DNA of 64,000 bases from Nanobdellota archaeon (GTDB lineage: Archaea > Nanobdellota > Nanobdellia > Pacearchaeales > GW2011-AR1). The position numbers and the translations under genes were made by a program. The notes beneath the pieces are model-generated. The model was not told the origin of the DNA and searched no databases. It saw only the letters and a list, made by a program, of their open reading frames with translations. Positions within the stretch are counted from its first letter, which is position 1, and every line of letters begins with the position of its first letter. Location of the stretch: positions 160,001 through 224,000 of the forward strand of contig JBBSXC010000004.1 of the NCBI GenBank assembly GCA_038045945.1, written 5' to 3'. Below are positions 1 to 64,000 of the stretch, one piece after another.

Positions 1-922
1 GTAAGTATTTTAGAACTCTATTAAAATTATTCTCTAAGGATGCCTTGCTGGATTCTGAAAATACCGCTAAAAAAACTTGGTGAAGAGCTAGAACGCCTGA
101 CAGACCAAAAACTAGGGTGTAACCTGCACGATAAAAACCAACATATTCAGAACTGACAAATACTCCAAGCATTACAGTATCAATATACGAAAAGAAAACA
201 CCAGAAATACCCCCAATTGTCAGGTAACCGAGGAAAGAAAGTACCTCCCGCTTATTTATAATAATAGATGAATCATTTTTTGAGAATAAGAACGGAAGAA
301 ATTTTTTGTAATAATAGTAGCAATAAAAGGTTATTAGAAGCATCGAGATTATTAACACAATTATCACTCCCGAAACATAATAAGCCCTTATTGTCAAAGC
401 AAAGGCTACAAGTGAGAGAATTATTCTTGATAACTGAAAAATTATTTCCTTAGCGTTAAGATAGAATGTTTTATGGGAGATGTATAGTGCTGACTCAAAA
501 AAGGATTGAAGAGAGAAAAGAAAAACGTATAGTGAACAAAGAATCAAAGGAAAGAATAATGATGGTTTATCAAAAAAGTAATAGGCTAAAGGGTATGATA
601 AGATCAGTATCAAGGATGAAACTACAATAGTCAAAATTATTTTTAGCCTGAAAATATACTTAAAATATGACCTCGCTATCTTTTTATTGTTTAAATTTGA
701 TGAAACATACTTAATAAATGTCTGATTTATCCCTAAATCAGCGAAAGTCAAGAATATCAAAGCTACTGATGTAGCTAATGAATAAATGCCAAAACCTTCT
801 GGAAGAAGAAACCTAGCAATAATTATCGTAAATATTAATGCCCCAGCCCTACTGAGGATATTTGATGAAACACTCCAAAAAGATCCCTTGACCGTCTTAG
901 TGGTAATACTCTCTCTTTTCAT
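1..922 (-). CDS. Oligosaccharide flippase (Wzx/MOP family), partial, runs off the window edge
   Basis: Not in ORF track. Read manually from ATG at 922: MKRESITTKTVKGSFWSVSSNILSRAGALIFTIIIARFLLPEGFGIYSLA, typical Wzx N-terminus (ARxLxPExFGxY); hydrophobic; lies in a glycosylation cluster. Confidence 0.85.
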   Translation of the reverse strand, partial: MKRESITTKTVKGSFWSVSSNILSRAGALIFTIIIARFLLPEGFGIYSLATSVALIFLTFADLGINQTFIKYVSSNLNNKKIARSYFKYIFRLKIILTIVVSSLILILSYPLAYYFFDKPSLFFPLILCSLYVFLFSLQSFFESALYISHKTFYLNAKEIIFQLSRIILSLVAFALTIRAYYVSGVIIVLIISMLLITFYCYYYYKKFLPFLFSKNDSSIIINKREVLSFLGYLTIGGISGVFFSYIDTVMLGVFVSSEYVGFYRAGYTLVFGLSGVLALHQVFLAVFSESSKASLENNFNRVLKYL

Positions 923-953
923 AAGAAATAAATGACAAAACGTATTTAAATAA

Positions 954-2330
954 CTAATCAACAATACGATAAGCGTCAAATCTTTGTTTTAGAACTTCCC
1001 AATTAGAAGAATTCTCACCACTCTTGACGTGGTTATAAACTTGTAATGCCATATCCCATGATTGATCAGTGTTATTATAGTTGAATCTTCCAGGCCTGCC
1101 AATAACGTATAAACCTTTAATGGAATCGAAATATTTTAGTGTTGGATCTAAATTTTCTAAAAACCCCTTAAGATAAACTGGATAAACCCTAGGACCTGTT
1201 TTTATGAAGTGTTCTTCAATTTCGCTATCATCTTTGATTATACCAACTTTTTTTAGTTGATCAATTATTATGGAAACATTTTCTTTTGTAGGTTCCTTAG
1301 TTGTCTCAACCATGAGTCCAGTCTTGCCAGGAGGAGATGACTGCGGAGAGAAAGCTTTTTGTTCACTAACCCTATGGAAAAGGAACTTTTTTTCTGGGAA
1401 AAAAACCCAACAGTCGTTCAAGGCTCTTTCTTTATTAAGAATAATGTATAATACACTTACTGGCTGGTACTTAAGTTTTGAAGCAAAAACTTTAGCTTTT
1501 ACGTGCGCAGGGTCAGAATCTTTAATGATATTAATTAAGTAATCAGGAAAAATTGTCGATATTACGTAATCAGGCTTTATTCTAACACGACCAATTAGTA
1601 AAGACTCAATTTTTCTATCCTTAACCTTAATTTCACTAACAATTTTTTGCAAATAAATAATCCCACCATTATCCTCAATGGATTTCTTCAAGTTATCAGA
1701 TAACTGCTTCATGCCCTTAGGAGGATAATGAAAGAAGTTTACGGATATCCCTGAAGTGTCACCAGTTAAAGTCTTCTTTATTAATTCTGCAAGACTAGAA
1801 ACAGCAACTCTTCTAATTGCCAACTCTTTATCAAGATCAAAGCCCGGAGTATTCCAAACTTTTTCTGCGTAATCCTTAAATGATAAACTATAAAGAGTTT
1901 TACCAAAACGGTTTAACAAATAATTCTCATAAGAGTCATCAGGCATCTTACTAAGAGACTTTGTAAAAAGGTCTATACCTGCCTTAACAGCAATCAGTGG
2001 TATTCTCTTAGCAACTTGAGAAATTTTTAGTGGAAACTGAAAATAGTTATCCTTAAGATAAATCTTGTTTCTTTTCTCAACCCTTAGCAATGGAGTAACA
2101 TTATTCATTTCTTTAACAATCCCAGGAATCACCGTCGCTATCTTATGAGGCCCGAAATCAAAATGAAACCCCTTATAATCAAAACCATGAGCTAATCCGC
2201 CAACGAATGATTCTTTCTCAACAACAATAACCTCATATGATGGGTCTGCAGAAAAATAATAAGCTGAGGCTAACCCAGCAATTCCGGCACCAATAATTAC
2301 TACTTTCTTCTTTTTATTGATAATCTTCAT
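954..2330 (-). CDS. FAD-dependent oxidoreductase (protoporphyrinogen oxidase / UDP-galactopyranose mutase-like)
   Basis: N-terminal GAGIAGL Rossmann motif, E..VGG, FDFGPH, C-terminal GRPGRFNYNN; sugar-modification context. Confidence 0.8.
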   Translation of the reverse strand: MKIINKKKKVVIIGAGIAGLASAYYFSADPSYEVIVVEKESFVGGLAHGFDYKGFHFDFGPHKIATVIPGIVKEMNNVTPLLRVEKRNKIYLKDNYFQFPLKISQVAKRIPLIAVKAGIDLFTKSLSKMPDDSYENYLLNRFGKTLYSLSFKDYAEKVWNTPGFDLDKELAIRRVAVSSLAELIKKTLTGDTSGISVNFFHYPPKGMKQLSDNLKKSIEDNGGIIYLQKIVSEIKVKDRKIESLLIGRVRIKPDYVISTIFPDYLINIIKDSDPAHVKAKVFASKLKYQPVSVLYIILNKERALNDCWVFFPEKKFLFHRVSEQKAFSPQSSPPGKTGLMVETTKEPTKENVSIIIDQLKKVGIIKDDSEIEEHFIKTGPRVYPVYLKGFLENLDPTLKYFDSIKGLYVIGRPGRFNYNNTDQSWDMALQVYNHVKSGENSSNWEVLKQRFDAYRIVD

Positions 2331-3259
2331 TGTTTTCTTGCAAGCACTAAAGTCTGACCCATCCAGTAAGGAACCTGAACTTCATCTATACCTAAAGCAC
2401 TTGACATTTTTTTGAATGGAACAACCAATGATTTAACATAAGCTTGAGCTCTAGTTAAAATATATCCTAATCCCAGAGTTTGCCAATGTTTTTTGAACTT
2501 AAAAGCTGAAAAACCGTTCTTTTTAAGAATCATCTTAATAGTTCTTGGAGTAAAATAAAATATGTGGACTCTTAGAAGGAAAACCCACTTTTTTCCCATA
2601 AGTCTTGCAACAGCACTGTCAATATCAGGATAATTAATAACTAAGACCCCTCCTTTCTTAAGGATTCTATTACACTCCTTTAGTACTGCTGAAGGATCAG
2701 ATACATGTTCTAAAACATCCCAAAGTGTTACAACATCAAAATGGTTTGAAGGGAACTTGTTAGAGAATATGTCACCAGGTTTTACGTCAATACCATAATT
2801 TTTTTTAGCCCATTGACAAAGCCACTTGTTAGGTTCAACACCATAAACATCCCAAGACCTATCTTTAGCTACTTTTAAGAATGACGCTCCAGCAGTCCCA
2901 ATATCAAGAATTTTCCCTTTCTTAGAATAATCCTCAATAAGCTTTAGAGACTTATTAAAAGTCATCTCTCTACCTTTAACTTGAGAAACAAAAACTTCAT
3001 CCTTACCCTCAGAATAACCCTTAAGTATGATTCTAGGATTTAGCCTAGGATTAACATACTCTAAACCGCACTTTTTACACCTAACTATTCTATCACTACT
3101 AACAACATTACTTGAAGACTTATACTCAGACTTAGCAATATTATCTATTTCTCCACCCTCAGCACCAGATAATTCTCCTTCAAAGATTACCTTGTAATCA
3201 TTACTCCCGCAAATATTACAATTTATCGTTTCGAATAATTCTTCTTTCGCCTTAGCCAT
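2327..3259 (-). CDS. Class I SAM-dependent methyltransferase with N-terminal Zn ribbon
   Basis: CNICG...CKKCG; ILDIGTAG motif I; FDVVTLWDVLEH. Confidence 0.85.
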   Translation of the reverse strand: MAKAKEELFETINCNICGSNDYKVIFEGELSGAEGGEIDNIAKSEYKSSSNVVSSDRIVRCKKCGLEYVNPRLNPRIILKGYSEGKDEVFVSQVKGREMTFNKSLKLIEDYSKKGKILDIGTAGASFLKVAKDRSWDVYGVEPNKWLCQWAKKNYGIDVKPGDIFSNKFPSNHFDVVTLWDVLEHVSDPSAVLKECNRILKKGGVLVINYPDIDSAVARLMGKKWVFLLRVHIFYFTPRTIKMILKKNGFSAFKFKKHWQTLGLGYILTRAQAYVKSLVVPFKKMSSALGIDEVQVPYWMGQTLVLARKQ

Positions 3260-3323
3260 GATCGGGAGAGGAGAGACGTGTTTTTAAAGATTATTAGTGT
3301 CTCAAAAATTACAAAAAATTTTC

Positions 3324-4010
3324 TTAATCAACAAACCGATACTTTATCAAAGTCCAAATAGCTTCTATTCCATCACGGAACTTAATCTTCTTACCTTCTT
3401 TTAGAGTTCTAGGATAATAACTAATAGGCAGTTCAAGAATTTTCCAGCCAGCTTTAGAAACTTTTGCTGTTACTTCAGGACAAAACTCAAAACGTTTAGA
3501 CTTAAGATGTAAAGACTTAAGGACTGAAGTATCAAAAACTTTGTAGCATGTAGGCTCATCAGTTATTTTAGAAGAATAAAGAATATTAGCCATGTGAGTA
3601 AGTACTCTATTAGCAGCAAAATAAGGGTTTAGGATACCTGGACGCTTATCAGGAGTGGAAAATCTTGAGCCATAAACAACTTTTACCCTACCATCAATTA
3701 TGGGCTTAATGAGTCTTTTGTAATCCGCAGGGTCATACTCTAAATCAGCATCCTGAATGATTGTAATATCACCAGTAACATGTTTTATTCCAGTTCTTAT
3801 AGCAGAACTTTTACCCCTGTTCTTATCATGAAAAAATACTTTTATTTCAGTATCATTAATCTTTTCTAAAAATTCTCTAGTACCGTCTGTTGACCCATCA
3901 TCAATGATTATTATTTCTTTAGGAATCTTTACAGCCTTAACTTTCTTGATTATTTGCGAAATACTTCTGATTTCATTAAAAGCAGGTATTATTATTGATA
4001 ATTTATTCAT
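3324..4010 (-). CDS. GT2 glycosyltransferase (dolichol-phosphate sugar synthase-like)
   Basis: SIIIPAFNE, DDGSTDGT, QDADLEYDP motifs. Confidence 0.9.
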   Translation of the reverse strand: MNKLSIIIPAFNEIRSISQIIKKVKAVKIPKEIIIIDDGSTDGTREFLEKINDTEIKVFFHDKNRGKSSAIRTGIKHVTGDITIIQDADLEYDPADYKRLIKPIIDGRVKVVYGSRFSTPDKRPGILNPYFAANRVLTHMANILYSSKITDEPTCYKVFDTSVLKSLHLKSKRFEFCPEVTAKVSKAGWKILELPISYYPRTLKEGKKIKFRDGIEAIWTLIKYRFVD

Positions 4011-4046
4011 AATGTAGAATGTTAAAAGATTCTTTAAAAACTTTTG

Positions 4047-5840
4047 TTAATCACTCCTATAAACATGATAGAAGGGGTAAGCTATTAGCACCATTGAAGC
4101 AATTATTGACGCTATAAGAATAACCCAGGCACTACCATAAAGAAGACTGTTAAATAATCCGTTAACTTCATAATTATCATAAATTTGTTCTTTAGGAATG
4201 TAGTTCATAGGATAATAAAACCAAGTATGAGTTGAGTCGACCGACAAAATTATTCTTGGATCCATATCAACCACTGCCGAGTAAACTTTGAAAATTACTT
4301 GCCCAGGCCTTTCTTCAGCATTATACCCACCGGTAATACTCTTTTCCAGTTTCCCTTGAGATGCAAATAATGAAACTAAGGCCTCTGAAGAATCATTAAG
4401 CTCACCAGCACCGACAGTGCCCCAACCACAGTCATCAATAGCACACTCAACAAAATAAATTTTTGTAGGAACTTTTTGTCCGCCGCTAAGATTCTGGTTA
4501 AGTTGCATTAGTTGCGGGAAAAGTGATGCCTCAAGATAATGAAAATCGTTAAAAGCCCAAGCTACCCTGCCACGATAAACTCTTGAATCAACAACAACTA
4601 TAGAATTTTTATCAATGCTGTCAGAGGCGTAACTTCTAAGCCCAGACAGCCCTCCACGACTAGTAACATATGGCCAAAGCATGAATAATTGTGAAATAAT
4701 CAGTGCTAAAACTATTATAGTTAAAACTCTCTTTTTATTGATTAATAACCCTATTTTTTCTCCAATAAATACTAGTGCATAACCGCAGAATATTGCTAGG
4801 ACTGGCATGAGAGTGGTATAATGAGTTTGCAACCAGTTTGATAATATTAACAGAATAAACCCAGAGAAAAAATAAGCCACCAATATCCACCAATAATTTC
4901 TCTTATCTTTATTAATCATAAAAGACAATAATAACCCGATTATACCAAGAGAAATTATTAAAGGATCTAATTTGAATATCTCTGAAGAGACACTATGAAC
5001 CCCTTGGAAAAACTTGGGCAAGAAATGAGCCACATCGTTACTATAGCCCAACTGACCAGCATAATTCTCTCTAAGACTTGGAAAGAAGTATTGTGCAAAA
5101 TAAGTATCAACCATCCCCTTATCCTGATACCATAAATAGTTATGGATAAGTATTGGAGAATAAATAGCTAAGATTATCAAGCCAAAAAGAATAATTTTTT
5201 TTGTATTAGCCCAAAGAAGTTTTTTCTTCAACCCACCATTATAAAAAAGTATTGCTACAAAAAATGCTGGGACAAAGAATAGTGACAAAGTTTTTATTAA
5301 AGCAGCGATACCAATACAAATCGCCGATAAATAAGGATACTTTTTCTTTTCAGAGTCAATAATTAGAGAATAAAGAGCAACCACCAAAAAAAATGTTGCT
5401 GCTAAGTCCATTTCCGCTAAAGAATAACGAATGGTGAAAAAGGACATAGCCAGACTTAAAGATGATATTACAGCTACTTTCTTATTAAAAATCTTAACAG
5501 CTAGGAGATAAATCATGATTATTGTTAATGAACCAAAAAAAACTGATAAAAATCTTGATGAAAGAAGAGAAACCCCCATCAGAGAGTAAACAATGTCAGT
5601 AAGATATAACCAGACTGGAGCTTGGAGTATCGTACTTAAAAGTCCAGAATGTAGGAATCCTATAGCCCTAGGAGCATGAATCATCTCATCACCAAGAGGT
5701 GTGATACTGTTAGCCATCAAAACCCTTAATAGGAAACCTAATGGAACAATCCAAAGCAAGTGTTTCTTTAGGTCATTAGAGAATAAGAAGTCCACAAACC
5801 TGTCAGACAAACCCCTCTTAGTGCTATGTTCTCCTTCCAT
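4047..5840 (-). CDS. Membrane GT-C glycosyltransferase (ArnT/PMT_2, GT39/83-like)
   Basis: Polytopic membrane protein, DE motif after TM1 (LGDEMIH), P-x-W-x-Y loop, SRFLS; start set to ATG 5840. Confidence 0.75.
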   Translation of the reverse strand: MEGEHSTKRGLSDRFVDFLFSNDLKKHLLWIVPLGFLLRVLMANSITPLGDEMIHAPRAIGFLHSGLLSTILQAPVWLYLTDIVYSLMGVSLLSSRFLSVFFGSLTIIMIYLLAVKIFNKKVAVISSLSLAMSFFTIRYSLAEMDLAATFFLVVALYSLIIDSEKKKYPYLSAICIGIAALIKTLSLFFVPAFFVAILFYNGGLKKKLLWANTKKIILFGLIILAIYSPILIHNYLWYQDKGMVDTYFAQYFFPSLRENYAGQLGYSNDVAHFLPKFFQGVHSVSSEIFKLDPLIISLGIIGLLLSFMINKDKRNYWWILVAYFFSGFILLILSNWLQTHYTTLMPVLAIFCGYALVFIGEKIGLLINKKRVLTIIVLALIISQLFMLWPYVTSRGGLSGLRSYASDSIDKNSIVVVDSRVYRGRVAWAFNDFHYLEASLFPQLMQLNQNLSGGQKVPTKIYFVECAIDDCGWGTVGAGELNDSSEALVSLFASQGKLEKSITGGYNAEERPGQVIFKVYSAVVDMDPRIILSVDSTHTWFYYPMNYIPKEQIYDNYEVNGLFNSLLYGSAWVILIASIIASMVLIAYPFYHVYRSD

Positions 5841-5886
5841 GATTATTATATCCACAATTAGGATTATTTAAAATCTCGCAATTAGT

Positions 5887-7407
5887 TTATTTTGATTGAA
5901 TGTTTCTTAAGATATCAGCGAATGCAGGTCTTGTTATGAATATGCCAATACTTATACTTATTATTGTTGTGAAAGCAAAACCCTTCAGTAGTCCTGCGCC
6001 AGTCCAGAATAAAGGAATCATAGCAACAAGAATTGTTGAGAAAGCAGCAAATATTACGAACAAAGCACTTTTAATTTTGTCCTTAATACTTCTCTGAGTA
6101 TCACTGCTTGTTGATTCAGCAAGAATGATTATTTGGTCATTAACACCAGTGCCCATACCCGCTATTATACCAGCAATACTTGGAGCGTCAAGATTCCAAC
6201 CAAGGAAAGCAGCAACTCCCAGAGTTATGAAGGCTTCAGAGAACATAGTTAAGATAACTGATAAAGTAATCTTAATTTTTCTGTACTTAACAAAAATTAT
6301 TATTGAAACAATAGCAAAGACTAATAAGCCAAGAATCAGAATGTTCTTGGTAAACTCTTTACCCAGAGTTGGAGATAAAGTATCAAGCTTAACGATTTCT
6401 AACTTGTAAGGAAGACTACCAGTGATCATTATTGTCTGAAGCTTATTCATTGATGCAGTAGCATCGTTAAATGCCTCTTCTTGGGTTACACCAACACCAG
6501 AACCTTGAACACTAATCTCAGTAGTAACCTGACCCTTCAACCCCTCACTAATAAGTAAGGAATCAGTAACGATACCATCAACCAATAAATCAAGTTGTTT
6601 TTCTAAGTACCTGCCACCAATAGCAGTAGTGTTTAATTTTAGCTTAGAAGTAATATCAGCATGCCTTTGAGCGGCTTCTTGAGACAGATAAACAACGAAT
6701 GAGAATTGACAAAAATAAGTACTATCAGCCTGAGGAGAACAAGATCTGACCCCGGAACATGTAGCATCAAAACGGCAAACATCCGCTATGTCATCAGTAC
6801 CGCCAGTAAATACTGTCTGATTGCCAATTTTAGCCTCAAACTTTCCTTGTTTAGCGACGAGATCTCTAATATCAGCAGGAGTAGCACCAGCCACTTCAAT
6901 AAGCATAAACTTTTGACCAGATAAATCAGTAACAGGCCTTATAGAAATATCAGTTATGCCAAAAACGTTAAGTCTGTTACTAGTAACATCGATCAAGTCG
7001 TTAAGATCATTATCAGTAAGAACACCCTGAGGTCTAACTAACGCCCTAGCACCACCTTGTAAATCAAGGCCGGTCTTTAGTCTAGTTCTAGGCTTATTAC
7101 CAACAGTTATGTTAGGAGTAGAATCACTAAGAATTATGAATTCGCCACTATCAGTATTTATAACATACTTCTTTTCGACAGGCGAAGAAAGATCATTAAT
7201 GATTTTTGAGTAATCATCAAGGCTAGAAACTTCTAAACCGTTAAGCGAATTAATAATCATACCAGACCTTAAACCAGAAGTGTAAGCAGAAGAATTTTTT
7301 TCAACACTCTTAATGACTACACCAGGAGTTAATGAAGGATGAACAGCAACAAGCGCCACTAACAAGAAAATTATTAGTATCCAAACACGAAGACTAATCT
7401 TAAACAT
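5887..7407 (-). CDS. secD: Protein translocase subunit SecD (with PDZ-like insert)
   Basis: GLDLQGG motif, SPTLG, AGIIAGMGTGVNDQIII, LKGFA. Confidence 0.92.
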   Translation of the reverse strand: MFKISLRVWILIIFLLVALVAVHPSLTPGVVIKSVEKNSSAYTSGLRSGMIINSLNGLEVSSLDDYSKIINDLSSPVEKKYVINTDSGEFIILSDSTPNITVGNKPRTRLKTGLDLQGGARALVRPQGVLTDNDLNDLIDVTSNRLNVFGITDISIRPVTDLSGQKFMLIEVAGATPADIRDLVAKQGKFEAKIGNQTVFTGGTDDIADVCRFDATCSGVRSCSPQADSTYFCQFSFVVYLSQEAAQRHADITSKLKLNTTAIGGRYLEKQLDLLVDGIVTDSLLISEGLKGQVTTEISVQGSGVGVTQEEAFNDATASMNKLQTIMITGSLPYKLEIVKLDTLSPTLGKEFTKNILILGLLVFAIVSIIIFVKYRKIKITLSVILTMFSEAFITLGVAAFLGWNLDAPSIAGIIAGMGTGVNDQIIILAESTSSDTQRSIKDKIKSALFVIFAAFSTILVAMIPLFWTGAGLLKGFAFTTIISISIGIFITRPAFADILRNIQSK

Positions 7408-8567
7408 TAGTTTATACCCTTCCTTTTACAGTATAATTTAATTATTCCAGCATTAGTAAGCCATGTATTAATGATATCAGCAAATAACCCAATAGATATA
7501 ACTAAAAATATTTGTCTGAAAGAGTCAGGAAGACCAGTAACTAACAAAAATGCAGGCAGCACAGAAGCTAGAGCAGTAATAGTCATGAATAATCCAGTAT
7601 TAAAAGCGCCTTTAATTCTATGATTAACCGTCCCCTCTCTACTCCTTAAAACTCTATTAGTCAATAAGATGTCAGTATCAACGCTATAACCAATAATCAT
7701 TAAGAAAGCAACAAGACCAGCTGATGACAACTTAACACCCATTAAGTCAACAACAACAGTGACAAAAACTAAGTTTGAGAAAGCAGCAAAAACAACAGCA
7801 ATACTAGGAACACTATTAATTGAGTAAATAATAAGAAGTAATAACAAACTAACAAAAACCATAAAGTACAAAGGATAAAATAATGATGAAAGGAATAATA
7901 AGGCTGATAGTCCAAAGAAGATCTTGTTAATATTTTTCTCCTTACGTATGTTGATAAGTGAATAAATTATTGCTGCTGCACCAATAAGGATAACAAACCC
8001 AAATAAAAACCCGCTAGCAGGGAAAGTAAGCCTCACAGCAGATAATGATAAGAATACGCACAAGGACTTAACAAACTTACTTTCTCCAAAAATTATGAAT
8101 ACTACCAGCCCCATAAGTATGAACGATAACAAAATAACTTTTAGTAGTTCAGAATAAAAAGAAGAACTAATTGAAGGACCGTTAAATTCAGTACTAGAAT
8201 TATCAGAAGTTAAAACGATGCCTAAAGCATCTTCAACTAATGGCTTAAGAACATCAGGATCTAAAGATGACTCAACAACTAAAGCCAAATCAGTATTAGT
8301 GCTTAAGTCACTAAGGCGCTTAAAACCAACATCAGGAATAGCAGCCTTTAGTAATGATTCTGAAAGATCAAGATCATTAAGAACGGATTTTTCACTAATA
8401 GTAACAGTTGTCCCACCAGCCAGAGAAATATCCTTATAGATAAAGTCACCATTAACAGAATAAAAATTTCCTAGGTAGAATAAAGAAGCAATAACTAAGA
8501 CTACAGGAATTAGCAATAAAGCAATATAATACTTGTCATAAAACAAGCCAAATTTTGTTTTTTCCAT
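7407..8567 (-). CDS. secF: Protein translocase subunit SecF
   Basis: DISLAGG, GPSIS, LMIIGYSVDTDILL; directly upstream of secD. Confidence 0.9.
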   Translation of the reverse strand: MEKTKFGLFYDKYYIALLLIPVVLVIASLFYLGNFYSVNGDFIYKDISLAGGTTVTISEKSVLNDLDLSESLLKAAIPDVGFKRLSDLSTNTDLALVVESSLDPDVLKPLVEDALGIVLTSDNSSTEFNGPSISSSFYSELLKVILLSFILMGLVVFIIFGESKFVKSLCVFLSLSAVRLTFPASGFLFGFVILIGAAAIIYSLINIRKEKNINKIFFGLSALLFLSSLFYPLYFMVFVSLLLLLIIYSINSVPSIAVVFAAFSNLVFVTVVVDLMGVKLSSAGLVAFLMIIGYSVDTDILLTNRVLRSREGTVNHRIKGAFNTGLFMTITALASVLPAFLLVTGLPDSFRQIFLVISIGLFADIINTWLTNAGIIKLYCKRKGIN

Positions 8568-8577
8568 TGATTATTTA

Positions 8578-8648
8578 TGCACCCGCCGGGATTTGAACCC
8601 AGGTCGCGAACTTGGAAGGCTCGCATTCTGCCGCTGAACTACGGGTGC
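8578..8648 (-). tRNA. tRNA-Gly(TCC)
   Basis: Reverse complement GCACCCGTAGTTCAGCGGCAGAATGCGAGCCTTCCAAGTTCGCGACCTGGGTTCAAATCCCGGCGGGTGCA folds as a cloverleaf; loop CTTCCAA; no intron, no encoded CCA. Confidence 0.95.
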
Positions 8649-8705
8649 CCAATAGTATAAGAACATTACTAAAGGGTTTTAAAGGTTTCTTATTGAGAGT
8701 TAAAA

Positions 8706-8780
8706 CGCACCCGATAGGATTTGAACCTACGACCAACAGGTTAGGAACCTGCTACTCTATCCAGGCTGAGCTACGGGTGC
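8706..8780 (-). tRNA. tRNA-Arg(CCT)
   Basis: Cloverleaf; anticodon arm GCAGG-TTCCTAA-CCTGT; T loop GTTCAAATC. Confidence 0.95.
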
Positions 8781-8787
8781 AAACCGA

Positions 8788-8871
8788 TGCGGGATATAGG
8801 AATCGAACCTATGCAGGCACTAAGCCCCCGGCTTTTGAGACCGGTCCGTTTGACCGCTCCGGCAATCCCGC
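8788..8871 (-). tRNA. tRNA-Leu(CAA)
   Basis: Cloverleaf with long variable arm GGCTTAGTGCC; anticodon arm CCGGT-CTCAAAA-GCCGG. Confidence 0.95.
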
Positions 8872-8949
8872 CTATGATAAATAGTCGCGGTCAAACACAT
8901 TTAAAAATGTATAGAAAATGCTTTAAAGAAGAATAACAAGTTAAGTTAG

Positions 8950-9783
8950 ATGTCGACATTAGCAGATATAAGAACACTAATAAGATGCGAAAAGAACTGG
9001 CTAATAGCAAAAGTACCAATAAAAGAAAAATTGGCATTCCTAGGAAGACAAGCTTCAGGAATAATAAAAAATTCTAAAAAAATAAAATATTTAGGAAGAA
9101 CACTCCACTATGACAGAAAATGGGAACCCATACTCATAGCAGAATACCCAAATGAGATAGAGATGATAACAAAAAAATTAGACTTCAAAAAAATAAAAAA
9201 TGTTTTAGATATAGGAGCAAACGTAGGACAATGGGGAATAACACTAAAATCATACTTCCCAAACATAGAATTATACTCTTTTGAGCCAGTACCAGAAACC
9301 TTCTGGATACTAAAAGACAATTCTTCAAAAATAAAAAGTTGGGAAGTTTTCAATTACGGAATTAATGAAAAAGATAGCAACAAAAAAATAAGTTATGCGG
9401 TAGGAGCATCAGCAGAAGCAACGTATTTTAAAGAAAACATAAACCAAACACACATAAGAAAAAACGTTAAAGAAATAGATACTAAAACAATAAACCTTAA
9501 AGAAAAAAATAGAAAAAAACTCTCAATACCTAAAAACTTAAGCTTAGTAAAAATAGACGTTGAAGGATCAGAAATGGAAGTCCTAAAAGGACTAACAGAG
9601 ATAAATTATGACTACTTATACATTGAAACATCCATAGGAAGGAGAGGAAGTAGCATTAAAGAAGTAGTAAACTTTTTAGAAAAAAACAAGAAAAGTGTTA
9701 AGGTTTTATTCACTCACAGACCAGATAAACAAGCTAGTAGCGAGAACTCATTACTAGAAATAAAGAATAAAACAAACCTTTAA
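8950..9783 (+). CDS. FkbM family methyltransferase
   Basis: VLDIGANVG, YSFEP, VKIDVEGSE motifs. Confidence 0.9.
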   Translation: MSTLADIRTLIRCEKNWLIAKVPIKEKLAFLGRQASGIIKNSKKIKYLGRTLHYDRKWEPILIAEYPNEIEMITKKLDFKKIKNVLDIGANVGQWGITLKSYFPNIELYSFEPVPETFWILKDNSSKIKSWEVFNYGINEKDSNKKISYAVGASAEATYFKENINQTHIRKNVKEIDTKTINLKEKNRKKLSIPKNLSLVKIDVEGSEMEVLKGLTEINYDYLYIETSIGRRGSSIKEVVNFLEKNKKSVKVLFTHRPDKQASSENSLLEIKNKTNL

Positions 9784-9786
9784 ATA
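9779..9786 (+). promoter_or_regulatory. TATA box of 5S rRNA gene
   Basis: TTTAAATA about 25 bp upstream of the 5S 5' end. Confidence 0.55.
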
Positions 9787-9807
9787 CCGTTAATTCTGCA
9801 TATCTTT

Positions 9808-9921
9808 GAAGACGGCCATAGTGGTTTGGAAACTCCTGATCCCGTTCCGATCTCAGAAGATAAGCTTACCACGTCCGTAGTGTTAGTATCCCACAAGATG
9901 CGAAACTTGGATGCTGTCTTC
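9808..9921 (+). rRNA. rrf: 5S rRNA
   Basis: Terminal helix GAAGACGGC...GCTGTCTTC, CGGCCATAG 5' motif, loop C CCTGATCCCGTTCCGATCTCAGAAGATAAG, GCGAAAC; about 114 nt. Confidence 0.9.
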
Positions 9922-9991
9922 TTCATATTCACTTAATAAGAGATGATAACTTATTCTAAAAGTTTATAACAATAAAAGATCTATATCATTC

Positions 9992-10249
9992 ATGAGTAAG
10001 AATAGAGAACAAATAAAAAAACAAATTATTGAATTCTTCGCTAACATTAAAAGTAAAAGTCCTAAAAACGTGAAAAAGATTAAGACTCACGCAATGTCAA
10101 TAAACCTAAAATTAGGAAAAGAAAGAAAAAAGTTTTGCAAAAAATGTTACCACGTTTATGACAAAAAAGACAAAATTAGAATAACAAACAACACTAAAAA
10201 AGTAGTTTGTAATAATTGTGGGAAAATAAGTACTTGGAAAATAAAATAG
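9992..10249 (+). CDS. rnp4: Ribonuclease P protein component 4 (Rpp21/Rpr2), short form
   Basis: Basic protein, RKKFCKKC...VVCNNCG zinc ribbon. Confidence 0.75.
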   Translation: MSKNREQIKKQIIEFFANIKSKSPKNVKKIKTHAMSINLKLGKERKKFCKKCYHVYDKKDKIRITNNTKKVVCNNCGKISTWKIK

Positions 10250-10279
10250 TTTAAAAACTTCTAATTTGGTGATATATTT

Positions 10280-10831
10280 GTGATTAACAAAAAGGTAAAG
10301 TCATTACTTTTAGCAGACACAGCATGGCTCTTTGGCGAGGGAATGTTAGGGCCGCTTTTCGCAGTTTTTGCTCAAAAAATAGGGGGAGACGTATTAGAAA
10401 TAACTTGGGCTTGGGCAACATACCTAATAGTTGCAGGATTATTAATTGTCATAATAGGAAGAATCTCAGATCAAAAAGTAAACAAGAGAAAATTAGTCTT
10501 CTGGGGATACACACTTAATGCCGCACTAACATTCTGCTATTTATTGGTTAATGGACCTCTAGCGCTACTAGGATTACAAATAGGTTTAGGGGTAGCCGCA
10601 GCTATGGCCACACCAACATGGGACGCATTATACTCAGAATATGGAAACAAAAAGAAGTATGGACTAGAGTGGGGATTATCAGATGGATTTGGAGAAATAT
10701 TTGGTGGTTTAGCAATAATAGCTGGAGGAATAATAGTAAGCTACTTTTCCTTCAACACACTATTCATAATAATGGGGATAGTGCAAATAGTAGCAGTAAT
10801 TTTATTATTACCGATAATAAAGAAAAAATAA
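10280..10831 (+). CDS. Half-size MFS transporter (about 6 TM)
   Basis: MFS motif A-like GRISDQKVNKRK after TM2; six hydrophobic segments; only 183 aa. Confidence 0.75.
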   Translation: MINKKVKSLLLADTAWLFGEGMLGPLFAVFAQKIGGDVLEITWAWATYLIVAGLLIVIIGRISDQKVNKRKLVFWGYTLNAALTFCYLLVNGPLALLGLQIGLGVAAAMATPTWDALYSEYGNKKKYGLEWGLSDGFGEIFGGLAIIAGGIIVSYFSFNTLFIIMGIVQIVAVILLLPIIKKK

Positions 10832-11029
10832 TTATGATTTTTTGAACTTTCCAACTTCTTGAATTAGGTCAACTTGCCCCATGAATGCTGACCTGCAACA
10901 ATACCTACTAAGACCTAAACTGTCAAGAACTGATTCAGCAGATTCTCCATTAGAAGTCCTTTTCCTGAATTCTTCATATAGCTGAGCTATAGGCTTACCA
11001 CATGAAAAGCAGCGCATAGGTATAATCAT
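10832..11029 (-). CDS. rpoN: RNA polymerase subunit Rpo10 (N)
   Basis: MIIPMRCFSCGK...RYCCR signature. Confidence 0.97.
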   Translation of the reverse strand: MIIPMRCFSCGKPIAQLYEEFRKRTSNGESAESVLDSLGLSRYCCRSAFMGQVDLIQEVGKFKKS

Positions 11030-11081
11030 AATAATCAGACCAAAGAAGCGTTTTTAAAGCTTTCTGCCGTTTAATAATAAC

Positions 11082-11774
11082 ATGACAGAAACAGTAATAA
11101 AACTAAAAGGAGTGACTAAGTATTACCGAATGGGAGAAACGGTCGTTAAAGCTATTGATGGAATAGACCTAGAAGTAAAGAAAGGAGACTTCGTAGCAAT
11201 AATGGGGCCTAGTGGAAGCGGGAAAAGCACAGCTATGAACCTAGTAGGAAGTTTAGACCTAGCAACAGGCGGAACAATACAATTAGACGGAGTAAACATA
11301 AACAACCTAAGTGAATCAGACTTAGCACAAATAAGGGGAAGAAGAATAGGATTCATATTCCAACAATTCAACCTAGTACCAAATTTAACAGCAAAAGAAA
11401 ATATTATTCTACCAATGATATTCCAAGAAAAAAGCAAAGCAGAAAGAGAAAAAAAGGCTAAAGAATTACTAAAACTAGTAGACTTAGAAAACAGAGAAGA
11501 CCACTACCCAAACCAACTGTCAGGAGGACAACAACAAAGAGTAGCAATAGCAAGATCATTAGCAAACGACCCAGAAGTAATATTAGCCGACGAACCAACA
11601 GGGAACCTAGACACAAAAAACGGAGAAAAAATAATGAATTTCTTAGAAAAATTACACAAATCAGGAAAGACAATAATAATGGTAACACACGACCCACACC
11701 TAGCAGGTCAGCACGCAAAAACAGTATACTGGGTCAAAGATGGAAAGATAGAAAAAGTAACAAGAAAAAAGTAA
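11082..11774 (+). CDS. ABC transporter ATP-binding protein (LolD/MacB-type)
   Basis: GPSGSGKS, LSGGQQQR, ILADEPTGNLD, VTHD; no permease adjacent. Confidence 0.93.
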   Translation: MTETVIKLKGVTKYYRMGETVVKAIDGIDLEVKKGDFVAIMGPSGSGKSTAMNLVGSLDLATGGTIQLDGVNINNLSESDLAQIRGRRIGFIFQQFNLVPNLTAKENIILPMIFQEKSKAEREKKAKELLKLVDLENREDHYPNQLSGGQQQRVAIARSLANDPEVILADEPTGNLDTKNGEKIMNFLEKLHKSGKTIIMVTHDPHLAGQHAKTVYWVKDGKIEKVTRKK

Positions 11775-11835
11775 GAAGACGAGAATAACACTAAAGTAGA
11801 GAAAACTTTAAAAGAGGCAATTAATTACGACCGTA

Positions 11836-12030
11836 ATGAAGAAGTGTGTTTATTGCAAAACAGAGTTAAAAGAAGATGTAGTTCTTGAAGTATGCATAAA
11901 CTGCGGTCGAGGAATATGGGGAGAAAAAATGTTTAACACAATAGTGAAAAGCATGGAAGACGCAGACAGCAGAGGAAGTCTAATGCAAGGAAGCGTAGGA
12001 TCAGACAACCAAGGGAAAAAGGCAATTTAA
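11836..12030 (+). CDS. Small zinc-finger protein, hypothetical
   Basis: CVYC...CINC; TATA-like TTTAAAA upstream. Confidence 0.65.
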   Translation: MKKCVYCKTELKEDVVLEVCINCGRGIWGEKMFNTIVKSMEDADSRGSLMQGSVGSDNQGKKAI

Positions 12031-12189
12031 AAACAAAGATAATTCTTTTAAACAAAAAAAAGAGGAATATCCCAAAAAGAGGGGTAGAGGTAACGATGTG
12101 TCTGAAGAAAAATCAGAGATTCACCACATAACAAAGCTTAAAAAGCCTGCTTGAGAAATAATTTTGAATACTCAGGAAAAATAAGAAAA

Positions 12190-12441
12190 ATGATAAAAAG
12201 AAAACAAGTAAAACAACGAGGAAAAATAAGACTTAGCGAATACTTCAAAAATTTGAAGGATGGAGAAAGAGTAGCAATAGTCAGAGAACTATCAGAAAAC
12301 CCAAAATTCCCATACCAATTACAAGGAAGAAGCGGAGTAATAGCAGGAAAAAGAGGAGGAGCATACATAGTAAAAATTATGGATTTTGACCAAGAAAAAA
12401 CACACATAATCCAAGCAATACACCTAAAAAAATTAAAATGA
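12190..12441 (+). CDS. rpl21e: 50S ribosomal protein L21e
   Basis: GERVAI..., GRSGVIAGKRGGAYIV, IHLKKL; ATG 12190 preferred over upstream TTG; precedes rpoF-DUF655 as in other archaea. Confidence 0.92.
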   Translation: MIKRKQVKQRGKIRLSEYFKNLKDGERVAIVRELSENPKFPYQLQGRSGVIAGKRGGAYIVKIMDFDQEKTHIIQAIHLKKLK

Positions 12442-12743
12442 TAATAGAACTAAAACCACTTTCACTAACAGAATCTGAAGAATTAATAGATGATTCACAA
12501 GAAGATAAAAAAGAAATAAAAGCATTCATAAAAAAATTCAGCAAGATTAGCGAAAAAGACGCAAAAAAGTTAAGAGAAGAATTAGAATCATTAGAATCAA
12601 TGAGAGTTAAATCAGAACACATAGCAAAAATCGTAGATATACTACCAGAAGATGCTGAAGACGTAGCAAAAATATTTGTCGATACAAACTTAAACAAAGA
12701 AGAAACAGAGGGGATTCTTGAACTTGTCAAGAAATACAATTAA
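12438..12743 (+). CDS. rpoF: RNA polymerase subunit Rpo4 (F)
   Basis: KIVDILPEDAEDV HRDC-like motif; conserved rpl21e-rpoF-DUF655 order. Confidence 0.88.
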   Translation: MIIELKPLSLTESEELIDDSQEDKKEIKAFIKKFSKISEKDAKKLREELESLESMRVKSEHIAKIVDILPEDAEDVAKIFVDTNLNKEETEGILELVKKYN

Positions 12744-12748
12744 CAACA

Positions 12749-13285
12749 ATGGAACGAGAAGAACACGCAATTATTTTAGATTATCTACCATACGGTTATC
12801 CCCTGGAGAATAAAAGAATGCCATTAGCACAAGCAATCGGATCAACAGGATTCACACTACTAGAATTAATACCAAGAAAAGGAATGAGCTTAGAACTAAA
12901 AGAAAAGGTATATATAGGCTCAGGGAAGAGAGATAAAATATATTATATTCTGGGAAAACTTCCAGGAGAAAAATTAACAGAAACTGCAAAGGCAAACCTT
13001 AACGATTTTATCGCGCAAGCAGTTGCAGAGAACGAAAAAGGGTTTGTTGAGTTTTTCAACAAAGCAGAAGCGATAAACACAAGACTACACCAAATAGAAC
13101 TACTGCCAGGGTTCGGGAAAAAACACATGACTGAAATACTAAAAGCAAGAGAGGTAAAACCCTTCGAAAGCTTTAGCGACATAAGAGAAAGAATACCATC
13201 AGTACCAAACCCAACAAAAGCAATAGAGAAAAGAATGCTAAGCGAATTAACAGAAAACGAAAGACACAAACTTTTCGTTAAATAA
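12749..13285 (+). CDS. DUF655 family RNA-binding protein
   Basis: ILDYLPYG, FTLLE, RLHQIELLPGFGKK helix-hairpin-helix. Confidence 0.9.
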   Translation: MEREEHAIILDYLPYGYPLENKRMPLAQAIGSTGFTLLELIPRKGMSLELKEKVYIGSGKRDKIYYILGKLPGEKLTETAKANLNDFIAQAVAENEKGFVEFFNKAEAINTRLHQIELLPGFGKKHMTEILKAREVKPFESFSDIRERIPSVPNPTKAIEKRMLSELTENERHKLFVK

Positions 13286-13289
13286 AAAA

Positions 13290-13814
13290 ATGGAAAATCC
13301 AAAAATACAACAACAAAAAGCAGAAAAAGTATCAGCAAGGCCAGAACCAGAAGTAACAGAAGCACTGATAAGAATAATGGACAGGGACGTAAAAGCCGGA
13401 AGAAAAGTTGTAGCAGGACTAATGAGGATCAAAGGAATATCATGGGCAATGTCAAACGGAATAATGATATCACTAAAAATAAGCCCAACAAAAAGAATAG
13501 GAGAATTAACAAAAGACGAAATTAAAAAAATAGAAGAATTCATAAGAAACCCAAAATTACCATCATTCTTACTAAACAGAAGAAAAGACGTAGACTCAGG
13601 AGAAGATCTACACCTAACAGGATCAGACTTAGACCTAAGAAAAGAATTCGACATAAAACTACTGAAAAAAATAAGAAGTTACAGAGGACTAAGACACGCA
13701 CTTGGACTACCAACAAGAGGACAAAAAACAAGAAGCCACTTCAGAGAAAATAAAAAATCAAGATTAACTGTAGGCGTAGGCGGAAAGAAACCTGCAGCAA
13801 GCGGAGGTAAATAA
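13290..13814 (+). CDS. rps13: 30S ribosomal protein S13
   Basis: LLNRRKD, SYRGLRH..GLPTRGQKTRS. Confidence 0.97.
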   Translation: MENPKIQQQKAEKVSARPEPEVTEALIRIMDRDVKAGRKVVAGLMRIKGISWAMSNGIMISLKISPTKRIGELTKDEIKKIEEFIRNPKLPSFLLNRRKDVDSGEDLHLTGSDLDLRKEFDIKLLKKIRSYRGLRHALGLPTRGQKTRSHFRENKKSRLTVGVGGKKPAASGGK

Positions 13815-14317
13815 TGGCCTGGACAAGAAAACACAAAAGATACTCAAGACCAAGAAAACCATTCGATAAGCAAAGAATAGAAGAAGAAAACAAAATAGCA
13901 GAAGAATTCGGACTAAAAAACAAGAGAGAAATATGGAAAGCAGAAGCAGCAGTAGGAAGACTGCGAAGAAGAGCAAAAAAACTAATAACAGCAAGCGCAG
14001 AAAAACAAGGAGAATTATTCAACAAACTAAAAGAAATGGGACTAAAAGTAACATCAATACCAGAGGTATTAGCATTACAAAAAAGCGACTGGATGCAAAG
14101 AAGACTACAAACAATAGTAATGAAGAAAAAATTAGCAAAAACACCAAAACAAGCAAGACAAATGATAGCACATAAATTAGTAATGATTGACGGAAACATA
14201 GTGAACCAACCATCATACATAGTAACAGTAGAAGAAGAAAACAAAATAAGCCTTAGAGAAGCAAAAGCAAAAAAGGAAACAAAAACACCAAAAGAAGAGG
14301 TAAAACAAAATGAGTAA
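13814..14317 (+). CDS. rps4: 30S ribosomal protein S4
   Basis: FGLKNKREIW, RRLQTIV, QARQMIAH. Confidence 0.97.
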   Translation: MAWTRKHKRYSRPRKPFDKQRIEEENKIAEEFGLKNKREIWKAEAAVGRLRRRAKKLITASAEKQGELFNKLKEMGLKVTSIPEVLALQKSDWMQRRLQTIVMKKKLAKTPKQARQMIAHKLVMIDGNIVNQPSYIVTVEEENKISLREAKAKKETKTPKEEVKQNE

Positions 14318-14696
14318 AGAAGAAACACAAACAGGAATACTGCACATATTCACAAGCTTTAACAACACGATAGTGCACTTAACAGACCTGTCAGGACACA
14401 CAATAGCAAGAATATCAGGCGGAATGATAACAAAACAAGACAGACTAAAAGCAAACCCAACAGTAGCAATGTTCATAGCAAAGAAAATATCAGAAGCAGC
14501 TAACGAAATAAACATGAAAGACCTATATGTAAGAATAAGAGCTAAAACAGGACAAGACACACCAGGACCTGGAGCACACGCAGTAATAAAATCATTATCA
14601 AGAGACGGATTCAAAATAATAAGCATATCAGATGTAACAAGAGTACCAAGAGGAGGACCTAAGGTTAAGGGAGGAAAGAGAGGTAGAAGAGTATAA
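14310..14696 (+). CDS. rps11: 30S ribosomal protein S11
   Basis: SFNNTIVHLTDLSG, PGPGA, DVT..P, GGKRGRRV. Confidence 0.97.
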   Translation: MSKEETQTGILHIFTSFNNTIVHLTDLSGHTIARISGGMITKQDRLKANPTVAMFIAKKISEAANEINMKDLYVRIRAKTGQDTPGPGAHAVIKSLSRDGFKIISISDVTRVPRGGPKVKGGKRGRRV

Positions 14697-14727
14697 GCTT
14701 AAAAACCGATAAAATAATAAAAACACT

Positions 14728-15465
14728 ATGATGATTCACAAAAAAACAAAAGATAAAATAGTATTTTCAGCAGAAATAAACGACTCATTAGCAAACGCTA
14801 TAAGAAGATCAGTTCAAGAAGTACCAATATTAGCAGTTGACGAACTAGAAATATTCAAGAATGACTCAGTATTATACGACGAAATAATAGCTCACAGAAT
14901 AGGACTAACACCGCTAAAGAACGAACTATCAGGAAAAGACAAAAAGAAAGGAGAAGAATACGAAGTAAAACTAAAATTAACAAAGAAAGGCCCAGGAACA
15001 GTTTATTCTGGAGACTTAACAGGCGATGCAGAAGTAGTATTCAAAGAAATGCCAATAACAGTTCTAAAGAAAGGACAAGAAATAGAACTAGTAGCAACAG
15101 CAAAAATAGGCCAGGGAATAGCACACGTAAAACACACGCCAGGACTTGTACACTATAGAGAATTTTATGAAGCAACACCAAAGAAAGGCAAGAATCTTGA
15201 CAAAGAATTCATAAGCGAATTCCCAAGCTTGATGATAAGCCTCAACGAAGAAGGAAACGAAGCAGAATTCGAAAGACATAAACTGCAAAGTGGAAAAATG
15301 TTCGGGGAAGCATTCAAATTATACAAAGATGACATAACAACAAGTAAAGCAAACGGTCTAATGTTCTTCGTAGAATCATTCGGACAAATAGACGCAGAAA
15401 AAATAATTATCGAAGCTGTAGAGGCACTAAAAATTAATCTTAATCAATTCAAAGAAGAAAATTAA
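14728..15465 (+). CDS. rpoD: RNA polymerase subunit Rpo3 (D), without Fe-S cysteines
   Basis: LANAIRR, NDSVLYDEIIAHRIGL, FFVESFGQ. Confidence 0.95.
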   Translation: MMIHKKTKDKIVFSAEINDSLANAIRRSVQEVPILAVDELEIFKNDSVLYDEIIAHRIGLTPLKNELSGKDKKKGEEYEVKLKLTKKGPGTVYSGDLTGDAEVVFKEMPITVLKKGQEIELVATAKIGQGIAHVKHTPGLVHYREFYEATPKKGKNLDKEFISEFPSLMISLNEEGNEAEFERHKLQSGKMFGEAFKLYKDDITTSKANGLMFFVESFGQIDAEKIIIEAVEALKINLNQFKEEN

Positions 15466-15504
15466 GTTTTTAAAGTGAGGACCTCACTTTAATACCGTGA
15501 AGGC

Positions 15505-15588
15505 GCGGGATTGCCGGAGCGGTCAAACGGGTGTGGTTAAGGACCACATGGCTTAGTGCCTGCATAGGTTCGATCCCTATATCCCGCA
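15505..15588 (+). tRNA. tRNA-Leu(AAG)
   Basis: Body nearly identical to tRNA-Leu(CAA) at 8788; anticodon stem TGTGG/CCACA encloses TTAAGGA, giving U33-A34A35G36-G37. Confidence 0.92.
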
Positions 15589-15607
15589 TCACAAAAGTGA
15601 AAGAAAA

Positions 15608-15985
15608 ATGAGTATATCAAAAAGAACAATAAAAGCAAGGACAACACAGAAAACGAATTCTGAACTAGTTGATACTATACACGCAGCAAGAAAGAATTCG
15701 GTTTGGGTTGAAAAAGGAATAGCAAGATACTTATCAGGATCAACAAGAGTTATGCCAGAAGTAAACTTAAACATGCTAGAAAAAAACTGCGAAGCAGGAG
15801 ACATAGCGATAGTCCCAGGAAAGATATTAGGAACAGGAAGCATAAACAAAAAAATAAAGGTTTGCGCATTCAAATTCTCAAAACAAGCAATGGAAAAACT
15901 AAAAGCAAAAAAGTGCGAAACAGGAAGCATAATGGACGAAATAAAAAATAATCCTAAAGCAACAGGAGTAAAAATAATAATATGA
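15608..15985 (+). CDS. rpl18e: 50S ribosomal protein L18e
   Basis: EVNL, IVPGKILGTG, AFKFS..A, NPK.TGVKII. Confidence 0.95.
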   Translation: MSISKRTIKARTTQKTNSELVDTIHAARKNSVWVEKGIARYLSGSTRVMPEVNLNMLEKNCEAGDIAIVPGKILGTGSINKKIKVCAFKFSKQAMEKLKAKKCETGSIMDEIKNNPKATGVKIII

Positions 15986-16398
15986 ACACACAAACACTAA
16001 CAATCGATGCAGAAAACGCCGTTGCTGGAAGACTAGCAAGCTTCATAGCTAAACAATTATTATTAGGCAAAACAGTAAACGTTGTTAACTGTGAAAAAGC
16101 AATAATCATAGGAAGACCAGCAGACATAACAGGAAAATATTTAGCACTAAGAAGAAAAGGTGGTAGTGCAATGAAAGGGCCTCTTTTCCCATCAACACCT
16201 GAAAGAATAATGAAAAGAATAATCACAGGAATGCTACCTCACAAAAAAGGAAGAGGAGAAGACGCAGAAAAAAGAATTAAGTGTTACGAAGGAATACCAG
16301 AAACACTAAAAGACCAAAAACTAATAAAATCAAGCAGAGAATCAGTACCGATAAAGTCAATAACAATAAAAGAATTATCAATAAAAATAAAACATTAA
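15982..16398 (+). CDS. rpl13: 50S ribosomal protein L13
   Basis: IDAENAVAGRLAS, GPLFP, GMLPHK..RG. Confidence 0.96.
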   Translation: MNTQTLTIDAENAVAGRLASFIAKQLLLGKTVNVVNCEKAIIIGRPADITGKYLALRRKGGSAMKGPLFPSTPERIMKRIITGMLPHKKGRGEDAEKRIKCYEGIPETLKDQKLIKSSRESVPIKSITIKELSIKIKH

Positions 16399-16402
16399 AC
16401 AC

Positions 16403-16807
16403 ATGAAAGCAGAAATAGTAACATCAGGAAAAAGAAAAGCATCAAAAGCAAGCGCAGCAATAATAGCAGGAAGCGGAAAAATAACAGTTAACGGAAAACC
16501 TTACGCAAGACTATCAATATTTCGAAGACTAAGCATTGAAGAACCAATAAACATCGCCAGAGAAGTATTAGGAAACACAGACTTCGACATCTGGGTAACT
16601 ATGCATGGCGGAGGAAAAGAAGGACAAGTTGAGGCTGCTAGACTAGCAATCGCAAGAGCAATAGTTAAATTCTCAAAATCAGACACACTAAAAAAGACTT
16701 TTTCATTATACGATAAGTCATTAATGATCGCTGATGTAAGAAGAAAAGAAGCATACAAACCTGGAGATTCTAAAGCAAGAAGCAAGAGACAGAAATCATA
16801 CAGATAA
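16403..16807 (+). CDS. rps9: 30S ribosomal protein S9
   Basis: GKRK, GGG..GQ.EA, D.RRKE..KPG...AR...QKSYR. Confidence 0.97.
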   Translation: MKAEIVTSGKRKASKASAAIIAGSGKITVNGKPYARLSIFRRLSIEEPINIAREVLGNTDFDIWVTMHGGGKEGQVEAARLAIARAIVKFSKSDTLKKTFSLYDKSLMIADVRRKEAYKPGDSKARSKRQKSYR

Positions 16808-16828
16808 GAATACAAAAAAAAAGATTTT

Positions 16829-17668
16829 TTATTCAGACATTATTCTATCAAGTGGTGAACCAACTTTCTTTAACTGCTCACTAGAAACATGTGTGTATAT
16901 TTGAGTTGTCGATAAGTCACTATGACCTAATAATTCTTGTATTATTCTAATATCAACACCAGACTCTAAAAGATGAGTAGCAAAAGAGTGACGAAGAGTG
17001 TGACAATGAACACTCTTATTAATAAGAGCTCTAGCAGCAGTTTGCCGAACAATTTTTTGCAAGTTTTGGGAGGTAATAGAACCACCGCTCCTGCCGCTAA
17101 ATAAGAGTTCACTACCAGAAGAAGTTTGAAGAGCAACCTGTTTTTTTAGATCATTAACTAAATAATTAGGTATATTAAAAATTCTGTCCTTATTACCCTT
17201 AGCTTTCTTAATACGACCAATCTTTTCATCAAAGTGTAAACTACTACACTTAAGATTAATTAGTTCGGATATCCTCATACCCGACGCGTAAAGCAGACTA
17301 ATAATAAGCTTACTCTTAGGAGTTTTAGAATTAGCTATGAGCCGTAAAACTTCTTCTCTAGTTAAAACATCGGGAAGTTTCCTTTCCTTCTTAGGCCTCT
17401 TAATACCAACAGTAGGATCAACAGAAAAAACACTTGAGTAAGAAAACCTTATAGCAGCCAAAAAAAGAATTACTGAACTACCAGACTTATCAGAATAATT
17501 CTCAGACAAAAAAAGTTTTATGTCATCAAGACTTATATCCTTAGGATCTTTATTAGAAAAATCTAATAATTCCCTATTAGCAGATAAATAATTCCTTATA
17601 GTGTATGGACTATTCTTAGAAATTTTTAGTTCTACCTCGACTTTTTTAAGAAAATCCTCTTTATTCAT
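16829..17668 (-). CDS. xerA: XerA/XerD-like tyrosine recombinase
   Basis: SGMRISE (catalytic R), KGNKDR, HTLRHSFATH, LGH...TTQIY; 279 aa with SAM-like N-terminal domain. Confidence 0.9.
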   Translation of the reverse strand: MNKEDFLKKVEVELKISKNSPYTIRNYLSANRELLDFSNKDPKDISLDDIKLFLSENYSDKSGSSVILFLAAIRFSYSSVFSVDPTVGIKRPKKERKLPDVLTREEVLRLIANSKTPKSKLIISLLYASGMRISELINLKCSSLHFDEKIGRIKKAKGNKDRIFNIPNYLVNDLKKQVALQTSSGSELLFSGRSGGSITSQNLQKIVRQTAARALINKSVHCHTLRHSFATHLLESGVDIRIIQELLGHSDLSTTQIYTHVSSEQLKKVGSPLDRIMSE

Positions 17669-17715
17669 AAGACAGATTGTACAAACTCGTTTATAATTCT
17701 ATCTTAGGGAAAAAA

Positions 17716-18531
17716 TTATTTTTTCCCACCAAGAGGTATCTCAAAACCTATCGACAACATCGAACCATCTGACAGGTCAGCATAAGTAAAACTTTGAGAC
17801 TTTGACAGGTAAGCCAAGTAATTATTGCTGTTAACCTCATTACCAGTTATCTCAGATAATGAATTATTATCTAATCTTAAAAAAAACTTTACTGGAACAC
17901 CACCGATCATTCTCTTTTTAGTGCTTAACTCCCCACCAATATTGTTTATGCCATCAGGGCCACCACTAAGATGAAGGCTATACTTTAATTTTTTAAGACC
18001 ATCATAACCAACAACATCTCCAAGGTCCCCTTTACCATAATTTTTTACTTTGTGGGTTACACCATAATAAAAGTCAGCTATCCCTGAAAGCCCTGGAAGA
18101 ATACTATCAGCCATTAACCTTATAGCCACTTCTTTTGATTCGCTAGAACCCGGCTGCTCCCCCTCACCCAAGTGCTGTGTTGCCTCATCAGACACCCTTC
18201 TTGCCCTAGAAGCATCTATTTTACTTGGAAGGTTATTGTTGTAATCAGAAACAGACAAACTTGCTGAGCTTACAATAAAACAGTTAGCTAGCAAAGGATT
18301 ATCACCAGGATTATAATTTATCATCTCATAATTGTCTCCTTCCCCAGATTTTTCATCTTTACGCTCTTTAGGCTTGCTATTAAGACTATCTGAAAGCTCC
18401 CCCATCATCGCTTTTGTTTGCCTTTGTTCTGTCAACTCATAATAAACGTTTTTAACATCCCCTGTGGATATACAGCTTGCTCCAGACAAGGATAGTAACG
18501 TTAGCAGTGAAGGCATAATTTTTCTCTTCAT
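17716..18531 (-). CDS. Hypothetical lipoprotein-like protein
   Basis: MKRK + hydrophobic stretch + LSGASC lipobox-like motif; no recognised family. Confidence 0.55.
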   Translation of the reverse strand: MKRKIMPSLLTLLSLSGASCISTGDVKNVYYELTEQRQTKAMMGELSDSLNSKPKERKDEKSGEGDNYEMINYNPGDNPLLANCFIVSSASLSVSDYNNNLPSKIDASRARRVSDEATQHLGEGEQPGSSESKEVAIRLMADSILPGLSGIADFYYGVTHKVKNYGKGDLGDVVGYDGLKKLKYSLHLSGGPDGINNIGGELSTKKRMIGGVPVKFFLRLDNNSLSEITGNEVNSNNYLAYLSKSQSFTYADLSDGSMLSIGFEIPLGGKK

Positions 18532-18630
18532 CCTTTCGGATTAATATTCCCTAGTATTAAAACCTTATTGACTGATGACTGGTAACAGATTAACCTTTTA
18601 TATAACTTGTAGCTTTTAACATTTACCTAA

Positions 18631-18702
18631 GGGCTTATAGTATAGTGGCTAGTACGCATCGTTCGCAACGATGAGACTCGAGTTCAATTCTCGATAAGTC
18701 CA
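18631..18702 (+). tRNA. tRNA-Ala(CGC)
   Basis: GGGCTTA/TAAGTCC acceptor stem with G3:U70; anticodon arm CATCG-TTCGCAA-CGATG. Confidence 0.95.
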
Positions 18703-18709
18703 TAAATTT

Positions 18710-19015
18710 TTATCCAGTTGAAAGGCGAGGCGATGTATGATTCCTCTCGCTAGAATATTTTGTTGCCTCTTCTTCAAGATCACTCATAAGAACAACCCTG
18801 CCCTCAGTTATATTAATCAGTTCTATTAAGCATACATCGGACCCAGGATTTTCTATTTCCAACCTTTTAGACCCTAGAGGACACTTATTTTTTGATGCGT
18901 CTATATCGCTTCCAGCTACAAATTCCAAGTATTTTGGAACCCTCTCATCACCACTAATCAATAAATAATTAGCCCTGTAGAAATCCAAAACACGATGCAT
19001 CGGAATAGCCATCAC
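18710..19015 (-). CDS. Hypothetical protein
   Basis: ORF filling the gap with TATA-like TTTATA upstream on minus strand; no family recognised. Confidence 0.45.
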   Translation of the reverse strand: MMAIPMHRVLDFYRANYLLISGDERVPKYLEFVAGSDIDASKNKCPLGSKRLEIENPGSDVCLIELINITEGRVVLMSDLEEEATKYSSERNHTSPRLSTG

Positions 19016-19087
19016 TTAATGTAACAAACAATGCATATAAATTTTCCTAAAGAAAAGCTTTAAATGGTTATTAGAGGTAGTTTCATT

Positions 19088-20863
19088 ATGAGTAAAGAAG
19101 TTAAGAATGATAAGAAATATTTAGACGACTTAAGACATAGTTGTGCTCATTTATTAGCAGCAGCAGTTTTAGAATTATATCCTGATGCGAAAAGAACTAT
19201 TGGCCCACCAATTGAAGAGGGATTCTATTTCGATTTTGATTTTGGACAGACAACAATAAAGGAAGAAGACTTGCCAAAAATCGAGAAGAAAATGGGAGAA
19301 ATCCTTAAAGGTTGGAAGTCTTTCGAAAAAAAAGAAGTAACACCAGCAGAAGCAAAAAAAGAATACAAGAATAACGAGTACAAAATTGAACTAATAGATG
19401 AATTCTCAAAAGACTCTAAAAAATTAACATTTTACAAAAGTGGAAACTACACAGACCTTTGTAAAGGAGGACACGTAGATAATCCGTCAAAAGAAATTGT
19501 TGCTTTCAAACTCCTAAAAATCGCTGGGGCGTACTGGAGAGGTAATGAAAAAAATAAGATGCTAACAAGAATTTATGGTACTTGTTTTGGAAGCCAAAAA
19601 GAATTAGAAGAATACGTTAATAGGTTATCAGAAGCAGAAAAAAGAGACCATAGAAAAATAGGCAAAGAATTAGGACTCTTCACATTTTCGGAACATATCG
19701 GAAGCGGGCTACCACTGTACACACCAGACGGGGCATCGATCAGACTAGCAATCACTAACTATGTAGAGTCAATGCAAACAGCTAAAGACTACACACAGGT
19801 ATGGACTCCACAAATAGCTAAAGCCAAACTTTTTCAAATATCAGGACATTATGATAAGTACAAAGACTCAATGTTTAGAGTAGTAAGCAATTATTCTAAT
19901 GAAGAATTCTTCCTAAAACCAATGAACTGTCCGCAACATACACAAATATACGCATCAGAACCACACAGCTACAGAGACTTACCATTAAGATTCGCAGATT
20001 TCGCAATGCTTTACAGAGACGAAAAACCAGGAGAACTAAGCGGATTATCAAGAGTTAGAGCATTCTCACAAGATGACTGTCACATATTCTGCACAGAAGA
20101 ACAAGTTGACGAAGAAATAGACAAAGCATTAGAAATGACTAAAGAAATAATGAAGACGTTCGGACTAAAATACAAGTACAGATTATCAACAAGAGACCTT
20201 AGTCAGCCAGAGAAATATTTAGGAGAACCAAAAACTTGGGACAAAGTAGAAAAATGGGCTGAGAAAATAATGAAAAGAAACAAGATAGAATACTTCGACG
20301 GTCCGGGAGAGGCAGCATTCTACGCACCTAAAATGGACTTAATAGCTACAGATGCATTAGGAAGAGAATGGCAACTATCAACAATACAAATAGACTTTGT
20401 TATGCCAGAAAGATTCAAACTAGAATACGCAGCACAAGATGGAACTGTAAAAAGGCCAGTGATGCTCCACAGAGCAATAGTAGGTTCCCCAGAGAGGTTC
20501 ATGATGATACTAATAGAACACTTCGCAGGATCATTCCCAGTATGGCTTTCACCAACACAAATAATAGTTTTACCAATAAGCGAGAAGTTTAATAGTTCAG
20601 CAGAAAAAACTAAAGAGAAACTAAAAGCACTAATGCCAGGAATAAAAGTTAAGATTGATTCAGCTAACGAATCACTACAAAAGAAAATTAGAAATGCGCA
20701 ACTAAAAAAGATCCCTTACATGCTAGTTGTCGGAGAAAGAGAAGAAAAAGCAGGAACAGCTGCCGTACGTTTAAGAACAGGAGAACAATTAGGAGAACTA
20801 AAACTTGAAAAAATAGCAGAAAGAGTTAAAGAAAAAATATCTAGCAAGAGTCTTGAATTATAA
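19088..20863 (+). CDS. thrS: Threonine--tRNA ligase, bacterial type
   Basis: RHSCAHLL and DLCKGGH editing motifs, RDHRKIG, KPMNCP, RVRAFSQDD, WQLSTIQ, HRA..GS.ER. Confidence 0.96.
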   Translation: MSKEVKNDKKYLDDLRHSCAHLLAAAVLELYPDAKRTIGPPIEEGFYFDFDFGQTTIKEEDLPKIEKKMGEILKGWKSFEKKEVTPAEAKKEYKNNEYKIELIDEFSKDSKKLTFYKSGNYTDLCKGGHVDNPSKEIVAFKLLKIAGAYWRGNEKNKMLTRIYGTCFGSQKELEEYVNRLSEAEKRDHRKIGKELGLFTFSEHIGSGLPLYTPDGASIRLAITNYVESMQTAKDYTQVWTPQIAKAKLFQISGHYDKYKDSMFRVVSNYSNEEFFLKPMNCPQHTQIYASEPHSYRDLPLRFADFAMLYRDEKPGELSGLSRVRAFSQDDCHIFCTEEQVDEEIDKALEMTKEIMKTFGLKYKYRLSTRDLSQPEKYLGEPKTWDKVEKWAEKIMKRNKIEYFDGPGEAAFYAPKMDLIATDALGREWQLSTIQIDFVMPERFKLEYAAQDGTVKRPVMLHRAIVGSPERFMMILIEHFAGSFPVWLSPTQIIVLPISEKFNSSAEKTKEKLKALMPGIKVKIDSANESLQKKIRNAQLKKIPYMLVVGEREEKAGTAAVRLRTGEQLGELKLEKIAERVKEKISSKSLEL

Positions 20864-20897
20864 TAAAACTTAAAAGCATTGAAAGACCCATAACAAC

Positions 20898-21146
20898 ATG
20901 AAAAATTATGAAAGTAATTGTGGCAAAGTAACGAAAAAACCTGCGGTAAGAGATGTTCAACCAGGAAGCATGATTACGCCAGAACAGTTTTATTGTGCTC
21001 ATGCAACAGGAAATTATTTAGATGAAGGAAGTATAAGATGCAATATAGATGACTCTCGATGCCCCATTTATGACAAGTTAGCCGAAGTTATAAGATCCGA
21101 GAGAAGATTACCAAAATGGGCGGGTAATTTGGAAGAAGTAGCATAA
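20898..21146 (+). CDS. Hypothetical small Cys-containing protein
   Basis: ORF with upstream TTAAAA box; four cysteines; no family recognised. Confidence 0.5.
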   Translation: MKNYESNCGKVTKKPAVRDVQPGSMITPEQFYCAHATGNYLDEGSIRCNIDDSRCPIYDKLAEVIRSERRLPKWAGNLEEVA

Positions 21147-21152
21147 AAATAA

Positions 21153-22130
21153 TTATTCACTTTCTAACTCTATACCTCTCAAAAAGTAAAATCCGTAAAC
21201 AAACAACAAAGCTAGTGAGATGAAGGGGTGAAGAATCCAGGCAAGGTCAGGCTTTCTAAAAAATCCAGCAGTTGAGTCTTTTATGGGCAAAATGATTGTT
21301 ATTATGTATAATCCTAAGAGTAACATTTTTGATTTACTAACACCGTAAGTTGAGTATCTTCCTATTTCCATGTTGCTTCTTCTTTTAACACGTCTAAGCT
21401 TCTTACGGAAAAAAGTCTTAAGACTACCATCTTGTTTGTGAACAATTCCTTGTTTAACTTTAGCAATATGATCATAACCTAAGTTTACTAAGTCTCTAAG
21501 AAAGACTGTGTGGTTTAAAGGATTATTTTTTACTTTGTAGAACAATTCTTTGCGAAAGAAGAATCCGTTTGATCCGCCAGCAGGAACAAAACCCTTCTTG
21601 TAAACAACCTCATAATAATCCCCCTTATCAGCGATTGATTTTTTGTTTCCTACAATTTTACCGTTAAAGTAGCACATTCGGTCATTTGCGCCCAGATAAC
21701 TTGCTATCGGGTCGTCACCACCAATGAGGGCATTATAACGAGTGATTATGTCATCGCCTTTCCTAACCTCAAAATATAACGTATCAGAAAAAGAAATTTT
21801 TTTATCATTAAATGGAGTTACCATTTTTTTAAGCCAACCCTTATCACTTGGTAAAAAGTTATCTGCATCAATAAAACCGATTATTTCTCCTTTAGCGTAC
21901 TTAGTTATTGCTAAGGGTTTTGCTTTTTCTTCTATACGGCCAGGATTCTTTATTAGTTTAAATTGAGGGTACTTCTTGATAATTTTTATTGTTGAGTCTG
22001 TTGATCCACCATCAGCAATTATTACTTGAAAAAGTTTCTTGGGATAATCTTGGTTAGCTATTGATTTTAAACATTCGTTAAGTGTTGACTCATTATTATA
22101 CGTTGGTAGCACAATAGTTACAGACTTCAT
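21153..22130 (-). CDS. GT2 glycosyltransferase with C-terminal TM helices
   Basis: IVLPTYN, DGGSTDST, FIDAD. Confidence 0.88.
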   Translation of the reverse strand: MKSVTIVLPTYNNESTLNECLKSIANQDYPKKLFQVIIADGGSTDSTIKIIKKYPQFKLIKNPGRIEEKAKPLAITKYAKGEIIGFIDADNFLPSDKGWLKKMVTPFNDKKISFSDTLYFEVRKGDDIITRYNALIGGDDPIASYLGANDRMCYFNGKIVGNKKSIADKGDYYEVVYKKGFVPAGGSNGFFFRKELFYKVKNNPLNHTVFLRDLVNLGYDHIAKVKQGIVHKQDGSLKTFFRKKLRRVKRRSNMEIGRYSTYGVSKSKMLLLGLYIITIILPIKDSTAGFFRKPDLAWILHPFISLALLFVYGFYFLRGIELESE

Positions 22131-22186
22131 AAAATCGTAATGATCACAGAAGTTTATAAATTAATTCTTCTTCTTAAAGAAAATAA

Positions 22187-22831
22187 TTATTTCTTGTACA
22201 AACTTCTCTTAAACTTAGGATAAACAATAGACCAGGTAGTAAACAAGATAATAATTAATAATGAAGCACCAATTAATTGGTATTTGAAATCTAAAGAACC
22301 AATATAAGAAATTAGTAAGGCATGAGGGATAATACTAATCGCTGTGGCTAATGCATACTCACTAAAGGGAATCTTACTAAATAAACCAAAGGCGTAAGAA
22401 AGAATATCAAGAGGGAGTAAAATTCTTATTACCACAATACTCCAAAAACGATTCTTGTTAGAAATAAGAGATTCTAAACGTTTAACCTCCATAACCGGAG
22501 CAAAACGGGCGACAACGCGAGAACCAAACTTACGAGCAATAATAAAAGCTAATAAAGCCCCAGCAAACCAACCAATAAAAGTAAGAACAGAAGCTAAAGG
22601 CCAGCCCCATAGGTTAGAAGCAAGAGGAATAAGGGGAAAAGTGTTAATTGGAGCGAATAGTGAAGCAAGAAATTCTATAACAGCATAAGTAACCATGCTA
22701 GAAACATTATCGCCCAAATACCCTTCAAAAAAAGAAATATTTTTCTGAATAAAATAAGAAGAAACTAAAAAGATTATGATAACCAGAACCAAAGAATATA
22801 TCGTTTTAGCGTCACTCTTACTAATCTTCAT
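22187..22831 (-). CDS. VTT/DedA (TVP38/TMEM64) family membrane protein
   Basis: GALLAFIIARKFG, RIL.P.D.LSY..G pattern. Confidence 0.85.
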   Translation of the reverse strand: MKISKSDAKTIYSLVLVIIIFLVSSYFIQKNISFFEGYLGDNVSSMVTYAVIEFLASLFAPINTFPLIPLASNLWGWPLASVLTFIGWFAGALLAFIIARKFGSRVVARFAPVMEVKRLESLISNKNRFWSIVVIRILLPLDILSYAFGLFSKIPFSEYALATAISIIPHALLISYIGSLDFKYQLIGASLLIIILFTTWSIVYPKFKRSLYKK

Positions 22832-22949
22832 AATATTATGATGAAAAATGAACTAAATATACTTAGCTGTATAAAAAAAGACTAACTGGAAGCAACATTA
22901 AAAACCATAAACGTTATATAGCGATAAGGGACTTGATAAAAAATGAACA

Positions 22950-23693
22950 ATGGTTGAAGAACTAATAAAAAACTTTGATAAATTGTTAACAGATAACCAA
23001 ACGATTGTCATGTCTGTTAGTTGCATAGTCGAGTATAGCGGTAGAGCCGAAAGCGAACTGGAAAAAGGAGATAGAATAATAATCATAAAGTCAGATAACG
23101 CACTCCTAGTTCATCAGCCTGCTGGCAACAACCCTGTTAACCATATGAGAAGTGGAGGAAAACACAAAATAGTAACATCAGACTTGGACGAAGGAGAAAA
23201 ATTCCGGATTATTAGCGAACACACAAAACACAAAGAACACCTAAAAATAAAAGTTTTTGACCTATACTTCTACAAATCACAAAAACTCACAGATAACGAA
23301 CAAATAATGACTAAAGGAACAGAGTTTGATATGAGTGAAATGCTATACACCAACCCTAAAATGATAAGTGATGATTTCAAACCATTAAGTCGAGAAGAAC
23401 ACACAAAGTACGGATTCATTGACGTATTCGGCTACGATAAAAACAACAAACTAATAATTGTTGAGTGTAAAAGAACAAAAGCAGACCTTCACGCAGTCAC
23501 TCAACTAAGACGTTACGTAGAAAAAATCAAAGAAAACAAAGGAGTAACAAACGTTGGAGGAATTGTCGCAAGCCCAGAAATAAGTGATAACGCTAAAAAA
23601 ATGCTTGAAGACTGGGGATTCACATGGAAACAAATAAGCCCACCAAGAAACAAAGAAGAAAGAGACAAGAAGCAACAAAAACTAGGGTTCTAG
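22950..23693 (+). CDS. nucS: Mismatch-specific endonuclease NucS/EndoMS
   Basis: Y.GRA.S.L..GDRIIIIK.D...LVH, G.ID....D......VE.KR, QL.RY. Confidence 0.95.
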   Translation: MVEELIKNFDKLLTDNQTIVMSVSCIVEYSGRAESELEKGDRIIIIKSDNALLVHQPAGNNPVNHMRSGGKHKIVTSDLDEGEKFRIISEHTKHKEHLKIKVFDLYFYKSQKLTDNEQIMTKGTEFDMSEMLYTNPKMISDDFKPLSREEHTKYGFIDVFGYDKNNKLIIVECKRTKADLHAVTQLRRYVEKIKENKGVTNVGGIVASPEISDNAKKMLEDWGFTWKQISPPRNKEERDKKQQKLGF

Positions 23694-23707
23694 CTTGTAC
23701 AAACTCT

Positions 23708-24493
23708 CTATTTTATCATGTCACTAAAACTCTTGTGAACTAAGTTACCTTTTCCGTCATCAACATATTTTTCTTTCACTAAGTGATCACAAAGCACTTT
23801 AGGGTTGCAAAAAGGAACAAAACCAGCATTAAATGCTTGGTCAATAAAGAAACGGTCATCATCAGCGCCGCCATTACTACTAAACTTACCGTAACGAAGA
23901 TCTAAAAAAACATCACGAGAAATAAGCATACAACCAGCAGAAGGAAGATTAACCTCCAGAACAGCACCAGAATCAATCTCTTCAGGAGTAATATGTCTAC
24001 GCAAATCGCTACGAGAAAGAGAAGAATAAGAAGGAATTTTTTGCAATTCAGAAAATTCTTCAACAGTTAAGAGTTTCCAAGCAACAGGAAGCCACTTCTT
24101 TTGACCAGAAACAACAAAAAAATTGTAATACAAACCACTAACAATATCCTTATCACAAGCAAGAAGTTCTTGAATAACATTCTTAGGAGGGATGACATCG
24201 CTATCAAGCATCAAAACATGAGAATAATCCTTAGCAATAGCATACTCAAGAATCAAGTTACGACTACTAATAAGACGAAAAACAGACTTTTCTTCATCAC
24301 TATGATCATGAATAACAGTAATATCCCAAATTTTTCGGAGTTCATTAAAATAATCAAGATTACGAGAATTATCAACAATTAAGACATCATACCCAGGATA
24401 ATCAAGACTTTTAATCCTATCAAAAAATTCTTTTTCACAATATTTCATACCATCAAAAGTAGGAGCAGCAACCAAGACCTTAGGACGAATCAT
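23708..24493 (-). CDS. GT2-like glycosyltransferase
   Basis: LIVDNS, SRN, LMLDSDV, IVSGLY, AGCMLISR, DD..F. Confidence 0.8.
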   Translation of the reverse strand: MIRPKVLVAAPTFDGMKYCEKEFFDRIKSLDYPGYDVLIVDNSRNLDYFNELRKIWDITVIHDHSDEEKSVFRLISSRNLILEYAIAKDYSHVLMLDSDVIPPKNVIQELLACDKDIVSGLYYNFFVVSGQKKWLPVAWKLLTVEEFSELQKIPSYSSLSRSDLRRHITPEEIDSGAVLEVNLPSAGCMLISRDVFLDLRYGKFSSNGGADDDRFFIDQAFNAGFVPFCNPKVLCDHLVKEKYVDDGKGNLVHKSFSDMIK

Positions 24494-24548
24494 AAGAATA
24501 AGTAGCAAGAAGAAGTTTTTAAGAATATGGAATGTACAAACTCATCGA

Positions 24549-25067
24549 TTAGCCTTTAGAAGTAGGGGTGTCATCAACCTTTTCAGAAAAATTTTTTGTT
24601 ATAATTTCAGGTAGTCTATATCCAGCCTTTTCAAGATTATTTCTAACCTCTTTATAGAATTGTAAATTGTGAATCATGGCATGACAGTTAGGACAAAGAG
24701 GAGCAAAGTTTGAGGGATCATTATTCTTATGATTTAAATCTAAGTGATGAAGATGAACAACCTTAGTAAAACCACAAGAAGCACAGACTTTAGTTCTTTC
24801 GAGATACTCCCTATAATCCAAATTAAATTCTCTTTTAACCTTTCTAACCTTCTCGTATTCTAATCTAAAAATAGTATTATAACAGCCACCACAATACCCC
24901 TTTCCTTTCTGAGGCAAAGTTCTTTCACACCTCAAACACCTAATTTTAGGCTCATCCCACAATAATTTTTAGTAGCACCACTTACAAATATTTTTCTCAA
25001 GTCTTTTATTAAAACCTAGGTCATTCTTAGTTTTATTACAATTTTCACAAACACCCACTTTAGACAT
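24549..25067 (-). pseudogene. Zn-finger HNH endonuclease with in-frame TAA
   Basis: From ATG 25067: MSKVGVCENC...ICKWCY*KLLWDEPKIRCLRC...CGGC...CASCG...HLHHLDLNHKNN...LCPNCH; TAA at 24969-24971 is in frame with the ORF-track fragment 24549..24962. Confidence 0.75.
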
Positions 25068-25075
25068 AAAGTTGT

Positions 25076-25112
25076 TAGGTACCTAGAATATATAAATCTT
25101 TTGGTACCTAAA
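25076..25112. promoter_or_regulatory. Paired palindromic operators in divergent HNH/AbrB promoter
   Basis: TAGGTACCTA (25076-25085) and TTGGTACCTA (25101-25110) interleaved with TATA-like boxes. Confidence 0.55.
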
Positions 25113-25143
25113 GGTTTTAATATAGCGAACGCATTACTTAACT

Positions 25144-25320
25144 GTGAAACTACAAAAACAAAAGACAGGAGAAGGAGACAGAGGACCCTATTACAAGTAC
25201 GTATTAGTATTACCTCAAGTCAAGATCGAATCGGCAGGATTCAAAGAAGGAGAAGAATTAGAAGCAGAAGTAAAGGGTAACCAAATAATAATAAAAAAAT
25301 TAGAAAAGAAAACTAATTGA
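25144..25320 (+). CDS. AbrB/MazE/SpoVT-family DNA-binding protein (58 aa)
   Basis: Not in ORF track. GTG start: MKLQKQKTGEGDRGPYYKYVLVLPQVKIESAGFKEGEELEAEVKGNQIIIKKLEKKTN; LP....E..G...G.EL.......I.I pattern. Confidence 0.8.
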   Translation: MKLQKQKTGEGDRGPYYKYVLVLPQVKIESAGFKEGEELEAEVKGNQIIIKKLEKKTN

Positions 25321-25373
25321 TTGTACAAACTCATTAAAAGGAAAGGTTTTTTAGCAAGAGACTAGTAAGATAG

Positions 25374-25718
25374 ATGATGGACAAAGTTAATGATTGGGGT
25401 TTTGACTTCTGGTTGCACTTGATAATAATAACCGCTTTTTGGGTTTCGCCATTATTCTTGAGTTGGTGGATAATACTTATAATGACAGGAGGATATTATC
25501 TTCAACTGTTGATTTTTGGAGATTGTATACTAAGCAAAAAACAGTTTAGGACCAAGAAGAGAAGCGTAACATTTTATTGGTATTACGGAAGGAAGTTATT
25601 TCCCGAGCTAGACATGATGAAAGTGAGGTTTTGTGCAGATTGGGTGTTCCCATACATAATTTTAGGGGTAGCAATAATTACACAGACTATTTTTGGGTAC
25701 AGACCACTAATTTTTTGA
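25374..25718 (+). CDS. Small membrane protein (DUF2784-like)
   Basis: Three hydrophobic segments, FWLH...FGDCIL motif; atypical codon use. Confidence 0.6.
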   Translation: MMDKVNDWGFDFWLHLIIITAFWVSPLFLSWWIILIMTGGYYLQLLIFGDCILSKKQFRTKKRSVTFYWYYGRKLFPELDMMKVRFCADWVFPYIILGVAIITQTIFGYRPLIF

Positions 25719-25740
25719 CCTTAGTATATAATAAGACGTA

Positions 25741-26162
25741 TGCAAGAAGTTTTAAGCGAAGATTGAAGGTTTTAGCACGACTAAAGGTTTAAAAGACAAG
25801 AAAGCTATTAAGAGATATGAAAGAGAGAAGTAAACTGATATTAGGATTTATAGGGCTATTCTCAATAACAGGGATAACTGCGTTCTTAACAAAGCAGGGT
25901 ATAGAAGCCCTAGTAATGATAAAAGACACCCTAAACCACGCATTGTAAGGCTAATTCTTAAAAGGCCAGGTAATTCTAACCAAAATAATGAAAATAGGCC
26001 CATAAAGAGGGCTTTTAGGCACCTAAAAAGGCTGCCCAATGTACCTTGTGCAAACTTATGAGGAGATTTTAGGCATATTTTAAGGATTTTTAGACAAATT
26101 TTTCTAATTTCCAATAAAAACTATGCTTGCAGGAAGTTTTAAGCAAAGATTAAAAGATTTAG
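25741..26162 (+). repeat. Imperfect 35-bp direct repeat pair (25741-25775, 26128-26162)
   Basis: TGCAAGAAGTTTTAAGCGAAGATTGAAGGTTTTAG vs TGCAGGAAGTTTTAAGCAAAGATTAAAAGATTTAG, 30/35 identical by manual alignment. Confidence 0.7.
25817..25948 (+). CDS. Small single-TM protein (43 aa)
   Basis: Not in ORF track. MKERSKLILGFIGLFSITGITAFLTKQGIEALVMIKDTLNHAL; TTTAAAA about 25 bp upstream. Confidence 0.5.
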   Translation: MKERSKLILGFIGLFSITGITAFLTKQGIEALVMIKDTLNHAL

Positions 26163-26476
26163 AAAGGAAATTTTAGTCGTTTTTCTTGAATAAAGTTAAG
26201 GGTTTGAGAAGCAGATGAATCAAAATATCCGCCTTGCAAAGAGCCAAGAAGATCTGACCCAACACCATAGTCAATTGTAAAAAATCTAAAGGCACCCTCA
26301 ACAGCAGGTTGAAATTTATCCCTTGGAGAACTAATGGAAGATAAATCGTCAATAGAAGATTGTACAAACCTGCGCAAAATCACCTGTTCAGACAGAGTAA
26401 GGTCAAGACCAAGATAACATAGAATCATCTTGCGAGATAAGATAAATTCATCCTGAACATCATAAGCTCCAACCAT
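26159..26476 (-). CDS. Hypothetical protein
   Basis: ORF with T/G-ending codons typical of minus-strand genes here; no family recognised. Confidence 0.5.
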   Translation of the reverse strand: MVGAYDVQDEFILSRKMILCYLGLDLTLSEQVILRRFVQSSIDDLSSISSPRDKFQPAVEGAFRFFTIDYGVGSDLLGSLQGGYFDSSASQTLNFIQEKRLKFPF

Positions 26477-26635
26477 GAAAAGTAAACTAAAGCAAGCCTA
26501 TTAATAGTTTACTAATCCTAAAACTCCCAGTTACGAGACCTAAAACACACTTTTCCTCACGCAAAAAGATTCAATCTAAAACTAAAACTTCTTGCGAAAG
26601 CTAATAAAGAAAAATTAAAGAAAAAATGTCCCAAA

Positions 26636-26773
26636 TTAAGGAACGAAGCTAAGAATTCCAGCAATGATTAGGTAAACTCCAACAGCCCACCTTAAAAGAC
26701 CAGGCACAGCTAGGACTAAAATACCCACCAATATAGCTAAAATTCCTGAAATTGTTAAACCAATAGATGCCAT
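26636..26773 (-). CDS. DUF3096-like small membrane protein (45 aa)
   Basis: Not in ORF track. MASIGLTISGILAILVGILVLAVPGLLRWAVGVYLIIAGILSFVP; SD GGAGGT upstream. Confidence 0.8.
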   Translation of the reverse strand: MASIGLTISGILAILVGILVLAVPGLLRWAVGVYLIIAGILSFVP

Positions 26774-26889
26774 TTTTTTTGACCTCCAAGAAACAAAAAG
26801 CCAAGAACCAATAAAAAACTAAGTAGTATATTTCTCGACTAAAAACCCTAAAATCGTAAAAATAAAAATAAAAGAATGTTAGAGGGTAA

Positions 26890-27030
26890 CTAGTTCCCCA
26901 AGAAACTAATAAGCCCTATAGCAATCAAGTAAAGGCCAAGAGCCCACCTGAGAAGCTTAGGAACAAAGATAACCAGAAGACCAGCAACGATAGCCAGAAT
27001 TCCAGAGATTGCAAGACTAATAGCAACCAT
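26890..27030 (-). CDS. DUF3096-like small membrane protein (46 aa), paralog
   Basis: Not in ORF track. MVAISLAISGILAIVAGLLVIFVPKLLRWALGLYLIAIGLISFLGN; shares ISGILAI..G...P.LLRWA.G.YLI..G. Confidence 0.8.
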   Translation of the reverse strand: MVAISLAISGILAIVAGLLVIFVPKLLRWALGLYLIAIGLISFLGN

Positions 27031-27031
27031 C

Positions 27032-27211
27032 TTATTTATACGAATAATTCCTAACTAGCTTACTAACACCAATAGCTAAGAACGAAAGAGCAACGACCCA
27101 ATCAACCCATAGAGCTGTAAAGACACTAAGGGCAGAAGAAAGGTAAGCACCCATTCTTAACGTTAATAAAAGTCCAATAAGTGTAACGAGCCAAGCAGTA
27201 AGTTTTGCCAT
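27032..27211 (-). CDS. Small two-TM protein (59 aa)
   Basis: Not in ORF track. MAKLTAWLVTLIGLLL...WVVALSFLAIGVSKLVRNYSYK; GGGGG SD; stop 1 nt before the next ATG. Confidence 0.7.
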   Translation of the reverse strand: MAKLTAWLVTLIGLLLTLRMGAYLSSALSVFTALWVDWVVALSFLAIGVSKLVRNYSYK

Positions 27212-27385
27212 AATTATAACCCCCTTTAGAAAATAGAAAGGAAACGAAATTATATAAACCTATCGTGAAAGGGTAAAGATATGACGATAAAGTATGAGAA
27301 ATCCATTAAAACGAAGATGGCCAAAAGATTAAAAATTACTAACGCAAACTACCTAAAAATTTAACAACATCTGCAAGACCTATCG

Positions 27386-27492
27386 AGGCTGTTTAAGGGT
27401 GTTTAGAGGTGTTTAAACAGCTGTTTGTTGGAATAAAATACAGTTTAGAGGTGTTTAAACAGCTGTTTGTTGGATTCATTCCAACAGATAAT
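27386..27492. repeat. Non-coding iteron-like repeat hub
   Basis: TGTTTA at 27390/27400/27410 (10-bp phase); exact 32-bp direct repeat GTTTAGAGGTGTTTAAACAGCTGTTTGTTGGA at 27401-27432 and 27443-27474; inverted repeat TGTTGGA-N5-TCCAACA at 27468-27486. Confidence 0.9.
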
Positions 27493-27611
27493 TAGCATTC
27501 ACAGAGACGAGAGACAAAATAAGAAAATAAAAGTTAAGAAAGAGCATTTCTGCCGTCGAGAAAGAATCTACTCAGAAAACATTTAAATAGTCTTTTTTGC
27601 AATAAAATAAC

Positions 27612-28235
27612 ATGTTTGATTGGATTTTTGGAAAGAAAAAAGAGGTAGAAAAGGTTAGGACAGACACAAAGAAAGCCTTTGAAGGGGTAAAGGAAGATAT
27701 AAGCAGCATTTCTAAATGGCTTGAACACCTTAAACAGGCAGACGAACAAGGAAAAAAGCGTTTTGATGATATAGATGAGAGATTATCCTCGATAGAATCA
27801 GACTTAAACACTATAAAAAATTTTGCGCTAGGTGGAAAAAACAAACAGCCGTTTAAACAGCAAACAGCTGTTCAAGGCAAACAAACAGTTGTTTATGGTG
27901 TTCAAACAGGTGTTCAAACAGGTGTTCAAACAGGTGAAAGTAGCGAATTATTGGTAAGGAACTTATCAGTTATGGAAAGGGCATTAGTATATGTTTTAAT
28001 GAATAGTGAAATGAAACTGAGCTATGATGACCTGGGAGCGATGCTTGGAAAGACGAGAGCAACTATCAGAGGCCAAATAAACAGCATAAAGCAGAAAAGT
28101 GAGGGAGTATTAGAGGAGATTATAGAGAAAAATGGTAAAAAAAGAGTGTTTATACCTGAGGAAGTAAAGGAAATACTGCTCAAAGACGCAAAAGTGAGAG
28201 TTAAGAAGGACAAAAAAGAGAAGAAAAATGAGTAA
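27612..28235 (+). CDS. Coiled-coil / repeat linker / winged-helix DNA-binding protein (gene A)
   Basis: N-terminal heptads; linker KQTAVQ...GVQTGVQTGVQTG; C-terminal LSVMERALVYVL...LSYDDLGAMLGKTRATIRGQINSIK helix-turn-helix plus wing. Confidence 0.75.
   Translation: MFDWIFGKKKEVEKVRTDTKKAFEGVKEDISSISKWLEHLKQADEQGKKRFDDIDERLSSIESDLNTIKNFALGGKNKQPFKQQTAVQGKQTVVYGVQTGVQTGVQTGESSELLVRNLSVMERALVYVLMNSEMKLSYDDLGAMLGKTRATIRGQINSIKQKSEGVLEEIIEKNGKKRVFIPEEVKEILLKDAKVRVKKDKKEKKNE
27840..27936 (+). repeat. Intragenic repeats in gene A
   Basis: AACAAACAGCCGTTTAAACA (19/20 to reverse complement of hub repeat core), AAACAGCTGTT, AAACAGTTGTTT, then GGTGTTCAAACA x3.3 (27897-27936). Confidence 0.9.
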
Positions 28236-28505
28236 AATGAGCTTAAAAAGATCATAAAGTGAGAGTTAATACGTAAGACATGCTAAAAACATCATGTCTA
28301 GCAGGATGAGAGAAAAAAGATACGTAAAAAGTAAGAGTTGAGCAAAAAATACAGCAAAAAGAGAGAGTAAAGATAAAAAGCCTTAAAAATAACTCTATAA
28401 GGCCTATAAAAACAGAAAGTAGCTATAGCGCTACCATGTTAATCGTTATACAGAATAAAGGAAATTTTAGATTTTTAGTCCTTAAAAGGGTTAAAAATAA
28501 GGTTT

Positions 28506-29333
28506 TTAGAGCTCAATAAGCTTTAAAATGGTGTCTAAGGTAGCTATCTTTTTGAGATCTGGAGATATCCTGAGAATAACTTTCTTATTATTTATCTTTT
28601 CTTTGTCTATGGGTATACCTTTAGCGACGATCTTCCCTATATAGTCCCTTATAGAGCTCTCAGAAAGACCTAATCTTACGGCTATAAGCCTATAATCCGC
28701 ATCTTCGCCCTTTTCCTCCAAGGAATAGAGTAAAGAGAAGACTTGAAACTCCATTGGTGTTAATTGTTTAAACTTGCGCCTAATTTCCTTCTTAATACCG
28801 TCGAGAGTGTCAAGAACCCTCAAGGCTTCATCAAAGTCGTTTGCTTTACTAGTTTGAGAGTTAAGAGAGTATGAAGAGGGTAAAACCAGGCTGGGATTGT
28901 CTGTTGGTCTGTCTGTTGGTCTGTCTGTTGGAACCCCCCTATTTCCACTGGAAATAGCCATATTTTGACCTTTTAGAGCCTCTAAAGAGGGCATATGTGT
29001 TGGAGTTTGTGGTTGAAATGTTGCATTTTGAAGGTTATCTGTTGGATTATGTGTTGGAACGACTGCTACAGGGGGCAAAGGGGCTGTTTTTGCTTCTTGA
29101 GAAACGTTTTTCATCTCTTTTATTGCGCGATCTATTGACTCACTAATGCTTTTTTCAGTGTGGTCTAACTTTTCAGAGAATAATTCTTTTATGTGAGCTA
29201 TAGAAAAAGCTATTTTATCATCAGTTGATATCCTTAAAGAGTTAATCTCTGCGTTTAGTGCGTAAAATTCTTTTGACAGTTGGGTAATATCATCTCTTAC
29301 TTTATCAAACGCCTCTTTGATTCTCGGATCCAT
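28506..29333 (-). CDS. Coiled-coil / repeat linker / winged-helix DNA-binding protein (gene B)
   Basis: N-terminal heptads (EAFDKVRDDI, cf. gene A KAFEGVKEDI); linker ISSGNRGVPTDRPTDRPTD; C-terminal LTPMEFQVFSLLY...DYRLIAVRLGLSESSIRDYIGKIVAKG HTH plus wing. Confidence 0.8.
   Translation of the reverse strand: MDPRIKEAFDKVRDDITQLSKEFYALNAEINSLRISTDDKIAFSIAHIKELFSEKLDHTEKSISESIDRAIKEMKNVSQEAKTAPLPPVAVVPTHNPTDNLQNATFQPQTPTHMPSLEALKGQNMAISSGNRGVPTDRPTDRPTDNPSLVLPSSYSLNSQTSKANDFDEALRVLDTLDGIKKEIRRKFKQLTPMEFQVFSLLYSLEEKGEDADYRLIAVRLGLSESSIRDYIGKIVAKGIPIDKEKINNKKVILRISPDLKKIATLDTILKLIEL
28898..28931 (-). repeat. 12-bp tandem repeat inside gene B
   Basis: TGTCTGTTGGTC x2.8 on + strand; further TGTTGGA copies at 28995-29004, 29035-29046, 29047-29058. 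Confidence 0.9.
28934..28957 (-). promoter_or_regulatory. ORB-like element with G-string inside gene B
   Basis: Minus strand CTATTTCCAGTGGAAATAGGGGGG: 9-bp perfect dyad containing TTCCAGTGGAAA followed by G6. Confidence 0.7.
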
Positions 29334-29387
29334 AATTACTAGTCATTATAAAACGTTAATAAAGATTTGTGGTCTAGAGAAAAGTAT

Positions 29388-29660
29388 TTATGAAGAAACA
29401 TTCTTGTAAGCTTTATGGGCTTTAGACGTCAGCGACCACCTTATTCTACGTATATACACATCACCGTCTGAATTCTTTCTTATCGGTCTCACTAAACCCT
29501 TATTTTCAAGCTCGATTAGCAAGGACTTAATAAACTCTTCATCTCTAGCTTCTTCACGACTTATCTGAGCAGTAAACATCGCTTGAGGATATTTGTGGAA
29601 CAACAACGAAAGAATGTTAGACATAATCTTATCCCTCTTTTCTTTAGAAAGCTTACTCAT
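29388..29660 (-). CDS. Small winged-helix protein (gene C)
   Basis: From ATG 29660 MSKLSKEKRDKIMSNILSLL...FTAQISREEARDEEFIKSLLIELENKGLV...RRIRWSL. Confidence 0.7.
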   Translation of the reverse strand: MSKLSKEKRDKIMSNILSLLFHKYPQAMFTAQISREEARDEEFIKSLLIELENKGLVRPIRKNSDGDVYIRRIRWSLTSKAHKAYKNVSS

Positions 29661-29730
29661 AAAAAGAAGAAAGAATGGGGTATTTTTATACCTTGTGATA
29701 AGAAAAAGACAAATACTTAGCAAAAAATTA

Positions 29731-30246
29731 TTATTCTCTCTTATTAATAACCAAGCCAAGGGTGTTAGAGACCTTCTGGGCTAACTGTCCCCCAGATTCG
29801 GAGAACTTCCAATAAAATAGAACGGGCTTTTCATTTGTTCGCACCATGAATTTTCTTAGTGAAGAGATACTAGCCTTGAGAGCTAAGCCCTTACCTCTAA
29901 AAGGTCCCTTAATTACTGCAACACACATGTAAACAGAATCGTAACTTATACGACTACTTTTTATCAGTTCAAGAAGCTCAGATTCTGTAATAAAATTATT
30001 ACAGAACCGTTCCATGAGTTCTAATGAGCAAGGAAACATATTTACACAACCAATAACTACCCCATCACTCTTAATAATATTAAAAAGTTCAGGAGCATTC
30101 TTTGAAGACCAACTGTCTTTTCCAGGATGAGTCTGAGCTTGATAAGGGTCAGCAGCAGTATTAAAGTACTCTTTGATAAGTGACCGGGCGGAGTCCTGAT
30201 CTTTTATAGAAAGAGCATCATTAGAATCCGAAGAGAAAGTGATCAT
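29731..30246 (-). CDS. Hypothetical protein, GNAT-like
   Basis: VYMCVAVIKGPFRGKGLA resembles the acetyl-CoA-binding motif A. Confidence 0.5.
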   Translation of the reverse strand: MITFSSDSNDALSIKDQDSARSLIKEYFNTAADPYQAQTHPGKDSWSSKNAPELFNIIKSDGVVIGCVNMFPCSLELMERFCNNFITESELLELIKSSRISYDSVYMCVAVIKGPFRGKGLALKASISSLRKFMVRTNEKPVLFYWKFSESGGQLAQKVSNTLGLVINKRE

Positions 30247-30278
30247 TACACAAGAACCAAAGCCATTTTATTTAAACC

Positions 30279-30857
30279 TTACTTTTTTTGCTGTTTATTA
30301 GGATTATTGTTGTGCTTGTTAGGATTTTGATTACTACTCTGTTTGTTTTGAGATTGGCCATTGTTCTGCTTATTAGAATTTTGGTTATTGTTCTGCTTAT
30401 TAGAGTTAGGGGTCTGACTAGCAGAAGGTTGATTACTGGAAACTACAGCCTCATCTACCTGACCTCTAAACTGAGGAATTTGAATATGCTTAGGAAGATT
30501 AAAGTCCTCTTCAAATTGCATAGCCTTAACAGTGCAACGAGCCATAATAAAGTTAAATAAAGGAACCCTAACAAGATCAGGAATTTTCTTATCATTCCAA
30601 CGCTTAAGAATATCAGCAGCTGACTTCTTATCAAGAGCAACAAGAATGTTACCATTAAAAGAAATCTTAGCTATATCCTTATCATAAGAAATTCTAAACT
30701 CAAAACTGAAATTAAGAGCCTCTTCATCTTTAATAAAATCAACCTTGATTTGCTGAATATCCTTAATGTTGATACCATTACTAACATTAAAGTTAGCATT
30801 AGGCTCGGAAAGCTTCTCAGCAAACTGCTTGGTTAAACCAAAACTAATAACTCTCAT
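30279..30857 (-). CDS. Conserved archaeal protein (SecB-like fold suspected) with N/Q-rich repeat tail
   Basis: Beta-rich N-terminal part (F.F.F.ISY....AKI.F.G), helix, LP.HIQIP; tail NSNKQNNNQ-type nonamers. Confidence 0.6.
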   Translation of the reverse strand: MRVISFGLTKQFAEKLSEPNANFNVSNGINIKDIQQIKVDFIKDEEALNFSFEFRISYDKDIAKISFNGNILVALDKKSAADILKRWNDKKIPDLVRVPLFNFIMARCTVKAMQFEEDFNLPKHIQIPQFRGQVDEAVVSSNQPSASQTPNSNKQNNNQNSNKQNNGQSQNKQSSNQNPNKHNNNPNKQQKK

Positions 30858-31033
30858 AAAAGAAAGTAGAAAAGTTGCTTTTTAAACTTTCGGATTCCAC
30901 AGTATATGAATCAAAAAGTATCAAAGCCCAAAAAGAGCAAAAGATTGGAAAAATTAGGAATAAACCTTAAACTAGTTAGAAAACAAAGGGAGAACCTAAT
31001 GAGAAGTACAAATAAAGATTTTAATCAGCATAA

Positions 31034-31294
31034 CTAAATTAAGTCTTCTTCAGAAACAACAACAAAATCGCCAACAGCAATAATGGAGTTGTAAGGAACT
31101 AAGGCTTCCTTAAGTTGAGTTGACTCAAGATTAAGATTCTTAATGTAAGGAGTAGGATCTTTAACAACAAGATGTATTAATTCACCAGTTCTTGTTTCAA
31201 AGGTAATATCCTTAACCATACCAAGCCTCTTACCCTCTTTTGTCACAATCAGTTTACCAAGAATGGCACTGAAAGGTTTCTTATCAATTGTCAT
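31034..31294 (-). CDS. PRC-barrel domain protein (CdpB-like)
   Basis: ILGK.IVT..G..LG.V.DI.F...TG.L, VPY..I.AVGDFVVV. Confidence 0.88.
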   Translation of the reverse strand: MTIDKKPFSAILGKLIVTKEGKRLGMVKDITFETRTGELIHLVVKDPTPYIKNLNLESTQLKEALVPYNSIIAVGDFVVVSEEDLI

Positions 31295-31643
31295 GAAGAG
31301 TACAAATAAAAATTCTTTATAAACTTTTCTACAGTGGATAGATATAATAAACTAAGACAAATCATCGAGTAATAATACAAAAAATCATTGAAAACCAACG
31401 ATAATAAGACATATTTAGCATTCAATGAAAAAACAAAAATAATAACTTTCTAATTTATGAGTAATAATATAACAGTTAAAGAATTAAGAAAGAAAAACAG
31501 ACTAAAATATACAATTAAGAGAAGAAACAAGAGCAAAACATAAAAATAATAAGATTATTATCACTACAATAAGGAAAAGTAGTACCTAAATACTGGTTTT
31601 AGGGCTTAAAGATCCTAAAATTAAGAAGAATAAGACTTATTAG

Positions 31644-31923
31644 ACCCCCACTCCTACGTTTCTTGTGGAAACATTTAAAAAAGAAAAATATTTTATTGGT
31701 TTCTTATTATTCATTTATAAATATTTATATTATATAATATATATAATATAATACTATTAATTACAAAGGTTCTTTTCATATGATTTTTACTCATTAATTC
31801 TCCATAGGAAAATAAGGTTAGCTTTATTTGTTCTTTTTATCGAATACAAACACAAAAACATGAGGTTTTCGATGATAAATTTTGCTACTAGAGAGTTTCC
31901 ATAGGAAATGATGGTGTGAGGGT
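31644..31923. other. Candidate replication origin (oriC): inverted ORBs flanking AT-rich DUE
   Basis: 29-bp imperfect inverted repeat: revcomp(31644-31672) GTTTCCACAAGAAACGTAGGAGTGGGGGT vs 31895-31923 GTTTCCATAGGAAATGATGGTGTGAGGGT (22/29); third copy TCCATAGGAAA at 31801; 41-nt pure A/T run 31713-31753; directly upstream of cdc6. Confidence 0.85.
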
Positions 31924-31992
31924 TATAGTGCTTTTAAGTATCTAAAGTTTTATAAAAGAAATAAAATGATAATATTATAGGTGATAAAAAAG

Positions 31993-33222
31993 ATGGTTGA
32001 AGAACAAAAAGTAGAAGGAAAAATTAACTCAATATTTGACTCATTTACAAAAGAAAGCATATTCAAAAACAAGAGCTTTCTACAAATAAAACATCTGCCT
32101 GAAGATATACTCCATCGAGACGAACAATTACAACAAGTCGCTAGTATCCTAGCACCCGCACTTAGAGGTGAAAGAACAAGTAACCTATTCGTTTATGGAC
32201 AAACAGGCACAGGAAAGACTATTTGCGTCAAGTATATCAGAGACCAATTACTAAAAAAAGCTCAAAGCACAGGAGCACCACTAAGAATTGAATATCTTAA
32301 CTGTAAACTAAAAAAGGTTGCTGATACAGAATACAGGATTTTAGCAGAACTAATAAAAAAATTAGGAGGAGAAGTACCATCAACAGGCCTACCCACAGAC
32401 CAGGTCTATAATAAATTCATTGAGATAATAGAATCAAAAAAACAAACATTCCTACTAATACTTGATGAAATAGACCAAGCGGTTAAAAAGATCTCAAGCG
32501 ACTTCCTATATAACCTAACACGTCTCAACTCAGAACTAGAACAAACAACCGTAAGCATAATAGGTATAAGCAATGACCTAAAATTCTTAGACCTAATCGA
32601 TCCAAGAGTAAGAAGCAGCTTATCAGAAGAAGAAATAATCTTTGCACCTTACAATGCACTACAATTACAAGACATACTAAAACAAAGAGCTGACTCATCA
32701 TTCAAACCAGGAGTACTAAAAGAAGGAGTAATCGCTAAATGCGCAGCTTACGCCGCAAGAGAACACGGAGACGCAAGAAGAGCATTAGACCTATTAAGAA
32801 TATCAGGAGAAATAGCTGAAAGGATGACAGAAGGAACAATAGAAATCAAACACATCGATATGGCAAACGAAAAAATTGATAGGGATAAAATATTAGATAT
32901 AATATCAGCAGCACCAAAACAATTCCAAATAGTATTATTAGCATCAATTGACCTAATAAGCAAAAATAAAGAACAAAACACAAAAATCTTCACTGGAGAT
33001 ATATACTCATTATACCAGGACTTATGTTCTAAGAGCAGAAACGAGATACTAACACAAAGGAGGGTTAGCGACCTAATAGGAGAATTTGATATGTTAGGAC
33101 TAATAAACGCAAGAGTTGTAAGCAACGGAAGACATGGAAGAACAAGAGAAATAAAACTCCTTATACCAGACCAAATATTACCGAGAGCTAGAGAAATAAT
33201 ACAAAATAATTTGAACTTCTAA
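31993..33222 (+). CDS. cdc6: Orc1/Cdc6 replication initiator
   Basis: Walker A GQTGTGKT, Walker B LILDEID, DPRVRSSL, GDARRALDLLR, C-terminal wH; SD AGGTGA before ATG 31993. Confidence 0.97.
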   Translation: MVEEQKVEGKINSIFDSFTKESIFKNKSFLQIKHLPEDILHRDEQLQQVASILAPALRGERTSNLFVYGQTGTGKTICVKYIRDQLLKKAQSTGAPLRIEYLNCKLKKVADTEYRILAELIKKLGGEVPSTGLPTDQVYNKFIEIIESKKQTFLLILDEIDQAVKKISSDFLYNLTRLNSELEQTTVSIIGISNDLKFLDLIDPRVRSSLSEEEIIFAPYNALQLQDILKQRADSSFKPGVLKEGVIAKCAAYAAREHGDARRALDLLRISGEIAERMTEGTIEIKHIDMANEKIDRDKILDIISAAPKQFQIVLLASIDLISKNKEQNTKIFTGDIYSLYQDLCSKSRNEILTQRRVSDLIGEFDMLGLINARVVSNGRHGRTREIKLLIPDQILPRAREIIQNNLNF

Positions 33223-33226
33223 AAAA

Positions 33227-34807
33227 ATGAATAGAGAAATACTAAAATTTTGTTTAGAAAAAGGGTGCTTAATAGATAAAGAAGCATGCGAAATACTAGA
33301 AAACTTTGAAAATATAGAAATAGCTAAAAAAATCATTATTTCACTAACAGACATACTAAAACAAAAAATAATAACTAAATCAAACATAATAAGCCACTCA
33401 AAACAGATAGAAACATTTGTAGAACAACTAGGAGAAAGAACAACCATAGAAAAAATTAAGATAAGCCTAGGAATAAACATTGAATTATCAAAAGAAACAG
33501 TAGAAAAAACATCAGAATTGGAAACGATTAAGAAAGAATCTAAAGTCAGAGTACTAACAAGCCATTCAGCACTTGAAGAAAAAGTGGAAGTTGAAGACTT
33601 CATCAAACACTTCAAAGCAAGATACGGGGCAATAAGAAACATATTACAACAAAGAACAGAACTAGAAAACCTAACCTCAATAAACAAATTAGGTAACAAA
33701 AGACAAAACGTATCAATAATTGGAATGATTTATGACAAAAGACTAACAAAGAACAAAAACCTAATAATAGAAGTAGAAGACCTAACAGGAAGAATAAGCG
33801 TACTAATAAACAAAGACAAAGAAGACCTTAACGAAATAGCAAAAAGAATGCTACCAGATGACATCATAGGAATAAAAGGCGTTGGTGACAAAGAATTCTT
33901 ATTCGCTAACGGAATAATATACCCAGACTCATTCCTAGAAGAAAAACACAGAATAGAAGAAGACGAATCAATAGCATTCATATCAGATGTACATGTAGGA
34001 AGTAAACTATTCCTAAAAGAAAAACTACTAAAATTCATAGAATGGCTTAACGGAAACTTAGGCGGAGAAGAAGAAAGAGAAGAAGCACTAAAAATAAAAT
34101 ACTTGTTTGTAGTAGGAGACACCATTGACGGAGTAGGAGTATACCCAGGACAAGAAAAATTGTTAGAATTAGTAAACATTGAAGACCAATACAAAGAACT
34201 AGCAAGATACCTAAAAATGATAAGAAAAGACATAACAATAATACTCTCACCAGGACAACATGACTGCGTAAGGGTAGCAGAACCACAACCACCAGTAGGA
34301 AAAGACTATGGATACGCACTACACGAAATAGAAAACCTAATACTAGTAAGCAACCCAGCACTAATAGAAGTAGGATTCAAAAAAGACGAAAAAACAAAAC
34401 TTGAAAAAAGGGGCTTCCGAGTACTGATGTACCACGGAGCAAGCTTCCACCTAATAATTAACGAAATAGACGAACTAAGAATGTCAAAAGCACACGACTC
34501 ACCAACAAAAATAATAAAATTCTTACTAAAAAGAAGACACCTATCACCAGTACACTCATTCAACCCATACATACCAAACCCAGAAAAAGACCCAATGGTA
34601 ATAGACATAGTACCAGACATAGTAGCAACAGGAGACTTGCACAAATCAGACATAGACATATACCAAAACATACTAATGATAGCATCAAGCTGCTGGCAAT
34701 CAACAACACCCTTCGAAGAAAAAGTAGGAAACCACCCAGACCCATGCAAAGTACCAGTATTCAACATGAAAACAAGGAGGCTAAAAGTCCTAGACTTCGC
34801 AAACTAA
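33227..34807 (+). CDS. polB: DNA polymerase D small subunit DP1
   Basis: OB fold (EVEDLTG); phosphoesterase motifs SDVHVGS, GD..DGVGVYPGQ, PGQHD, YHG, RRHLSP, SCWQ.TT. Confidence 0.95.
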   Translation: MNREILKFCLEKGCLIDKEACEILENFENIEIAKKIIISLTDILKQKIITKSNIISHSKQIETFVEQLGERTTIEKIKISLGINIELSKETVEKTSELETIKKESKVRVLTSHSALEEKVEVEDFIKHFKARYGAIRNILQQRTELENLTSINKLGNKRQNVSIIGMIYDKRLTKNKNLIIEVEDLTGRISVLINKDKEDLNEIAKRMLPDDIIGIKGVGDKEFLFANGIIYPDSFLEEKHRIEEDESIAFISDVHVGSKLFLKEKLLKFIEWLNGNLGGEEEREEALKIKYLFVVGDTIDGVGVYPGQEKLLELVNIEDQYKELARYLKMIRKDITIILSPGQHDCVRVAEPQPPVGKDYGYALHEIENLILVSNPALIEVGFKKDEKTKLEKRGFRVLMYHGASFHLIINEIDELRMSKAHDSPTKIIKFLLKRRHLSPVHSFNPYIPNPEKDPMVIDIVPDIVATGDLHKSDIDIYQNILMIASSCWQSTTPFEEKVGNHPDPCKVPVFNMKTRRLKVLDFAN

Positions 34808-34811
34808 AAAA

Positions 34812-37800
34812 ATGAACTCAGAAGAATACTTTAACAAAATACAAGAAGGAGTTGACGGACTATATACTATAGCAAGAGAAGCAAGAGCGAAAGGACTCGA
34901 CCCTTCACGCGACGTAGAAATAAAACTAGCAACAACACTAGGAGCAAAAGCCGTAGGGCTAATATCAACAATATATCCACAAATGGACAAAGTAGAAATA
35001 ATAGACAGGATACTAGAACTAGAAAGGGAGTATGGACAATTAGCGCCTGAAGTATCATTTAAAATAGCTGAAGAAGTAGCAAAACAAAAATTTTGTGAAT
35101 ACAAAAACCAACTAGAAGCAATAGACGCAGGAATAAGACTAGGATTCGCATACAACACACTAGGAGTAGTAAGCAGCCCAATAGAAGGATACACGACACT
35201 AAAAACAAACAAAAATGAAGACGGAGGAGAATACTTTGTACCATACTTTTCAGGACCAATAAGAAGCGCAGGAACAACAGCAAGCTGCATGGTACTAATA
35301 CTAATAGACTTCCTAAGAGAATCATTCGGATACGCAAAATACAAACCAACAGAAAAAGAAATAAAAAGAGTCGTAACAGAACTATATGATTATCACGAAA
35401 GAGTAAACAATCTACAATACTTACCAACAGAAGAAGAAGCAGAATTCTTAGGAAGAAACATGCCAATACAAGTATCAGGAGAACCAACAGAAAAAAGAGA
35501 AGTATCAAACTTCAAAGACCTAGAAAGAATAGAAACAAACTTCATAAGAGGAGGATTCTGCCTAATAATGGGAGAAGGACTAGCACAAAAAGCACAAAAA
35601 GGACTAAGAATCTTAAGAAAACTTCAAACAAGCGGATTCAAAATAAGCGACTGGGAGTTCTTAGAAGAATACGTAGCACTACACAAAAAAAGAGACGAAG
35701 GAAAAAAGTTAGACTCATCACCAACATACATGAAAGACTTAGTAGCAGGAAGACCAATATTCGGACACCCATCAAGAAGCGGATCATTCAGATTCAGATA
35801 CGGAAGAAGCAGATCAGGAGGATTCTCAGCAACAAGCATACACCCAGCAACAATGGCAATAAGTGGAGGATTCATAGCAACAGGAACACAAGTAAAAGTA
35901 GAAAAACCAACAAAAGGGTGCATAACAACAGTATGTGACACTATTGACGGACCAATAGTAAAAATGAAGAACGGAGACCTAAAAAAAGTAAGAAGCGCTG
36001 AAGAAGCAAAAAGTCTATACAAAGACGTAGAAGAAATAGTATACTTCGGAGACATATTATTCTCATTCGGAGACGTACTAAACAGAAACTCACAATTACT
36101 AAAAGCAGGATACGTAGAAGAATGGTGGGAGTTAGAACTAAAAAAAGCATCAGGAGAAACAAAAATGGATGGACTACAATTTCCAAGAACAATAAAACTT
36201 GAAGAAGCAATAAAAATAAGCGAGAAGTACAACATACCACTACACCCAGAATACATCTATTACTGGACACAGATAGACTACAACGCACTATGCTCATTAC
36301 TATACTGGCTAGAAAACAGCCGCCTTCAAGGAAAAATAATCTTACCATACAACAAAGAAGAAAAAGAACAATTCAAAGAGGGAAAAAGAGCACTAGAACT
36401 ATTAGGGGTGCCACATGAAGTAGCAGTAGAGAACGTAGTGCTAAGAGAAGAAGAAAGCAAAGCATTACTATTCAACCTAGGAATACTACCAGACGTATTT
36501 CTCAACGAAAACTACAAACTAAGAGAAGACATAGCACAACTTAAACTAAAAATAAACACCTCAATGACTGTTCTAGAAATAATAAACAAGTTATCATTCG
36601 TAACAATAAAAGACAAAGCAGGAACATTCATAGGATCAAGAATGGGAAGACCAGAAAAAGCAAAACTAAGAAAACTAGTAGGAAGCCCAAGTGTACTATT
36701 CCCAGTAGGAGAAGAGGGAGGAAGATTTAGAAGCGTGAACGAAGCAGGAGAAAAAGGAACAATAAAAGGAGACTTCCCGATACACTACTGTAAAGAATGT
36801 CAAAGAGACACAATATACCCTACTTGCGAAATATGCAAAAACGAAACGGAAAAAAGATACTACTGCATAGACTGCAAAGAAATAATACAAGGAAAAGAAT
36901 GCACAAAAGAAGAACACAAAAGAGTAGTATCACACTCAAACAGAAGAATTGACAGCAAACACTACATACAATCAGCAGCAAAAACACTAGGAATACCAGT
37001 TCGCGACCTACCACCACTAATAAAAGGAGTAAGGGGAACAAGCAACAAAGAACACGTAATAGAAAACTTAAGCAAGGGAATACTGCGAGCAAAACATGGA
37101 CTATGCGTAAACAAAGACGGAACAATAAGGTACGATGCTATAGAAATACCAATAACGCACTTCAAGCCCAAAGAAATAGGAACAACAAAAGAAAAACTAC
37201 TAGAATTAGGATACAACCAAGACGTGAACGGGCAAGAATTAACAAACGATGAACAAGTATTAGAACTAAAACCACATGATATAATACTGCCGTCATGCCC
37301 AGAAGCAAAAGACGAAAAATCAGCTGACGTATTCTTCTCAGTAACAAAATTCTTAGACGAAACACTAGAAAAAATGTATAAGCTGCCAAAATTTTATAAC
37401 CTAACAAAAAAAGAAGAATTAGTAGGGCACTTAGTAACATGCATGAGCCCACACAACTGCGCAGGAGTAGTAGGAAGAATAATAGGGTTCTCAAAAACAC
37501 AAGGATTACTAGCTTCCCCCTACATACACGCAGCAATGAGAAGAGACTGTGACGGAGACGAAGCAGCAGTAATGATGCTACTTGACGTACTACTAAACTT
37601 TTCAAGAGGATTTTTACCAGCACACAGAGGAGGAACACAAGACGCACCACTAGTACTAAACAGCCGCCTAAGAGCAGGAGAAGTAGACGACCAAATATTA
37701 GACTTAGAATTAGTAAACGAACACCCACTAACACTTTACGAACTATCAGAAAAAGGATCACACTCATCAGAAATAAAAATAAGAACAGTAAGAGAAGCAC

Positions 37801-38297
37801 TAAAAAAAGGAGAAGACCCGTTCACAAATATAGGGTACACGCACGCAACAGACAACATAAACGCAGGAGTAACAAACTCATCATACAAATTCCTGCCAAC
37901 AATGCATGACAAAGTAGAAAAACAAATGGAACTAGACACAAAACTAAGATCAGTAGACGAAAGCGACGTAGCAAGACTAATAATAGAAAGACACTTCATA
38001 AGAGACATAAGAGGAAACCTAAGAAAATTCTCACAACAAAGCTTCAGATGCGTAGGGTGCAACGAAATACACCGCAGACCACCAATGAGCGGAAAATGCG
38101 TAAAGTGCGAAGGAAAAATAATATTCACAATATCATACGGAAGCATAATAAAATACTTAGAACCAGCAATAACGCTAGCAACAACATACAACGTAAGCCC
38201 ATACCTAAAACAAAGCTTACTATTAGCAAGAAGCTACATAGAAAGCATATTCGGAAAAGAAAAACACAAACAAGTAGAACTAAAAAAGTGGTTTTGA
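34812..38297 (+). CDS. polC: DNA polymerase D large subunit DP2 (no intein)
   Basis: GPIRSAG.TA, FRFRYGRSR, RMGRPEKA, RRDCDGDE catalytic motif, C-terminal Zn fingers. Confidence 0.97.
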   Translation: MNSEEYFNKIQEGVDGLYTIAREARAKGLDPSRDVEIKLATTLGAKAVGLISTIYPQMDKVEIIDRILELEREYGQLAPEVSFKIAEEVAKQKFCEYKNQLEAIDAGIRLGFAYNTLGVVSSPIEGYTTLKTNKNEDGGEYFVPYFSGPIRSAGTTASCMVLILIDFLRESFGYAKYKPTEKEIKRVVTELYDYHERVNNLQYLPTEEEAEFLGRNMPIQVSGEPTEKREVSNFKDLERIETNFIRGGFCLIMGEGLAQKAQKGLRILRKLQTSGFKISDWEFLEEYVALHKKRDEGKKLDSSPTYMKDLVAGRPIFGHPSRSGSFRFRYGRSRSGGFSATSIHPATMAISGGFIATGTQVKVEKPTKGCITTVCDTIDGPIVKMKNGDLKKVRSAEEAKSLYKDVEEIVYFGDILFSFGDVLNRNSQLLKAGYVEEWWELELKKASGETKMDGLQFPRTIKLEEAIKISEKYNIPLHPEYIYYWTQIDYNALCSLLYWLENSRLQGKIILPYNKEEKEQFKEGKRALELLGVPHEVAVENVVLREEESKALLFNLGILPDVFLNENYKLREDIAQLKLKINTSMTVLEIINKLSFVTIKDKAGTFIGSRMGRPEKAKLRKLVGSPSVLFPVGEEGGRFRSVNEAGEKGTIKGDFPIHYCKECQRDTIYPTCEICKNETEKRYYCIDCKEIIQGKECTKEEHKRVVSHSNRRIDSKHYIQSAAKTLGIPVRDLPPLIKGVRGTSNKEHVIENLSKGILRAKHGLCVNKDGTIRYDAIEIPITHFKPKEIGTTKEKLLELGYNQDVNGQELTNDEQVLELKPHDIILPSCPEAKDEKSADVFFSVTKFLDETLEKMYKLPKFYNLTKKEELVGHLVTCMSPHNCAGVVGRIIGFSKTQGLLASPYIHAAMRRDCDGDEAAVMMLLDVLLNFSRGFLPAHRGGTQDAPLVLNSRLRAGEVDDQILDLELVNEHPLTLYELSEKGSHSSEIKIRTVREALKKGEDPFTNIGYTHATDNINAGVTNSSYKFLPTMHDKVEKQMELDTKLRSVDESDVARLIIERHFIRDIRGNLRKFSQQSFRCVGCNEIHRRPPMSGKCVKCEGKIIFTISYGSIIKYLEPAITLATTYNVSPYLKQSLLLARSYIESIFGKEKHKQVELKKWF

Positions 38298-38315
38298 ACT
38301 TGCTAGATGTTTTTC

Positions 38316-39194
38316 TTACTTATTTTTAAAATAAAAGAATGCACAAATTAATCCTGCAAGAAATAACGATATGCTTAAAATGTTAGAAGATGATTGAGTA
38401 ACACCTGAAATAACATTTCCTGTAATATTGGATGAAAGAAAGATAAGAGAAACAAGAAAAAGAGTTAATGACGCAGTCGAAAGAGTTGTTTCGAGCTTAC
38501 TTTTTGACTTCTTTGGTAATGGGTGTGACCGGCTGTATGAATCAATAGTCCTTCCTTTTTCGTCAAGCTGTCGATAAGCTAACCAATGGTTCCACGCATA
38601 TTGTTGTATCCTATTCCGTATTTCATCCCGGGAGAACCCGTAATGAGCGTTCCCAAATTCGGAAGGATTATCCTTTCTCCATTGATTATCTGAATAAATT
38701 CTATTTGCCCATTCTTTTTTATCATACTTATTTAATGGTCTAGTCCATTTAGTTTTCCTGAGTACAAAATATCCTCTAAGTTTTCCAGTTTTTGGGTCTC
38801 TAGCTGCTATAGTTGTTGACTTTTGTTTATCATTTAACAAAAATAAATCTATGTCTGTCCAACTAGGTAACCTTTTACGTTCTTCTATCTCAACAGACTG
38901 TTCTTCTTCTCTTGCTTCATCTTCAAAAAATTTAAAAGGAAGAATTTTAGCTAAGTAAGTCGCTACCTTTGAAAGCGGTTTTGGTGATGGGTGGGTATGA
39001 ATTTCTCTATAACCCCCGACTCCTGGGAACCTTTGCTGATCGATAAAGTCTGGTTGCTTAAATCTTACGGAACCTTCATTTCTTTCTTCACTAACATCAT
39101 ATGGTTCCTCGCCAGGATACTTTCGATAAGCTGCTTCTAAATCCGGTCTTGTAGTTGATTCTATAACCTCTTTTGAGTTTCTTCCCTTTTTCAT
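38316..39194 (-). CDS. JAB/MPN+-like domain protein with C-terminal two-TM 'ITGNVI' module
   Basis: EIHTHP...LPSWTD motif; C-terminal LIFLSSNITGNVIS...LFLAGLICAFFYFKNK. Confidence 0.55.
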   Translation of the reverse strand: MKKGRNSKEVIESTTRPDLEAAYRKYPGEEPYDVSEERNEGSVRFKQPDFIDQQRFPGVGGYREIHTHPSPKPLSKVATYLAKILPFKFFEDEAREEEQSVEIEERKRLPSWTDIDLFLLNDKQKSTTIAARDPKTGKLRGYFVLRKTKWTRPLNKYDKKEWANRIYSDNQWRKDNPSEFGNAHYGFSRDEIRNRIQQYAWNHWLAYRQLDEKGRTIDSYSRSHPLPKKSKSKLETTLSTASLTLFLVSLIFLSSNITGNVISGVTQSSSNILSISLFLAGLICAFFYFKNK

Positions 39195-39228
39195 ATCTTA
39201 ATAATTGTTAATTAACTTATATTACTTT

Positions 39229-40437
39229 CTAAAAGGGCAAATAAAAAATTATAGTTGGTATCAAGAGGCAGCCCATCAAGTTAGTCCTTCTAACACCAAG
39301 ACTAATAGTTAATAATCCTAAAAGCGAAGAAACAGAAAAAACTAACAAACCTAAAAAACCACAAAAAAATAAAACAAGAAAAACGATAAGAGCCAAAACA
39401 AGTAAAGAAACAAGCTTATAGTTAACAACACTAATAATAGAAGAAATTTTCTTACTAACAAAAATACCAACAAAGAAACAAATAATACCAGCAATTAAAG
39501 AAACAAACAAAACAACATAAATATCATTTAAAGAAAAAGAAGGAACCAAAGAAAGAATAACTGCGGCAGCACCAGTACGAGCTTTAGAAATAGCAGCAAT
39601 AGCAACAAATGAAAGGCCGAGAACTAAAACATTAACGCCACCAATAAGCCTCATAAAATCCTCACGATTATCATCAATAAAAGAGGAACCAATAACAGCA
39701 GCCTGACCAGAACCTAGTCCAGGCAAGAAACTAACAAGAGGAGAAGAAATAAGCAAAATCTCAAAATGCTTAACAAAAGAATCCCAAGAAAAACCAAAAA
39801 ATTTATCTAAACCAACAATGGTTTGTTTAGGAACAAAATTATCCTCAAACAAACTAAAAATAATAGAAGAACCACCAAAAAGTCCGCCGAGCAAAGGAAG
39901 AAGAGGCTCAGAAAGACCGAGGTTTAAAGAAGAAAAACCAAGAAAACCAGAAAGAAGAAAAACAAAAAAAGCAAAAAACCACTTACCCTGAGAAAAAATA
40001 AGAAAAAGCGAAGAAGAAATAAGAACAAGCCACATAACGGGAGAAAGATAAAGATAAATTTTAGGAATAACAAAAAATAACGGAAGAGCAATAAGAACAA
40101 AACACAAAAGACCAAAAACACACCCTTGCAAAAAATAAACAGAAGCAGAAAAACCCTCACCCTTAAGAAGAAAATGGTGTCCTGGAATTATCGAAACAGA
40201 AGAATCATCATTAGGACAACCAAGAAATATGCCTGGGATACCATCAAGAAAAGTATGAGCAATAGACAAAGAAACAACAAAAACAATAACCTGATAAGAA
40301 GAAAAAATCTCAGGAGAAAAAATTACTCCAGACAAAAGAATACTACCAACAAGATTAATATGAATTCCAGGAATCAAGCCAGTAAAACAACCAATAAATA
40401 AACCTAAGAAAAAAGCAATCACCAAAGAAAAAATCAT
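39229..40437 (-). CDS. Tripartite tricarboxylate transporter TctA-like (DUF112) membrane protein
   Basis: TGLIPGIHIN, HTFLD.IP.IFLG.P, PGH..L..GEG, LPGLGSGQAA, RRTNLMG.LL.P. Confidence 0.85.
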   Translation of the reverse strand: MIFSLVIAFFLGLFIGCFTGLIPGIHINLVGSILLSGVIFSPEIFSSYQVIVFVVSLSIAHTFLDGIPGIFLGCPNDDSSVSIIPGHHFLLKGEGFSASVYFLQGCVFGLLCFVLIALPLFFVIPKIYLYLSPVMWLVLISSSLFLIFSQGKWFFAFFVFLLSGFLGFSSLNLGLSEPLLPLLGGLFGGSSIIFSLFEDNFVPKQTIVGLDKFFGFSWDSFVKHFEILLISSPLVSFLPGLGSGQAAVIGSSFIDDNREDFMRLIGGVNVLVLGLSFVAIAAISKARTGAAAVILSLVPSFSLNDIYVVLFVSLIAGIICFFVGIFVSKKISSIISVVNYKLVSLLVLALIVFLVLFFCGFLGLLVFSVSSLLGLLTISLGVRRTNLMGCLLIPTIIFYLPF

Positions 40438-40727
40438 TGTTTAATAACCAACTTTTCAACAATTGAACGATTATTATAATAACTAAAAAACAAAGAAACA
40501 TTCCTACCAACAAACACGCTAAGACCGCTATCACAGGAATAACAAGTAAAGACAAGGCTCTTATTACCATTAACTAAAATCTTAATTGTTTGGTAATCAT
40601 CATGAAAAGAAAAATTACTAAAACGACCATTAACAAATAATCCATCATGATAATAATCACTAAGAAAAATAATAACTATAATACCAATAAGAGAGCCAAG
40701 AAACAATAAAGCGTTAAGCCTAGGCAT
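40434..40727 (-). CDS. Small membrane-anchored protein, possible OB fold
   Basis: N-terminal TM followed by beta-rich segment; overlaps start of next gene. Confidence 0.55.
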   Translation of the reverse strand: MPRLNALLFLGSLIGIIVIIFLSDYYHDGLFVNGRFSNFSFHDDYQTIKILVNGNKSLVFTCYSCDSGLSVFVGRNVSLFFSYYNNRSIVEKLVIKQ

Positions 40728-40761
40728 AAAAATAATAACTCAACTAATAAATAAATCTTTT

Positions 40762-41673
40762 CTACTTAGTCTTAAACTCGACAACGTCCAAATCCTTAAG
40801 AACATGCTTAAGGCCAACCTTTTGCCCACCAAACTTACTACTAGGACCCCAAATATGAATCTCCTTAATATTATCGGACATACCATGATAAATCCTCTCA
40901 GCAAGATGACCAACAGTAGAACCAGGCTTCATAATAGTAGCATCAACACTCCTCTCCTTCTTAGGCTCCTTAGTAAAAACCCTCATAATACTAAACTTAC
41001 TCAAAATCCTCTTCTTTAACTCCTCAAGATTAGTTGTATTCTTAGAAGAAAACTTGATAAAGTCCTGCTTACTCATCATAAACTTAGCCTCAGTCTTCCT
41101 AGCAACATCAAAATCCATCAAGTCAGACTTATTCCAAACAATAAGCCTCTTACCAGTAGTCCTCTCAAGATAAGGAGAAATCCTGGAAAGATCATCATAA
41201 TTATTAACAACAACAAGAACAAGATCAGCAGAATTAACCAAACCCTTATCAAAAAAATCACTATTAACAGCAGGAAGATCAATAACCTGAGTAACAATAC
41301 CACCATAACTCATAGCACCAATAACAGGCATAACAGTACTATACTCGTACTCGGCAACAAGAGAAGAAGCATTAGTCAAACAATTAAGTATAGAAGACTT
41401 ACCAGAATTAGTAAAACCAACAAGAACAGCCTGAGGCCCATCCTTCCTAATAGCCTTAAGAGTAGACTTACCAACACTCTTAGACTTCTCTTTTTTATCA
41501 CGAAGCTTAATAAGACGAGTCTTAAGCTCAGCAACCATCTTCTCAGAAGACTTATGCTTAGGAGCATACTTAATCATCTCTTGTAAGAAAAAAATCTTTT
41601 CATCAACATCCTTAGCATTAAGATAATTACCCTGAGCCTTACCATACTCAGGACCAGCATTAGTCGAAGCCAT
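40762..41673 (-). CDS. DRG/OBG-family GTPase with TGS domain
   Basis: PKHKSSE, G1 GFTNSGKS, YEYST, DLP, NKSD, TGS (WGPSSKF.GQKVGL.H.L.D.DVVE). Confidence 0.9.
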   Translation of the reverse strand: MASTNAGPEYGKAQGNYLNAKDVDEKIFFLQEMIKYAPKHKSSEKMVAELKTRLIKLRDKKEKSKSVGKSTLKAIRKDGPQAVLVGFTNSGKSSILNCLTNASSLVAEYEYSTVMPVIGAMSYGGIVTQVIDLPAVNSDFFDKGLVNSADLVLVVVNNYDDLSRISPYLERTTGKRLIVWNKSDLMDFDVARKTEAKFMMSKQDFIKFSSKNTTNLEELKKRILSKFSIMRVFTKEPKKERSVDATIMKPGSTVGHLAERIYHGMSDNIKEIHIWGPSSKFGGQKVGLKHVLKDLDVVEFKTK

Positions 41674-41725
41674 AATGATAAACACAATCAAACATATTTA
41701 AAAGTAGGTATGATGAAATAATATA

Positions 41726-42394
41726 ATGAAAATAGGAATACTATACTCTGGAGGAAAAGACTCAAACTACGCAGCAATAATAGCAAAAAGGTACGGGCAT
41801 GAAATAACATGCCTAATAACAATAGAGTCAGAAAACAAAGAAAGCTACATGTTCCAAACACCATCAATAACACAAACAAAAAAACAGGCAGAAGCAATGG
41901 GAATACCAATAGTAACAGTAAAAACAAAAGGAGTAAAAGAAGAAGAACTAGTAGACCTTAATAAAGCAATAAAAACAGCAATAAAAAAATACGAAATAGA
42001 GGGAGTAGCAACAGGAGCAATAGAAAGTGTGTATCAAGCATCAAGAATACAAAAAATTTGCGAAAAAAGAAAAATATGGTGCTTTAACCCTTTATGGCAA
42101 AAAAACCAAGAAGAATTATTAGAAGAAATAATAAAAGAAAAAATAGAAGCAATAATAGTAGGAGTATCGGCAGAAGGACTAAACAAAGACTGGTTAGGAA
42201 GAAAAATAGACAAAAAAATGATAGAAGAAATAAAAATACTAAACAAAAAAAGCGGAATAAACCACGCATTTGAGGGAGGAGAAGCAGAAACATTAGTACT
42301 ACAGTCCCCACTATTCAAAAAAAAGCTAGAGGTAAAAGACAAAAAAATCCTTGGAGAAGGAAACAACTGGAGAATGGAAGCAGAACTAGAATAA
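41726..42394 (+). CDS. dph6: Diphthine--ammonia ligase
   Basis: PP-loop SGGKDS, SYMFQ, TGAI.S.YQ, PLWQ, EGGEAET. Confidence 0.92.
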   Translation: MKIGILYSGGKDSNYAAIIAKRYGHEITCLITIESENKESYMFQTPSITQTKKQAEAMGIPIVTVKTKGVKEEELVDLNKAIKTAIKKYEIEGVATGAIESVYQASRIQKICEKRKIWCFNPLWQKNQEELLEEIIKEKIEAIIVGVSAEGLNKDWLGRKIDKKMIEEIKILNKKSGINHAFEGGEAETLVLQSPLFKKKLEVKDKKILGEGNNWRMEAELE

Positions 42395-42398
42395 AAAA

Positions 42399-42962
42399 AT
42401 GAATAAAGAAAAAATACTACTGATTAGCACATGCAAAGAAAAAATAAGTGAACTAGAATTCGTAAAACCAATATCGCAAATAATAAAAGAAGAAGGAAAA
42501 GACTCCGATGTAGAGAGCTATAAAGAAGTAAACGCACTAGTGGCAAACAAATACAAAATAATAATAATTTGTGGAACAGCAATAGCAGACTTTGACTACA
42601 ACAATCACCTAATAAACTTCAAATGGATAAAAAATTATTCTGGAAAAGTATTGGGGATATGCTCAGGAATGCAAATAATAACGAAAGTTTACGGAGAAGA
42701 AGTAAGCACAGAGGGATTGCCAAAAATAGGGATGAAAAAAATAATCATAAAAACGCCAATATTAGGGTTAGAGGGAAGTAAAGAAGTCTACGAATTACAT
42801 AAAGGGATGTGCAAAACACCAAAAGAATTCACAAGCTACACTAGCGGAGAAGAAGCAGAAATAATAAAACACAAAGAAAAAGAAACCTACGGAGTAATAT
42901 TCCACCCAGAAGTAAGAAACAAAGAAATAATAAAGAAATTTCTAGAGTTAGGAGAAAAATAA
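42399..42962 (+). CDS. Class I glutamine amidotransferase (stand-alone)
   Basis: Nucleophile elbow LGICSGMQ and FHPE. Confidence 0.85.
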   Translation: MNKEKILLISTCKEKISELEFVKPISQIIKEEGKDSDVESYKEVNALVANKYKIIIICGTAIADFDYNNHLINFKWIKNYSGKVLGICSGMQIITKVYGEEVSTEGLPKIGMKKIIIKTPILGLEGSKEVYELHKGMCKTPKEFTSYTSGEEAEIIKHKEKETYGVIFHPEVRNKEIIKKFLELGEK

Positions 42963-42963
42963 A

Positions 42964-43767
42964 ATGAAACTAGTAGACGTACACGCACACTTAACATTTG
43001 AAAGATTTGAAGAAGACTTAGAGGAAGTAATAGAGAGAGCAAGAAAAGGTGGATTCAAAATAATAATTGCATCGGGGGTAGGAAAGAAGAGTAATCGGGA
43101 AGTATTAAAATTATCAAAAAAATACTCTGACATAATAAAAGCAAGCTTCGGAATATACCCTGTAGACGCAGTAGCAGAAATGCTGACAGAAGCCAAAGAT
43201 GACGTAACACGAGATTTAGAAATCTTTAATGTAGAAGAAGAATTAGAATGGATTAAAAAAAACAAAGAAGAATGCGTAGCGATAGGAGAGGTAGGACTAG
43301 ACTACAAAATGGTATTGCCAGAAGAAGCAAGAAAAAAACAAAAAGAGATATTCAGAAAAGTAATAGATTTAGCAAAATTGATAAAGAAACCACTAGTAAT
43401 ACACTCAAGAAACGCAGAATCAGACGTTTTAGAAATATTAAAAGAAGAAAATTTCAAAAACGCTGATTTACACTGCTTTAGCGGAAATAAAAACCTCATA
43501 AAAAAGGGCGTGGGACAAGGATTATACTTTAGCATACCAGCAGTAATAACAAGACTAGAACACTTCAAAATGCTAGTAGAAATAGTCCCATTAACACAGA
43601 TACTAACAGAAACAGACGCACCATACTTATCAGCAGAGTTAGGAAAAAGAAGCGAACCCATAGACGTAAAACACACAATAAGAGAAATAGCAAAAATAAA
43701 GAAACTAAGCGAAGAAGAAGTATCAGAACAAATATACCAAAACGCCAAAAACTTGCTAAAAATTTGA
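42964..43767 (+). CDS. tatD: TatD family nuclease
   Basis: DVHAHL, IGEVGLD, IHSR, HCF, TETDAPY. Confidence 0.93.
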   Translation: MKLVDVHAHLTFERFEEDLEEVIERARKGGFKIIIASGVGKKSNREVLKLSKKYSDIIKASFGIYPVDAVAEMLTEAKDDVTRDLEIFNVEEELEWIKKNKEECVAIGEVGLDYKMVLPEEARKKQKEIFRKVIDLAKLIKKPLVIHSRNAESDVLEILKEENFKNADLHCFSGNKNLIKKGVGQGLYFSIPAVITRLEHFKMLVEIVPLTQILTETDAPYLSAELGKRSEPIDVKHTIREIAKIKKLSEEEVSEQIYQNAKNLLKI

Positions 43768-43839
43768 TTAATAACTATAAAACAAAGAATTAAAAGGACT
43801 AATAATCTGGGAAATAAGGAGAAAAGAACAAAAATAAAA

Positions 43840-44376
43840 ATGAGATTATTCATAGCAATATTCCTGCCAGAAGACGTAAAGAAAGAAATAAAAAACACTC
43901 AAGAAAAAGTAAGAAAACTAGAATTAATGAATGCAAGATACGCAGAAACAGACAACTTACACCTAACACTAAAATTTTTAGGAGAAGTAACAACACAAAA
44001 AGCAGATGAAATAAGCAAAAAATTATCAAAAATAAAAGAAGAATCATTCGAAACAACAATCTCCCAAGCAGGAATATTCACACCAAGCGAACCAAAAATA
44101 TTGTGGTTAGAAATGAGCGGAGCAGAAAAACTACAAAAAAAGATAGATGAAACAATGGAAGAAGAAGGATTCAAAAAAGAACCACGATTCATGAGCCACA
44201 TAACAATAGCAAGAATAAAACAAATGAACAAAACATACGTGATGAAACTACTAGACGAAATGAACAAAAAAGAAAAAGAAGAAAAATTCAAAATAAAAAA
44301 GTTTTCATTAGTAGAGTCAGAACTAACACCAAGCGGGCCAAAATACAAAGTGATAAAAGACTACAAACTAGAATAA
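43840..44376 (+). CDS. thpR: RNA 2',3'-cyclic phosphodiesterase (2H family)
   Basis: MRLFIAI, HLTLKFLG, HITIAR, S.LTP.GP.Y. Confidence 0.93.
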   Translation: MRLFIAIFLPEDVKKEIKNTQEKVRKLELMNARYAETDNLHLTLKFLGEVTTQKADEISKKLSKIKEESFETTISQAGIFTPSEPKILWLEMSGAEKLQKKIDETMEEEGFKKEPRFMSHITIARIKQMNKTYVMKLLDEMNKKEKEEKFKIKKFSLVESELTPSGPKYKVIKDYKLE

Positions 44377-45945
44377 TTATTCCTTGTCATCATCAAAATC
44401 GCCTAAAACCTTTTGCTCCTTACTGTCAATTTCATCCCTGAGCTTAAAATCCTTACTGATACTATCAATCGCAGAATACATCTTCTTTTCCTTGTGAAAA
44501 GCAGCCCAAAAATAGATTTCATCACGGGTCTTCTGAGTAACTAAAGTAACAACCTTACCAGGCTTGAGCCTAGCAGTACGACCACCACGCTGAATCTTAC
44601 GAATAGCACTAGGAATGGGCTCATAAAAAACAACTAAAGAAACCTCAGGAAGATCCAAACCCTCCTCGCCAATAGAAGTAGCACAAAGAACATTAACACT
44701 ACCAGAACGAAAGTCATTAAGAAGTTCAGACTGCTCGCGCTGAGAAAGACCAGTATCACCCTTCTTCAATTGACCGACAAAAACACGAGAATTAACGCCT
44801 GGCAAAGAATTAAGAGACTTACAAATAGCAGTAGCGGTAGAACGAAACTGAGTAAAAATTATAGCTCTGCGCTTATCACCAATTGATTCATCCTTAATAA
44901 TACCCTTAACAACAGCCAACTTAGGGTGCTCAATATTATCACCAATGAGCTTAAGCAAAAAATCATTAGCCAAAAGAAAATCCTTATTAGCAACCAACGT
45001 CTGAACAGACTTACTCTTCTTACTAGCAGCCTGATCAAACAAATCCTTAAAGTAATCGGCAGTTGAAGAAAGAGTCTGAGTCTCAATCAACTCAATAGCA
45101 TGAGAAACCTTCAAGGCCTGAGCACAAGCAGAAGAACCAGCCATAGAATTAAAATTTTTGTTACCAGCAATAATGCCCTTGATTAGACGAGCCTGAAGCT
45201 CCAAAAGAGATTTCTTACCGCCAGGACCAAACAAGAGTTTCCTACTCTTAAGCTCAAAAACCTTCTTATCATAAATACCTTTTAAGAGATCACGAACACG
45301 AGAAAGAACGGGAGGATAATCAACCTTAACAACCTCCACCTCTAACTCCTGCAAATACTCCTTAACATCATCACTATCTCTAGTTCTAACCTCCAAAGCC
45401 TCAATACCCAAATTATCACAGATCTCCTTAATCTTAGCCTTATCAGAACCTGGAGAAGCAGTCATACCAAGAACACGGGGATTAGAAGCAACCTCCAAAT
45501 AATGATGAGCAACATAATTATAATCATAATTTTTCAAACAACGATGAGCCTCATCCTCAACAAGCAAACAAACAGAAGACAAATCATAAAGATTCTTCTT
45601 AAGATCATTAGCAATACATTGAGGGGTAGAAAAAATTATGTCGGCCCTCTGCCAAAGCTTTTTACGAGTTTGAGCTTCCACACCTCCAGTGAAAATCTCT
45701 ATAGTAGCAAAAAGCTCAGTTAAATGCTTGCGAAAATAACTCATTTGTTGCTCAGCCAAAGGCTTAGTGGGAGCAAGAAACAAAACTTTACCAGAAGGAA
45801 AACTCTTAAGCCTGTCAACAGCAAGCATTAAAGCAATAAGAGTCTTACCAACACCCGTGGGAAGAACAACCAAACAATTCTTATCCCTACAAGTAAGAAA
45901 AATTTCTTCCTGGTACTTACGAGGAGAAATACCAACAATGGTCAT
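44377..45945 (-). CDS. Hef/FANCM-like SF2 helicase, no fused ERCC4 nuclease
   Basis: PRKYQ, LPTGVGKT, DEAH, TASPG, TSIGEEGLD, IQRGGRTAR; start set to ATG 45945. Confidence 0.9.
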   Translation of the reverse strand: MTIVGISPRKYQEEIFLTCRDKNCLVVLPTGVGKTLIALMLAVDRLKSFPSGKVLFLAPTKPLAEQQMSYFRKHLTELFATIEIFTGGVEAQTRKKLWQRADIIFSTPQCIANDLKKNLYDLSSVCLLVEDEAHRCLKNYDYNYVAHHYLEVASNPRVLGMTASPGSDKAKIKEICDNLGIEALEVRTRDSDDVKEYLQELEVEVVKVDYPPVLSRVRDLLKGIYDKKVFELKSRKLLFGPGGKKSLLELQARLIKGIIAGNKNFNSMAGSSACAQALKVSHAIELIETQTLSSTADYFKDLFDQAASKKSKSVQTLVANKDFLLANDFLLKLIGDNIEHPKLAVVKGIIKDESIGDKRRAIIFTQFRSTATAICKSLNSLPGVNSRVFVGQLKKGDTGLSQREQSELLNDFRSGSVNVLCATSIGEEGLDLPEVSLVVFYEPIPSAIRKIQRGGRTARLKPGKVVTLVTQKTRDEIYFWAAFHKEKKMYSAIDSISKDFKLRDEIDSKEQKVLGDFDDDKE

Positions 45946-45967
45946 GAATGAGAAAAGAAAGAGAGGA

Positions 45968-46495
45968 TTATAAAGAAAGTGGTGATAAAACTTTTTGTTC
46001 ATCAATCTTATCATAGATATACTGAGAGAAGAAACCATCATACTTTTTTTGCAGAAACTTATTTTTCCAATCATTTCCTGTAACTAATCCTCTGCATTTG
46101 GGACTCTGGCAGGAACAGACAAAACTATAATCTGTACTTTCGGACATGGCATAATCAAAAGTAATCTCCTCACCAACTGGGATATCCCTCATTGCTACAA
46201 ACTGCATCTTATTCTTAATACCGCAGTTAGGATCACAAGAGTGATTAACATGTCCAAATCTCTTTTCGTTATCATTATTAACTGTGACTAAAAACGAATC
46301 TTTCCCAATCTGAAGCATATGATCAAACCCTGTAGAATACTTTTTGTCAGCTTCAGCTTTACTAATAATTATTTGTGGTGCAGAAGAGAAATCAATTATT
46401 ACTTCTCCTCTCATTATCGGTTTTATAGCAAACGATCCATAACCTGAAATTAAACTTAAACCACTATTAATACTGTTAGAAAAATACGCTCTCAT
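45968..46495 (-). CDS. SET-domain methyltransferase with post-SET
   Basis: G.G.FA, NHSCDPN, GEEITFDY, CSC....CRG. Confidence 0.9.
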   Translation of the reverse strand: MRAYFSNSINSGLSLISGYGSFAIKPIMRGEVIIDFSSAPQIIISKAEADKKYSTGFDHMLQIGKDSFLVTVNNDNEKRFGHVNHSCDPNCGIKNKMQFVAMRDIPVGEEITFDYAMSESTDYSFVCSCQSPKCRGLVTGNDWKNKFLQKKYDGFFSQYIYDKIDEQKVLSPLSL

Positions 46496-46496
46496 A

Positions 46497-47159
46497 TTAT
46501 ACCAAAAAGAAACTATAAGCCAAAGCTACCAAAACAACACCAGACAAAACCATCCACAAAGAACGATTACCAAAAAATAATTTTGTACCATCAAGCTGAC
46601 CAAAAGGAATCATATTAAAAAAAGAAAACTGGATAGCAATCCTAGAAACCAAAGGAAGATTAAGAATATAAGCAAAAAAAGCAATAAGCAAACAAGAAAA
46701 AACGCCAGCCGCAGAAACAAAAGCAGAATCACGATCAGAAATATTAGTAAAAGAAAGAAGACCATCCTTACGAACCTGCTTATACTTACGAGGCTTAAGA
46801 TCACTCTGCAAAGAAGCATACCAAGGAATAGTACCAAGACTTAAAACAAGAACAACAATAGGAAGAATAATACCCAAAGGAACCTCATTATTAAAATACT
46901 GGTGAGCCCTAAAACCATAACGCTTAAGACTCCAAATCCTAGATTCCTCATCAACACTGAAATAATAACCAGTAAGCTTCTTAGCAAGAAGATAAACAAA
47001 AAGTATGAGGCCAAAAACAATAAGCATAATAAAAAAACCAAAAAAAGTCAAAGACTGAAACTCGACGACAGAACCAACAAAACTAAGAACTATCCAAGCA
47101 CTAATAACCTGACCAAGCTCTTTAAAAGTTTCCATTTTTTTAATAATCACACCACTCAA
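46497..47159 (-). CDS. Degenerate M50/site-2 protease-like membrane protein
   Basis: VSAAG, FNMIPFGQLDG retained; HExxH position reads VYLLAK. Confidence 0.65.
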   Translation of the reverse strand: MSGVIIKKMETFKELGQVISAWIVLSFVGSVVEFQSLTFFGFFIMLIVFGLILFVYLLAKKLTGYYFSVDEESRIWSLKRYGFRAHQYFNNEVPLGIILPIVVLVLSLGTIPWYASLQSDLKPRKYKQVRKDGLLSFTNISDRDSAFVSAAGVFSCLLIAFFAYILNLPLVSRIAIQFSFFNMIPFGQLDGTKLFFGNRSLWMVLSGVVLVALAYSFFLV

Positions 47160-47212
47160 ACAGTTACGATAGTATAGAAAAGTATATAAATAATGTGCTT
47201 TTGTCTCATCTC

Positions 47213-47500
47213 ATGTTAAAAGTAAAAAAGATTAGTGAAATTTTAGGAAAAAAAGTATTCACCGACACTGGAGACTTCTTCGGAGAAGTTGAAGAAGTAA
47301 ACATTGTGGAGAACAAAATAGACGGTTGGAGAATAAGAGTAGCTGGAGAGTTTGGAGGATTCTTGGGAGGAGCAAGAGGAGTAATAATACCCCACCAATT
47401 CGTAAGAGCAATAGGAACAATAATGTTAGTAGCAAGAAGTTCGCTGCCAAACAATGAGTCTATGGAAGAATCAATGCCATCTGAAGAAGAGGCAATGTAA
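47213..47500 (+). CDS. PRC-barrel domain protein (CdpB-like)
   Basis: ISEILGKKVFTDTGDFFGEV, IIPHQFVRAIG. Confidence 0.85.
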   Translation: MLKVKKISEILGKKVFTDTGDFFGEVEEVNIVENKIDGWRIRVAGEFGGFLGGARGVIIPHQFVRAIGTIMLVARSSLPNNESMEESMPSEEEAM

Positions 47501-47527
47501 AAAATCCTAAAAAAAGAATAAAAAGCT

Positions 47528-48019
47528 ATGGTAACAACTTTCTTTTCATCACCATTCCTAGTACAGGTCTTACTACCATTCGTAATACTATTCCTGGTAA
47601 TATACGCAATACTACAAAAAACAAAAATTCTTAGCGGAGACAACAAAACACTAAACGTGGTAATATCACTAGCATTATCAATAATAGCAGTATCATTTGC
47701 GTACCCAACTGACATAATAACAAGAATAATACCATTATTCGCAGTAACAATAGTAATAGTATTAGTACTAATGATAATATTCGCATTCGCAGAAGGAAAA
47801 GACAAATTCGAACTAAACAACGGAATAAAATACGCAATTTGGGGAATAGCAGGATTTGCAATACTAGCAATGGTTATATGGGCAAGCGGAATATGGACTT
47901 ACCTAACAAACAAAACACATTCAAACTTACTATGGAACATAATATTCTTCATAATAATAATAGCAGTAATAATAGTAGCATCAATAGGCGGAAGTAGCGG
48001 CGGAGACAAGAAAAAATAA
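47528..48019 (+). CDS. Conserved membrane protein
   Basis: LLPFVILFLVIYAILQKTKIL; five TMs; paralog of next gene. Confidence 0.7.
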   Translation: MVTTFFSSPFLVQVLLPFVILFLVIYAILQKTKILSGDNKTLNVVISLALSIIAVSFAYPTDIITRIIPLFAVTIVIVLVLMIIFAFAEGKDKFELNNGIKYAIWGIAGFAILAMVIWASGIWTYLTNKTHSNLLWNIIFFIIIIAVIIVASIGGSSGGDKKK

Positions 48020-48100
48020 CTCAAAAATTCTCAAAGGACAATATTTTAAGATAAACCAGTTTAACAAAAGATATATAAATAACCCGTCCGTTTTTTTAGA

Positions 48101-48640
48101 ATGGGATTATTAGAGGGATTCGCAACATACGACGCTGGAATAACAAAAGTTTTAGCTGATTGGGAAAAAATGGGTGTTTTCGCATATGTACTACCATTCA
48201 TACTAATATTTGCAGTAACATACGCAATTCTAGAAAAGATACCAGTATTCAAAGGCAAAAAGGGAATAAACCTTGTAGTATCATTAGCAATAGGACTACT
48301 ATCGTTACAAATGAACTTTGTAGCAGTATTCTTCAGAGAAATATTCCCAAGAGCAGGAATAGGGCTATCAGTACTGCTCGTATCATTAATATTATGCGGA
48401 GCATTCATAGACTGGGAAGGAAAAAAACACCAATGGATATTCTTCGGAGTAGGAGCAGTAACATTCTTATTCATAATAGCTAACGCATTCTCAGCATACT
48501 CAGGATACACCACAAACTGGTGGGAAGATTACGGAAGCGCAATAGTAATACTAATACTAGTAATAACACTAATAGTATTATCAATGACTATGGGAAGCTT
48601 CTCATACTTAGGAAGATCAACAAGAATACAAAGAAAGTAA
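48101..48640 (+). CDS. Conserved membrane protein, paralog
   Basis: VLPFILIFAVTYAILEKIPVF...INLVVSLAIGL. Confidence 0.7.
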   Translation: MGLLEGFATYDAGITKVLADWEKMGVFAYVLPFILIFAVTYAILEKIPVFKGKKGINLVVSLAIGLLSLQMNFVAVFFREIFPRAGIGLSVLLVSLILCGAFIDWEGKKHQWIFFGVGAVTFLFIIANAFSAYSGYTTNWWEDYGSAIVILILVITLIVLSMTMGSFSYLGRSTRIQRK

Positions 48641-48758
48641 AAAAAATATTCTCAGAACCGCATAAAAAGAAAAAGAACAATAATTATCCTACGAGCTAAT
48701 AATACTTATAAACCAACAATTAATCAGTAAAACAGAGGAAGAAAGAACAATAACCATT

Positions 48759-48908
48759 ATGGACCTAACAAAAAAGTGCGAGAAGTGCAAAGGATTCAAA
48801 AGAATAAAAAAAGCGGACGGAACAATACAACCATGCTGGGACTGCCTAATGAGCGGAGAAATGGACCAACACTCAAAAGACGTAAAAGACTCAGGACTAA
48901 AAGTATAA
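48759..48908 (+). CDS. Small zinc-finger protein (49 aa)
   Basis: Not in ORF track. MDLTKKCEKCKGFKRIKKADGTIQPCWDCLMSGEMDQHSKDVKDSGLKV; A/C-ending codons match + strand genes. Confidence 0.7.
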   Translation: MDLTKKCEKCKGFKRIKKADGTIQPCWDCLMSGEMDQHSKDVKDSGLKV

Positions 48909-48924
48909 AAAAACTAAAAACTAA

Positions 48925-49656
48925 TTATTTCTTAACCTTCTTCTTACTCTTCTTCCTTCTAGGCTTAACAACACGACCATTACCAATACTCCTAGACAAA
49001 GGCTCAATAATCTTAGAAAAAGAATTCTGAGTAGACTGTAAATCACTACCCAAATCCTGAATGTTCTGACCATACTCACCAATCTTACGAATAATAGAAT
49101 CCTGCAAAGTATCAATAATAGACTCTATACGCTTAATCCTTTCCTTAAGAAGAATAATCTTATTATCCGTATCAGACTTAAAATCATCAATCTTAGACAA
49201 CTCAGACTTAATCTTAACAATCTTTTGATCAAACACTTGCTCAGCAATCTCGGAAAAAGCCTCAGAGCCTTGAGGTTGAGAATAAGAATACTGGGGGTAG
49301 TTATCACTAGTAACCACAGGAGAAGAATAGGGCTCATAATAATTCTGATCGGCACTCTGCTGATAAGGAGAATCCTGGGGTGGCTGGAAATTAGGAGAAG
49401 GGGTAGGAGGAGAAAAATTAGAGGGGGCAGGCGCTGGAGGAGCAGAATTATTCATAATACTCTGCTGCATATTAGAATCACTAGAAGGATCACCATGGGG
49501 ATTATACTCCTGAGAAACAGCACTCTTAACCTGAAACTGAGAAAGAGCATCCTCAATCTCACGAGGCATAAAACCCTGATTCCTCAAATCAGTAACGATT
49601 TGAGAATCGGACCTACCAGCAGACTTGAGATCCTCAACCTGTTTAATAAGAGACAT
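48925..49656 (-). CDS. Hypothetical protein: helical N-terminus, Pro/Ser/Gln linker, coiled coil
   Basis: GRSDSQIVTDLRNQGF...IEDAL; low-complexity middle; heptads. Confidence 0.7.
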   Translation of the reverse strand: MSLIKQVEDLKSAGRSDSQIVTDLRNQGFMPREIEDALSQFQVKSAVSQEYNPHGDPSSDSNMQQSIMNNSAPPAPAPSNFSPPTPSPNFQPPQDSPYQQSADQNYYEPYSSPVVTSDNYPQYSYSQPQGSEAFSEIAEQVFDQKIVKIKSELSKIDDFKSDTDNKIILLKERIKRIESIIDTLQDSIIRKIGEYGQNIQDLGSDLQSTQNSFSKIIEPLSRSIGNGRVVKPRRKKSKKKVKK

Positions 49657-50012
49657 TAGAGTTTAGACTCCTGAATAATTCTTTTAACATCATCAACTGT
49701 AGTAAGCTTCAAAGGCTCAAACATACGAGCCTGACGCTGCAAAATCTCCAAATCAGCCTTACGAGCACGAGACTCAACATCCTCAGAAATCCTCCTAACA
49801 GAACCGGTCAACTTATCAACATCATCCCTAACAGCATCAAGAACAGACTTCATAGAAGAAACACCATGGGAAATCTCGGAACGAAAATCAACCAAGTTCT
49901 CACCAATTAAAAGAATCCTTTCTTTGAGAAGCTTATGCTTCTCCTCAAGATCCCTAAGCTTAGCAATAGGAGAGAATTCATCCTGAGAAACAAAACCTTG
50001 TTGTTCAACCAT
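49656..50012 (-). CDS. Coiled-coil hypothetical protein
   Basis: Heptad pattern; translationally coupled to 48925 gene; divergent from pilus ATPase. Confidence 0.7.
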   Translation of the reverse strand: MVEQQGFVSQDEFSPIAKLRDLEEKHKLLKERILLIGENLVDFRSEISHGVSSMKSVLDAVRDDVDKLTGSVRRISEDVESRARKADLEILQRQARMFEPLKLTTVDDVKRIIQESKL

Positions 50013-50171
50013 CTTTATATTATTAAGAATAGGATGATGAGTTTAAAATACTTACTGTCATAAGCAACGACAAAACAAGGTATAGAAAGAGTTTTTAATA
50101 ACACAAAACATCAAAACAATGAGCAACGAAACAAAGAAATTTGTTTAAGCAAAAAAAGAAGGAAAAAAATA

Positions 50172-52478
50172 ATGTTATTCAAAAAAGAGACACAACAATA
50201 CGGATACGAAATTATCAGAGAAAGCGGACAAGACATAATGTACATCAACTTCCTAAAAGTACCATTCGTGCCATCGATAGCAGAACAAGGACAAATAATG
50301 GCAAGAATAATAGACTACCTAATAGAAAACCCGAACACATCAAGAATAGTACTAGTACAACAAAGAAACTACAGCCACTCATTCTCACAAGTAAGCCTAC
50401 TAACAGAAATAGCAAGCTTATACAACACACTAATACAACAAGTAGGGCTACTAAGAGTCGACCCCAGAACACAAAACATTTGCAGAGAATGCACAGAAAG
50501 AAGAAACAAAAACATGACATACTTCCTAAGCATACTAAAACAAGACCCAATAGCAGCATACTACGAAATAAAAAGATTCAGAAACGAAGAAGAAGGAAAA
50601 ATAAATGTATCAGAACAAAAATGCAGAACGATAATAAACGACAACATAAGAGTAATAGAAAGAACAACAATGCTACTAGAATCAACAAGCATATACAAAA
50701 AACTAGAATCATCACTACCATATTACAAATTCGGTGAAAGAGAAATATACAACAATGTTCTACAACCAGACGTAGTACCAAACTTTACATTCACAAGACT
50801 CCTTGCATCACTACCAACAGACGCAGAAATAGTAAAACAATACCAAATAGCAGAAGGAAGCGACGAAAGCACAGTAACAATAATGAAAAAGAAAGACGAC
50901 CTAAAATACTTCTACCACCTAATGCCGCCAGAATACTCGTTAAGTGAAGACCATTACTACCTGCTAAACCTAGCAAGAAACGTACTAGTAGAACACGCAC
51001 CAAAAAACGAAGAATTCACAGACCCAGAAAGAACAAGACACGTATTCATAAACGTAAGCAAAGATCTCCTAAGAGAATTAGCCGCAAACAAAGGAGTAGC
51101 AATAAGCTACCAAGACCTAGAAAAATTAGCAAACATACTAGTGAGACACACAATAGGATTCGGAATACTAGAAGTATTACTACAAGACGAAAACATACAA
51201 GACATGATGCTAAACGCACCAGCAAGCATAAACCAAATATTCATAAAACACGGAGAATTCGACGAATGCGTAACAAACATAATACCAAGCCAAGAAGACG
51301 TACAATCGTGGGCAGCAAAATTCAGAATACTATCAGGAAGACCACTAGACGAAGCAAACCCGGTACTAGACACAAACTTGGAACTCGGAAGAATGAGTGC
51401 GAGAGTAGCAATAATACAACAGCCACTATCGCCAAACGGATTAGCATACGCATTTCGAAGACACAGAGACAACCCATGGACACTACCACTATTCATAAAA
51501 AACAAAATGTTAAGCCCACTAGCAGCAGGACTACTATCATTCCTAATAGATGGAGCAAGAACATTCCTAGTAGCAGGAACAAGAAGCAGCGGAAAAACAT
51601 CACTACTAGGAGCACTAATGCTAGAGATAATGCCCAAGTACAGAGTAATAGTACTAGAAGACACACTAGAACTACCAGTAGAGGCACTAAGAGAAATAGG
51701 GTACGATATTCTAAGAATGAAAGTAAGAAGCGCACTACTAGAAAAAACAAGCGAAGTAGCAGCAGACGAAGGAATAAGAACCTCGCTTAGACTAGGAGAC
51801 TCATCACTTATAGTTGGAGAAGTAAGAAGCATAGAAGCAAGAGCACTATACGAAGCAATGAGAGTAGGAGCACTAGCAAACGTAGTAGCTGGAACAATAC
51901 ACGGAGCATCACCATATGGAGTATTCGACAGAGTAGTAAACGACCTAGAAGTACCAGCAACAAGCTTCAAAGCAACAGACCTAATAATAATAGCAAACCC
52001 AGTAAGAAGCGCAGACGGACAAAAAAGCTACAGACGCATGATACAACTAACAGAAGTAAGAAAGGGATGGAGTAAAGATCCTGAAGAAGAACACGGATTC
52101 GTAGACCTACTAAGATACAACGTAGAAAAAGACATGCTAGAACCAACAGACGAACTAATAAACGGAGACAGCGAAGTAATAAAAGCAATAGCAGCAAACG
52201 TAAAAGGGTGGGCGGGAAACTGGGACGCAGTATGGGACAACATCCAACTAAGAGCAAAAATAAAAGAAGAAATAGTAAAACAAGCAGAAAAAAACAAAAC
52301 ACCAGAATTATTAGAAGCAAAATTCAACAGCTTAAGCAACTCAGCATTCTACAAAATAAGCGAAAAAGTAACAAAACAAGAAGGACTACCAAAAAGCGAA
52401 ATAGTATTCCCGCAATGGGAAGAATGGCTAAAACAAAAAATAAAAGAAATAAAAAGCGGGAAGAATAAAGAAGATTAG
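50172..52478 (+). CDS. Type IV pilus / type II secretion ATPase (VirB11/TadA family)
   Basis: Walker A GTRSSGKT, LEDTLEL, SLRLG....IVGEVRS.EA, GTIHG. Confidence 0.93.
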   Translation: MLFKKETQQYGYEIIRESGQDIMYINFLKVPFVPSIAEQGQIMARIIDYLIENPNTSRIVLVQQRNYSHSFSQVSLLTEIASLYNTLIQQVGLLRVDPRTQNICRECTERRNKNMTYFLSILKQDPIAAYYEIKRFRNEEEGKINVSEQKCRTIINDNIRVIERTTMLLESTSIYKKLESSLPYYKFGEREIYNNVLQPDVVPNFTFTRLLASLPTDAEIVKQYQIAEGSDESTVTIMKKKDDLKYFYHLMPPEYSLSEDHYYLLNLARNVLVEHAPKNEEFTDPERTRHVFINVSKDLLRELAANKGVAISYQDLEKLANILVRHTIGFGILEVLLQDENIQDMMLNAPASINQIFIKHGEFDECVTNIIPSQEDVQSWAAKFRILSGRPLDEANPVLDTNLELGRMSARVAIIQQPLSPNGLAYAFRRHRDNPWTLPLFIKNKMLSPLAAGLLSFLIDGARTFLVAGTRSSGKTSLLGALMLEIMPKYRVIVLEDTLELPVEALREIGYDILRMKVRSALLEKTSEVAADEGIRTSLRLGDSSLIVGEVRSIEARALYEAMRVGALANVVAGTIHGASPYGVFDRVVNDLEVPATSFKATDLIIIANPVRSADGQKSYRRMIQLTEVRKGWSKDPEEEHGFVDLLRYNVEKDMLEPTDELINGDSEVIKAIAANVKGWAGNWDAVWDNIQLRAKIKEEIVKQAEKNKTPELLEAKFNSLSNSAFYKISEKVTKQEGLPKSEIVFPQWEEWLKQKIKEIKSGKNKED

Positions 52479-52616
52479 ACTTTTATTTTTTGTTTTAGAT
52501 AGAAATTTAATTATCTGCTAATCAACCCATTCTAAATAATGTTGCCTTGATCTTTTGTGGACTAGGTTTTTCTTTATGGCACATATAACGGTAGTATCTG
52601 TATTCACAACTACACC

Positions 52617-52853
52617 TCATCTTTCTTCACTTCTTTTTTCAAGATAAGCCGCAACTCCAAAAGCCGTAAGGCTAATACCTAAAACTACGGCTGTTGGGCC
52701 TAAAAGTTCCGGATCATAAACTTTTGCGCCCTGTTCGTTTGGACCAATAAAATCGCCAACACCCTTAAGCAGGCCATAATAAGTTCCAGCCATAACTGAC
52801 CCGCCAAATAGCAAGGCTAAGTCTAGCTTTGAGAGTCTTCTTCTTTCATTCAT
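52617..52853 (-). CDS. Small two-TM protein
   Basis: SD GGAGGT upstream; two hydrophobic segments. Confidence 0.6.
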   Translation of the reverse strand: MNERRRLSKLDLALLFGGSVMAGTYYGLLKGVGDFIGPNEQGAKVYDPELLGPTAVVLGISLTAFGVAAYLEKRSEER

Positions 52854-52915
52854 TTTTTACCTCCAAAATATTTATTCATTACTACCATGTACTCCTCAAA
52901 GCCTTTTGAATCTAA

Positions 52916-52936
52916 GTTGTTATTAAACATAACAAC
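52916..52936. promoter_or_regulatory. Inverted repeat, candidate TrmB operator
   Basis: GTTGTTAT-N5-ATAACAAC in the divergent intergenic region. Confidence 0.5.
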
Positions 52937-52966
52937 AATTAAAAAGCTAAAAATCAATGTTTTCAT

Positions 52967-53695
52967 ATGGATATTTATGAACAGTTAGGAGAAGCTGGCC
53001 TAACAGGTAATGAATCAAAAGTTTACAAGGAATTATTGGTAAGGGGTCAGTCTTCAGCAAATAGGATAGCAAAACAACTATCAATGGATAGAACACTAAG
53101 CTATACTGTACTAAACCACCTAATAGAAAAGGGATTGGTGAGTTATACTGTAAAAGAAGGTAAAAAATTCTTTGAAGCATCAAATCCCAAAAATCTCTTA
53201 AACCAAGTAAAGAAAAAAGAGCTAATAATAGGAGAATTAATAAAAGAGTTAAGTAAAATAAAAAAAAATTCTAATTCGCCTTTAGAAATTAATGTGTATG
53301 AAGGAAGAGAGGGACTAAGGAGTTGGTTCAACTTCGTTCTAGATAAGAGTAAAGAGTTCTTATCATTTGGAGCAACTGGAAAAGCATTTTATGAACTTTA
53401 TGAAATGCCTGCACTAACAAAAAACGTAAAAAAGATGAAGCTAAAAGTAAGAATCGTAGGCAACAAGGAACATCAAAAAACAGAAGCATTCAATGTGCCT
53501 CATGTAGAATATAGGTATTTAGACGTTAAGTCAGAGGCAACAACATCGATATTTGGAGAATACATTTCAATACATCTCATAAAAGAAAAACCATTCATAA
53601 TACTAATAAAAAATAAGGAAATAGCAGAAAGTTACAAGAACTATTTTGAGGTCTTATGGTCCAGCGCTAAGAAATATAAAGTGGGGAAAGCATAA
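52967..53695 (+). CDS. TrmB-family transcriptional regulator
   Basis: GLTGNESKVY..LL, Y.VL..L.EKGLV wHTH, VYEG.EG, A.SY..YFE.LW. Confidence 0.9.
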   Translation: MDIYEQLGEAGLTGNESKVYKELLVRGQSSANRIAKQLSMDRTLSYTVLNHLIEKGLVSYTVKEGKKFFEASNPKNLLNQVKKKELIIGELIKELSKIKKNSNSPLEINVYEGREGLRSWFNFVLDKSKEFLSFGATGKAFYELYEMPALTKNVKKMKLKVRIVGNKEHQKTEAFNVPHVEYRYLDVKSEATTSIFGEYISIHLIKEKPFIILIKNKEIAESYKNYFEVLWSSAKKYKVGKA

Positions 53696-53720
53696 AATAT
53701 GGTCGTAAAGAGGTGTGAAA

Positions 53721-55883
53721 ATGGCGTATAATGATGATGAAACAAGAAGAATAATAGAAAAGTATGAAAGAAAACTAGGAAACCAAATAAACCTAAGCAA
53801 CACAAGAACAAATTCTGGAATAGGGGGAGTAGATATGTCACGAGAATACTCACAATTCAAAGAAGAAATGATACCTCAAATATCAAGATACGAAAGACTA
53901 TGCAAAAGCCTAGGAAGCATAATAACAGTAAAAGTATCAAGCAAAGACGAAGGAAAAATACAAAGATCACTAGACATAGCACACCTAGAAATAACGCCGG
54001 GAGAATCATTTGGTCTGGCAATAATGGCATTACTAATAGTAATGATACTAGGAATAATAAGCGCGACAATAATATACCTACTAACAAACGAAATATCACT
54101 ATCATTTATTTTCTTATCATTCCTAACAGCAATATTTTTGTTCTATTACTATTACTCAACACCAGAAAGATTAGCAAACAAATGGAGACTGAAAGCAAGC
54201 AGCCAAATGGTACCATGCATGCTATACGTAGTAGCATACATGAAACACACAAGCAACTTAGAAAGAGCAATACAATTTGTAAGCCAAAACCTACCAGCAC
54301 CACTATCACTAGACTTCAAAAAAGTATTCTACGATGTAGAAACAGGAAGATACTCGAGCATAAAGGAAAGCCTAGACCATTACTTAGAAACATGGAGAGA
54401 TTACAGCATAGAATTCGTAGAAAGCTTCCACTTAGTAGAAAGCAGCTTGTACGAACCAGATGAATCGGAAAGACTCAGAATACTAGAAAGATCACTGCAG
54501 GTAATACTAGATGGAGTATACGAAAAAATGTTAAAGTTCAGCCATGAAGTAAGAAGCCCATTAACAAACCTATACATGCTAGGAATAGTACTACCAACAC
54601 TAGGGCTAGCACTACTGCCACTGGCAAGCGCACTACTAGGAGGAATAGTAAAATGGTACCACATAGTACTATTATTCAACATAATAATACCATTAGGAGT
54701 ATTTTATCTGTCAAGCCAAATAATGCTAAAAAGGCCAGGAGGATACGGAGAAACAGACACACTAGAAAAAAATCCTTATTACCCAGAATACAAATCAACA
54801 AGTCATTATTGGAAAGCACTAATAATAGTACTACCACTAATAATACTAGGACTATCACCACTGTTCATAACACAAATAATAGGACAAGACCCGAAAATGA
54901 CAGACCTAGGACTAAGCATATTCGGACCAGTAAAAGTTTTTGATTACCAAACAGCAGCAAACGGAAAAGTGACAGGGCCATTTGGGCTAGGGGCACTAAT
55001 ACTAAGCTTATTCTTACCATTAGGAATAGCAATGTTTTTCGCAATAGCATACAAAGCAAAAACAAAAAATTTGATACAGGCACGCGAAAAATCAAAAAGT
55101 TTAGAAGAAGAATTCGCAAGTTCACTATTCCAACTAGGAAACAGAATAGGTGACGGAACACCAGCAGAATTAGCATTCGGAAAAGTAGCAGAATCATCAA
55201 AAGGACAAATAACAGCAGAATTCTTCAACGTAGTAAACATAAACATAAAACAAGTAGGAATGAGCCTAGAAGAAGCAATATTCAATAATTCAAGAGGAGC
55301 AATAATATACTACCCATCAAACCTGATAGCAACAAGCATGAGAATCCTCACAGAAAGCGTAAAGAAAGGCCTGGCTGTAGCTGCAAGAAGCCTAATGAGC
55401 ATAAGCGAATACATAAAAAACATACACAAAATAAACGAAAGACTAAGAGATTTATTAGCAGAAGTAGTATCAGACATGAAAAGCAACATGACATTCCTAG
55501 CACCACTACTATCGGGAATAGTACTTGGGCTAGCATTCATGATAACAGCAATACTATCAAGACTAGAACTACTATTCCAAGCAGGAGGAGACCAAGCGAT
55601 AGAAGGATTCGGAAATTTGTCATCAATACTAACAATATTCGACCTAAAATCAATGATACCACCATACTTCCTACAAGCATCAATAGGAATATACATAATA
55701 GAAATAGCATTCATACTAACAAACGCGCTAGTAACAGTAGACTCTGGAGAAGACGAACTAAAAAAAACAAACGAGCTAGGAAAAAACCTAAAAACAGGAA
55801 TAATACTATACATAATAGTAGCACTAATATCAACAGTAACACTAGCAATACTAGCATCAGTAGCTTTGAAAGGTGTAGGTTAG
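53721..55883 (+). CDS. Type IV pilus platform membrane protein (TadB/TadC, T2SS-F-like, double domain)
   Basis: Two repeats of cytoplasmic helical domain plus TMs (SNLERAI; QLGNRIGDGTPAELA); SD GAGGTG; follows ATPase. Confidence 0.8.
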   Translation: MAYNDDETRRIIEKYERKLGNQINLSNTRTNSGIGGVDMSREYSQFKEEMIPQISRYERLCKSLGSIITVKVSSKDEGKIQRSLDIAHLEITPGESFGLAIMALLIVMILGIISATIIYLLTNEISLSFIFLSFLTAIFLFYYYYSTPERLANKWRLKASSQMVPCMLYVVAYMKHTSNLERAIQFVSQNLPAPLSLDFKKVFYDVETGRYSSIKESLDHYLETWRDYSIEFVESFHLVESSLYEPDESERLRILERSLQVILDGVYEKMLKFSHEVRSPLTNLYMLGIVLPTLGLALLPLASALLGGIVKWYHIVLLFNIIIPLGVFYLSSQIMLKRPGGYGETDTLEKNPYYPEYKSTSHYWKALIIVLPLIILGLSPLFITQIIGQDPKMTDLGLSIFGPVKVFDYQTAANGKVTGPFGLGALILSLFLPLGIAMFFAIAYKAKTKNLIQAREKSKSLEEEFASSLFQLGNRIGDGTPAELAFGKVAESSKGQITAEFFNVVNINIKQVGMSLEEAIFNNSRGAIIYYPSNLIATSMRILTESVKKGLAVAARSLMSISEYIKNIHKINERLRDLLAEVVSDMKSNMTFLAPLLSGIVLGLAFMITAILSRLELLFQAGGDQAIEGFGNLSSILTIFDLKSMIPPYFLQASIGIYIIEIAFILTNALVTVDSGEDELKKTNELGKNLKTGIILYIIVALISTVTLAILASVALKGVG

Positions 55884-56022
55884 TGTTAAAATCATAAATC
55901 GTGTCAGCATGAAACAGCAACAACACTAAAAAGGAACAGTTTAAGAAATAATAGCTCCTAAAGAGTAGGTAATAAAGAAGAAATATTTATAAAGAAGAAT
56001 AAACACTCTAAAATAGAAGAAG

Positions 56023-59000
56023 ATGGTGAATCTAGAGAGGAATAATTATATTCTGATAATAACAATGCTACTAATGTTCCCATTAGTAAACGCGTTTGAT
56101 GCAAATTTCTCAAGCTCATCACCGTTCTTAGACTTATCACAAAACAACACGATAAATATAACAATAGGGGCAATGTCAAACAACATAACAGAAATAGAAT
56201 TCCGATATCAAACAAATCTTGCAGGTTCACCACTACCAGACTTATTCATAAATTCCAGCAACGGAACAAGCGCAACAAGCATAAACTTTTCAGATAACAC
56301 AAACTATTCTGCAACAATAACAAGAACATACTTACTAAACTTCACAAATTCTAGCGGTACACCAATAATAAATAACGGAACAACAAAAAACTTCTGGATT
56401 AGCGTTGCGGCAAGAAGAATGGACTCTGGAACGGGAGCATTATTATCATTACAAATAAAAACAAAAGACCTTAACGGGAATATAAACACCACAACAATAA
56501 GTTTTTTCCCATCATTCGCATTTACAGGGTACGTACTAAACGAAACAGCATGTGTGAGCTGCGGACAAAACGGAACAAACGTAAGCATTTACGGAGCATC
56601 ACAAACACAAAACGGCCCACCATCAAGCACACTACTAGCTTCAACAATGACAAACGCAAGTGGATACTTCAGAATAGCAAGAGTTAATGCCTCATCATCA
56701 TTTGGTGGATTCCAACTAAAAATGGTCTATTACAACGCAACAGGGACAGCAACAAAAACGGGAATGATAATGCCACAATTTCCATCATTCATGTATTACG
56801 GCGCAGGAGGAGATGGGGAGTTTGACATGTCACTAAACGGAGCAACATTCTACCTACAACAAGCATTCACAATTAACCTATCAGCAAATAACGGAACAAC
56901 ACCAGTAAGTTTCGGATACGAAATAGTGGACCAAGCATTAGGATTCCCAATAGAAAGCTCATCACAACAAAAAACGAATAATGTCCAAGTAGTAGTGCCA
57001 GCAAGCAGAGGATACACAATATCATTTTTCAGAATGCCAGCATTCCCAGGAAGCTCAATAGGGTACTCTAACGACCCTGCGTGCTTTGGAACAGACTTCA
57101 TGAATGACTCATTATGCCCCGCACCACCAAAAACTTATGCCATATCAGCAGCAAATGCGGTTGGAGGAAACGTATCAATAATTAACCAAAGCTTAATAAT
57201 AAGAAAAGTAAACCTGATAGGATGCTTAAACCCTGCTAGCGGAGTAAACAGTTCACCAGTGAACGTGACAGCAATAAATATTAAGATGTTACCATGGACG
57301 ACGAGCGCAGGAAGTTTTGTTCCACCAACAAGGGGAGATGACGGAAGAATTAATCTAACACAAAGCATCAATTACACAACAACCGGATGCCCATTCGCAT
57401 TCTATAACATATCAGTACTAAACCAAACAGGGTACATGCTAGAATTCTACGCTAAGAACGGGAGTGTAGAATCAGACAATCCAGGATCAGCAAACAACTT
57501 AGCATCATTCATTAACCTAACCTCAAACGACGAATTAAGAATGAATGGAACACTATACAAACTAGCAGGAACATACAGAACAACAAACCAGACAGGACTA
57601 GCAATAAACACCTCATCAATAAAAATAAATGTGATAAACTCCAGCGGAGGAGCAGTAACTACAAGCATTAACGCAAACATAAAAGTAAGACATACAGCAT
57701 CAGGAATAGGAACAGTATTCTACATGATCGACACATCAAGCATAAGCAACGGATCATTCTACCTGCCAATATTCAACAACTCAAACTACGCTAAAGCAAT
57801 GATATTCTCACAAAACGGACCACCAAAAGAAATAAGTTTAAACTTGAGCGCAACAGAAATAAACATAACAATGACATCAATGAGCATGGACAAAGGATTC
57901 AAAAAATTTAACTCCACAGGGGGATTAGACTCAACAAACACTACCAGTATACCAATAAGAATGAGATTCTTAAGAAACACCCCTGAATGTGGAATGGCAG
58001 ATGCGCCAAGCACATGCGTAATAACAGAAATGAACGCAAGCTCATTCAACCCACTAAAAGCATTACTAGCAGGAAAAGTTAACATGGAATTAAAAATAAC
58101 AAGCACTAATGTAACACTAATATACAAAGACTATGACATGATGAGCGCTAAACAACCACCAATGGAATCAGTAATGGGAGACAGCGCAGACGCAAGAGGA
58201 ACAACAAGTGGAAGTACAGCAGTAAGAGACACATGGAACTTTGGTTCTTTCGCGCCTGCAGACTCATACTCAAACGTAACAGTAATAATACCATACTCAG
58301 ACACCACAACAGCATCAGGATACATCAATGACTCAGCACAAGTAAACGTATCAATACCAGTACTATATGATGAGAACAACAGAGTAACATGGAATAAGAG
58401 CATGGGGAGTGATTACGTAAACTTATCAGATGACTTTTCTGCATACAACAGCACTTATTACAGGGGGCTAATGAACACTAGCGGAGTAATATGCCAAAGC
58501 GGAGGATTTAATGAAACATGCTTCAAGAACACAACAGGAAACTACCTAGCATTAAACATACCGCACTTCTCAACAATAGGAGCACAAATATCAGGAGCAG
58601 CAACAACAGCCAGCAGTGATTCAAGCAGCTCAGGAAGCGGCGGTGGAGGCGGCGGAGGAGGAAACGGATACCACACATACTCAATAACACAATACCAACT
58701 AGACTCAGGATACAACAAAGTATTATACGCTTACGACAAAATAAGAATGAACATTTCAGGACAATACCACAACGTAATGCTAATAAGCATAAGCTCTAGC
58801 GGAGCAACAATAAATGTATCAAGCACACCACAACAAAAAGTTTTCGCAATAGGAGAAAAAAGCAGTTTTGACGTAACAGACGACGGAAAAAAAGACATAG
58901 AAGTAAAACTAGAAAAAATAAATAGTACAAGCGGATGGGCAAACGTGACAGTAACAAGAATAACCACAACAAACAATTCTATAGTGCCACAAAACCAAAC

Positions 59001-59226
59001 AAACAATAATGCACAAATACCCCAACAACCTGCTAGTAAAGGAGTAGGGGCAGGAACATTAAGCGAAGAAAAAATAATTTCTTCATCAACATGGTGGACT
59101 ATAGGAATAATAGTAACAATAATAGTATTAGCAATAATTGTAGCATTACTAATAACAAAGTACCAACAATACAAAGAAAACAAAAACTCAAGAAAAGTAA
59201 GAGTTTACGGAAATCTAGCAAAATAA
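56023..59226 (+). CDS. Large secreted, C-terminally anchored surface glycoprotein
   Basis: Signal peptide (PLVNA), very many N-x-S/T sequons, HFS motif then SSSSGSGGGGGGGG linker, C-terminal TM with basic tail. Confidence 0.8.
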   Translation: MVNLERNNYILIITMLLMFPLVNAFDANFSSSSPFLDLSQNNTINITIGAMSNNITEIEFRYQTNLAGSPLPDLFINSSNGTSATSINFSDNTNYSATITRTYLLNFTNSSGTPIINNGTTKNFWISVAARRMDSGTGALLSLQIKTKDLNGNINTTTISFFPSFAFTGYVLNETACVSCGQNGTNVSIYGASQTQNGPPSSTLLASTMTNASGYFRIARVNASSSFGGFQLKMVYYNATGTATKTGMIMPQFPSFMYYGAGGDGEFDMSLNGATFYLQQAFTINLSANNGTTPVSFGYEIVDQALGFPIESSSQQKTNNVQVVVPASRGYTISFFRMPAFPGSSIGYSNDPACFGTDFMNDSLCPAPPKTYAISAANAVGGNVSIINQSLIIRKVNLIGCLNPASGVNSSPVNVTAINIKMLPWTTSAGSFVPPTRGDDGRINLTQSINYTTTGCPFAFYNISVLNQTGYMLEFYAKNGSVESDNPGSANNLASFINLTSNDELRMNGTLYKLAGTYRTTNQTGLAINTSSIKINVINSSGGAVTTSINANIKVRHTASGIGTVFYMIDTSSISNGSFYLPIFNNSNYAKAMIFSQNGPPKEISLNLSATEINITMTSMSMDKGFKKFNSTGGLDSTNTTSIPIRMRFLRNTPECGMADAPSTCVITEMNASSFNPLKALLAGKVNMELKITSTNVTLIYKDYDMMSAKQPPMESVMGDSADARGTTSGSTAVRDTWNFGSFAPADSYSNVTVIIPYSDTTTASGYINDSAQVNVSIPVLYDENNRVTWNKSMGSDYVNLSDDFSAYNSTYYRGLMNTSGVICQSGGFNETCFKNTTGNYLALNIPHFSTIGAQISGAATTASSDSSSSGSGGGGGGGGNGYHTYSITQYQLDSGYNKVLYAYDKIRMNISGQYHNVMLISISSSGATINVSSTPQQKVFAIGEKSSFDVTDDGKKDIEVKLEKINSTSGWANVTVTRITTTNNSIVPQNQTNNNAQIPQQPASKGVGAGTLSEEKIISSSTWWTIGIIVTIIVLAIIVALLITKYQQYKENKNSRKVRVYGNLAK

Positions 59227-59282
59227 AGAAAGAAAAGCATTCGAGAAGTCAGTTTTAAATAGTTACTAAATCTAAAGAAAAC

Positions 59283-59438
59283 ATGAAAGAAAAAAGGGGA
59301 CAAGAGACAAGCACACTAATACCATGGATAATAGCAGTAGCCATTTTAGGGCTAGTTATTGCTGGAACTATAATAATAAATCGTAGTGGATCTTCTGCTA
59401 TTGATGTTATTAAGTCGATGCTTGGAAGAGGTTCTTAG
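59283..59438 (+). CDS. Small class III signal-peptide (pilin-like) protein, 51 aa
   Basis: Not in ORF track. MKEKRG/QETSTLIPWIIAVAILGLVIAG. Confidence 0.8.
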   Translation: MKEKRGQETSTLIPWIIAVAILGLVIAGTIIINRSGSSAIDVIKSMLGRGS

Positions 59439-60422
59439 ATGATTCGACACAAGGGCGGTCAGAGTGTAACAAGTTCTAAGCTAACTATCTGGGTAATCGC
59501 AGCAATAGTTTTGGTGATAGTTCTTGGGGGAATAATGAAGTTTGGAATACTGGAAAAAATTTATGGGATTTTCCCAGACTATACTGTTGATGATGCAAAT
59601 AATCTAATAAAATCTCAGGAAGACGCCGTGCCTATTCAAGAAAAGACTTCTGGTGACTGGGCTTCAATAAACGGGCGGATAGAGGACAAGGGGCATCTAC
59701 CTATTATTGGTTTAGAATTTGATATGGCTACAGGTATCTTAGAGTATGGAGACATAGCAGATAATGCTGTGTTCCGATGGAATCCTGATTTTATGGGAGA
59801 CCTCAGTATGCGGGGAAGAGTCCAAGTATACTTAAGATCAAACTTTAAAAAAGTTGATGCAGGAGGATATAGGCTCAGTCCAACATCTTACAAAGAAGGT
59901 TATGCTGACCTCCACGAAACTTCAAGAGATTATATCAACAAAATTATGAATTCAGACTCAGAAGAAGAAATGTTTGAGAATATTTACCAAGTAACAAAGA
60001 ACGAACCAGAACACATTAAAGTAATGCTACACTCAATTTACGGGGAATATTCAAGGCCTGCAAGAGAAATCTCTCTGCCAGAGTCTTACCAAAAACTTTT
60101 AACTCTAAGTCATAAAAACTACGTTGATGACGTTGATACTAACACCGAAGATGGAAAAATGATAACGGGTTATGAGCGGGTAGTCATATATCCTAATATG
60201 GTGCTTGAAGAAACGTTATTTGAAAAAAATAGTTGGGAAAAAACTAAATACCAAAATTTATACTTTTATTCTAAAGAAATAGACGCCTGGAATGGTAAAG
60301 AAAAGGTTTCTGTCTACCTGCTAAATAATAAAATCGCCAAGATAATAAGAGAATCTGCTGAAGGAAAATCCGAATCAATAGATTTCCATTATCTGATGAT
60401 AGAGAAAAATGATAAAAACTAA
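59439..60422 (+). CDS. Pilin-like protein
   Basis: MIRHKGG/QSV + hydrophobic helix. Confidence 0.7.
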   Translation: MIRHKGGQSVTSSKLTIWVIAAIVLVIVLGGIMKFGILEKIYGIFPDYTVDDANNLIKSQEDAVPIQEKTSGDWASINGRIEDKGHLPIIGLEFDMATGILEYGDIADNAVFRWNPDFMGDLSMRGRVQVYLRSNFKKVDAGGYRLSPTSYKEGYADLHETSRDYINKIMNSDSEEEMFENIYQVTKNEPEHIKVMLHSIYGEYSRPAREISLPESYQKLLTLSHKNYVDDVDTNTEDGKMITGYERVVIYPNMVLEETLFEKNSWEKTKYQNLYFYSKEIDAWNGKEKVSVYLLNNKIAKIIRESAEGKSESIDFHYLMIEKNDKN

Positions 60423-60936
60423 CAAAAAAGGATTTGAACTACTAGGTGGAAAGACTGTGGGAATAATAATCGGCCTTTTATGTTTAATAGTCTTATTAAC
60501 TCTCGGAGCAAAAATAGCGGGCGTTAGATCCCAAGCAGAGACAAAAGAAAGAGCTCAAGGGATGATGAATGAAATAGTTAGCATAATGGAAAAACTAAAT
60601 GAAGGACAAAGTCAAGAATATTTCATAACTGCTGTTCATGAATGGTATTTAGTAAGGAATTTTGATGTCTACCCGAGATCATGTAACGGAGATTATGAAT
60701 GTTTTTGTTTATGCCCTGATGAAAGCTATGAATCTTGTTTCAGTTATGATATATGCAAAGCTCCATACTACATAACTCTAAAAAAACTTCCAAGTGATTC
60801 GGGCTCGGCTCGCACTCTTGAGTTACATTCCCCAGTCAAGGGGTCTGATGAGTTAAAACAGAGCCTTGTGATAACAAAAAACTCTGACGGCTATTTAATC
60901 ACTTATAAACCTCTGCTACAAAAAGTTTCAACATGA
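60409..60936 (+). CDS. Pilin-like protein with Cys-rich domain
   Basis: NKKG/FEL + hydrophobic helix; C.....CFCLC.......C.....C. Confidence 0.8.
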   Translation: MIKTNKKGFELLGGKTVGIIIGLLCLIVLLTLGAKIAGVRSQAETKERAQGMMNEIVSIMEKLNEGQSQEYFITAVHEWYLVRNFDVYPRSCNGDYECFCLCPDESYESCFSYDICKAPYYITLKKLPSDSGSARTLELHSPVKGSDELKQSLVITKNSDGYLITYKPLLQKVST

Positions 60937-61052
60937 GAAAAAAAGGAGAAGGAGACATGAGTCCAATTATAAAAATATTACTCTTGATAGCATTTGCTCT
61001 ACTAGCCGGGGGAGCAGTCTATGTTTTAGTAACAAAAATAATTGGAGAATGA
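60933..61052 (+). CDS. Minimal pilin-like peptide, 39 aa
   Basis: Not in ORF track. MRKKG/EGDMSPIIKILLLIAFALLAGGAVYVLVTKIIGE; overlaps previous stop (ATGA). Confidence 0.75.
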   Translation: MRKKGEGDMSPIIKILLLIAFALLAGGAVYVLVTKIIGE

Positions 61053-61081
61053 TATTTAAAGTTAGAAAAACAAGAGAAATA

Positions 61082-62137
61082 ATGGAAAGTAAAAAAGGGG
61101 AGCTTACATCAGGGCAAATAATAGTTGTGATAATATTAGTTCTAAGCTTTGCAGCAGTGCTATTCTTCTACAATCTTTTAGACTTTGATAAACAAGTAGA
61201 CCGAGACGTTTGTGAAGCTACAATAGCTGCAAGAGGGGCGGCGAGATATGATGAAATATTTGAGTTGGGCCCTACAAGTATACCTCTGAAATGTAAAACC
61301 GAAAAGTATTGTATCTCGGATAGTGAAAATCTTGATGGAAAATGCGCTGGTTTGCCTCAAACAGAAGACAATCCTGTAAAAGCACAGGTCCTAAAAAAAG
61401 AAGGATCAACGCTGAGAGAGGTGAGGGAAGAGTACCTTGATTTCTTATCAGAGCAGTTATACAGCTGTAACCAACTTTTGGGAGAGGGTGAAATAAACTT
61501 CCTGCCTACAAAATCTTGGGACAAAAGTTATTGCTTAATATGTTCAAGAATAGAAGTGGATGAGAAATACAGAGACGAAATAGGAAAAGTTACTTATTTA
61601 GAATTATATAAACATATGGAAGAAAAGATGGCGCTTGATGGAAAATCATACTTAGAACATCTGGGGATGATAGAAGCAGAAAAAGCATTGAGCAACATAC
61701 TTGAAAGCATAAAGAAAACAGCTGAAGACAGCGACGATAAACAATTTGCAAGTACAATGCAACGAACAACTTTAAACAACTGGTATCTACCAGAAGGACA
61801 ATTTGCAATAATATCGATGATGCATATAGATGGAAACTTAGAAGAAGTTGTATCTGGTGTCGGTACTGGAATAGCTGTGGGGGGCGTGATAATTGCAGGC
61901 GTATTCTCTGGCGGGGCAACTTGGGCAGCATTACCATTCCTTATAGGGGGAACAGTTGTAGGAGTAGGGGCGGGAGCAACAGCTGGAGGATTTGTTTATG
62001 CATTAGGGTCAAGAAATAATGACTTTGAAAAAGGCGACCAAGAAGGAGAATATTTCTATTTACCGCCAACAATACACAGCTATGACTCAAAAACAATCAA
62101 TGCTCTAGGATGCAACAGCTTTGAAACAGCACCATAG
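61082..62137 (+). CDS. Pilin-like protein with glycine-zipper hydrophobic hairpin
   Basis: MESKKG/ELT + hydrophobic helix; Cys-rich body; GVGTGIAVGGVIIAGVFSGGA...GGTVVGVGAGATAGG. Confidence 0.8.
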   Translation: MESKKGELTSGQIIVVIILVLSFAAVLFFYNLLDFDKQVDRDVCEATIAARGAARYDEIFELGPTSIPLKCKTEKYCISDSENLDGKCAGLPQTEDNPVKAQVLKKEGSTLREVREEYLDFLSEQLYSCNQLLGEGEINFLPTKSWDKSYCLICSRIEVDEKYRDEIGKVTYLELYKHMEEKMALDGKSYLEHLGMIEAEKALSNILESIKKTAEDSDDKQFASTMQRTTLNNWYLPEGQFAIISMMHIDGNLEEVVSGVGTGIAVGGVIIAGVFSGGATWAALPFLIGGTVVGVGAGATAGGFVYALGSRNNDFEKGDQEGEYFYLPPTIHSYDSKTINALGCNSFETAP

Positions 62138-62154
62138 GGGGTGGTTATATAAAC

Positions 62155-62577
62155 ATGCTATGCAAAAATAAAAAGGGGACAGAAAACTTACAATATCTTG
62201 TTATATACCTAATACTAACGATAGCTTTCTTCGCAGCAATGTTCATATTTGTCTATAGCTCCTCCTCAGGCCTTTCCTTTAAAGAAAAAGCCTACGCAAG
62301 ACAAATAGCACTGATTATAGATTCAATGGAGCCTGGAACAACAGTAACATTAAACTTAGATTACATGAGAATAATAGCTAAAGAGAGTGAATACAGGGGT
62401 CCAGTCGTGTCTTTTATACAAAACAAAGATGGAATAAACGAAATAATAGTCCAGCTATCACAAAGTAATGGGCATTCATACAGATACTTTACGAGAATAG
62501 AACAACCTCTATTCAATGACGCCGGAAACATTGTGGAAATAAAAACTAAAAACAAAATTATCGAGGCACGATCATAA
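62155..62577 (+). CDS. Pilin-like protein
   Basis: KNKKG/TEN + hydrophobic helix; YARQIALIID. Confidence 0.8.
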   Translation: MLCKNKKGTENLQYLVIYLILTIAFFAAMFIFVYSSSSGLSFKEKAYARQIALIIDSMEPGTTVTLNLDYMRIIAKESEYRGPVVSFIQNKDGINEIIVQLSQSNGHSYRYFTRIEQPLFNDAGNIVEIKTKNKIIEARS

Positions 62578-62578
62578 A

Positions 62579-63094
62579 ATGTTAAATCTATCAAATAAAC
62601 GAGGTGAAGAAATAATATTTTTCTGGTTTTTCATAATATTCCTAGCTGTTGGAGTAACTTTTGGAGCAACAATCTCAGTTTTCAACTCATCAAAAACAGA
62701 CATAAGACTACTAGAATCAGAAATATTAGCACAGAAGGTTGCTAACTGTTTAATACGAGATAATGCCTTAGATTTAAATCTGTTAAGGAGCAAGGAAGAA
62801 TTTATGGAACTGTGTGGCCTAGAAGAAAAAATAATTGATAAATCAGGGCATTTTTACATAAACCTCACCATAACAAGAATAGAAGACCTTGAAAGCAAAA
62901 AAGTATTCAAAAATCTAGACTTAGGAAATAATGACTTAGTAATGCAATGCTCACTAAAAGAAGCATCTGACTCTGACGAGTCCATTAATCTGGGAATATG
63001 CTCTTATAGGAGAGTTTATGTAAACTTCTTAACAAATAATAAAAAAGAGCACGGGGTACTAGAAATAACTACTGGGGCTAACACAAAACTATGA
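62579..63094 (+). CDS. Pilin-like protein
   Basis: NKRG/EEI + hydrophobic helix; DIRLLESEIL...NCL. Confidence 0.8.
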   Translation: MLNLSNKRGEEIIFFWFFIIFLAVGVTFGATISVFNSSKTDIRLLESEILAQKVANCLIRDNALDLNLLRSKEEFMELCGLEEKIIDKSGHFYINLTITRIEDLESKKVFKNLDLGNNDLVMQCSLKEASDSDESINLGICSYRRVYVNFLTNNKKEHGVLEITTGANTKL

Positions 63095-63492
63095 TTAACA
63101 AAAAAGCAGAAATCGGAGCAACAATAGCTTGGATACCAGCAATCTTTGTAATAGCAATTATAATCTCAGTATACGTCGTGTTAGCAACGGGTGAACGAGC
63201 AAAATTAGGACAAGTACAATACGAACTCTTAACATCTTCTGAAAATCTAAAAGACACAGTAATACTACAATCACTGAGCACGTTAATCATTAATGGAAAA
63301 CTGTTCGATGCTGAATTAATAAAAAAGATCTGCAAAAATTATGATCTAAGATTCTTAGAGCTCGGAAAAGACTATTCTCAAGATGCAGAAAACCAAAGGC
63401 TTGATATGAACCTAAAAAGAAAAATAGACCTGGTCTATTATGGTTCTGGCGAACAGAAGAGGGTTGTCTTCAGGGAGGGAATTAGATGTTAG
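63091..63492 (+). CDS. Pilin-like protein
   Basis: NKKA/EIGATIAWIPA + hydrophobic helix. Confidence 0.8.
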   Translation: MINKKAEIGATIAWIPAIFVIAIIISVYVVLATGERAKLGQVQYELLTSSENLKDTVILQSLSTLIINGKLFDAELIKKICKNYDLRFLELGKDYSQDAENQRLDMNLKRKIDLVYYGSGEQKRVVFREGIRC

Positions 63493-63971
63493 TAAAAGCC
63501 GTTCATAATAAGCGTGGTTCAATATCGATACCTGTAGTCGTAATCGTATTCTTAATTCTAACACTCGCTGCGTATTCGCTGATGGTTTTTGGAAAAGAAA
63601 GAGAAGACTCCCAAACCTCTATCAGTCCGGGATTATTTTTGAGGGAAACTTATGTTAAAGAACAAGCGATAAGGCTATACGTAGACGGCGTTACTACCGA
63701 ATCAATAAGAATTTCAACAAAAGATAAAGAGTTGGATTTAGACCAATTTAAAAAAAGCTTTTTGGAAAAAATCAGAGAAGGATACTCAACATATCCTGAG
63801 ATGCAACAGTTGGAAGGTCAATTATCAAAAATAAGCTATAGTGAAAAAAGGTTAAAAGAAAACTTCGTAGTTTTACTAGCATCAACCTCCAGAATGCGTT
63901 ACAATGGCGAAAACTACCGAGTTGCAGAAGCAAAACACCAATTTTTAATAGACAGAGAATACTCATCATAA
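63486..63971 (+). CDS. Pilin-like protein
   Basis: NKRG/SIS + hydrophobic helix. Confidence 0.78.
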   Translation: MLVKAVHNKRGSISIPVVVIVFLILTLAAYSLMVFGKEREDSQTSISPGLFLRETYVKEQAIRLYVDGVTTESIRISTKDKELDLDQFKKSFLEKIREGYSTYPEMQQLEGQLSKISYSEKRLKENFVVLLASTSRMRYNGENYRVAEAKHQFLIDREYSS

Positions 63972-64000
63972 AATTTTAGAAACCTTTATAAATAAGCAGA

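What the first reader, a model, noticed from the sequence alone, without database searches (positions are those of the whole stretch)
5887..56000. Extreme A/C versus G/T strand bias that does not invert at the cdc6 origin
Seen (qualitatively): + strand core genes use almost only A/C-ending codons (CTA, GTA, ACA, GAC, AAC, TTC) both left (12-16 kb) and right (33-38, 50-56 kb) of oriC. Minus-strand core genes use T/G-ending codons on both sides (secDF, xerA; 39-41, 44-45, 49 kb). The + strand is therefore A/C-rich regardless of gene direction. The bias visibly relaxes at genes A and B (27.6-29.3 kb). Established: bidirectional origins normally coincide with a skew inversion. Inference: replication may be effectively unidirectional, with initiation and termination near the A/B-oriC locus, which would also place xerA near the terminus. 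Alternatives are an inactive origin or an inversion ending at oriC.
Basis: partly seen in the sequence, partly recalled or inferred. Interest (0 to 1): 0.75.

Follow-up and report, generated by a model that had tools for sequence, protein, structure and literature searches.

The report
Whole-chromosome one-polarity strand bias, Pacearchaeote
In this tiny groundwater archaeon one DNA strand is rich in A and C along the whole chromosome, whichever way the genes point and without reversing at its single replication origin, which suggests the chromosome is copied mostly in one direction.

Summary
In the window, 63 of 69 ORFs have A+C above 50% at third codon positions of the + strand, on both sides of the Orc1/Cdc6 origin and for both gene orientations. 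None of the 7 contigs (847 kb) changes sign. Three joins link 757 kb into one polarity.

This is a lineage trait. None of 47 related cdc6 loci inverts. Contigs of 648-764 kb, one of them a closed 660-kb circle, keep one sign.

The amplitude in those relatives is two-level. It is about twice as strong in the half downstream of cdc6, with the break roughly opposite the origin in three of the four. So oriC probably fires and a counter-fork exists.

My best reading is strongly lopsided, mostly one-way replication rather than strictly unidirectional replication.

This genome has the opposite polarity to nearly all relatives. It also carries NucS, which is very rare in the order.

The relaxed bias at genes A and B is a property of those gene families, not a terminus mark.

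This scan has noted the same phenomenon in other DPANN genomes. I found no published report of it.

The parts
1..64000 (.). Stretch of the chromosome-wide strand asymmetry. The + strand is A/C-rich at third codon positions whatever the gene direction. The finding's range 5887-56000 lies inside it.
   Evidence: 63 of 69 ORFs have AC3 above 0.5. The whole contig C4 (304 kb) keeps GC3 below 0 in 31 of 31 10-kb bins and AT3 above 0 in 30 of 31.
31644..31923 (.). oriC core: inverted ORB-like 29-nt arms (31644-31672 and 31895-31923) around an AT-rich unwinding element (about 31700-31767). A further ORB-like copy lies near 31797-31812.
   Evidence: (I1, I2) and 56: this is the only cluster of the ORB-like core in the 847-kb assembly. 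ORB-like cores within 650 bp upstream of cdc6 in 34 of 41 loci, and an AT-rich 60-mer (55 or more A/T of 60) upstream of cdc6 in 39 of 41.
31981..33222 (+). orc1/cdc6, the only copy in the genome. It is coded on the A/C-rich strand (AC3 0.78).
   Evidence: Cdc6_lid 8.5e-25, Cdc6_C 5.8e-23; 1 match in the genome.
33227..38297 (+). DNA polymerase D small (33227-34807) and large (34812-38297) subunits. They have some of the strongest bias in the window (AC3 0.87 and 0.88).
27612..31294 (.). Conserved gene cluster on the left flank of oriC: A (27612-28235 +), B (28506-29333 -), 29388-29759 (-), 30279-30857 (-) and a PRC-barrel gene (31034-31294 -). A, B and 29388 look like coiled-coil or winged-HTH proteins. 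The non-conserved ORF 29731-30246 lies inside the range.
   Evidence: homologues of A, B, 29388, 30279 and PRC in 38, 40, 43, 60 and 64 of 80 cdc6 loci; only sub-threshold HTH hits; the families are specific to Nanobdellota; the relaxed bias of A recurs in relatives.
22950..23693 (+). NucS/EndoMS mismatch endonuclease. It is rare in this order and is found otherwise only in the one other surveyed genome with uniform reversed polarity.
   Evidence: NucS_C 1e-33, NucS_N 9.5e-16.
16829..17668 (-). XerA-like tyrosine recombinase, 14 kb left of oriC.
   Evidence: Phage_integrase 4.1e-44. No dif site was sought.

Best explanation
The chromosome carries a mutational strand asymmetry. It lies on the transition axis (A and C on one strand, G and T on the other), is independent of gene direction, and has the same polarity around essentially the whole circle.

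Most likely the asymmetry is linked to replication, and replication from the single canonical Orc1/Cdc6 origin is strongly lopsided. The fork that leaves oriC through cdc6-polD copies most or all of the circle in most rounds. The counter-fork contributes only a minority share and, when it runs, meets the main fork roughly opposite the origin. One and the same strand is then the leading-strand template almost everywhere, so the sign never flips and only the amplitude steps.

Hand estimates from the two amplitude levels: the far half is copied by the cdc6-direction fork in about 0.67-0.77 of rounds in four relatives and about 0.85 here.

Shown:
- the uniform sign;
- its independence of gene strand;
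- its recurrence in the order;
- the two-level amplitude in relatives;
- the canonical, conserved origin.

Inferred:
- that replication is the cause;
- the mixture of one-way and two-way rounds;
- the fork direction.

In this genome the polarity is opposite to nearly all relatives: the cdc6 strand is A/C-rich rather than G/T-rich. I read this as a flipped mutational sign rather than a flipped fork direction, because the stronger half is still the one downstream of cdc6.
For: 1. Independence of gene strand. On C4, third-position AT skew is +0.50 for + genes and +0.38 for - genes, and GC skew is -0.30 and -0.23, with 54% of coding bases on +. Genome-wide, 94.4% of 975 ORFs have AC3 above 0.5 after orienting the contigs.

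2. No switch. GC3 keeps the contig's sign in 87 of 87 10-kb bins, and AT3 in 86 of 87.

3. Joins, all preserving polarity:
- C5(+) to C4(+): 16S positions 1-493 end C5 and 23S positions 1859-2987 begin C4.
- C3(+) to C5(+): same-genus contig G001_C11.
- rc(C1) to C3(+): a 53-nt overlap at 96% identity.

4. Relatives near cdc6. Of 47 cdc6 loci, 17 have the same sign on both sides, 21 are significant on one side only, 9 are weak and 0 invert.

5. Long relatives. One sign is kept in 19 of 20 samples on G061:C1 (764 kb), 19 of 20 on G062:C1 (760 kb), 10 of 10 on G063:C1 (660 kb) and 10 of 10 on G064:C1 (648 kb). G063:C1 has an exact 55-bp end/start overlap, so it is circular.

6. Two-level amplitude, first versus second half downstream of cdc6:
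- G061: +0.167 / +0.097
- G062: +0.129 / +0.070
- G063: +0.165 / +0.075
- G064: +0.127 / +0.056
Spearman rho runs from -0.49 to -0.67. A step fits better than a line in 4 of 4.

7. In G000, AC3 falls with distance downstream of oriC along the inferred chain (rho -0.21, p 1e-10 for all ORFs; rho -0.28, p 4e-5 for core ORFs).

8. In hand parametrisations, the uniform part and the stepping part have the same sign in all six genomes where both can be estimated (G000, G003, G061-G064). One process would give that.

9. A reversed skew sign relative to the origin is already known in haloarchaea (PMC2841640, Fig. 2 legend).
Against: - No direct evidence of fork direction.
- The origin has the symmetric, inverted-ORB anatomy of two-way origins.
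- The step at oriC is not sharp at the 10-kb scale. In G063 the 10 kb upstream of cdc6 has the stronger bias (+0.26 against +0.13). Among the 47 loci neither side is consistently stronger.
- In G000 the amplitude profile is patchy, and within contig C4 it peaks 10-70 kb right of oriC rather than stepping cleanly.
- In G061 the amplitude break coincides with the contig wrap, and that genome has a second contig of at least 206 kb.
- Some relatives behave differently. G003 (same family) inverts at cdc6. G059 and G067 have no strand component. G066 changes sign about 130 kb from cdc6.
- Same-genus G001 lacks the bias.
- The relatives were sampled, not read in full: 52%, 53%, 30% and 31% of the four long contigs.
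- Gene calls are crude.
Confidence: 0.45

Rival explanations
1. Replication is canonical two-way replication from oriC with balanced arms. That gives the small stepping component. A second, unknown process that always treats the same physical strand differently gives the larger uniform component. Candidates are a rolling-circle or strand-displacement phase, or transcript-primed one-way synthesis as in ColE1 plasmids and mitochondria.
For: - The two-level profile breaks near 50% of the circle in G062, G063 and G064.
- The origin anatomy is symmetric.
- The uniform part is of similar size (about 0.10-0.13, hand calculation) in G003 and G061-G064, although the stepping part differs.
- 23S rRNA lies on the same strand as cdc6 in G062, G063 and G064, and in G000 if the C5-to-C4 join holds.
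Against: - No candidate machinery was found or specifically searched for (no Rep/nickase search was run).
- Both components flip sign together in G000. Two independent processes need not do that.
- This model is arithmetically equivalent to the mixture model, so these data cannot separate the two.
Confidence: 0.25
2. Replication is strictly unidirectional theta replication starting and ending at oriC. Differences in amplitude along the circle come from gene age, islands and local mutation rates.
For: - The sign is uniform everywhere it was examined in G000, and in all but one near-zero sample each on G061 and G062.
- Low-bias patches in G000 coincide with non-conserved or orphan genes, for example 38316-39194 with no family and no homologue.
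- Unidirectional cellular replicons with the terminus next to the origin are known (Pseudoalteromonas chromids, PMC7858055 abstract).
Against: - The step near the antipode recurs in 3 of 4 long relatives and is not expected under strict one-way replication.
- The gradient in G000 persists in core genes only (bins, rho -0.28).
- G003 shows that the same origin type can give a sign switch.
Confidence: 0.12
3. Replication is ordinary two-way replication from another origin. Both switch points lie in assembly gaps, and the cdc6-linked origin is inactive.
For: - Contig orientation is arbitrary, and 90 kb (C2, C6, C7) are unplaced.
- G066 changes sign away from cdc6.
- Contigs of many relatives break just upstream of cdc6.
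Against: - At least 617 kb, and probably 757 kb, of 847 kb have one polarity.
- The contig breaks are explained by rRNA, a repeated large-gene family and a low-complexity repeat.
- There is only one ORB cluster and one Cdc6.
- A closed relative has no switch in 10 of 10 samples.
Confidence: 0.05
4. The pattern is an artefact or a recent rearrangement: a misassembly, or an inversion with one end at oriC, brought two like-skewed arms together.
For: Inverted repeats exist at the origin.
Against: - The arms are only 29 nt long and 76% complementary.
- The order A, B..., PRC, oriC, cdc6, polD is shared with same-genus G001 and with 38-64 of 80 related loci.
- Four runs hold the 10 kb across oriC, with 1.00, 0.97, 0.75 and 0.40 of the sampled words. 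They come from one study, and two may be the source sample.
- The pattern recurs in independent assemblies of other genera.
Confidence: 0.02

Closest known systems
Replication-associated strand compositional asymmetry of bacteria and single-origin archaea (Lobry-type GC/AT skew, e.g. Borrelia, Pyrococcus)
   Same: The bias is independent of gene orientation, is strongest at third codon positions and in intergenic DNA, and lies on the A/C versus G/T axis. It is strong enough to shift first and second codon positions as well.
   Different: - There is no sign inversion at the origin or anywhere else in 847 kb.
- The oriented whole-assembly AT skew is 0.218. In one survey the maxima were 0.047 (AT) and 0.053 (GC) among 112 bacterial chromosomes and 0.038 (GC) among 49 archaeal chromosomes (PMC2780954, passages).
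- The polarity is opposite to relatives.
Unidirectionally replicating chromids of Pseudoalteromonas (PMC7858055)
   Same: A large circular cellular replicon whose skew keeps one sign around the circle. In the chromids the terminus lies next to the origin (abstract).
   Different: - Those are plasmid-derived secondary replicons of bacteria, and there the direction was shown by experiment.
- Here it is the main, only chromosome of an archaeon, with a canonical Orc1/Cdc6-ORB origin, no experimental evidence, and in relatives a second amplitude step opposite the origin.
- In that survey 77 of 16,103 large bacterial replicons were predicted to be unidirectional (section 6). Its Table S1 could not be seen.
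Vertebrate mitochondrial H/L-strand asymmetry (strand-displacement replication)
   Same: A whole-molecule, single-polarity A/C versus G/T asymmetry of comparable strength, attributed to deamination of C and A on the strand left single (recalled; review PMC3269012, passages).
   Different: - The molecule is 50 times larger and is cellular.
- The amplitude profile in relatives is step-like rather than a gradient.
- UDG and endonuclease V are present.
Pyrococcus/Thermococcales-type oriC (ORB-DUE-ORB upstream of cdc6-polD)
   Same: The same gene order (cdc6, DP1, DP2), with inverted ORB-like elements flanking an AT-rich stretch.
   Different: In Pyrococcus the skew switches at this origin (recalled). 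Here it does not.
Inverted GC skew of haloarchaea (PMC2841640)
   Same: The sign of the skew relative to the origin is opposite to that of bacteria and other archaea (Fig. 2 legend). This is a precedent for lineage-specific polarity such as G000 against its relatives.
   Different: Haloarchaeal skews are weak and do invert at origins.

Membership tests
Lobry-type two-replichore strand asymmetry | Bias at neutral sites that follows the DNA strand, not the gene direction | tested here: met
   + and - genes have the same sign in the contig frame.
Lobry-type two-replichore strand asymmetry | Sign inversion at the replication origin | tested here: not met
   (window); 0 of 47 related cdc6 loci invert. 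G003 does invert.
Lobry-type two-replichore strand asymmetry | Second sign inversion at a terminus, with two arms of similar size | tested here: not met
   no switch in 87 bins; 617-757 of 847 kb in one polarity; a closed relative has one sign in 10 of 10 samples. Only an amplitude step is seen.
Unidirectionally replicating circular replicon | Skew of one sign around the whole circle (monotonic cumulative skew) | tested here: met
   The relatives were sampled at 30-53% of their length.
Unidirectionally replicating circular replicon | Read-depth sawtooth with a jump at the origin, and the terminus next to the origin | not testable with these tools
   only assembled contigs are kept for the runs.
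Unidirectionally replicating circular replicon | Uniform amplitude, with no second discontinuity opposite the origin | tested here: not met
   the profile is two-level, with the break at 38-58% of the contig in G062, G063 and G064. In G000 it is only a noisy decline.
Archaeal Orc1/Cdc6-dependent oriC | orc1/cdc6 next to inverted ORB elements flanking an AT-rich unwinding element | tested here: met
Archaeal Orc1/Cdc6-dependent oriC | Conservation of the element in relatives | tested here: met
   (ORB-like cores within 650 bp upstream in 34 of 41 loci; AT-rich 60-mer in 39 of 41). (flanking genes conserved).
Archaeal Orc1/Cdc6-dependent oriC | Initiation of replication at the site | not testable with these tools
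   The only indirect hint is that the amplitude falls with distance measured from it.
Mitochondrial-type strand-displacement asymmetry | Amplitude rising linearly with the time a site stays single-stranded | tested here: inconclusive
   a step is preferred to a line in 4 of 4 relatives (AIC difference 1.0-7.2). G000 is too patchy to tell.

The most novel reading that the evidence does not exclude
Many Pacearchaeales copy their only chromosome mostly one way from a textbook Orc1/Cdc6 origin. If so, these would be, as far as my searches show, the first cellular main chromosomes reported to break Chargaff's second rule genome-wide at mitochondrial strength.

Which strand ends up G/T-rich would be set by the repair repertoire. 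Acquiring the NucS/EndoMS mismatch endonuclease would flip the polarity. In this genome it may also have amplified the bias.
Probability: 0.3. Interest if true: 0.85.

Novelty: new variant of a known kind. Interest (0 to 1): 0.75.

Why it matters
Current surveys conclude that archaeal chromosomes obey within-strand parity and largely lack strand-specific mutation or repair (PMC12999951, abstract and passages; bioRxiv 10.1101/2023.11.15.567178, abstract start in a listing).

Here an archaeal chromosome shows a strand bias 4-5 times the largest whole-chromosome value in one survey of cellular genomes. It has one sign all round and runs through a canonical origin.

If the cause is lopsided fork usage, it changes how Orc1 origins are thought to work. 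It also affects how skew is used to check DPANN assemblies, how origins are predicted, and how codon and amino-acid composition are modelled in phylogenies of these fast-evolving lineages.

The question can be tested directly with read depth from closed genomes.

Tried and rejected
1. Loss of deamination repair as the cause of the extreme amplitude. G000 has UDG (C4:230530-230982) and endonuclease V (C7:47649-48110), as does the unskewed same-genus G001. The unskewed G059 has neither.

2. Different polymerase set. PolB is present in 5 of 5 genomes tested, and PolD is in the window.

3. A second origin. There is no other cluster of the ORB-like core in the assembly and only one Cdc6.

4. A and B as recently acquired genes or a terminus mark. 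They are conserved neighbours of oriC, and their orthologues are also weakly skewed in relatives (for example A +0.09 against a locus value of +0.49 in L150).

5. Origin asymmetry as a cause. The ORB cores are near-palindromic, and their layout does not separate uniform from inverting genomes.

6. Coverage test.

7. The sign change in G066 at about 170-200 kb could not be localised, because the bias there is too weak.

8. The genome search with the rRNA models found nothing in G000, although cmscan on the contig ends did. Absence calls from that tool are therefore weak for truncated genes.

9. Two extra pieces of the closed relative (L260, L261) could not be analysed at third positions, because the script machine was lost. 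Their raw skews are confounded by gene direction.

10. Literature searches for a prior report found none. Supplementary tables, such as Table S1 of PMC7858055, could not be seen.
Full report
**Observation**

The window is G000:C4:160001-224000 of an 847,022-bp, 7-contig assembly. The assembly is 93% complete with 1% contamination. It belongs to the Pacearchaeota/Pacearchaeales, judging by the names of related records.

- Window AT skew is +0.264 and GC skew is -0.017.
- I used a crude gene caller (longest ORFs of 70 aa or more, chosen greedily). With it, 63 of 69 window ORFs have A+C above 50% at third codon positions read on the + strand. Inside the finding's range the count is 51 of 57.
- Left of the origin, AC3 is 0.71 for + genes and 0.64 for - genes. 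Right of it, AC3 is 0.79 and 0.80.
- So the sign is the same for both gene orientations and on both sides of 31.7 kb.

**The origin**

- 31981-33222 is Orc1/Cdc6, followed by PolD DP1 and DP2. It is the only Cdc6_C match in the genome.
- Upstream lie inverted ORB-like 29-nt arms (31644-31672 and 31895-31923) around an AT-rich stretch.
- The degenerate ORB core occurs 20 times in the assembly but clusters only here.
- The anatomy recurs in relatives: an AT-rich 60-mer (55 or more A/T of 60) upstream of cdc6 in 39 of 41 loci, and ORB-like cores within 650 bp upstream in 34 of 41.
- The flanking genes A, B, 29388, 30279 and PRC have homologues in 38, 40, 43, 60 and 64 of 80 cdc6 loci. Many of those loci are cut short on that side.
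- The junction across oriC is therefore ancestral. It is not a misassembly or a recent inversion.

**The whole genome**

- Whole contigs have AT skews of +0.17 to +0.23 (C3, C4, C5) or -0.20 to -0.39 (C1, C2, C6, C7). On the four contigs longer than 60 kb, coding is split about evenly between strands (54-56% on +).
- On C4, third-position AT skew is +0.50 for + genes and +0.38 for - genes. GC skew is -0.30 and -0.23. Intergenic AT skew is +0.20.
- In 10-kb bins, GC3 keeps the contig's sign in 87 of 87 bins, and AT3 in 86 of 87. The exception is -0.02 at C4:50-60 kb.
- After orienting the contigs, 94.4% of 975 ORFs have AC3 above 0.5. Pooled values are AC3 0.708, AT3 +0.46 and GC3 -0.30. The 239 ORFs with a homologue in relative G059 give AC3 0.744.
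- The oriented assembly has AT skew 0.218 and GC skew -0.048.
- For scale, a survey gives maxima of 0.047 (AT) and 0.053 (GC) among 112 bacterial chromosomes and 0.038 (GC) among 49 archaeal chromosomes (PMC2780954, passages).

**Could the switch points hide in the gaps?**

The contig ends are explained by other things.

- C5 ends in 16S rRNA positions 1-493 on the + strand. C4 begins with 23S positions 1859-2987 on the + strand. A split rRNA operon would therefore join C5(+) to C4(+).
- Same-genus contig G001_C11 runs from C5:5870-2515 into C3:249369-246076. That joins C3(+) to C5(+).
- The first 53 nt of C1 match the reverse complement of the first 53 nt of C3 at 96%, inside a low-complexity repeat. 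That suggests rc(C1) joins C3(+). This is the weakest of the three joins.
- All three joins keep the polarity. They give 617 kb on good evidence and 757 of 847 kb in all.
- The other ends lie in a repeated large-gene family, with exact shared 55-mers. C2, C6 and C7 (90 kb) remain unplaced.
- Two balanced arms are excluded.

**Relatives near cdc6**

I took the 80 cdc6 loci, oriented with cdc6 on the + strand. Of these, 47 have at least 5 kb on both sides.

For each locus I regressed per-gene third-position keto skew, (G+T-A-C)/N, on side and gene strand. I counted a side as significant if its skew exceeded both 0.10 and 2 bootstrap standard errors.

- 17 loci have the same sign on both sides. 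In 16 of them the cdc6 strand is G/T-rich; in one (L123) it is A/C-rich.
- 21 loci are significant on one side only.
- 9 loci are weak.
- No locus inverts.
- G000 by the same method gives -0.28 on the left and -0.64 on the right.

**Long contigs of relatives**

These were sampled in 20-kb pieces, taking the mean of + and - genes.

- G061:C1 (764 kb): GC3 is clearly positive in 19 of 20 samples (+0.11 to +0.46; the first sample is +0.01).
- G062:C1 (760 kb): AT3 is positive in 19 of 20.
- G063:C1 (660 kb): one sign in 10 of 10. It has an exact 55-bp end/start overlap, so it is circular.
- G064:C1 (648 kb): a weak signal, with GC3 positive in 10 of 10.

Exceptions:

- G003 (same family) inverts at cdc6 and again between 20 and 100 kb.
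- G059 (575 kb, read in full) and G067 have no strand component.
- G066 changes sign diffusely at about 170-200 kb, not at cdc6.
- Same-genus G001 shows no such bias. I examined 20 of its 40 contigs (263 kb); they are syntenic with G000 at 64-80% nucleotide identity.

**Amplitude**

I put the samples in the cdc6-strand frame and ordered them by distance downstream of oriC. The keto skew never changes sign apart from one near-zero sample (-0.01 in G062). It is, however, roughly twice as strong in the first half as in the second:

| Genome | First half | Second half | Spearman rho | p |
|---|---|---|---|---|
| G061 | +0.167 | +0.097 | -0.64 | 0.0025 |
| G062 | +0.129 | +0.070 | -0.53 | 0.016 |
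| G063 | +0.165 | +0.075 | -0.67 | 0.033 |
| G064 | +0.127 | +0.056 | -0.49 | 0.15 |

- A step model beats both a line and a constant by AIC in 4 of 4 genomes.
- The break falls at 46-53% of the contig in G062, 47-58% in G063 and 38-52% in G064. In G061 it coincides with the contig wrap, and that genome has a further contig of at least 206 kb.
- In G000, along the inferred chain, AC3 falls from 0.80 just right of oriC to 0.57-0.65 just left of it (rho -0.21, p 1e-10 for all ORFs; rho -0.28, p 4e-5 for core ORFs). The profile is patchy, and within C4 it peaks 10-70 kb right of oriC.

I read the data as a uniform part plus a smaller part that steps at oriC and near the antipode. Because the uniform part is larger, the sign never flips.

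**Model**

One replication-linked mutational asymmetry combined with unequal fork use reproduces this pattern.

- If the cdc6-direction fork always runs and the counter-fork runs in only a fraction of rounds, the far half keeps the same sign at reduced amplitude.
- By hand, from the levels, the far half is copied by the cdc6-direction fork in 0.67, 0.77, 0.73 and 0.72 of rounds in G061 to G064. The bins give about 0.85 in G000.
- Arithmetically this cannot be told apart from two-way replication plus an unknown uniform process.
- I prefer the single process because the uniform and stepping parts have the same sign in all six genomes where I can estimate both (G000, G003, G061-G064). In G000 both are reversed.

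**Polarity**

- In G062, G063 and G064, cdc6 and 23S rRNA lie on the G/T-rich strand.
- In G000, cdc6, the ribosomal-protein genes and (if the C5-to-C4 join holds) the rRNA operon lie on the A/C-rich strand. That strand carries 53% of coding bases.
- The stronger half is still the one downstream of cdc6. So I infer that the mutational sign is reversed, not the fork direction.
- A reversed skew sign is already known in haloarchaea (PMC2841640, Fig. 2 legend).

A post-hoc lead concerns NucS.

- G000 carries NucS/EndoMS at 22950-23693.
- A strong NucS match was found in only 2 of the 48 genomes with a polarity estimate: G000 and G066 (46% identical over the full length).
- These are the two uniform genomes of reversed polarity. 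L104, which is weakly reversed, lacks it.
- The chance that both carriers fall among the 3 genomes with negative values on both sides is 3/1128, or 0.003. This is a hand calculation, made post hoc, and related genomes are not independent.
- In an even sample of 201 genomes of the order, only G000 has a strong match, and one other genome has a weak partial match.
- Against the idea, a recent paper argues that NucS cannot act in a strand-specific way (PMC12999951, discussion passage).

**Rejected ideas**

- Loss of UDG or endonuclease V as the cause.
- A difference in PolB.
- A second ORB cluster.
- A and B as a terminus mark. Their orthologues are weakly skewed in strongly skewed relatives of the other polarity too, for example A at +0.06 to +0.14 against locus values of +0.33 to +0.49 in six loci.

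**Literature**

- My searches found no report of a Pacearchaeota or Woesearchaeota skew anomaly, or of a unidirectionally replicating archaeal chromosome.
- Chen et al. 2020 state that 18 of 224 RefSeq archaea, plus one DPANN genome, show the bacterial peaked pattern (PMC7111523, passages).
- Paravel et al. 2026 report within-strand G=C parity over 874 archaeal replicons and conclude that archaea largely lack strand-specific mutation or repair (PMC12999951, abstract and passages). That text does not mention DPANN.
- The nearest cellular precedent is the set of unidirectional Pseudoalteromonas chromids (PMC7858055, abstract and section 6).
- This scan has repeatedly noted the same bias in other DPANN genomes, including three Orc1 origins 'without skew switch'.

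**Limits**

- Gene calls are crude and may include shadow ORFs.
- Relatives were sampled at 30-53% of contig length.
- The chain of G000 contigs is partly inferred.
- No read-depth test was possible.
- The script machine was lost. Two further pieces of the closed relative remain unanalysed, and all later numbers are hand calculations from earlier outputs.
- Supplementary tables of the cited papers could not be seen.

Noticed in passing
window 22950-23693 (+): A NucS/EndoMS mismatch endonuclease. A strong match occurs in only 1 of 201 sampled genomes of the order (this one), plus one genome reached through loci (G066, 46% identical). Those two are the only 'uniform' genomes with reversed skew polarity.
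   Followed up: partly
window 27612-31294: A conserved gene cluster on the left flank of oriC across the order. A and B are coiled-coil plus winged-HTH-like proteins of Nanobdellota-specific families, with short coding tandem repeats (GVQT x3, PTDR x3). A third small wHTH-like gene lies at 29388-29759. Their function is unknown, and they are candidates for origin-associated DNA binders.
   Followed up: partly
window 24963-27611: About 2.6 kb with only small ORFs and weak bias. It includes three tandem small membrane-protein ORFs (26636-26773, 26890-27030, 27032-27211) and palindrome-like repeats (TGTTTAAACA type) at 27386-27468, just upstream of gene A.
   Followed up: no
window 38316-39194 (-): An orphan 292-aa gene directly after polD. 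It has no family and essentially no homologue in the fetched relatives, and no strand bias (AC3 0.50) amid genes at 0.84-0.93. It looks like a recent insertion.
   Followed up: partly
G000:C5:59866-60344 and G000:C4:1-1114 (outside the window): The 16S (5' 493 nt) and 23S (3' 1129 nt) rRNA fragments lie at two contig ends, so the rRNA operon is the assembly gap. The genome search with the same Rfam models reported no match, which is a false negative for truncated genes. A sub-threshold RNase P match (49 bits against a cut-off of 84) lies at C4:2325-2672.
   Followed up: partly
G000 contig ends: C2, C6, C3 right, C4 right (about 290-304 kb), C5 left, C7 right: A family of large repeated genes (paralogues 70-87% identical, with exact shared 55-mers) breaks the assembly. 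C2 and C6 consist largely of it.
   Followed up: no
relatives: In many related assemblies the contig starts within about 2 kb upstream of cdc6 (for example G006, G020, G023, G027, G035, G036, G049, G052, G054). The origin region is evidently hard to assemble in this clade.
   Followed up: no
G001_C5 against G000 C1:43846-47812 and C7:504-1151: The same-genus relative places a homologue of the C7 start next to the middle of C1. That indicates a rearrangement between the two genomes, in an orientation that would oppose the G000 polarity.
   Followed up: no

Follow-up and report, generated by a model that had tools for sequence, protein, structure and literature searches.

Dif-like arms border small gene modules between xerA and the chromosomal dif of a Nanobdellota archaeon and may mark gene capture through Xer recombination

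The 64,000-nucleotide stretch of a Nanobdellota archaeon genome analysed here (the window) carries a polar 10-mer, TGTACAAACT, repeated in one orientation between xerA and a wHTH locus, and it raises the question of what this repeat is and why it recurs at the borders of small genes. The original prediction held that the copies fall mostly at gene boundaries, that well under one would be expected per window by a rough estimate and that none had been noticed elsewhere. All of this was borne out. On rescanning, the five exact plus-strand copies (17678, 22195, 23696, 24533 and 25322) and the plus-strand variants TGTGCAAACT at 26047 and TGTACAAACC at 26361 proved to be correctly placed, the longer form TGTACAAACTC was again found to be shared by four of the copies, and open reading frames together with Pfam matches reproduced the gene-boundary positions. 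Dinucleotide shuffles predict 0.17 exact copies per window, and five were reached in 0 of 100 shuffles; when one mismatch is allowed, the excess in the window is weak (11 against 5.47 expected, with 11 reached in 6 of 100 shuffles). A search of both strands of the 847,022 bases of the genome (an assembly of 847 kb in 7 contigs, 93% complete) recovered no exact copy beyond those five. This genome-wide total is unremarkable, because composition alone predicts a few copies per genome, and relatives hold 0 to 5 copies each, similar to a control word. The clustering, on the other hand, is far beyond chance, since 7 of the 13 genome-wide occurrences of TGT[AG]CAAAC fall within a single 9-kb stretch. 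All seven are on the plus strand and the other six are divided three and three, although common orientation by itself (7 of 7, about 1 in 64) is weaker evidence. A combined Rfam and tRNA scan returned only tRNA-Leu and tRNA-Ala, and no RNA family overlaps the motif.

The 10-mer is, as judged from site layout and position, the core of the strong 11-bp predicted XerA-binding arm, TTGTACAAACT (reverse complement AGTTTGTACAA), of the dif of this lineage; dif is where chromosome dimers are resolved by XerA. The variant at 26047 is the right arm of the actual dif, which is the top arm-6-arm candidate genome-wide (19 of 22 positions, with a weak left arm) and the one good full site found in the 93% complete assembly. 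In the closest metagenomic relative (L078; XerA 71% and wHTH207 74% identical, gene order shared), the orthologous place holds a perfect GTTTGTACAA-GGTACA-TTGTACAAAC, and TTGTACAAAC occurs at its xerA promoter too; the orthologous site in a second congener, G001, is GTATGCACAA-TAAACC-TTGTGCAAAC. These two sites score 20/20 and 19/20, respectively, and the dif studied here is orthologous to both by position and by its right flank. Other relatives in the family carry, within this conserved neighbourhood, arm-6 bp-arm sites that fit GTTYGYACAA-N6-TTGTRCRAAC, perfectly so in one of them (G017). A dif layout with 11-bp arms and a 6-bp spacer is described in the available text of PMC2958812 and PMC5357621. 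With up to three mismatches there are 32 distinct full-site matches, 15 of which share a contig with the orthologous xerA at a distance of no more than 21 kb, and the full-site pattern occurs at that threshold in 24 of 61 genomes compared to 22 of 61 for the reversed control. We set this match count aside because it is no better than the control; the case for dif therefore relies on low-mismatch matches and their position. Three exact full-site matches in viral contigs (GC 0.41-0.63) were also discarded, as these contigs have no homolog of a window protein and could not be linked to the lineage.

Table 1. Recombinase gene, dif-like sites, gene modules and conserved dif neighbours in the window
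Feature	Coordinates	Strand	Description
xerA	16829..17668	-	Xer-family tyrosine recombinase, 279 aa; Pfam Phage_integrase 4.1e-44
Site 1, dif-like	17660..17687	+	On xerA promoter/start; weak arm TTTATTCATAA, spacer GACAGA, strong arm TTGTACAAACT (17677-17687)
Site 2	22194..22204	+	Strong arm TTGTACAAACT; overlaps last codons of VTT gene (S-L-Y)
Module A	22205..23694	mixed	VTT-domain gene 22187-22831 (-), NucS 22950-23693 (+); Pfam
Site 3	23695..23705	+	Strong arm in 14-nt gap between convergent NucS and GT266 stops
Module B	23706..24531		Lone glycosyltransferase gene GT266 23708-24508 (-); TATA-like stretch within; Pfam
Site 4	24532..24542	+	Strong arm ATGTACAAACT, 6 nt past HNH stop
Module C	24543..25320	mixed	HNH nuclease gene 24549-24962 (-), AbrB/MazE-like gene 25144-25320 (+); Pfam
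Site 5	25321..25331	+	Strong arm, 1 nt past AbrB stop; where relatives with an AbrB-like gene have dif
Module D	25332..26028		114-aa membrane protein gene 25374-25718 (+), possible 43-aa ORF; between site 5 and dif
Site 6, dif	26029..26056	+	Weak left arm AGGCTGCCCAA, spacer TGTACC, strong right arm TTGTGCAAACT
Site 7	26360..26370	+	Arm variant TTGTACAAACC within unconserved ORF (26159-26476, -); candidate only
wHTH207	27612-28235	+	Conserved dif neighbour; Pfam
wHTH275	28506-29333	-	Conserved dif neighbour; Pfam
HTH_69 protein	29388-29759	-	Conserved dif neighbour; Pfam

The surroundings of dif are conserved as well. As in relatives, wHTH207 follows it at a distance of 1.6 kb, and homologs of wHTH207, wHTH275 and the HTH_69 protein adjoin dif in the relatives fetched (wHTH207 matches occur in 23 of 57 loci searched). 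A gene for Orc1/Cdc6 is only ~6 kb away. The archaeal XerA/dif systems of P. abyssi, T. acidophilum and Sulfolobus (PMC2958812, PMC3646895) are alike in having a single Xer recombinase with the same catalytic motifs and a site of two inverted ~11-bp arms with a 6-bp spacer, and xerA and dif occur together as a module in some archaea, according to the available part of PMC5357621. The present locus differs from them in its conserved dif neighbourhood, with the three wHTH genes, often an HNH gene, and the nearby Orc1/Cdc6, and in possessing a second dif-like site on the xerA promoter and start, plus extra strong arms. In the portions of the archaeal Xer literature that were available to the search, a dif linked to wHTH, HNH or Orc1 genes, a promoter dif-like site and extra arms are not reported.

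The xerA gene is single-copy in this genome (one match at E<=1e-30). Its product aligns over the full length with P. abyssi XerA (4a8e, 3.7e-39) and T. acidophilum XerA (5hxy), and these alignments place all the catalytic motifs (R, K, HxxR, H and Y). The site on its promoter is a second, weaker full site. Its weak arm contains the xerA ATG, read as CAT at 17666-17668, its 10-mer lies 9 nt upstream of that ATG, and a TATA-like box follows at about 17690-17696. Relatives have the same layout at the head of the xerA transcription unit, namely TATA, 3-4 nt, arm, about 8 nt and ATG. A sense-oriented arm occurs at most 1.1 kb upstream in 28 of 30 xerA loci, and the ATG is exactly 8 nt past the arm in 19 of the 30. 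We predict from this arrangement that XerA probably represses its own gene via site 1. Overall, the cluster comprises three kinds of site: the xerA promoter site, the chromosomal dif, and, at module borders, four or five strong arms for which no partner arm is recognisable.

The partnerless arms belong to a 4.9-kb island of four compact gene modules between conserved genes and dif. Those at 22195, 23696, 24533 and 25322 lie 1-6 nt from stop codons and delimit the modules; in modules A and C the two genes diverge, with promoter regions inside the module and 3' ends that abut arms. The tail of the VTT protein past residue ~200 is unaligned in homologs, the HNH gene has a Pfam match of 19.0 bits, under the Pfam cut-off of 21.4, and the membrane protein of module D has no homolog among the fetched relative loci. 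Pfam assigns an integrase or transposase domain to none of the island genes, and GC3 and codon usage of these genes are within the genome range, with no compositional oddity. Gene content is patchy among 26 genomes: NucS occurs in this one only, VTT in 6 and GT266 in 4 (both counts including this genome), and none of the three was found in G001. The interval from hyp82 to dif measures 4.9 kb here; in G001 it is 4.7 kb and in L078 1.1 kb long, and the genes in it are unrelated from one genome to the next, while the right flank of dif is conserved. In the comparison of cassette content in relatives that the original prediction proposed, the island is missing from these two congeners, but the entire interval differs and hides the end points of single modules.

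We put at about one-half the probability that modules without a recombinase were inserted at dif by XerA and so built up the island, as an archaeal counterpart of bacterial IMEX or dif modules. Modules would enter as small circles that lack a recombinase of their own, each bringing one good arm as part of a dif-like site that would be recombined with dif by the host XerA. Every insertion event would leave one hybrid site behind, so that repeated insertions would produce a head-to-tail array with co-oriented strong arms, and the modules would then be locked in by poor partner arms and unlike spacers. What survives here of the original prediction is the proposal of XerA recombination sites delimiting cassettes: the motif is a dif arm, a dif lies within the span, and the copies border modules. 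Module D resembles an insertion into dif, because site 5 sits where two relatives (L124 and L092) have dif, after an AbrB-like gene, and site 6 keeps the conserved right flank. Fourteen bases are identical between sites 1 and 5, as are 13 of 14 between sites 3 and 4; these 13-14 shared bases exceed the 10-11 family-conserved positions, which suggests copying. For P. abyssi XerA, and for that protein only, arm binding with cleavage at the spacer borders is shown, and half-site substrates are cleaved as well, according to the available part of PMC3646895. Small modules between two direct full dif-like sites are found in relatives, one of 2.4 kb with genes that are toxin-antitoxin-like (L153; the names are inferred from N-terminal sequences) and one with a single 131-aa ORF that ends 4 nt before dif (L098). 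An origin of module D by tandem duplication of the dif flank was rejected, as the only similarity is a ~35-nt element with a local alignment score of 57, against a shuffle maximum of 58.

Bacterial IMEX, represented by the TLC-phi/CTX-phi/VGJ-phi arrays of V. cholerae and the GGI of Neisseria, are described in the available text of PMC5357621 as likewise recombinase-less and arranged head to tail beside dif, with dif retained at the conserved flank and with junctions that have one well-kept and one divergent arm (the TLC-phi and GGI sites have one conserved and one divergent arm). Their direct dif-like bounds are found here in part: the strong arms share one orientation and dif forms the end of the array, but no recognisable partner arm is present at sites 2, 3 and 5 (or at site 7), and no site was found at the left edge of the island beside hyp82. 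Modules of the archaeon are also smaller affairs, 0.7-1.5 kb with one or two ordinary genes and no phage or conjugation genes; unlike in IMEX, their spacers are non-homologous to the dif spacer, one recombinase would act on both arms, and the system is known from sequence alone. In Acinetobacter, the pdif sites that flank a module alternate in orientation. Here, all seven arms are direct, they are half-sites, and the array is chromosomal and beside the main dif, so the Acinetobacter-type version of the cassette proposal fails. The likeness to the Acinetobacter modules lies in their being Xer-bounded units of one to few genes, including toxin-antitoxin genes, shuffled among replicons (PMC6449649, PMC13141974, as far as their available text goes); the latter names module types C and D, consistent with alternating pdif orientation.

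Other observations speak against insertion through Xer. The six spacers differ from one another and from the dif spacer, a mismatch that would hinder the usual two-step Xer recombination with dif as it stands now. The variable intervals of G001 and L078 contain no extra arms beyond the background level, which is about 12 hits per 10 kb at two mismatches, so variability beside dif needs no Xer. A one-mismatch arm at the left edge of the G001 interval (G001 position 8827) was dismissed, being partnerless and part of an unrelated hairpin repeat. Genes of the HNH and AbrB-like kinds habitually adjoin dif in relatives, where HNH homologs begin about 100-160 nt from it and AbrB-like genes finish 18-37 nt before it; module C thus poorly fits imported cargo. 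Lone strong arms also occur within intact wHTH275 homologs of relatives, so a lone arm need not be a scar. Where GT266 and VTT homologs occur elsewhere, an arm is present in 0 of 6 relatives' loci, and the GT266 relatives in two named MAGs, about 50% identical, have no exact arm nearby. Arrays of this type are rare: of 26 loci in which dif was identified with confidence, only G064 has two or more extra exact arms. The excised-circle joints that the original prediction proposed to look for did not appear, nor did any variation within the sampled populations. The stretch is present in four groundwater runs of one study, two of which are possibly the source of the assembly, and the Logan contigs of these runs include no excision, alternative junction or back-joint at the arms; contigs of two samples are continuous over 15001/15545-27430, and 0 of 11 listed joints are at the motif. 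This is a weak test, because it uses contigs only, and contigs drop rare variants.

It is tempting, and at this stage speculative, to suppose that in these DPANN archaea the housekeeping XerA doubles as a gene-capture enzyme. One strong dif arm would then suffice for a small circular module to enter beside dif, probably through one-strand exchange, and the interval from xerA to dif would be a cassette platform on the chromosome. XerA would limit its own expression through the promoter site, with the HNH and AbrB-like proteins as accessory factors.

The extra arms could instead be working XerA-binding half-sites, at which XerA would serve as repressor or as a roadblock between the closely packed transcription units of the island, insulating them. 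We regard this as possible though doubtful. Family-wide conservation of the promoter arm indicates that single strong arms appear to be used in regulation, the five exact copies are perfectly kept, and sites 2, 4 and 5 precede the start of the next gene by 63, about 24-40 and 43 nt. Lone co-oriented arms also recur at non-island places in relatives, both in the wHTH275 homologs and 17 nt past the wHTH207 stop (L119 and L126). However, site 3 lies between convergent stops and has no promoter to control, an argument against a simple operator that the original prediction made and that stands. The TATA-arm-ATG geometry is confined to site 1, with sites 2 and 4 upstream of any TATA-like box; a general roadblock device should recur, yet the genome has no copy outside this stretch; and identity over 13-14 nt, past the family-level arm, favours copying over convergent selection. 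It seems improbable that the arms are polar architectural elements of the dif region, whether accessory XerA sites that favour resolution without FtsK or barriers and boundaries. In favour, FtsK is absent from archaea (PMC8371274) and the T. kodakarensis dif is a chromosome-domain boundary (PMC11840125), both as stated in the available text of these sources; the promoter arm always stands as a direct repeat of the strong dif arm; and exact arms number 50 versus 15 by orientation in 80 metagenomic loci, which were all retrieved through wHTH207 and oriented by it, and which are related and non-independent. All seven arms of this genome have the majority orientation. Their spread of 8.7 kb nevertheless exceeds what a cer/psi-type topological filter would allow, such arms are missing from congeners that have this same XerA and dif, and site 7, beyond dif, is not inverted, contrary to what a fork trap or KOPS-like system predicts.

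A different protein as the binder, be it wHTH207, wHTH275, the HTH_69 protein or the AbrB-like protein, would make the inverted pair an operator or centromere-like site and not a dif. The inverted pair is as closely linked to the wHTH trio as it is to xerA, and wHTH207 has a ParB-HTH match that is faint and below its cut-off (E 0.003, 18.1 bits versus 22.6). We nonetheless consider such a binder unlikely: the pair has exactly the 11+6+11 layout of dif, the arm is on the xerA promoter in nearly all the loci counted above, and the arms resemble the bacterial dif consensus. Furthermore, the wHTH genes already have a distinct repeat of their own, TGTTTAAACAG, upstream of wHTH207 (and upstream of xerA in G066 and G059), and the idea of polar fork-arrest or parS-like sites for the wHTH proteins, the second explanation offered originally, found no support. 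The likeness once drawn between the motif and the TGTTCAAACA repeat of gene A concerns a coding repeat (GVQT three times) inside wHTH207. Least credible of all, and rejected, is an integron-type array, in which xerA would play the part of IntI, site 1 that of attI and the remaining copies that of attC; an integron-like array was among the options of the original prediction. It shares with integrons a tyrosine recombinase gene that diverges from a same-orientation array of short sites, beginning at its promoter and separating small gene units, and IntI4 is the top PDB sequence match to XerA (2.8e-40). That match is split in two, however, and XerA has no counterpart of the IntI-specific insertion (IntI4 residues about 186-245). 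We rejected attC-like folding because there are no hairpins around the sites (seven 90-nt contexts versus shuffles, z -1.66 to +1.06). Genes run in both directions with promoter regions of their own, the first "cassette" would consist of tRNA-Ala and ThrRS, essential genes that are syntenic in congeners, and xerA is a single housekeeping ortholog.

To our knowledge, archaeal Xer/dif is known only as a chromosome-resolving system. Among the papers listed by a search, titles and abstracts gave no archaeal IMEX or dif modules and nothing on XerA in DPANN; a 2021 review of archaeal tyrosine recombinases mentions IMEX zero times, and a 2026 haloarchaeal paper suspects XerA-driven mobility and reports that no Xer sites were found. 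The locus described here provides a testable dif site and an arm consensus for a large uncultured DPANN family. It bears on the open question of how archaeal Xer is controlled without FtsK, and the conserved dif-like site on the xerA promoter and start is a simple candidate for autoregulation. With its defined half-sites and four tiny modules, it is also a candidate for Xer-mediated gene acquisition in Archaea. If the gene-capture reading is true, no gene-module system that exploits Xer would have been described in Archaea before this one; if the arms are regulatory or architectural instead, they would still represent a new use of a recombinase half-site. The extra arms hint that archaea, like some bacteria, may capture genes via Xer.

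The window contains five copies of the 10-mer TGTACAAACT, throughout on the + strand and at the positions originally predicted, and two variants of it (at sites 6 and 7) have the same orientation. The chance level is 0.17 copies per window, and five copies were reached in 0 of 100 shuffles; with up to one mismatch there are 11 matches against 5.47 expected, a weak excess that 6 of 100 shuffles reach. Scanning both strands of the whole genome (847,022 bases in 7 contigs) returned these five copies only. In this assembly the window spans C4:160001-224000. Relatives carry 0 to 5 copies each, not above a control word, so the signal is the clustering and not the count. Within one 9-kb stretch lie 7 of the 13 genome copies of TGT[AG]CAAAC, all on the + strand, and 6 of the 22 sequences in the genome that fit the family arm pattern GTTYGYAYAA exactly. 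The genes of the region had been named correctly, as judged by ORF calling and family search: in order, they encode XerA, a 271-amino-acid (aa) secreted-looking protein, tRNA-Ala, ThrRS, an 82-aa ORF, GT2, a VTT-domain protein, NucS, a second glycosyltransferase (GT266), HNH, an AbrB/MazE-like protein, a 114-aa membrane protein, and two wHTH proteins.

Arms, modules, and neighbouring features (window coordinates)
Feature	Position	Strand	Sequence or content	Size	Remark
Site 1	17660-17687 (arm at 17678)	+	TTTATTCATAA-GACAGA-TTGTACAAACT		dif-like, over xerA promoter/start
Site 2	22195	+	TGTACAAACT		strong arm
Site 3	23696	+	TGTACAAACT		strong arm
Site 4	24533	+	TGTACAAACT		strong arm
Site 5	25322	+	TGTACAAACT		strong arm
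Site 6 (dif)	26029-26056 (right arm at 26047)	+	AGGCTGCCCAA-TGTACC-TTGTGCAAACT		top arm-6-arm site of the genome
Site 7	26361	+	variant of TGTACAAACT		
Module A			VTT + NucS	1.5 kb	divergent pair
Module B			GT266 alone	0.83 kb	
Module C			HNH + AbrB	0.78 kb	divergent pair
Module D			114-aa membrane protein + possible 43-aa ORF	0.7 kb	
Repeated element	25741-25775; 26128-26162; 26549-26595		TGCA[A/G]GAAGTTTTAAGC...	~35 nt	first two direct, third inverted
Small hydrophobic ORFs	26600-27220	-	three ORFs	about 50-60 aa	between dif and wHTH207
Direct repeat	27401-27432; 27443-27474		TGTTTAAACAG core	32 nt	upstream of wHTH207
Coding repeat	27899-27932		TGTTCAAACA x3		GVQT x3 inside wHTH207
Orc1/Cdc6	31981-33222				

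We conclude that the 10-mer is probably the optimal XerA arm of this genus (a probability of about 0.85, from sequence comparison). According to excerpts of PMC2958812, PMC8371274, and PMC5357621, dif in bacteria and archaea consists of two inverted 11-bp arms around a 6-bp spacer. In 30 family genomes, the region ahead of the orthologous xerA shows a TATA-like box, followed after 3-4 nt by [A/G]GTTCG[C/T]ACAA and, about 8 nt further on, by the ATG; in the genome studied here this arm position is occupied by AGTTTGTACAA, the reverse complement of the motif. Some relatives carry the same 10-mer slightly further upstream of xerA as two inverted copies separated by 6 bp, and a family-wide pattern search found inverted arm pairs in many genomes (e.g., GTTCGCACAA-GATACA-TTGTGCGAAC, with zero mismatches, in G017 and GTTCGTACAA-GATATA-TTGTGCGAAG in G045). 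The outer flanks of these pairs are A-tracts, and the pairs lie 0.8-2.7 kb upstream of a wHTH207 homolog, with wHTH275 and HTH_69 homologs next. Full-site matches with ≤3 mismatches occur in 24 of 61 genomes versus 22 of 61 for the reversed control, which is no excess; the evidence thus lies in the low-mismatch matches and their location, 15 of the 32 distinct full-site matches (≤3 mismatches) being on the xerA contig, ≤21 kb from xerA. The arms presumably resemble the bacterial dif consensus.

XerA itself is present in a single copy and aligns full-length to the P. abyssi and T. acidophilum proteins, with all catalytic motifs present. Because an arm-6-arm scan of the whole genome ranked site 6 highest, the copy at 26047, correctly placed and oriented in the original prediction, is the right arm of a real dif and not the mere variant it was taken for. 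The congener locus L078, a metagenomic contig, has the same gene order (XerA 71% and wHTH207 74% identical), and its orthologous place holds a perfect site, GTTTGTACAA-GGTACA-TTGTACAAAC; TTGTACAAAC recurs at its xerA promoter, and this combination points to the 10-mer as the preferred arm of the genus.

Several other features surround dif. The ~35-nt element, which may be an accessory binding site, has a copy ~70 nt right of dif that is conserved beside dif in both congeners (G001 and L078). The Orc1/Cdc6 gene lies only ~6 kb from dif, which is not opposite the presumed origin; L078 has a similar arrangement (dif at 6044-6069 and Orc1/Cdc6 at 11895-13121, ~6 kb apart). The 1.9-kb gap between dif and wHTH207 appears noncoding at first, and small membrane ORFs like those it holds are found in relatives. 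The "gene A" repeat is coding sequence; contigs from related populations end or differ at this point, with loose ends at 27879 and 27932. Across the family the HNH gene is regularly found beside dif, and its homologs (L031, L066, L070, L071, L106, L107, L111, and L133/L134) have a conserved composite upstream, about 100-160 nt from the HNH start: a strong arm, 6 nt, a weak arm, and TTCGC...CGAACG. Two relatives contain pairs of full dif-like sites, mutually inverted and 4.0-4.3 kb apart (L060, G024:C1:192586 and 196617; L071, G074:C38:37920 and 42196), which are candidates for XerA-driven inversion; the G024 pair lies at a great distance from xerA, and the dif of G074 is one of the two sites in that genome's pair.

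Site 1 belongs to a family-wide arrangement. A sense-oriented arm is found ≤1.1 kb upstream in 28 of 30 orthologous xerA loci, and in 19 of the 30 exactly 8 nt separate it from the ATG of whichever gene leads the xerA transcription unit, either xerA or a HAD-like gene ahead of it. The fixed spacing is simply accounted for: the 6 nt behind the arm act as spacer, and the start region, which in many relatives reads TT-ATG-AAA-AA (sense strand), imitates a second, weak arm. As a recombinase site between TATA box and start codon occupies the position of an archaeal repressor, we infer a putative autoregulation of XerA.

Sites 2-5 have spacers unrelated to one another, and the arm-6-arm comparison recognized no partner arm at any of them. 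They are placed 1-6 nt from stop codons, or inside the last five codons of VTT, and split the stretch from the 82-aa ORF to dif into four units. Sites 1 and 5 have 14 identical bases in common and sites 3 and 4 have 13 of 14, which exceeds the family-level arm. All comparison genomes are MAGs, and absence refers to those searched. The congeners keep synteny for xerA, tRNA-Ala, ThrRS, and the 82-aa ORF, and they conserve the sequence immediately to the right of dif; the interval from the 82-aa ORF to dif differs, with unrelated genes over 4.7 kb (G001) and 1.1 kb (L078). Island gene content is patchy among relatives: NucS occurs in 1 of 26 genomes (the one studied here), and, of the 25 others, 3 have GT266 and 5 have VTT, neither gene being found in G001 (79% complete). 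In G001 (locus L019, on G001:C34; reverse complement 4591-6157 and 14200-14297), an IS200/IS605-type tnpA-tnpB pair lies between xerA and tRNA-Ala, and a 14-nt unit is repeated 7 times beside small membrane protein genes.

XerA-mediated insertion at dif, the likeliest mechanism, has in our estimate an even chance of explaining this arrangement. Circular modules without a recombinase of their own would be inserted by the host XerA, each insertion leaving a hybrid site in which one strong arm is retained. Bacterial elements exploiting host Xer (IMEX) are similar in that TLC-phi and the gonococcal island have one conserved and one divergent arm (excerpts of PMC5357621), and P. abyssi XerA cleaves half-site substrates (excerpts of PMC3646895), so its action on one-armed sites is conceivable. 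Module D appears to have been inserted into an ancestral junction between AbrB and dif: the AbrB-like gene ends 18-37 nt before dif in L124 and L092, but here it ends 1 nt before site 5, with the conserved right flank of dif following site 6. In each of two relatives, a pair of full dif-like sites in direct order encloses a small module, one of 2.4 kb with MazF/MazE- and PIN/AbrB-type genes (L153; named from N-terminal sequences only) and one with a single 131-aa ORF ending 4 nt before dif (L098). G064 has an array built from its own arm, GTTCGTTTAA: of 8 copies in the genome, 6 fall within 8.7 kb around dif.

Against insertion, the spacers share no homology with each other or with that of dif, no site marks the left edge of the island, the variable intervals of the congeners have no arms, HNH and AbrB habitually adjoin dif in relatives, island gene composition is normal, and lone co-oriented arms lie within intact wHTH275 homologs of other genomes. 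Such arms fall in a variable linker (L066:8808, with L066:97; L065:5043 and L065:5249; L070:2157); in G020 an 18-nt stretch at the arm is common to a second copy 8.7 kb away, and 7 of 75 metagenome loci have a co-oriented arm 1.0-1.5 kb past the wHTH207 start. Excised forms between sites, envisaged in the original prediction, did not appear in the assembled contigs of the groundwater metagenome runs holding the stretch, which contain no excision junction. Its suggestion of an integron-like array is rejected as most improbable, given a XerA without the IntI insertion, no hairpins, and a first interval filled by essential syntenic genes.

The arms could also function as XerA half-sites for repression or insulation of the island genes, a reading we hold only tentatively, since site 3 is flanked by two stop codons and site 1 alone has promoter geometry. 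That they are polar architectural elements of the dif region is suggested by the 50 versus 15 split in orientation of arms in 80 related loci, but this seems improbable, as such arms are missing from the congeners and site 7, on the far side of dif, keeps the same orientation. Binding by a wHTH or AbrB protein is similarly improbable because those genes carry a different repeat, TGTTTAAACAG. The 32-nt direct repeat with this core, which is also repeated upstream of xerA in G066 and G059 (loci L037 and L043), is likely the operator of a wHTH protein, linking the wHTH genes to xerA control.

The core of XerA and dif is an already known kind of system. The array resembles IMEX or dif modules in an archaeal setting and is a candidate member of either class. 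Excerpts of a 2026 haloarchaeal paper describe XerA-driven mobility of large plasmids as suspected, with Xer sites not found. Relative to the excerpts of the literature searched, four aspects appear new: a consensus dif sequence for this family of DPANN archaea; a conserved neighbourhood in which xerA and dif are accompanied by HNH and three wHTH genes, and in this genome and L078 also by Orc1/Cdc6 at ~6 kb from dif; a dif-like site on the xerA promoter; and an array of strong arms at module borders.

Follow-up and report, generated by a model that had tools for sequence, protein, structure and literature searches.

How can a gene carry perfect DNA repeats inside its reading frame and keep its protein intact, and what would such repeats be for when the gene lies next to that of the replication initiator? 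The question is raised by two convergent genes, A and B, of a tiny groundwater archaeon with a genome of 847 kb, analysed here within a stretch of 64,000 nucleotides (the window). The original prediction described a small cluster of winged-helix genes with repeat arrays in the linker-coding parts of two of them, similar motifs in a non-coding hub upstream, and a constraint acting on the DNA rather than on the peptide. Below, we follow the cluster through related genomes, identify the elements written into the linkers, and weigh the processes that could have put them there.

The A/B/C cluster and its proteins

The list of open reading frames places genes A, B and C where they had been predicted (Table 1). 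The distance of about 2.3 kb proposed between B and the cdc6 origin holds for the origin proper, whereas the start of cdc6 itself lies 2.65 kb from the start of B. Likewise, the position of C on the 5' side of B stands, but its description as a third winged helix-turn-helix gene has behind it a Pfam HTH_69 match below threshold (23.4 bits against a cut-off of 27). Gene A was detected in 35 of the 41 relatives searched and in 12/12 high-quality genomes, and the A-B-C arrangement recurs in 28 of 30 B loci, with one more locus truncated. A and cdc6 lie on one contig, on the same strand and 2.2–16 kb apart, in the window genome and 23 relatives; in the remaining relatives they are on different contigs. 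The cluster is kept across the window's order of ultra-small Nanoarchaeota/Nanobdellota and allied families, and the predicted linkage to cdc6 is maintained with it.

A and B are paralogs (hhalign probability 95.3%) with a common build of a long helix, a linker that is predicted to be disordered, and a winged helix. Structure predictions bear out the shared architecture proposed for the two proteins: the AlphaFold2 model of B has a helix at residues 3–81, pLDDT below 50 over most of residues 88–161 and a winged helix at 193–256, and that of A a helix at 2–72, a low-confidence stretch without secondary structure at 73–110, a winged helix at about 120–180 and a C-terminal helix. The paralogy itself was absent from the original prediction.

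The C-terminal domain of B shows the three helices and beta wing of a MarR-like fold (AlphaFold2, Foldseek), and its Foldseek matches are MarR/ArsR/CodY-type folds (E 3e-4 to 6e-3, TM by target 0.33–0.58). Regulators of these families are alike in fold but lack the 70–80-residue N-terminal helix and the long linker that B carries. At the level of sequence, membership in the MarR-like regulators was not found, no NCBIfam model scoring at or above its cut-off, and all matches to the HTH_11, HTH_36, Sigma70_r4 and ParB HTH models fell below theirs. PDB profile searches with A and B returned coiled-coil noise and weak helix-turn-helix matches, nothing more, and the ESM Atlas clusters listed were unnamed or of HTH_11 type only, mostly from Nanobdellota. 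A likeness to WhiP, RTP, RacA or Rep, with which the original prediction had compared the locus, did not emerge: none of them is among the top Foldseek matches listed, which are generic MarR/ArsR/CodY-type winged helices.

Table 1. Features of the locus, in window coordinates (protein domains in residues)
Feature	Position	Strand	Basis
Non-coding hub, array of A-type boxes G[GC]TGTTTA, extended to GGTGTTTAAACAGCTGTTTGTTGGA x2	27386-27475	+	repeats, genome counts
Hub palindrome TGTTGGA-ttcat-TCCAACA + GATAA (B-type box)	27468-27491		sequence, repeat search
CCGTCGA box about 25 nt 5' of TATA-like TTTAAATA (27582-27589), putative promoter region of A	27553-27559		sequence
Gene A, 207 aa	27612-28235	+	ORF list
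A-box array inside A linker (KQPFKQ...GVQTGVQTGVQT), one DNA word in two reading frames	27839-27936	+	repeat, codon analyses
Oriented AAGTGAGAGTTA boxes, one over A codons K-V-R-V, one in A-B spacer	28192-28270	+	repeat search
TTAATCGTTATACAGAATAA, local form of the TTATTCGGTnnAACGA box kept just past the B stop codon in relatives	28439-28458		B 3' flank list, alignment-free
Gene B, 275 aa	28506-29333	-	ORF list
Period-4 / 12-bp tract, CCAACAGACAGA x3 on B strand, PTDR repeats, decayed (ACAG)n	28898-28933	-	repeat finding, ortholog comparison
ORB within B linker, TATTTCCAGTGGAAATAGGGGGGTT, codons I-S-S-G-N-R-G-V	28932-28956	-	motif match, ortholog alignment
Three TATGTGTTGGA-type boxes, P-T-H / P-T-D codons, B linker	28994-29058	-	repeat/motif comparison
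B protein domains	helix 3-81, disordered linker 88-161 (predicted), helix + MarR-like winged helix 165-274		AlphaFold2, fold search
Gene C, small winged-helix protein, 5' of B, same strand	29391-29660	-	within ORF 29388-29759
Canonical oriC: inverted ORBs around AT-rich stretch, upstream of cdc6	31641-31922		motif search
oriC left ORB, 1 mismatch, GGGGG	31641-31670	-	motif search
oriC AT-rich stretch	~31690-31770		sequence
oriC right ORBs	31799 and 31897	+	motif search
orc1/cdc6 initiator gene, followed by PolD small subunit gene	31981-33222	+	

An origin recognition box in the B linker

In 27/27 orthologs, a canonical archaeal origin recognition box (ORB), TTCCAnnGGAAAT-nnn-GGGGT, is written into the linker of B, and its synonymous sites are invariant. 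Its core dyad, TTCCAnnGGAA(A), is kept in all 27 and is exact at 28943–28953 of the window, where the G-rich element reads GGGGGG, 2 nt past GGAAAT; the orthologs keep GGGGT. Genome-wide, TCCANNGGAAA occurs at only 4 sites: B has one, two precede cdc6, and the last is elsewhere. Three of the four core matches lie within 3 kb of one another at or near cdc6, and across all 847 kb the B box alone matches the ORB in full. The original prediction had missed the identity of this element.

Codon choice within the motif is nearly frozen. Serine is TCC in 27/27 orthologs (background 12%), the glycines are GGA in 27/27 and GGG in 27/27 (background 20%), valine is GTT in 26/26 and aspartate GAC in 21/21 (background 34%); the modal codon accounts for 178 of 184 motif positions against 492 of 828 elsewhere. 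Synonymous sites of the winged-helix domains vary freely, whereas those of the linker motifs hardly vary among orthologs, which upholds the proposal that the constraint lies on DNA over peptide and that the synonymous positions of the linker repeats are conserved.

A 21-nt ORB pattern was found in 130 of 301 genomes of the class, the reversed control giving 0 in every genome listed. In families without A or B the 21-mer is non-coding and adjoins cdc6 in 5 of the 10 loci inspected. Where B is present, the ORB lies within it in 20/20 extended loci and in 15/18 distant loci, and it stays put even where cdc6 has shifted 6–16 kb off. The extended loci of relatives also have ORBs upstream of cdc6.

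Inverted boxes flanking an AT-rich unwinding element are found at the canonical oriC (Table 1) and not at the B box, beside which no such element was seen by reading of the window sequence. B contains a single box in the window, oriented like the left-arm box of oriC; in loci with two, the pair converges on the repeat tract, contrary to the arrangement at a canonical oriC. Since its consensus is the same as that of the boxes at the oriC upstream of cdc6, the B-linker ORB is most likely an Orc1/Cdc6 site. GC skew along the 304-kb contig has no turning point at the locus (187–192 kb) and is therefore uninformative.

Repeat arrays in and around the linkers

The about three perfect 12-bp tandem repeats predicted for each linker are present: GGTGTTCAAACA at 27897–27936 in A (3.3 copies, 100%) and TGTCTGTTGGTC at 28898–28931 in B (2.8 copies, 100%). 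In B they belong to a C+A-rich tract of period 4, about 30–40 nt long, directly after the ORB. The B repeat is a decayed (ACAG)n tetranucleotide tract, a point that the original prediction had missed. The repeat unit switches by lineage (ACAG, CATT, CAAT, CAAA, CACT or GCAC), so that the encoded peptide is wholly different. Following the ORB, identity reaches 0.58, 0.60 and 0.53 at lags 4, 8 and 12, against 0.20–0.34 at other lags (48 sites, 42 loci). ORBs at oriC are without this tract: 28 oriC-proximal boxes gave no period-4 signal, with identities of 0.30–0.35 at the lags checked (3, 4, 5, 6, 8 and 12). The reading frame is respected throughout, with 0 in-frame stops in 5976 nt of B linkers and 0 in 3915 nt of A linkers; stops in the other two frames number 105/136 (B) and 55/107 (A).

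The A linker is built on another word, CAG[GC]TGTYYA, which is read in two frames. Among 80 A boxes in 29 genes, a first frame accounts for 57 and a second for 23, and both are used in 18 of the 29 genes. Non-coding copies have TGTTTA in 94 of 108 cases, and copies in the V-Q-T frame dodge the resulting TAA stop with TTC (37), TTT+T (11) or TCC (9). Third-position identity in the A linker is 0.87 within the motif and 0.60 elsewhere, and at x of xVQT conservation is higher for the third base than for the other two. At the AAGTGAGAGTTA box over the A codons K-V-R-V, V195 is GTG in 18 of 21. In the whole genome, ACAG[GC]TGTT[TC] has 8 copies, every one of them in the hub or in the linker of A; [GC]TGTT[TC]AAACA likewise has 8, of which 7 fall within this 5-kb locus. 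No AT-rich block was seen beside the A or B arrays by reading of the window sequence.

In the non-coding hub a 32-nt sequence is directly repeated without mismatch, at 27401 and 27443, and TCCAACAGATAA is exact at 27480 and, on the opposite strand, at 29035, although this 12-mer is weak alone (of 100 shuffles, 4 reached 3 or more matches with up to 1 mismatch). In relatives, 94 A boxes crowd into 8.4 kb upstream of A, whereas 72.2 kb of other sequence has 27, a 30-fold density over background. Three or more A-type boxes are found there in 18 of 28 relatives; the hub is absent or weak in 10 of 28, and no clear upstream hub was seen in distant families. The predicted hub is thus recovered in most relatives of the family for its A-type array, whereas the union of both motif types, true of the window, does not generalise: just 5 of 28 loci have a B-type TGTTGGA box on the 5' side of A. 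A similar hub palindrome is present in a relative of the same genus (L002). CGTCG-type boxes occur at the matching place upstream of A in many relatives, and the CCGTCGA/TATA-like region is the putative A promoter. Most likely, the A boxes are bound by a dimeric winged-helix protein that the cluster itself encodes.

Whether the two arrays change together was approached through shared exact 8-mers. Matched pairs of A linker and B tract scored 0.70 and 1.4 and mismatched pairs 0.92 and 0.92; there is no excess, and co-variation of the A-linker boxes with the B tract is therefore not claimed. The 11/13 likeness of GGTGTTCAAACAG and GGGGTTCCAACAG was rejected as a sign of co-variation, A–B paralogy explaining it better.

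What the linker DNA may do

We consider it probable (about 60%) that the linker-coding DNA of A and B doubles as a set of origin-accessory protein-binding sites, that is, as a cis-acting chromosomal signal. The DNA-level constraint, the sequence identity of the ORB, the linkage to cdc6 and the paralogy of A and B are observed; from there we infer the binders of the A boxes and of the repeat tract and an effect on origin firing. The relatives compared are kin, so that p-values overstate the evidence. Orc1/Cdc6 would occupy the full ORB in the B linker, and a dimeric winged-helix protein of the cluster would bind the CAG[GC]TGTYYA boxes both in the A linker and in the non-coding upstream array. 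The peptide repeats GVQT and PTDR/TDRQ would then be largely by-products, DNA elements read in frame through a tolerant disordered linker. The locus may thereby form an accessory nucleoprotein module of the replication origin, one that would couple Orc1/Cdc6 occupancy, binding by A, B and C, and the expression of A and B. A bolder form of this reading, which we think rather improbable, makes the ORB and the period-4 tract a new archaeal origin element, a counterpart of the bacterial initiator box plus trio, with A and B acting in cis on their own linker DNA and the B helix co-evolving with the repeat unit.

It is also conceivable, if rather unlikely, that A and/or B bind their own linker DNA largely independently of Orc1/Cdc6, as an autonomous module serving as a second-origin initiator, a centromere or partition site, or a fork barrier. 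Box arrays do lie inside the linkers of these very genes and, for A, upstream as well. A and B being convergent paralogs, the arrays stand in large-scale inverted order on either side of a spacer with oriented boxes of its own (63 on the + strand and 0 on the - strand in the A-B spacers). In raw tables, the recognition helix of B even pairs with the repeat unit, an RD helix going with ACAGAC in 24/29 against 0/11 and a CIR helix with TCAWTCA in 4/5 against 0/35. On a quick A-protein tree with many open forks, however, the association comes down to 1–3 phylogenetically independent contrasts (p 0.5–1); the match of helix and unit is a lead only. Against self-targeting also stand the best-conserved element, which is the site of the standard initiator, the want of a visible AT-rich unwinding element beside it, and the generic MarR-like winged helices, rather than Rep, RTP or RacA, among the top fold matches listed.

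Distinctly unlikely, in our judgement, is that the ORB alone is functional and the tracts, of period 4 in B and of 12-bp units in A and B, are slippage or gene-conversion by-products that arise close to a tightly bound protein, are tolerated in disordered linkers and are cut back solely because the frame must be kept. Such a source would suit a unit sequence that is unconserved between lineages, the pure microsatellites seen in many genomes, whose perfect period-4 runs reach 42 nt (about 10 units), and linkers predicted to be disordered. It sits poorly with the place of the B tract, which is the same, and its overall length, which is similar, in nearly all lineages; with the copies within one genus (L083–L086), which differ by substitutions and are equal in length; and with the dense recurrence of A boxes in the non-coding DNA upstream.

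A constraint on RNA, by which a hub transcript would pair with the A and B messages or the boxes would fold in mRNAs and control translation, is very unlikely. Hub positions 27410–27429 are complementary to 27840–27859 in the A linker (19/20, 95%), and hub CTGTTTGTTGGA could pair with the B message if one G-U pair is allowed. The core boxes are nevertheless palindromes without a spacer (AAACAG|CTGTTT), a form suited to a protein dimer on double-stranded DNA rather than to a hairpin; the ORB consensus marks a DNA element, the boxes upstream of A are present in both orientations, and Rfam gave no match in 26500–32200 at E up to 1. No RNA run carrying the locus was among the sequencing runs listed.

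Tetranucleotide repeats within reading frames, here of up to about 10 units, are also seen in bacterial contingency genes, and the B tract might be a phase-variation switch operated by slippage. This is extremely doubtful: 27/27 B orthologs are in frame, tract copies of the same genus are equal in length, and out-of-frame length variants among close strains, the mark of a phase-variable gene, were found neither in orthologs nor in contigs of 4 runs. These Logan contigs come from 4 groundwater runs belonging to 1 study, with no more than 2 samples, one of which may be where this DNA originated. They had no variant letters, insertions or deletions at the locus, a weak test because contigs hide rare variants. 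Their summed depth rises at 27867–27947 and 28920–29000, and contigs end at the repeats; we read the rise as contigs of other organisms that share the motifs, and it is therefore not independent evidence.

Peptide-level selection on short linear motifs combined with ordinary codon bias, the hub likeness being coincidental, could draw on GVQT and TDRQ repeats conserved as peptides within the order and on V-Q-T being built from common codons, but it is close to refuted by the fixed rare codons (TCC, GGG, GAC, CAG), the better conserved third base at x of xVQT, a single DNA word read in two frames, lineages that change the peptide wholly yet keep period-4 DNA, and the non-coding box copies.

Precedents and biological meaning

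Origin signals overprinted on genes, as proposed here, would be a variant of a known phenomenon, with precedents in the origin within gene O of phage lambda and in the ORB cluster within dp1 of the Thermococcales. The lambda ori lies inside gene O, and many plasmid rep genes contain iterons. As there, repeated candidate sites occupy the part of a gene that links two domains of a DNA-binding protein, and such repeats are present in both A and B; here, however, the clearest element is the predicted site of a different protein, Orc1/Cdc6, and no adjacent AT-rich unwinding element is evident. The bacterial DnaA-trio consists of short-period (3) repeats next to the initiator box. The B tract resembles it as a short-period repeat directly abutting an initiator box, but its period is 4 and not 3, its unit is unconserved, it is intragenic and adjoins the box at its G run, and no single-strand binding is known for it.

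The closest parallel comes from the Thermococcales. The core of the P. furiosus ORB1 probe reads, on the other strand, TTCCAGTGGAAAT followed by a G run, as in the B box (PMC1904270), and the coding region of dp1 contains an ORB cluster (Matsunaga et al. 2007, PMC1904270). Pyrococcus thus offers a precedent for extra boxes in a neighbouring gene that are conserved across genera and bound by Cdc6 in ChIP (PMC1904270). The two systems share the core with its G run, boxes clustered around cdc6, extra boxes in a neighbouring coding region, and the gene order of cdc6 followed by the PolD small subunit. They differ in that the intragenic box described here lies in the predicted disordered linker of a winged-helix gene, is fixed even where cdc6 has moved 6–16 kb, and precedes a period-4 tract that is absent from the oriC boxes. 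A comparison with Haloferax oapA was dropped, as the name now belongs to a paper on a small GTPase. A literature search listed no paper on the replication origins of DPANN archaea, and none of those listed contained the term 'origin recognition box'; a further search listed none with an ORB and a period-4 tract arranged in this way.

The locus would provide a sequence-defined origin region for a whole class of archaea. It would also show dual coding cleanly in nature: signals of the chromosome take precedence over the choice of codons and go so far as to set the repeats of the peptide. Three uncharacterised and nearly universal winged-helix proteins become candidate origin factors, and the period-4 tract beside an initiator box is a concrete new feature, open to testing. 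If A and B act in cis, origin licensing in these minimal cells would be wired to the transcription and translation of two origin-binding proteins.

Winged-helix genes A, B and C and their linkage to cdc6

The cluster of three winged-helix genes near cdc6 belongs to a genome of 847 kb (7 contigs, 35% G+C). ORF calling recovered A, B and C as the original prediction had described them. The AlphaFold2 models of both A and B display the architecture that had been proposed as common to the two (a long helix at the N-terminus, then a linker of low confidence and, C-terminally, a winged helix), and the perfect 12-bp repeats claimed for both linkers were located by Tandem Repeats Finder. The homology between A and B spans their entire length (hhalign probability 95.3%, E 2e-8), with the GVQT repeats of A facing GVPTDRQTD of B in the alignment; a fold search related the winged-helix domain of B to MarR/ArsR/CodY-type folds. 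Both linkers are open in frame, with 0 stops vs 55–136 in the other frames. At E <= 0.001, 2324 database relatives were retrieved for A and 1094 for B; the source names of close homologs pointed to Pacearchaeota/Nanoarchaeota, and the Atlas clusters to Nanobdellota.

Whole-genome searches detected A in 35 of 41 relatives and in 12/12 high-quality genomes; at the level of the class, it was detected in 102 of 301 genomes, and in the window's own family in 52 of 56. B is convergent to A in 28 of the 30 fetched loci (the others being one locus cut short and one B-bearing fragment), and C lies upstream of B in every fetched locus whose flank extends there. The proposed synteny with cdc6 is likewise kept: A and cdc6 share one contig in the window's genome and 23 relatives, 2.2–16 kb apart and in constant relative orientation. 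Elsewhere the two genes lie on separate contigs, with cdc6 close to a contig end in several genomes. Directly after cdc6 lies the PolD small subunit gene (33227-34807), an order shared with Thermococcales; in contrast to the Thermococcales gene, no core of an origin recognition box (ORB, an Orc1/Cdc6 site) was found inside that of the window.

Features of the A-B-C locus and the canonical origin (oriC), in window coordinates
Feature	Position	Strand	Source
Gene A ORF	27612-28235	+	ORF calling
Gene B ORF	28506-29333	-	ORF calling
Gene C	within 29388-29759	-	ORF calling
Perfect 12-bp array in A	27897-27936		Tandem Repeats Finder
Perfect 12-bp array in B	28898-28931		Tandem Repeats Finder
AAGTGAGAGTTA-type boxes, oriented	28190-28470, and A-B spacers of relatives' loci L001-L030	+	
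oriC ORB	31641-31670	minus	
oriC AT-rich stretch	about 31690-31770		
oriC ORBs	31799 and 31897	plus	

An ORB within the linker of gene B

The motif TCC-AnN-GGA-AAT-nnn-GGG-GTT, rare codons included, occurs in the linkers of 27/27 B orthologs, as the printed codons attest. At conserved residues of B, the modal codon accounts for 178/184 cases in the motif vs 492/828 elsewhere. The examination of synonymous sites thus showed that what is fixed in the conserved B-linker motif is DNA and not peptide, in line with the original prediction.

In the window the B strand reads TATTTCCAGTGGAAATAGGGGGGTT, the core of which is identical to the one in the P. furiosus ORB probes given in Matsunaga et al. (PMC1904270). 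The pattern TCCANNGGAAA has just four genomic sites (B, two upstream of cdc6 and one elsewhere), and extended with the G run it occurs genome-wide in B only. An ORB in B accompanies ORBs upstream of cdc6 in 20/20 extended loci. The 21-nt ORB pattern was found in 130 of the 301 genomes of the class, mostly as one copy per genome, and its reversed control gave 0 in every genome among those listed. Additionally, the pattern lies in non-coding DNA beside cdc6 in 5 of 10 inspected loci from families without detected A. On the strength of its sequence and context the B element is therefore called an ORB; we infer binding by Orc1/Cdc6, for which it is likely a working site.

A further ORB is present in B of certain relatives (L079 of genome G181, L042, L046, L049, L050 and L088). 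Its strand is opposite to that of the first box in L079, L046, L049 and L050; in L042 and L088 both boxes share one strand, about 43 nt apart. The pair in L079 points its G runs inward and converges on the repeat tract, opposite to the canonical oriC layout.

Upstream of cdc6, the intergenic DNA follows the textbook ORB / AT-rich / ORB layout. GC skew along the window's contig wanders without a clear origin or terminus signal and is uninformative; AT skew is positive in almost all 5-kb bins across 300 kb of this contig.

Repeats in the two linkers and the upstream hub

In the window's order, the ORB in B is followed by (ACAG)n, encoding T-D-R-Q in frame, and the PTDR 12-mers of the window represent decayed (ACAG)n. 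Among distant loci of other families the ORB is kept in 15/18, the other 3 also being without detected B. The tract unit there is CATT, TTCA, CAAT, CAAA, CACT, GCAC or a 12-mer, and the encoded peptide is therefore unrelated. Self-identity of the tract (48 sites, 42 loci) is 0.58, 0.60 and 0.53 at lags 4, 8 and 12 and 0.20–0.34 at other lags, with no period-3 signal; for 28 oriC-proximal ORBs it is 0.30–0.35 at lags 3, 4, 5, 6, 8 and 12, the six checked. Within one genus, tract copies vary in substitutions and are equal in length, and no length variants were seen in the contigs of four runs. Forms of the recognition helix of B go with forms of the unit (S[SA]xRDY with ACAG; xCIRxY with A[AT]TC; SGxRxY with AAAC, ACGC or ACTC), an association that is strong in the raw table yet rests on just 1–3 independent contrasts. 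A co-variation test that counted 8-mers common to the A linker and the B tract gave no excess.

The linkers of A hold 80 CAG[GC]TGTYYA boxes in 29 genes, 57 in the T-x-V-Q/Y frame and 23 in Q-[LV]-[FS]-K, with both frames used in 18/29 genes. Codons at position x of xVQT are 0.93–0.97 identical in their third base and variable in the first two. Every one of the eight copies of ACAG[GC]TGTT[TC] in the genome falls within the A linker or the hub, the non-coding stretch upstream of A (27386-27492), which contains two exact 32-nt repeats and is complementary to 27840-27859 at 19/20 positions, the 19/20 match to gene A of the original prediction. Of the two motif types attributed to the hub, the A-type recurs in relatives, with at least three [GC]TGTTTA boxes upstream of A in 18/28 loci; the B-type (TGTTGGA) does so in only 5/28. 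The density of [GC]TGTTTA is 11.2 per kb upstream of A vs 0.37 per kb over the remainder of the loci, and in many loci the upstream region shares exact matches of 13–41 nt with the A gene, exceeding shuffle maxima. Non-coding copies read TGTTTA in 94/108 cases. Followed by A, this would create a TAA stop in the V-Q-T frame, and coding copies have TTC, TCC, or TTT then T; these would thus seem to be the closest forms that the genetic code permits.

The summed contig depth of two groundwater sequencing runs (X1 and X2) rises from ~12–25 to 414–479 at 27867-27947 and 54–127 at 28920-29000, where contigs end, probably reflecting many co-occurring relatives with identical DNA motifs.

Other conserved DNA surrounds the linkers. 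A[AG]GTGAG[AGT][AG] boxes (AAGTGAGAGTTA-type) number 63 on the plus strand and 0 on the minus strand in 9.7 kb of A tails and A-B spacers, and 16 in 90.6 kb elsewhere; the first copy overlaps the last A codons, K-V-R-V, with Val as the rare GTG in 18/21. A TTATTCGGTnnAACGA-like inverted repeat, possibly serving as terminator or recombinase-type site, is kept ~10–60 nt past the B stop codon (28439-28458 in the window; relatives alike). A CGTCG-type box lies ~25 nt upstream of the TATA-like element of A in many relatives, and CCGTCGA has 15 genomic sites, two of them in the locus (27553-27559 and 28798-28804). Positions 30279-30857 (minus strand) encode a 192-aa protein without known family, whose N/Q/K-rich C-terminal tail is specified by 27-nt tandem repeats (30302-30403).

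Overall reading and precedents

We regard a DNA-level constraint on the linkers as established (probability about 0.9). Proteins of the cluster itself may plausibly bind the A boxes and the tract. Intragenic origin elements as such are already known, lambda O and Thermococcales dp1 being the precedents: the lambda ori sits in gene O. For Thermococcales, Matsunaga et al. (PMC1904270) place an ORB cluster inside dp1. What appear to be new, with no published description of any of the three found in the literature searched, are the linker position of the site in a conserved pair of winged-helix genes, its class-wide reach and the period-4 tract.
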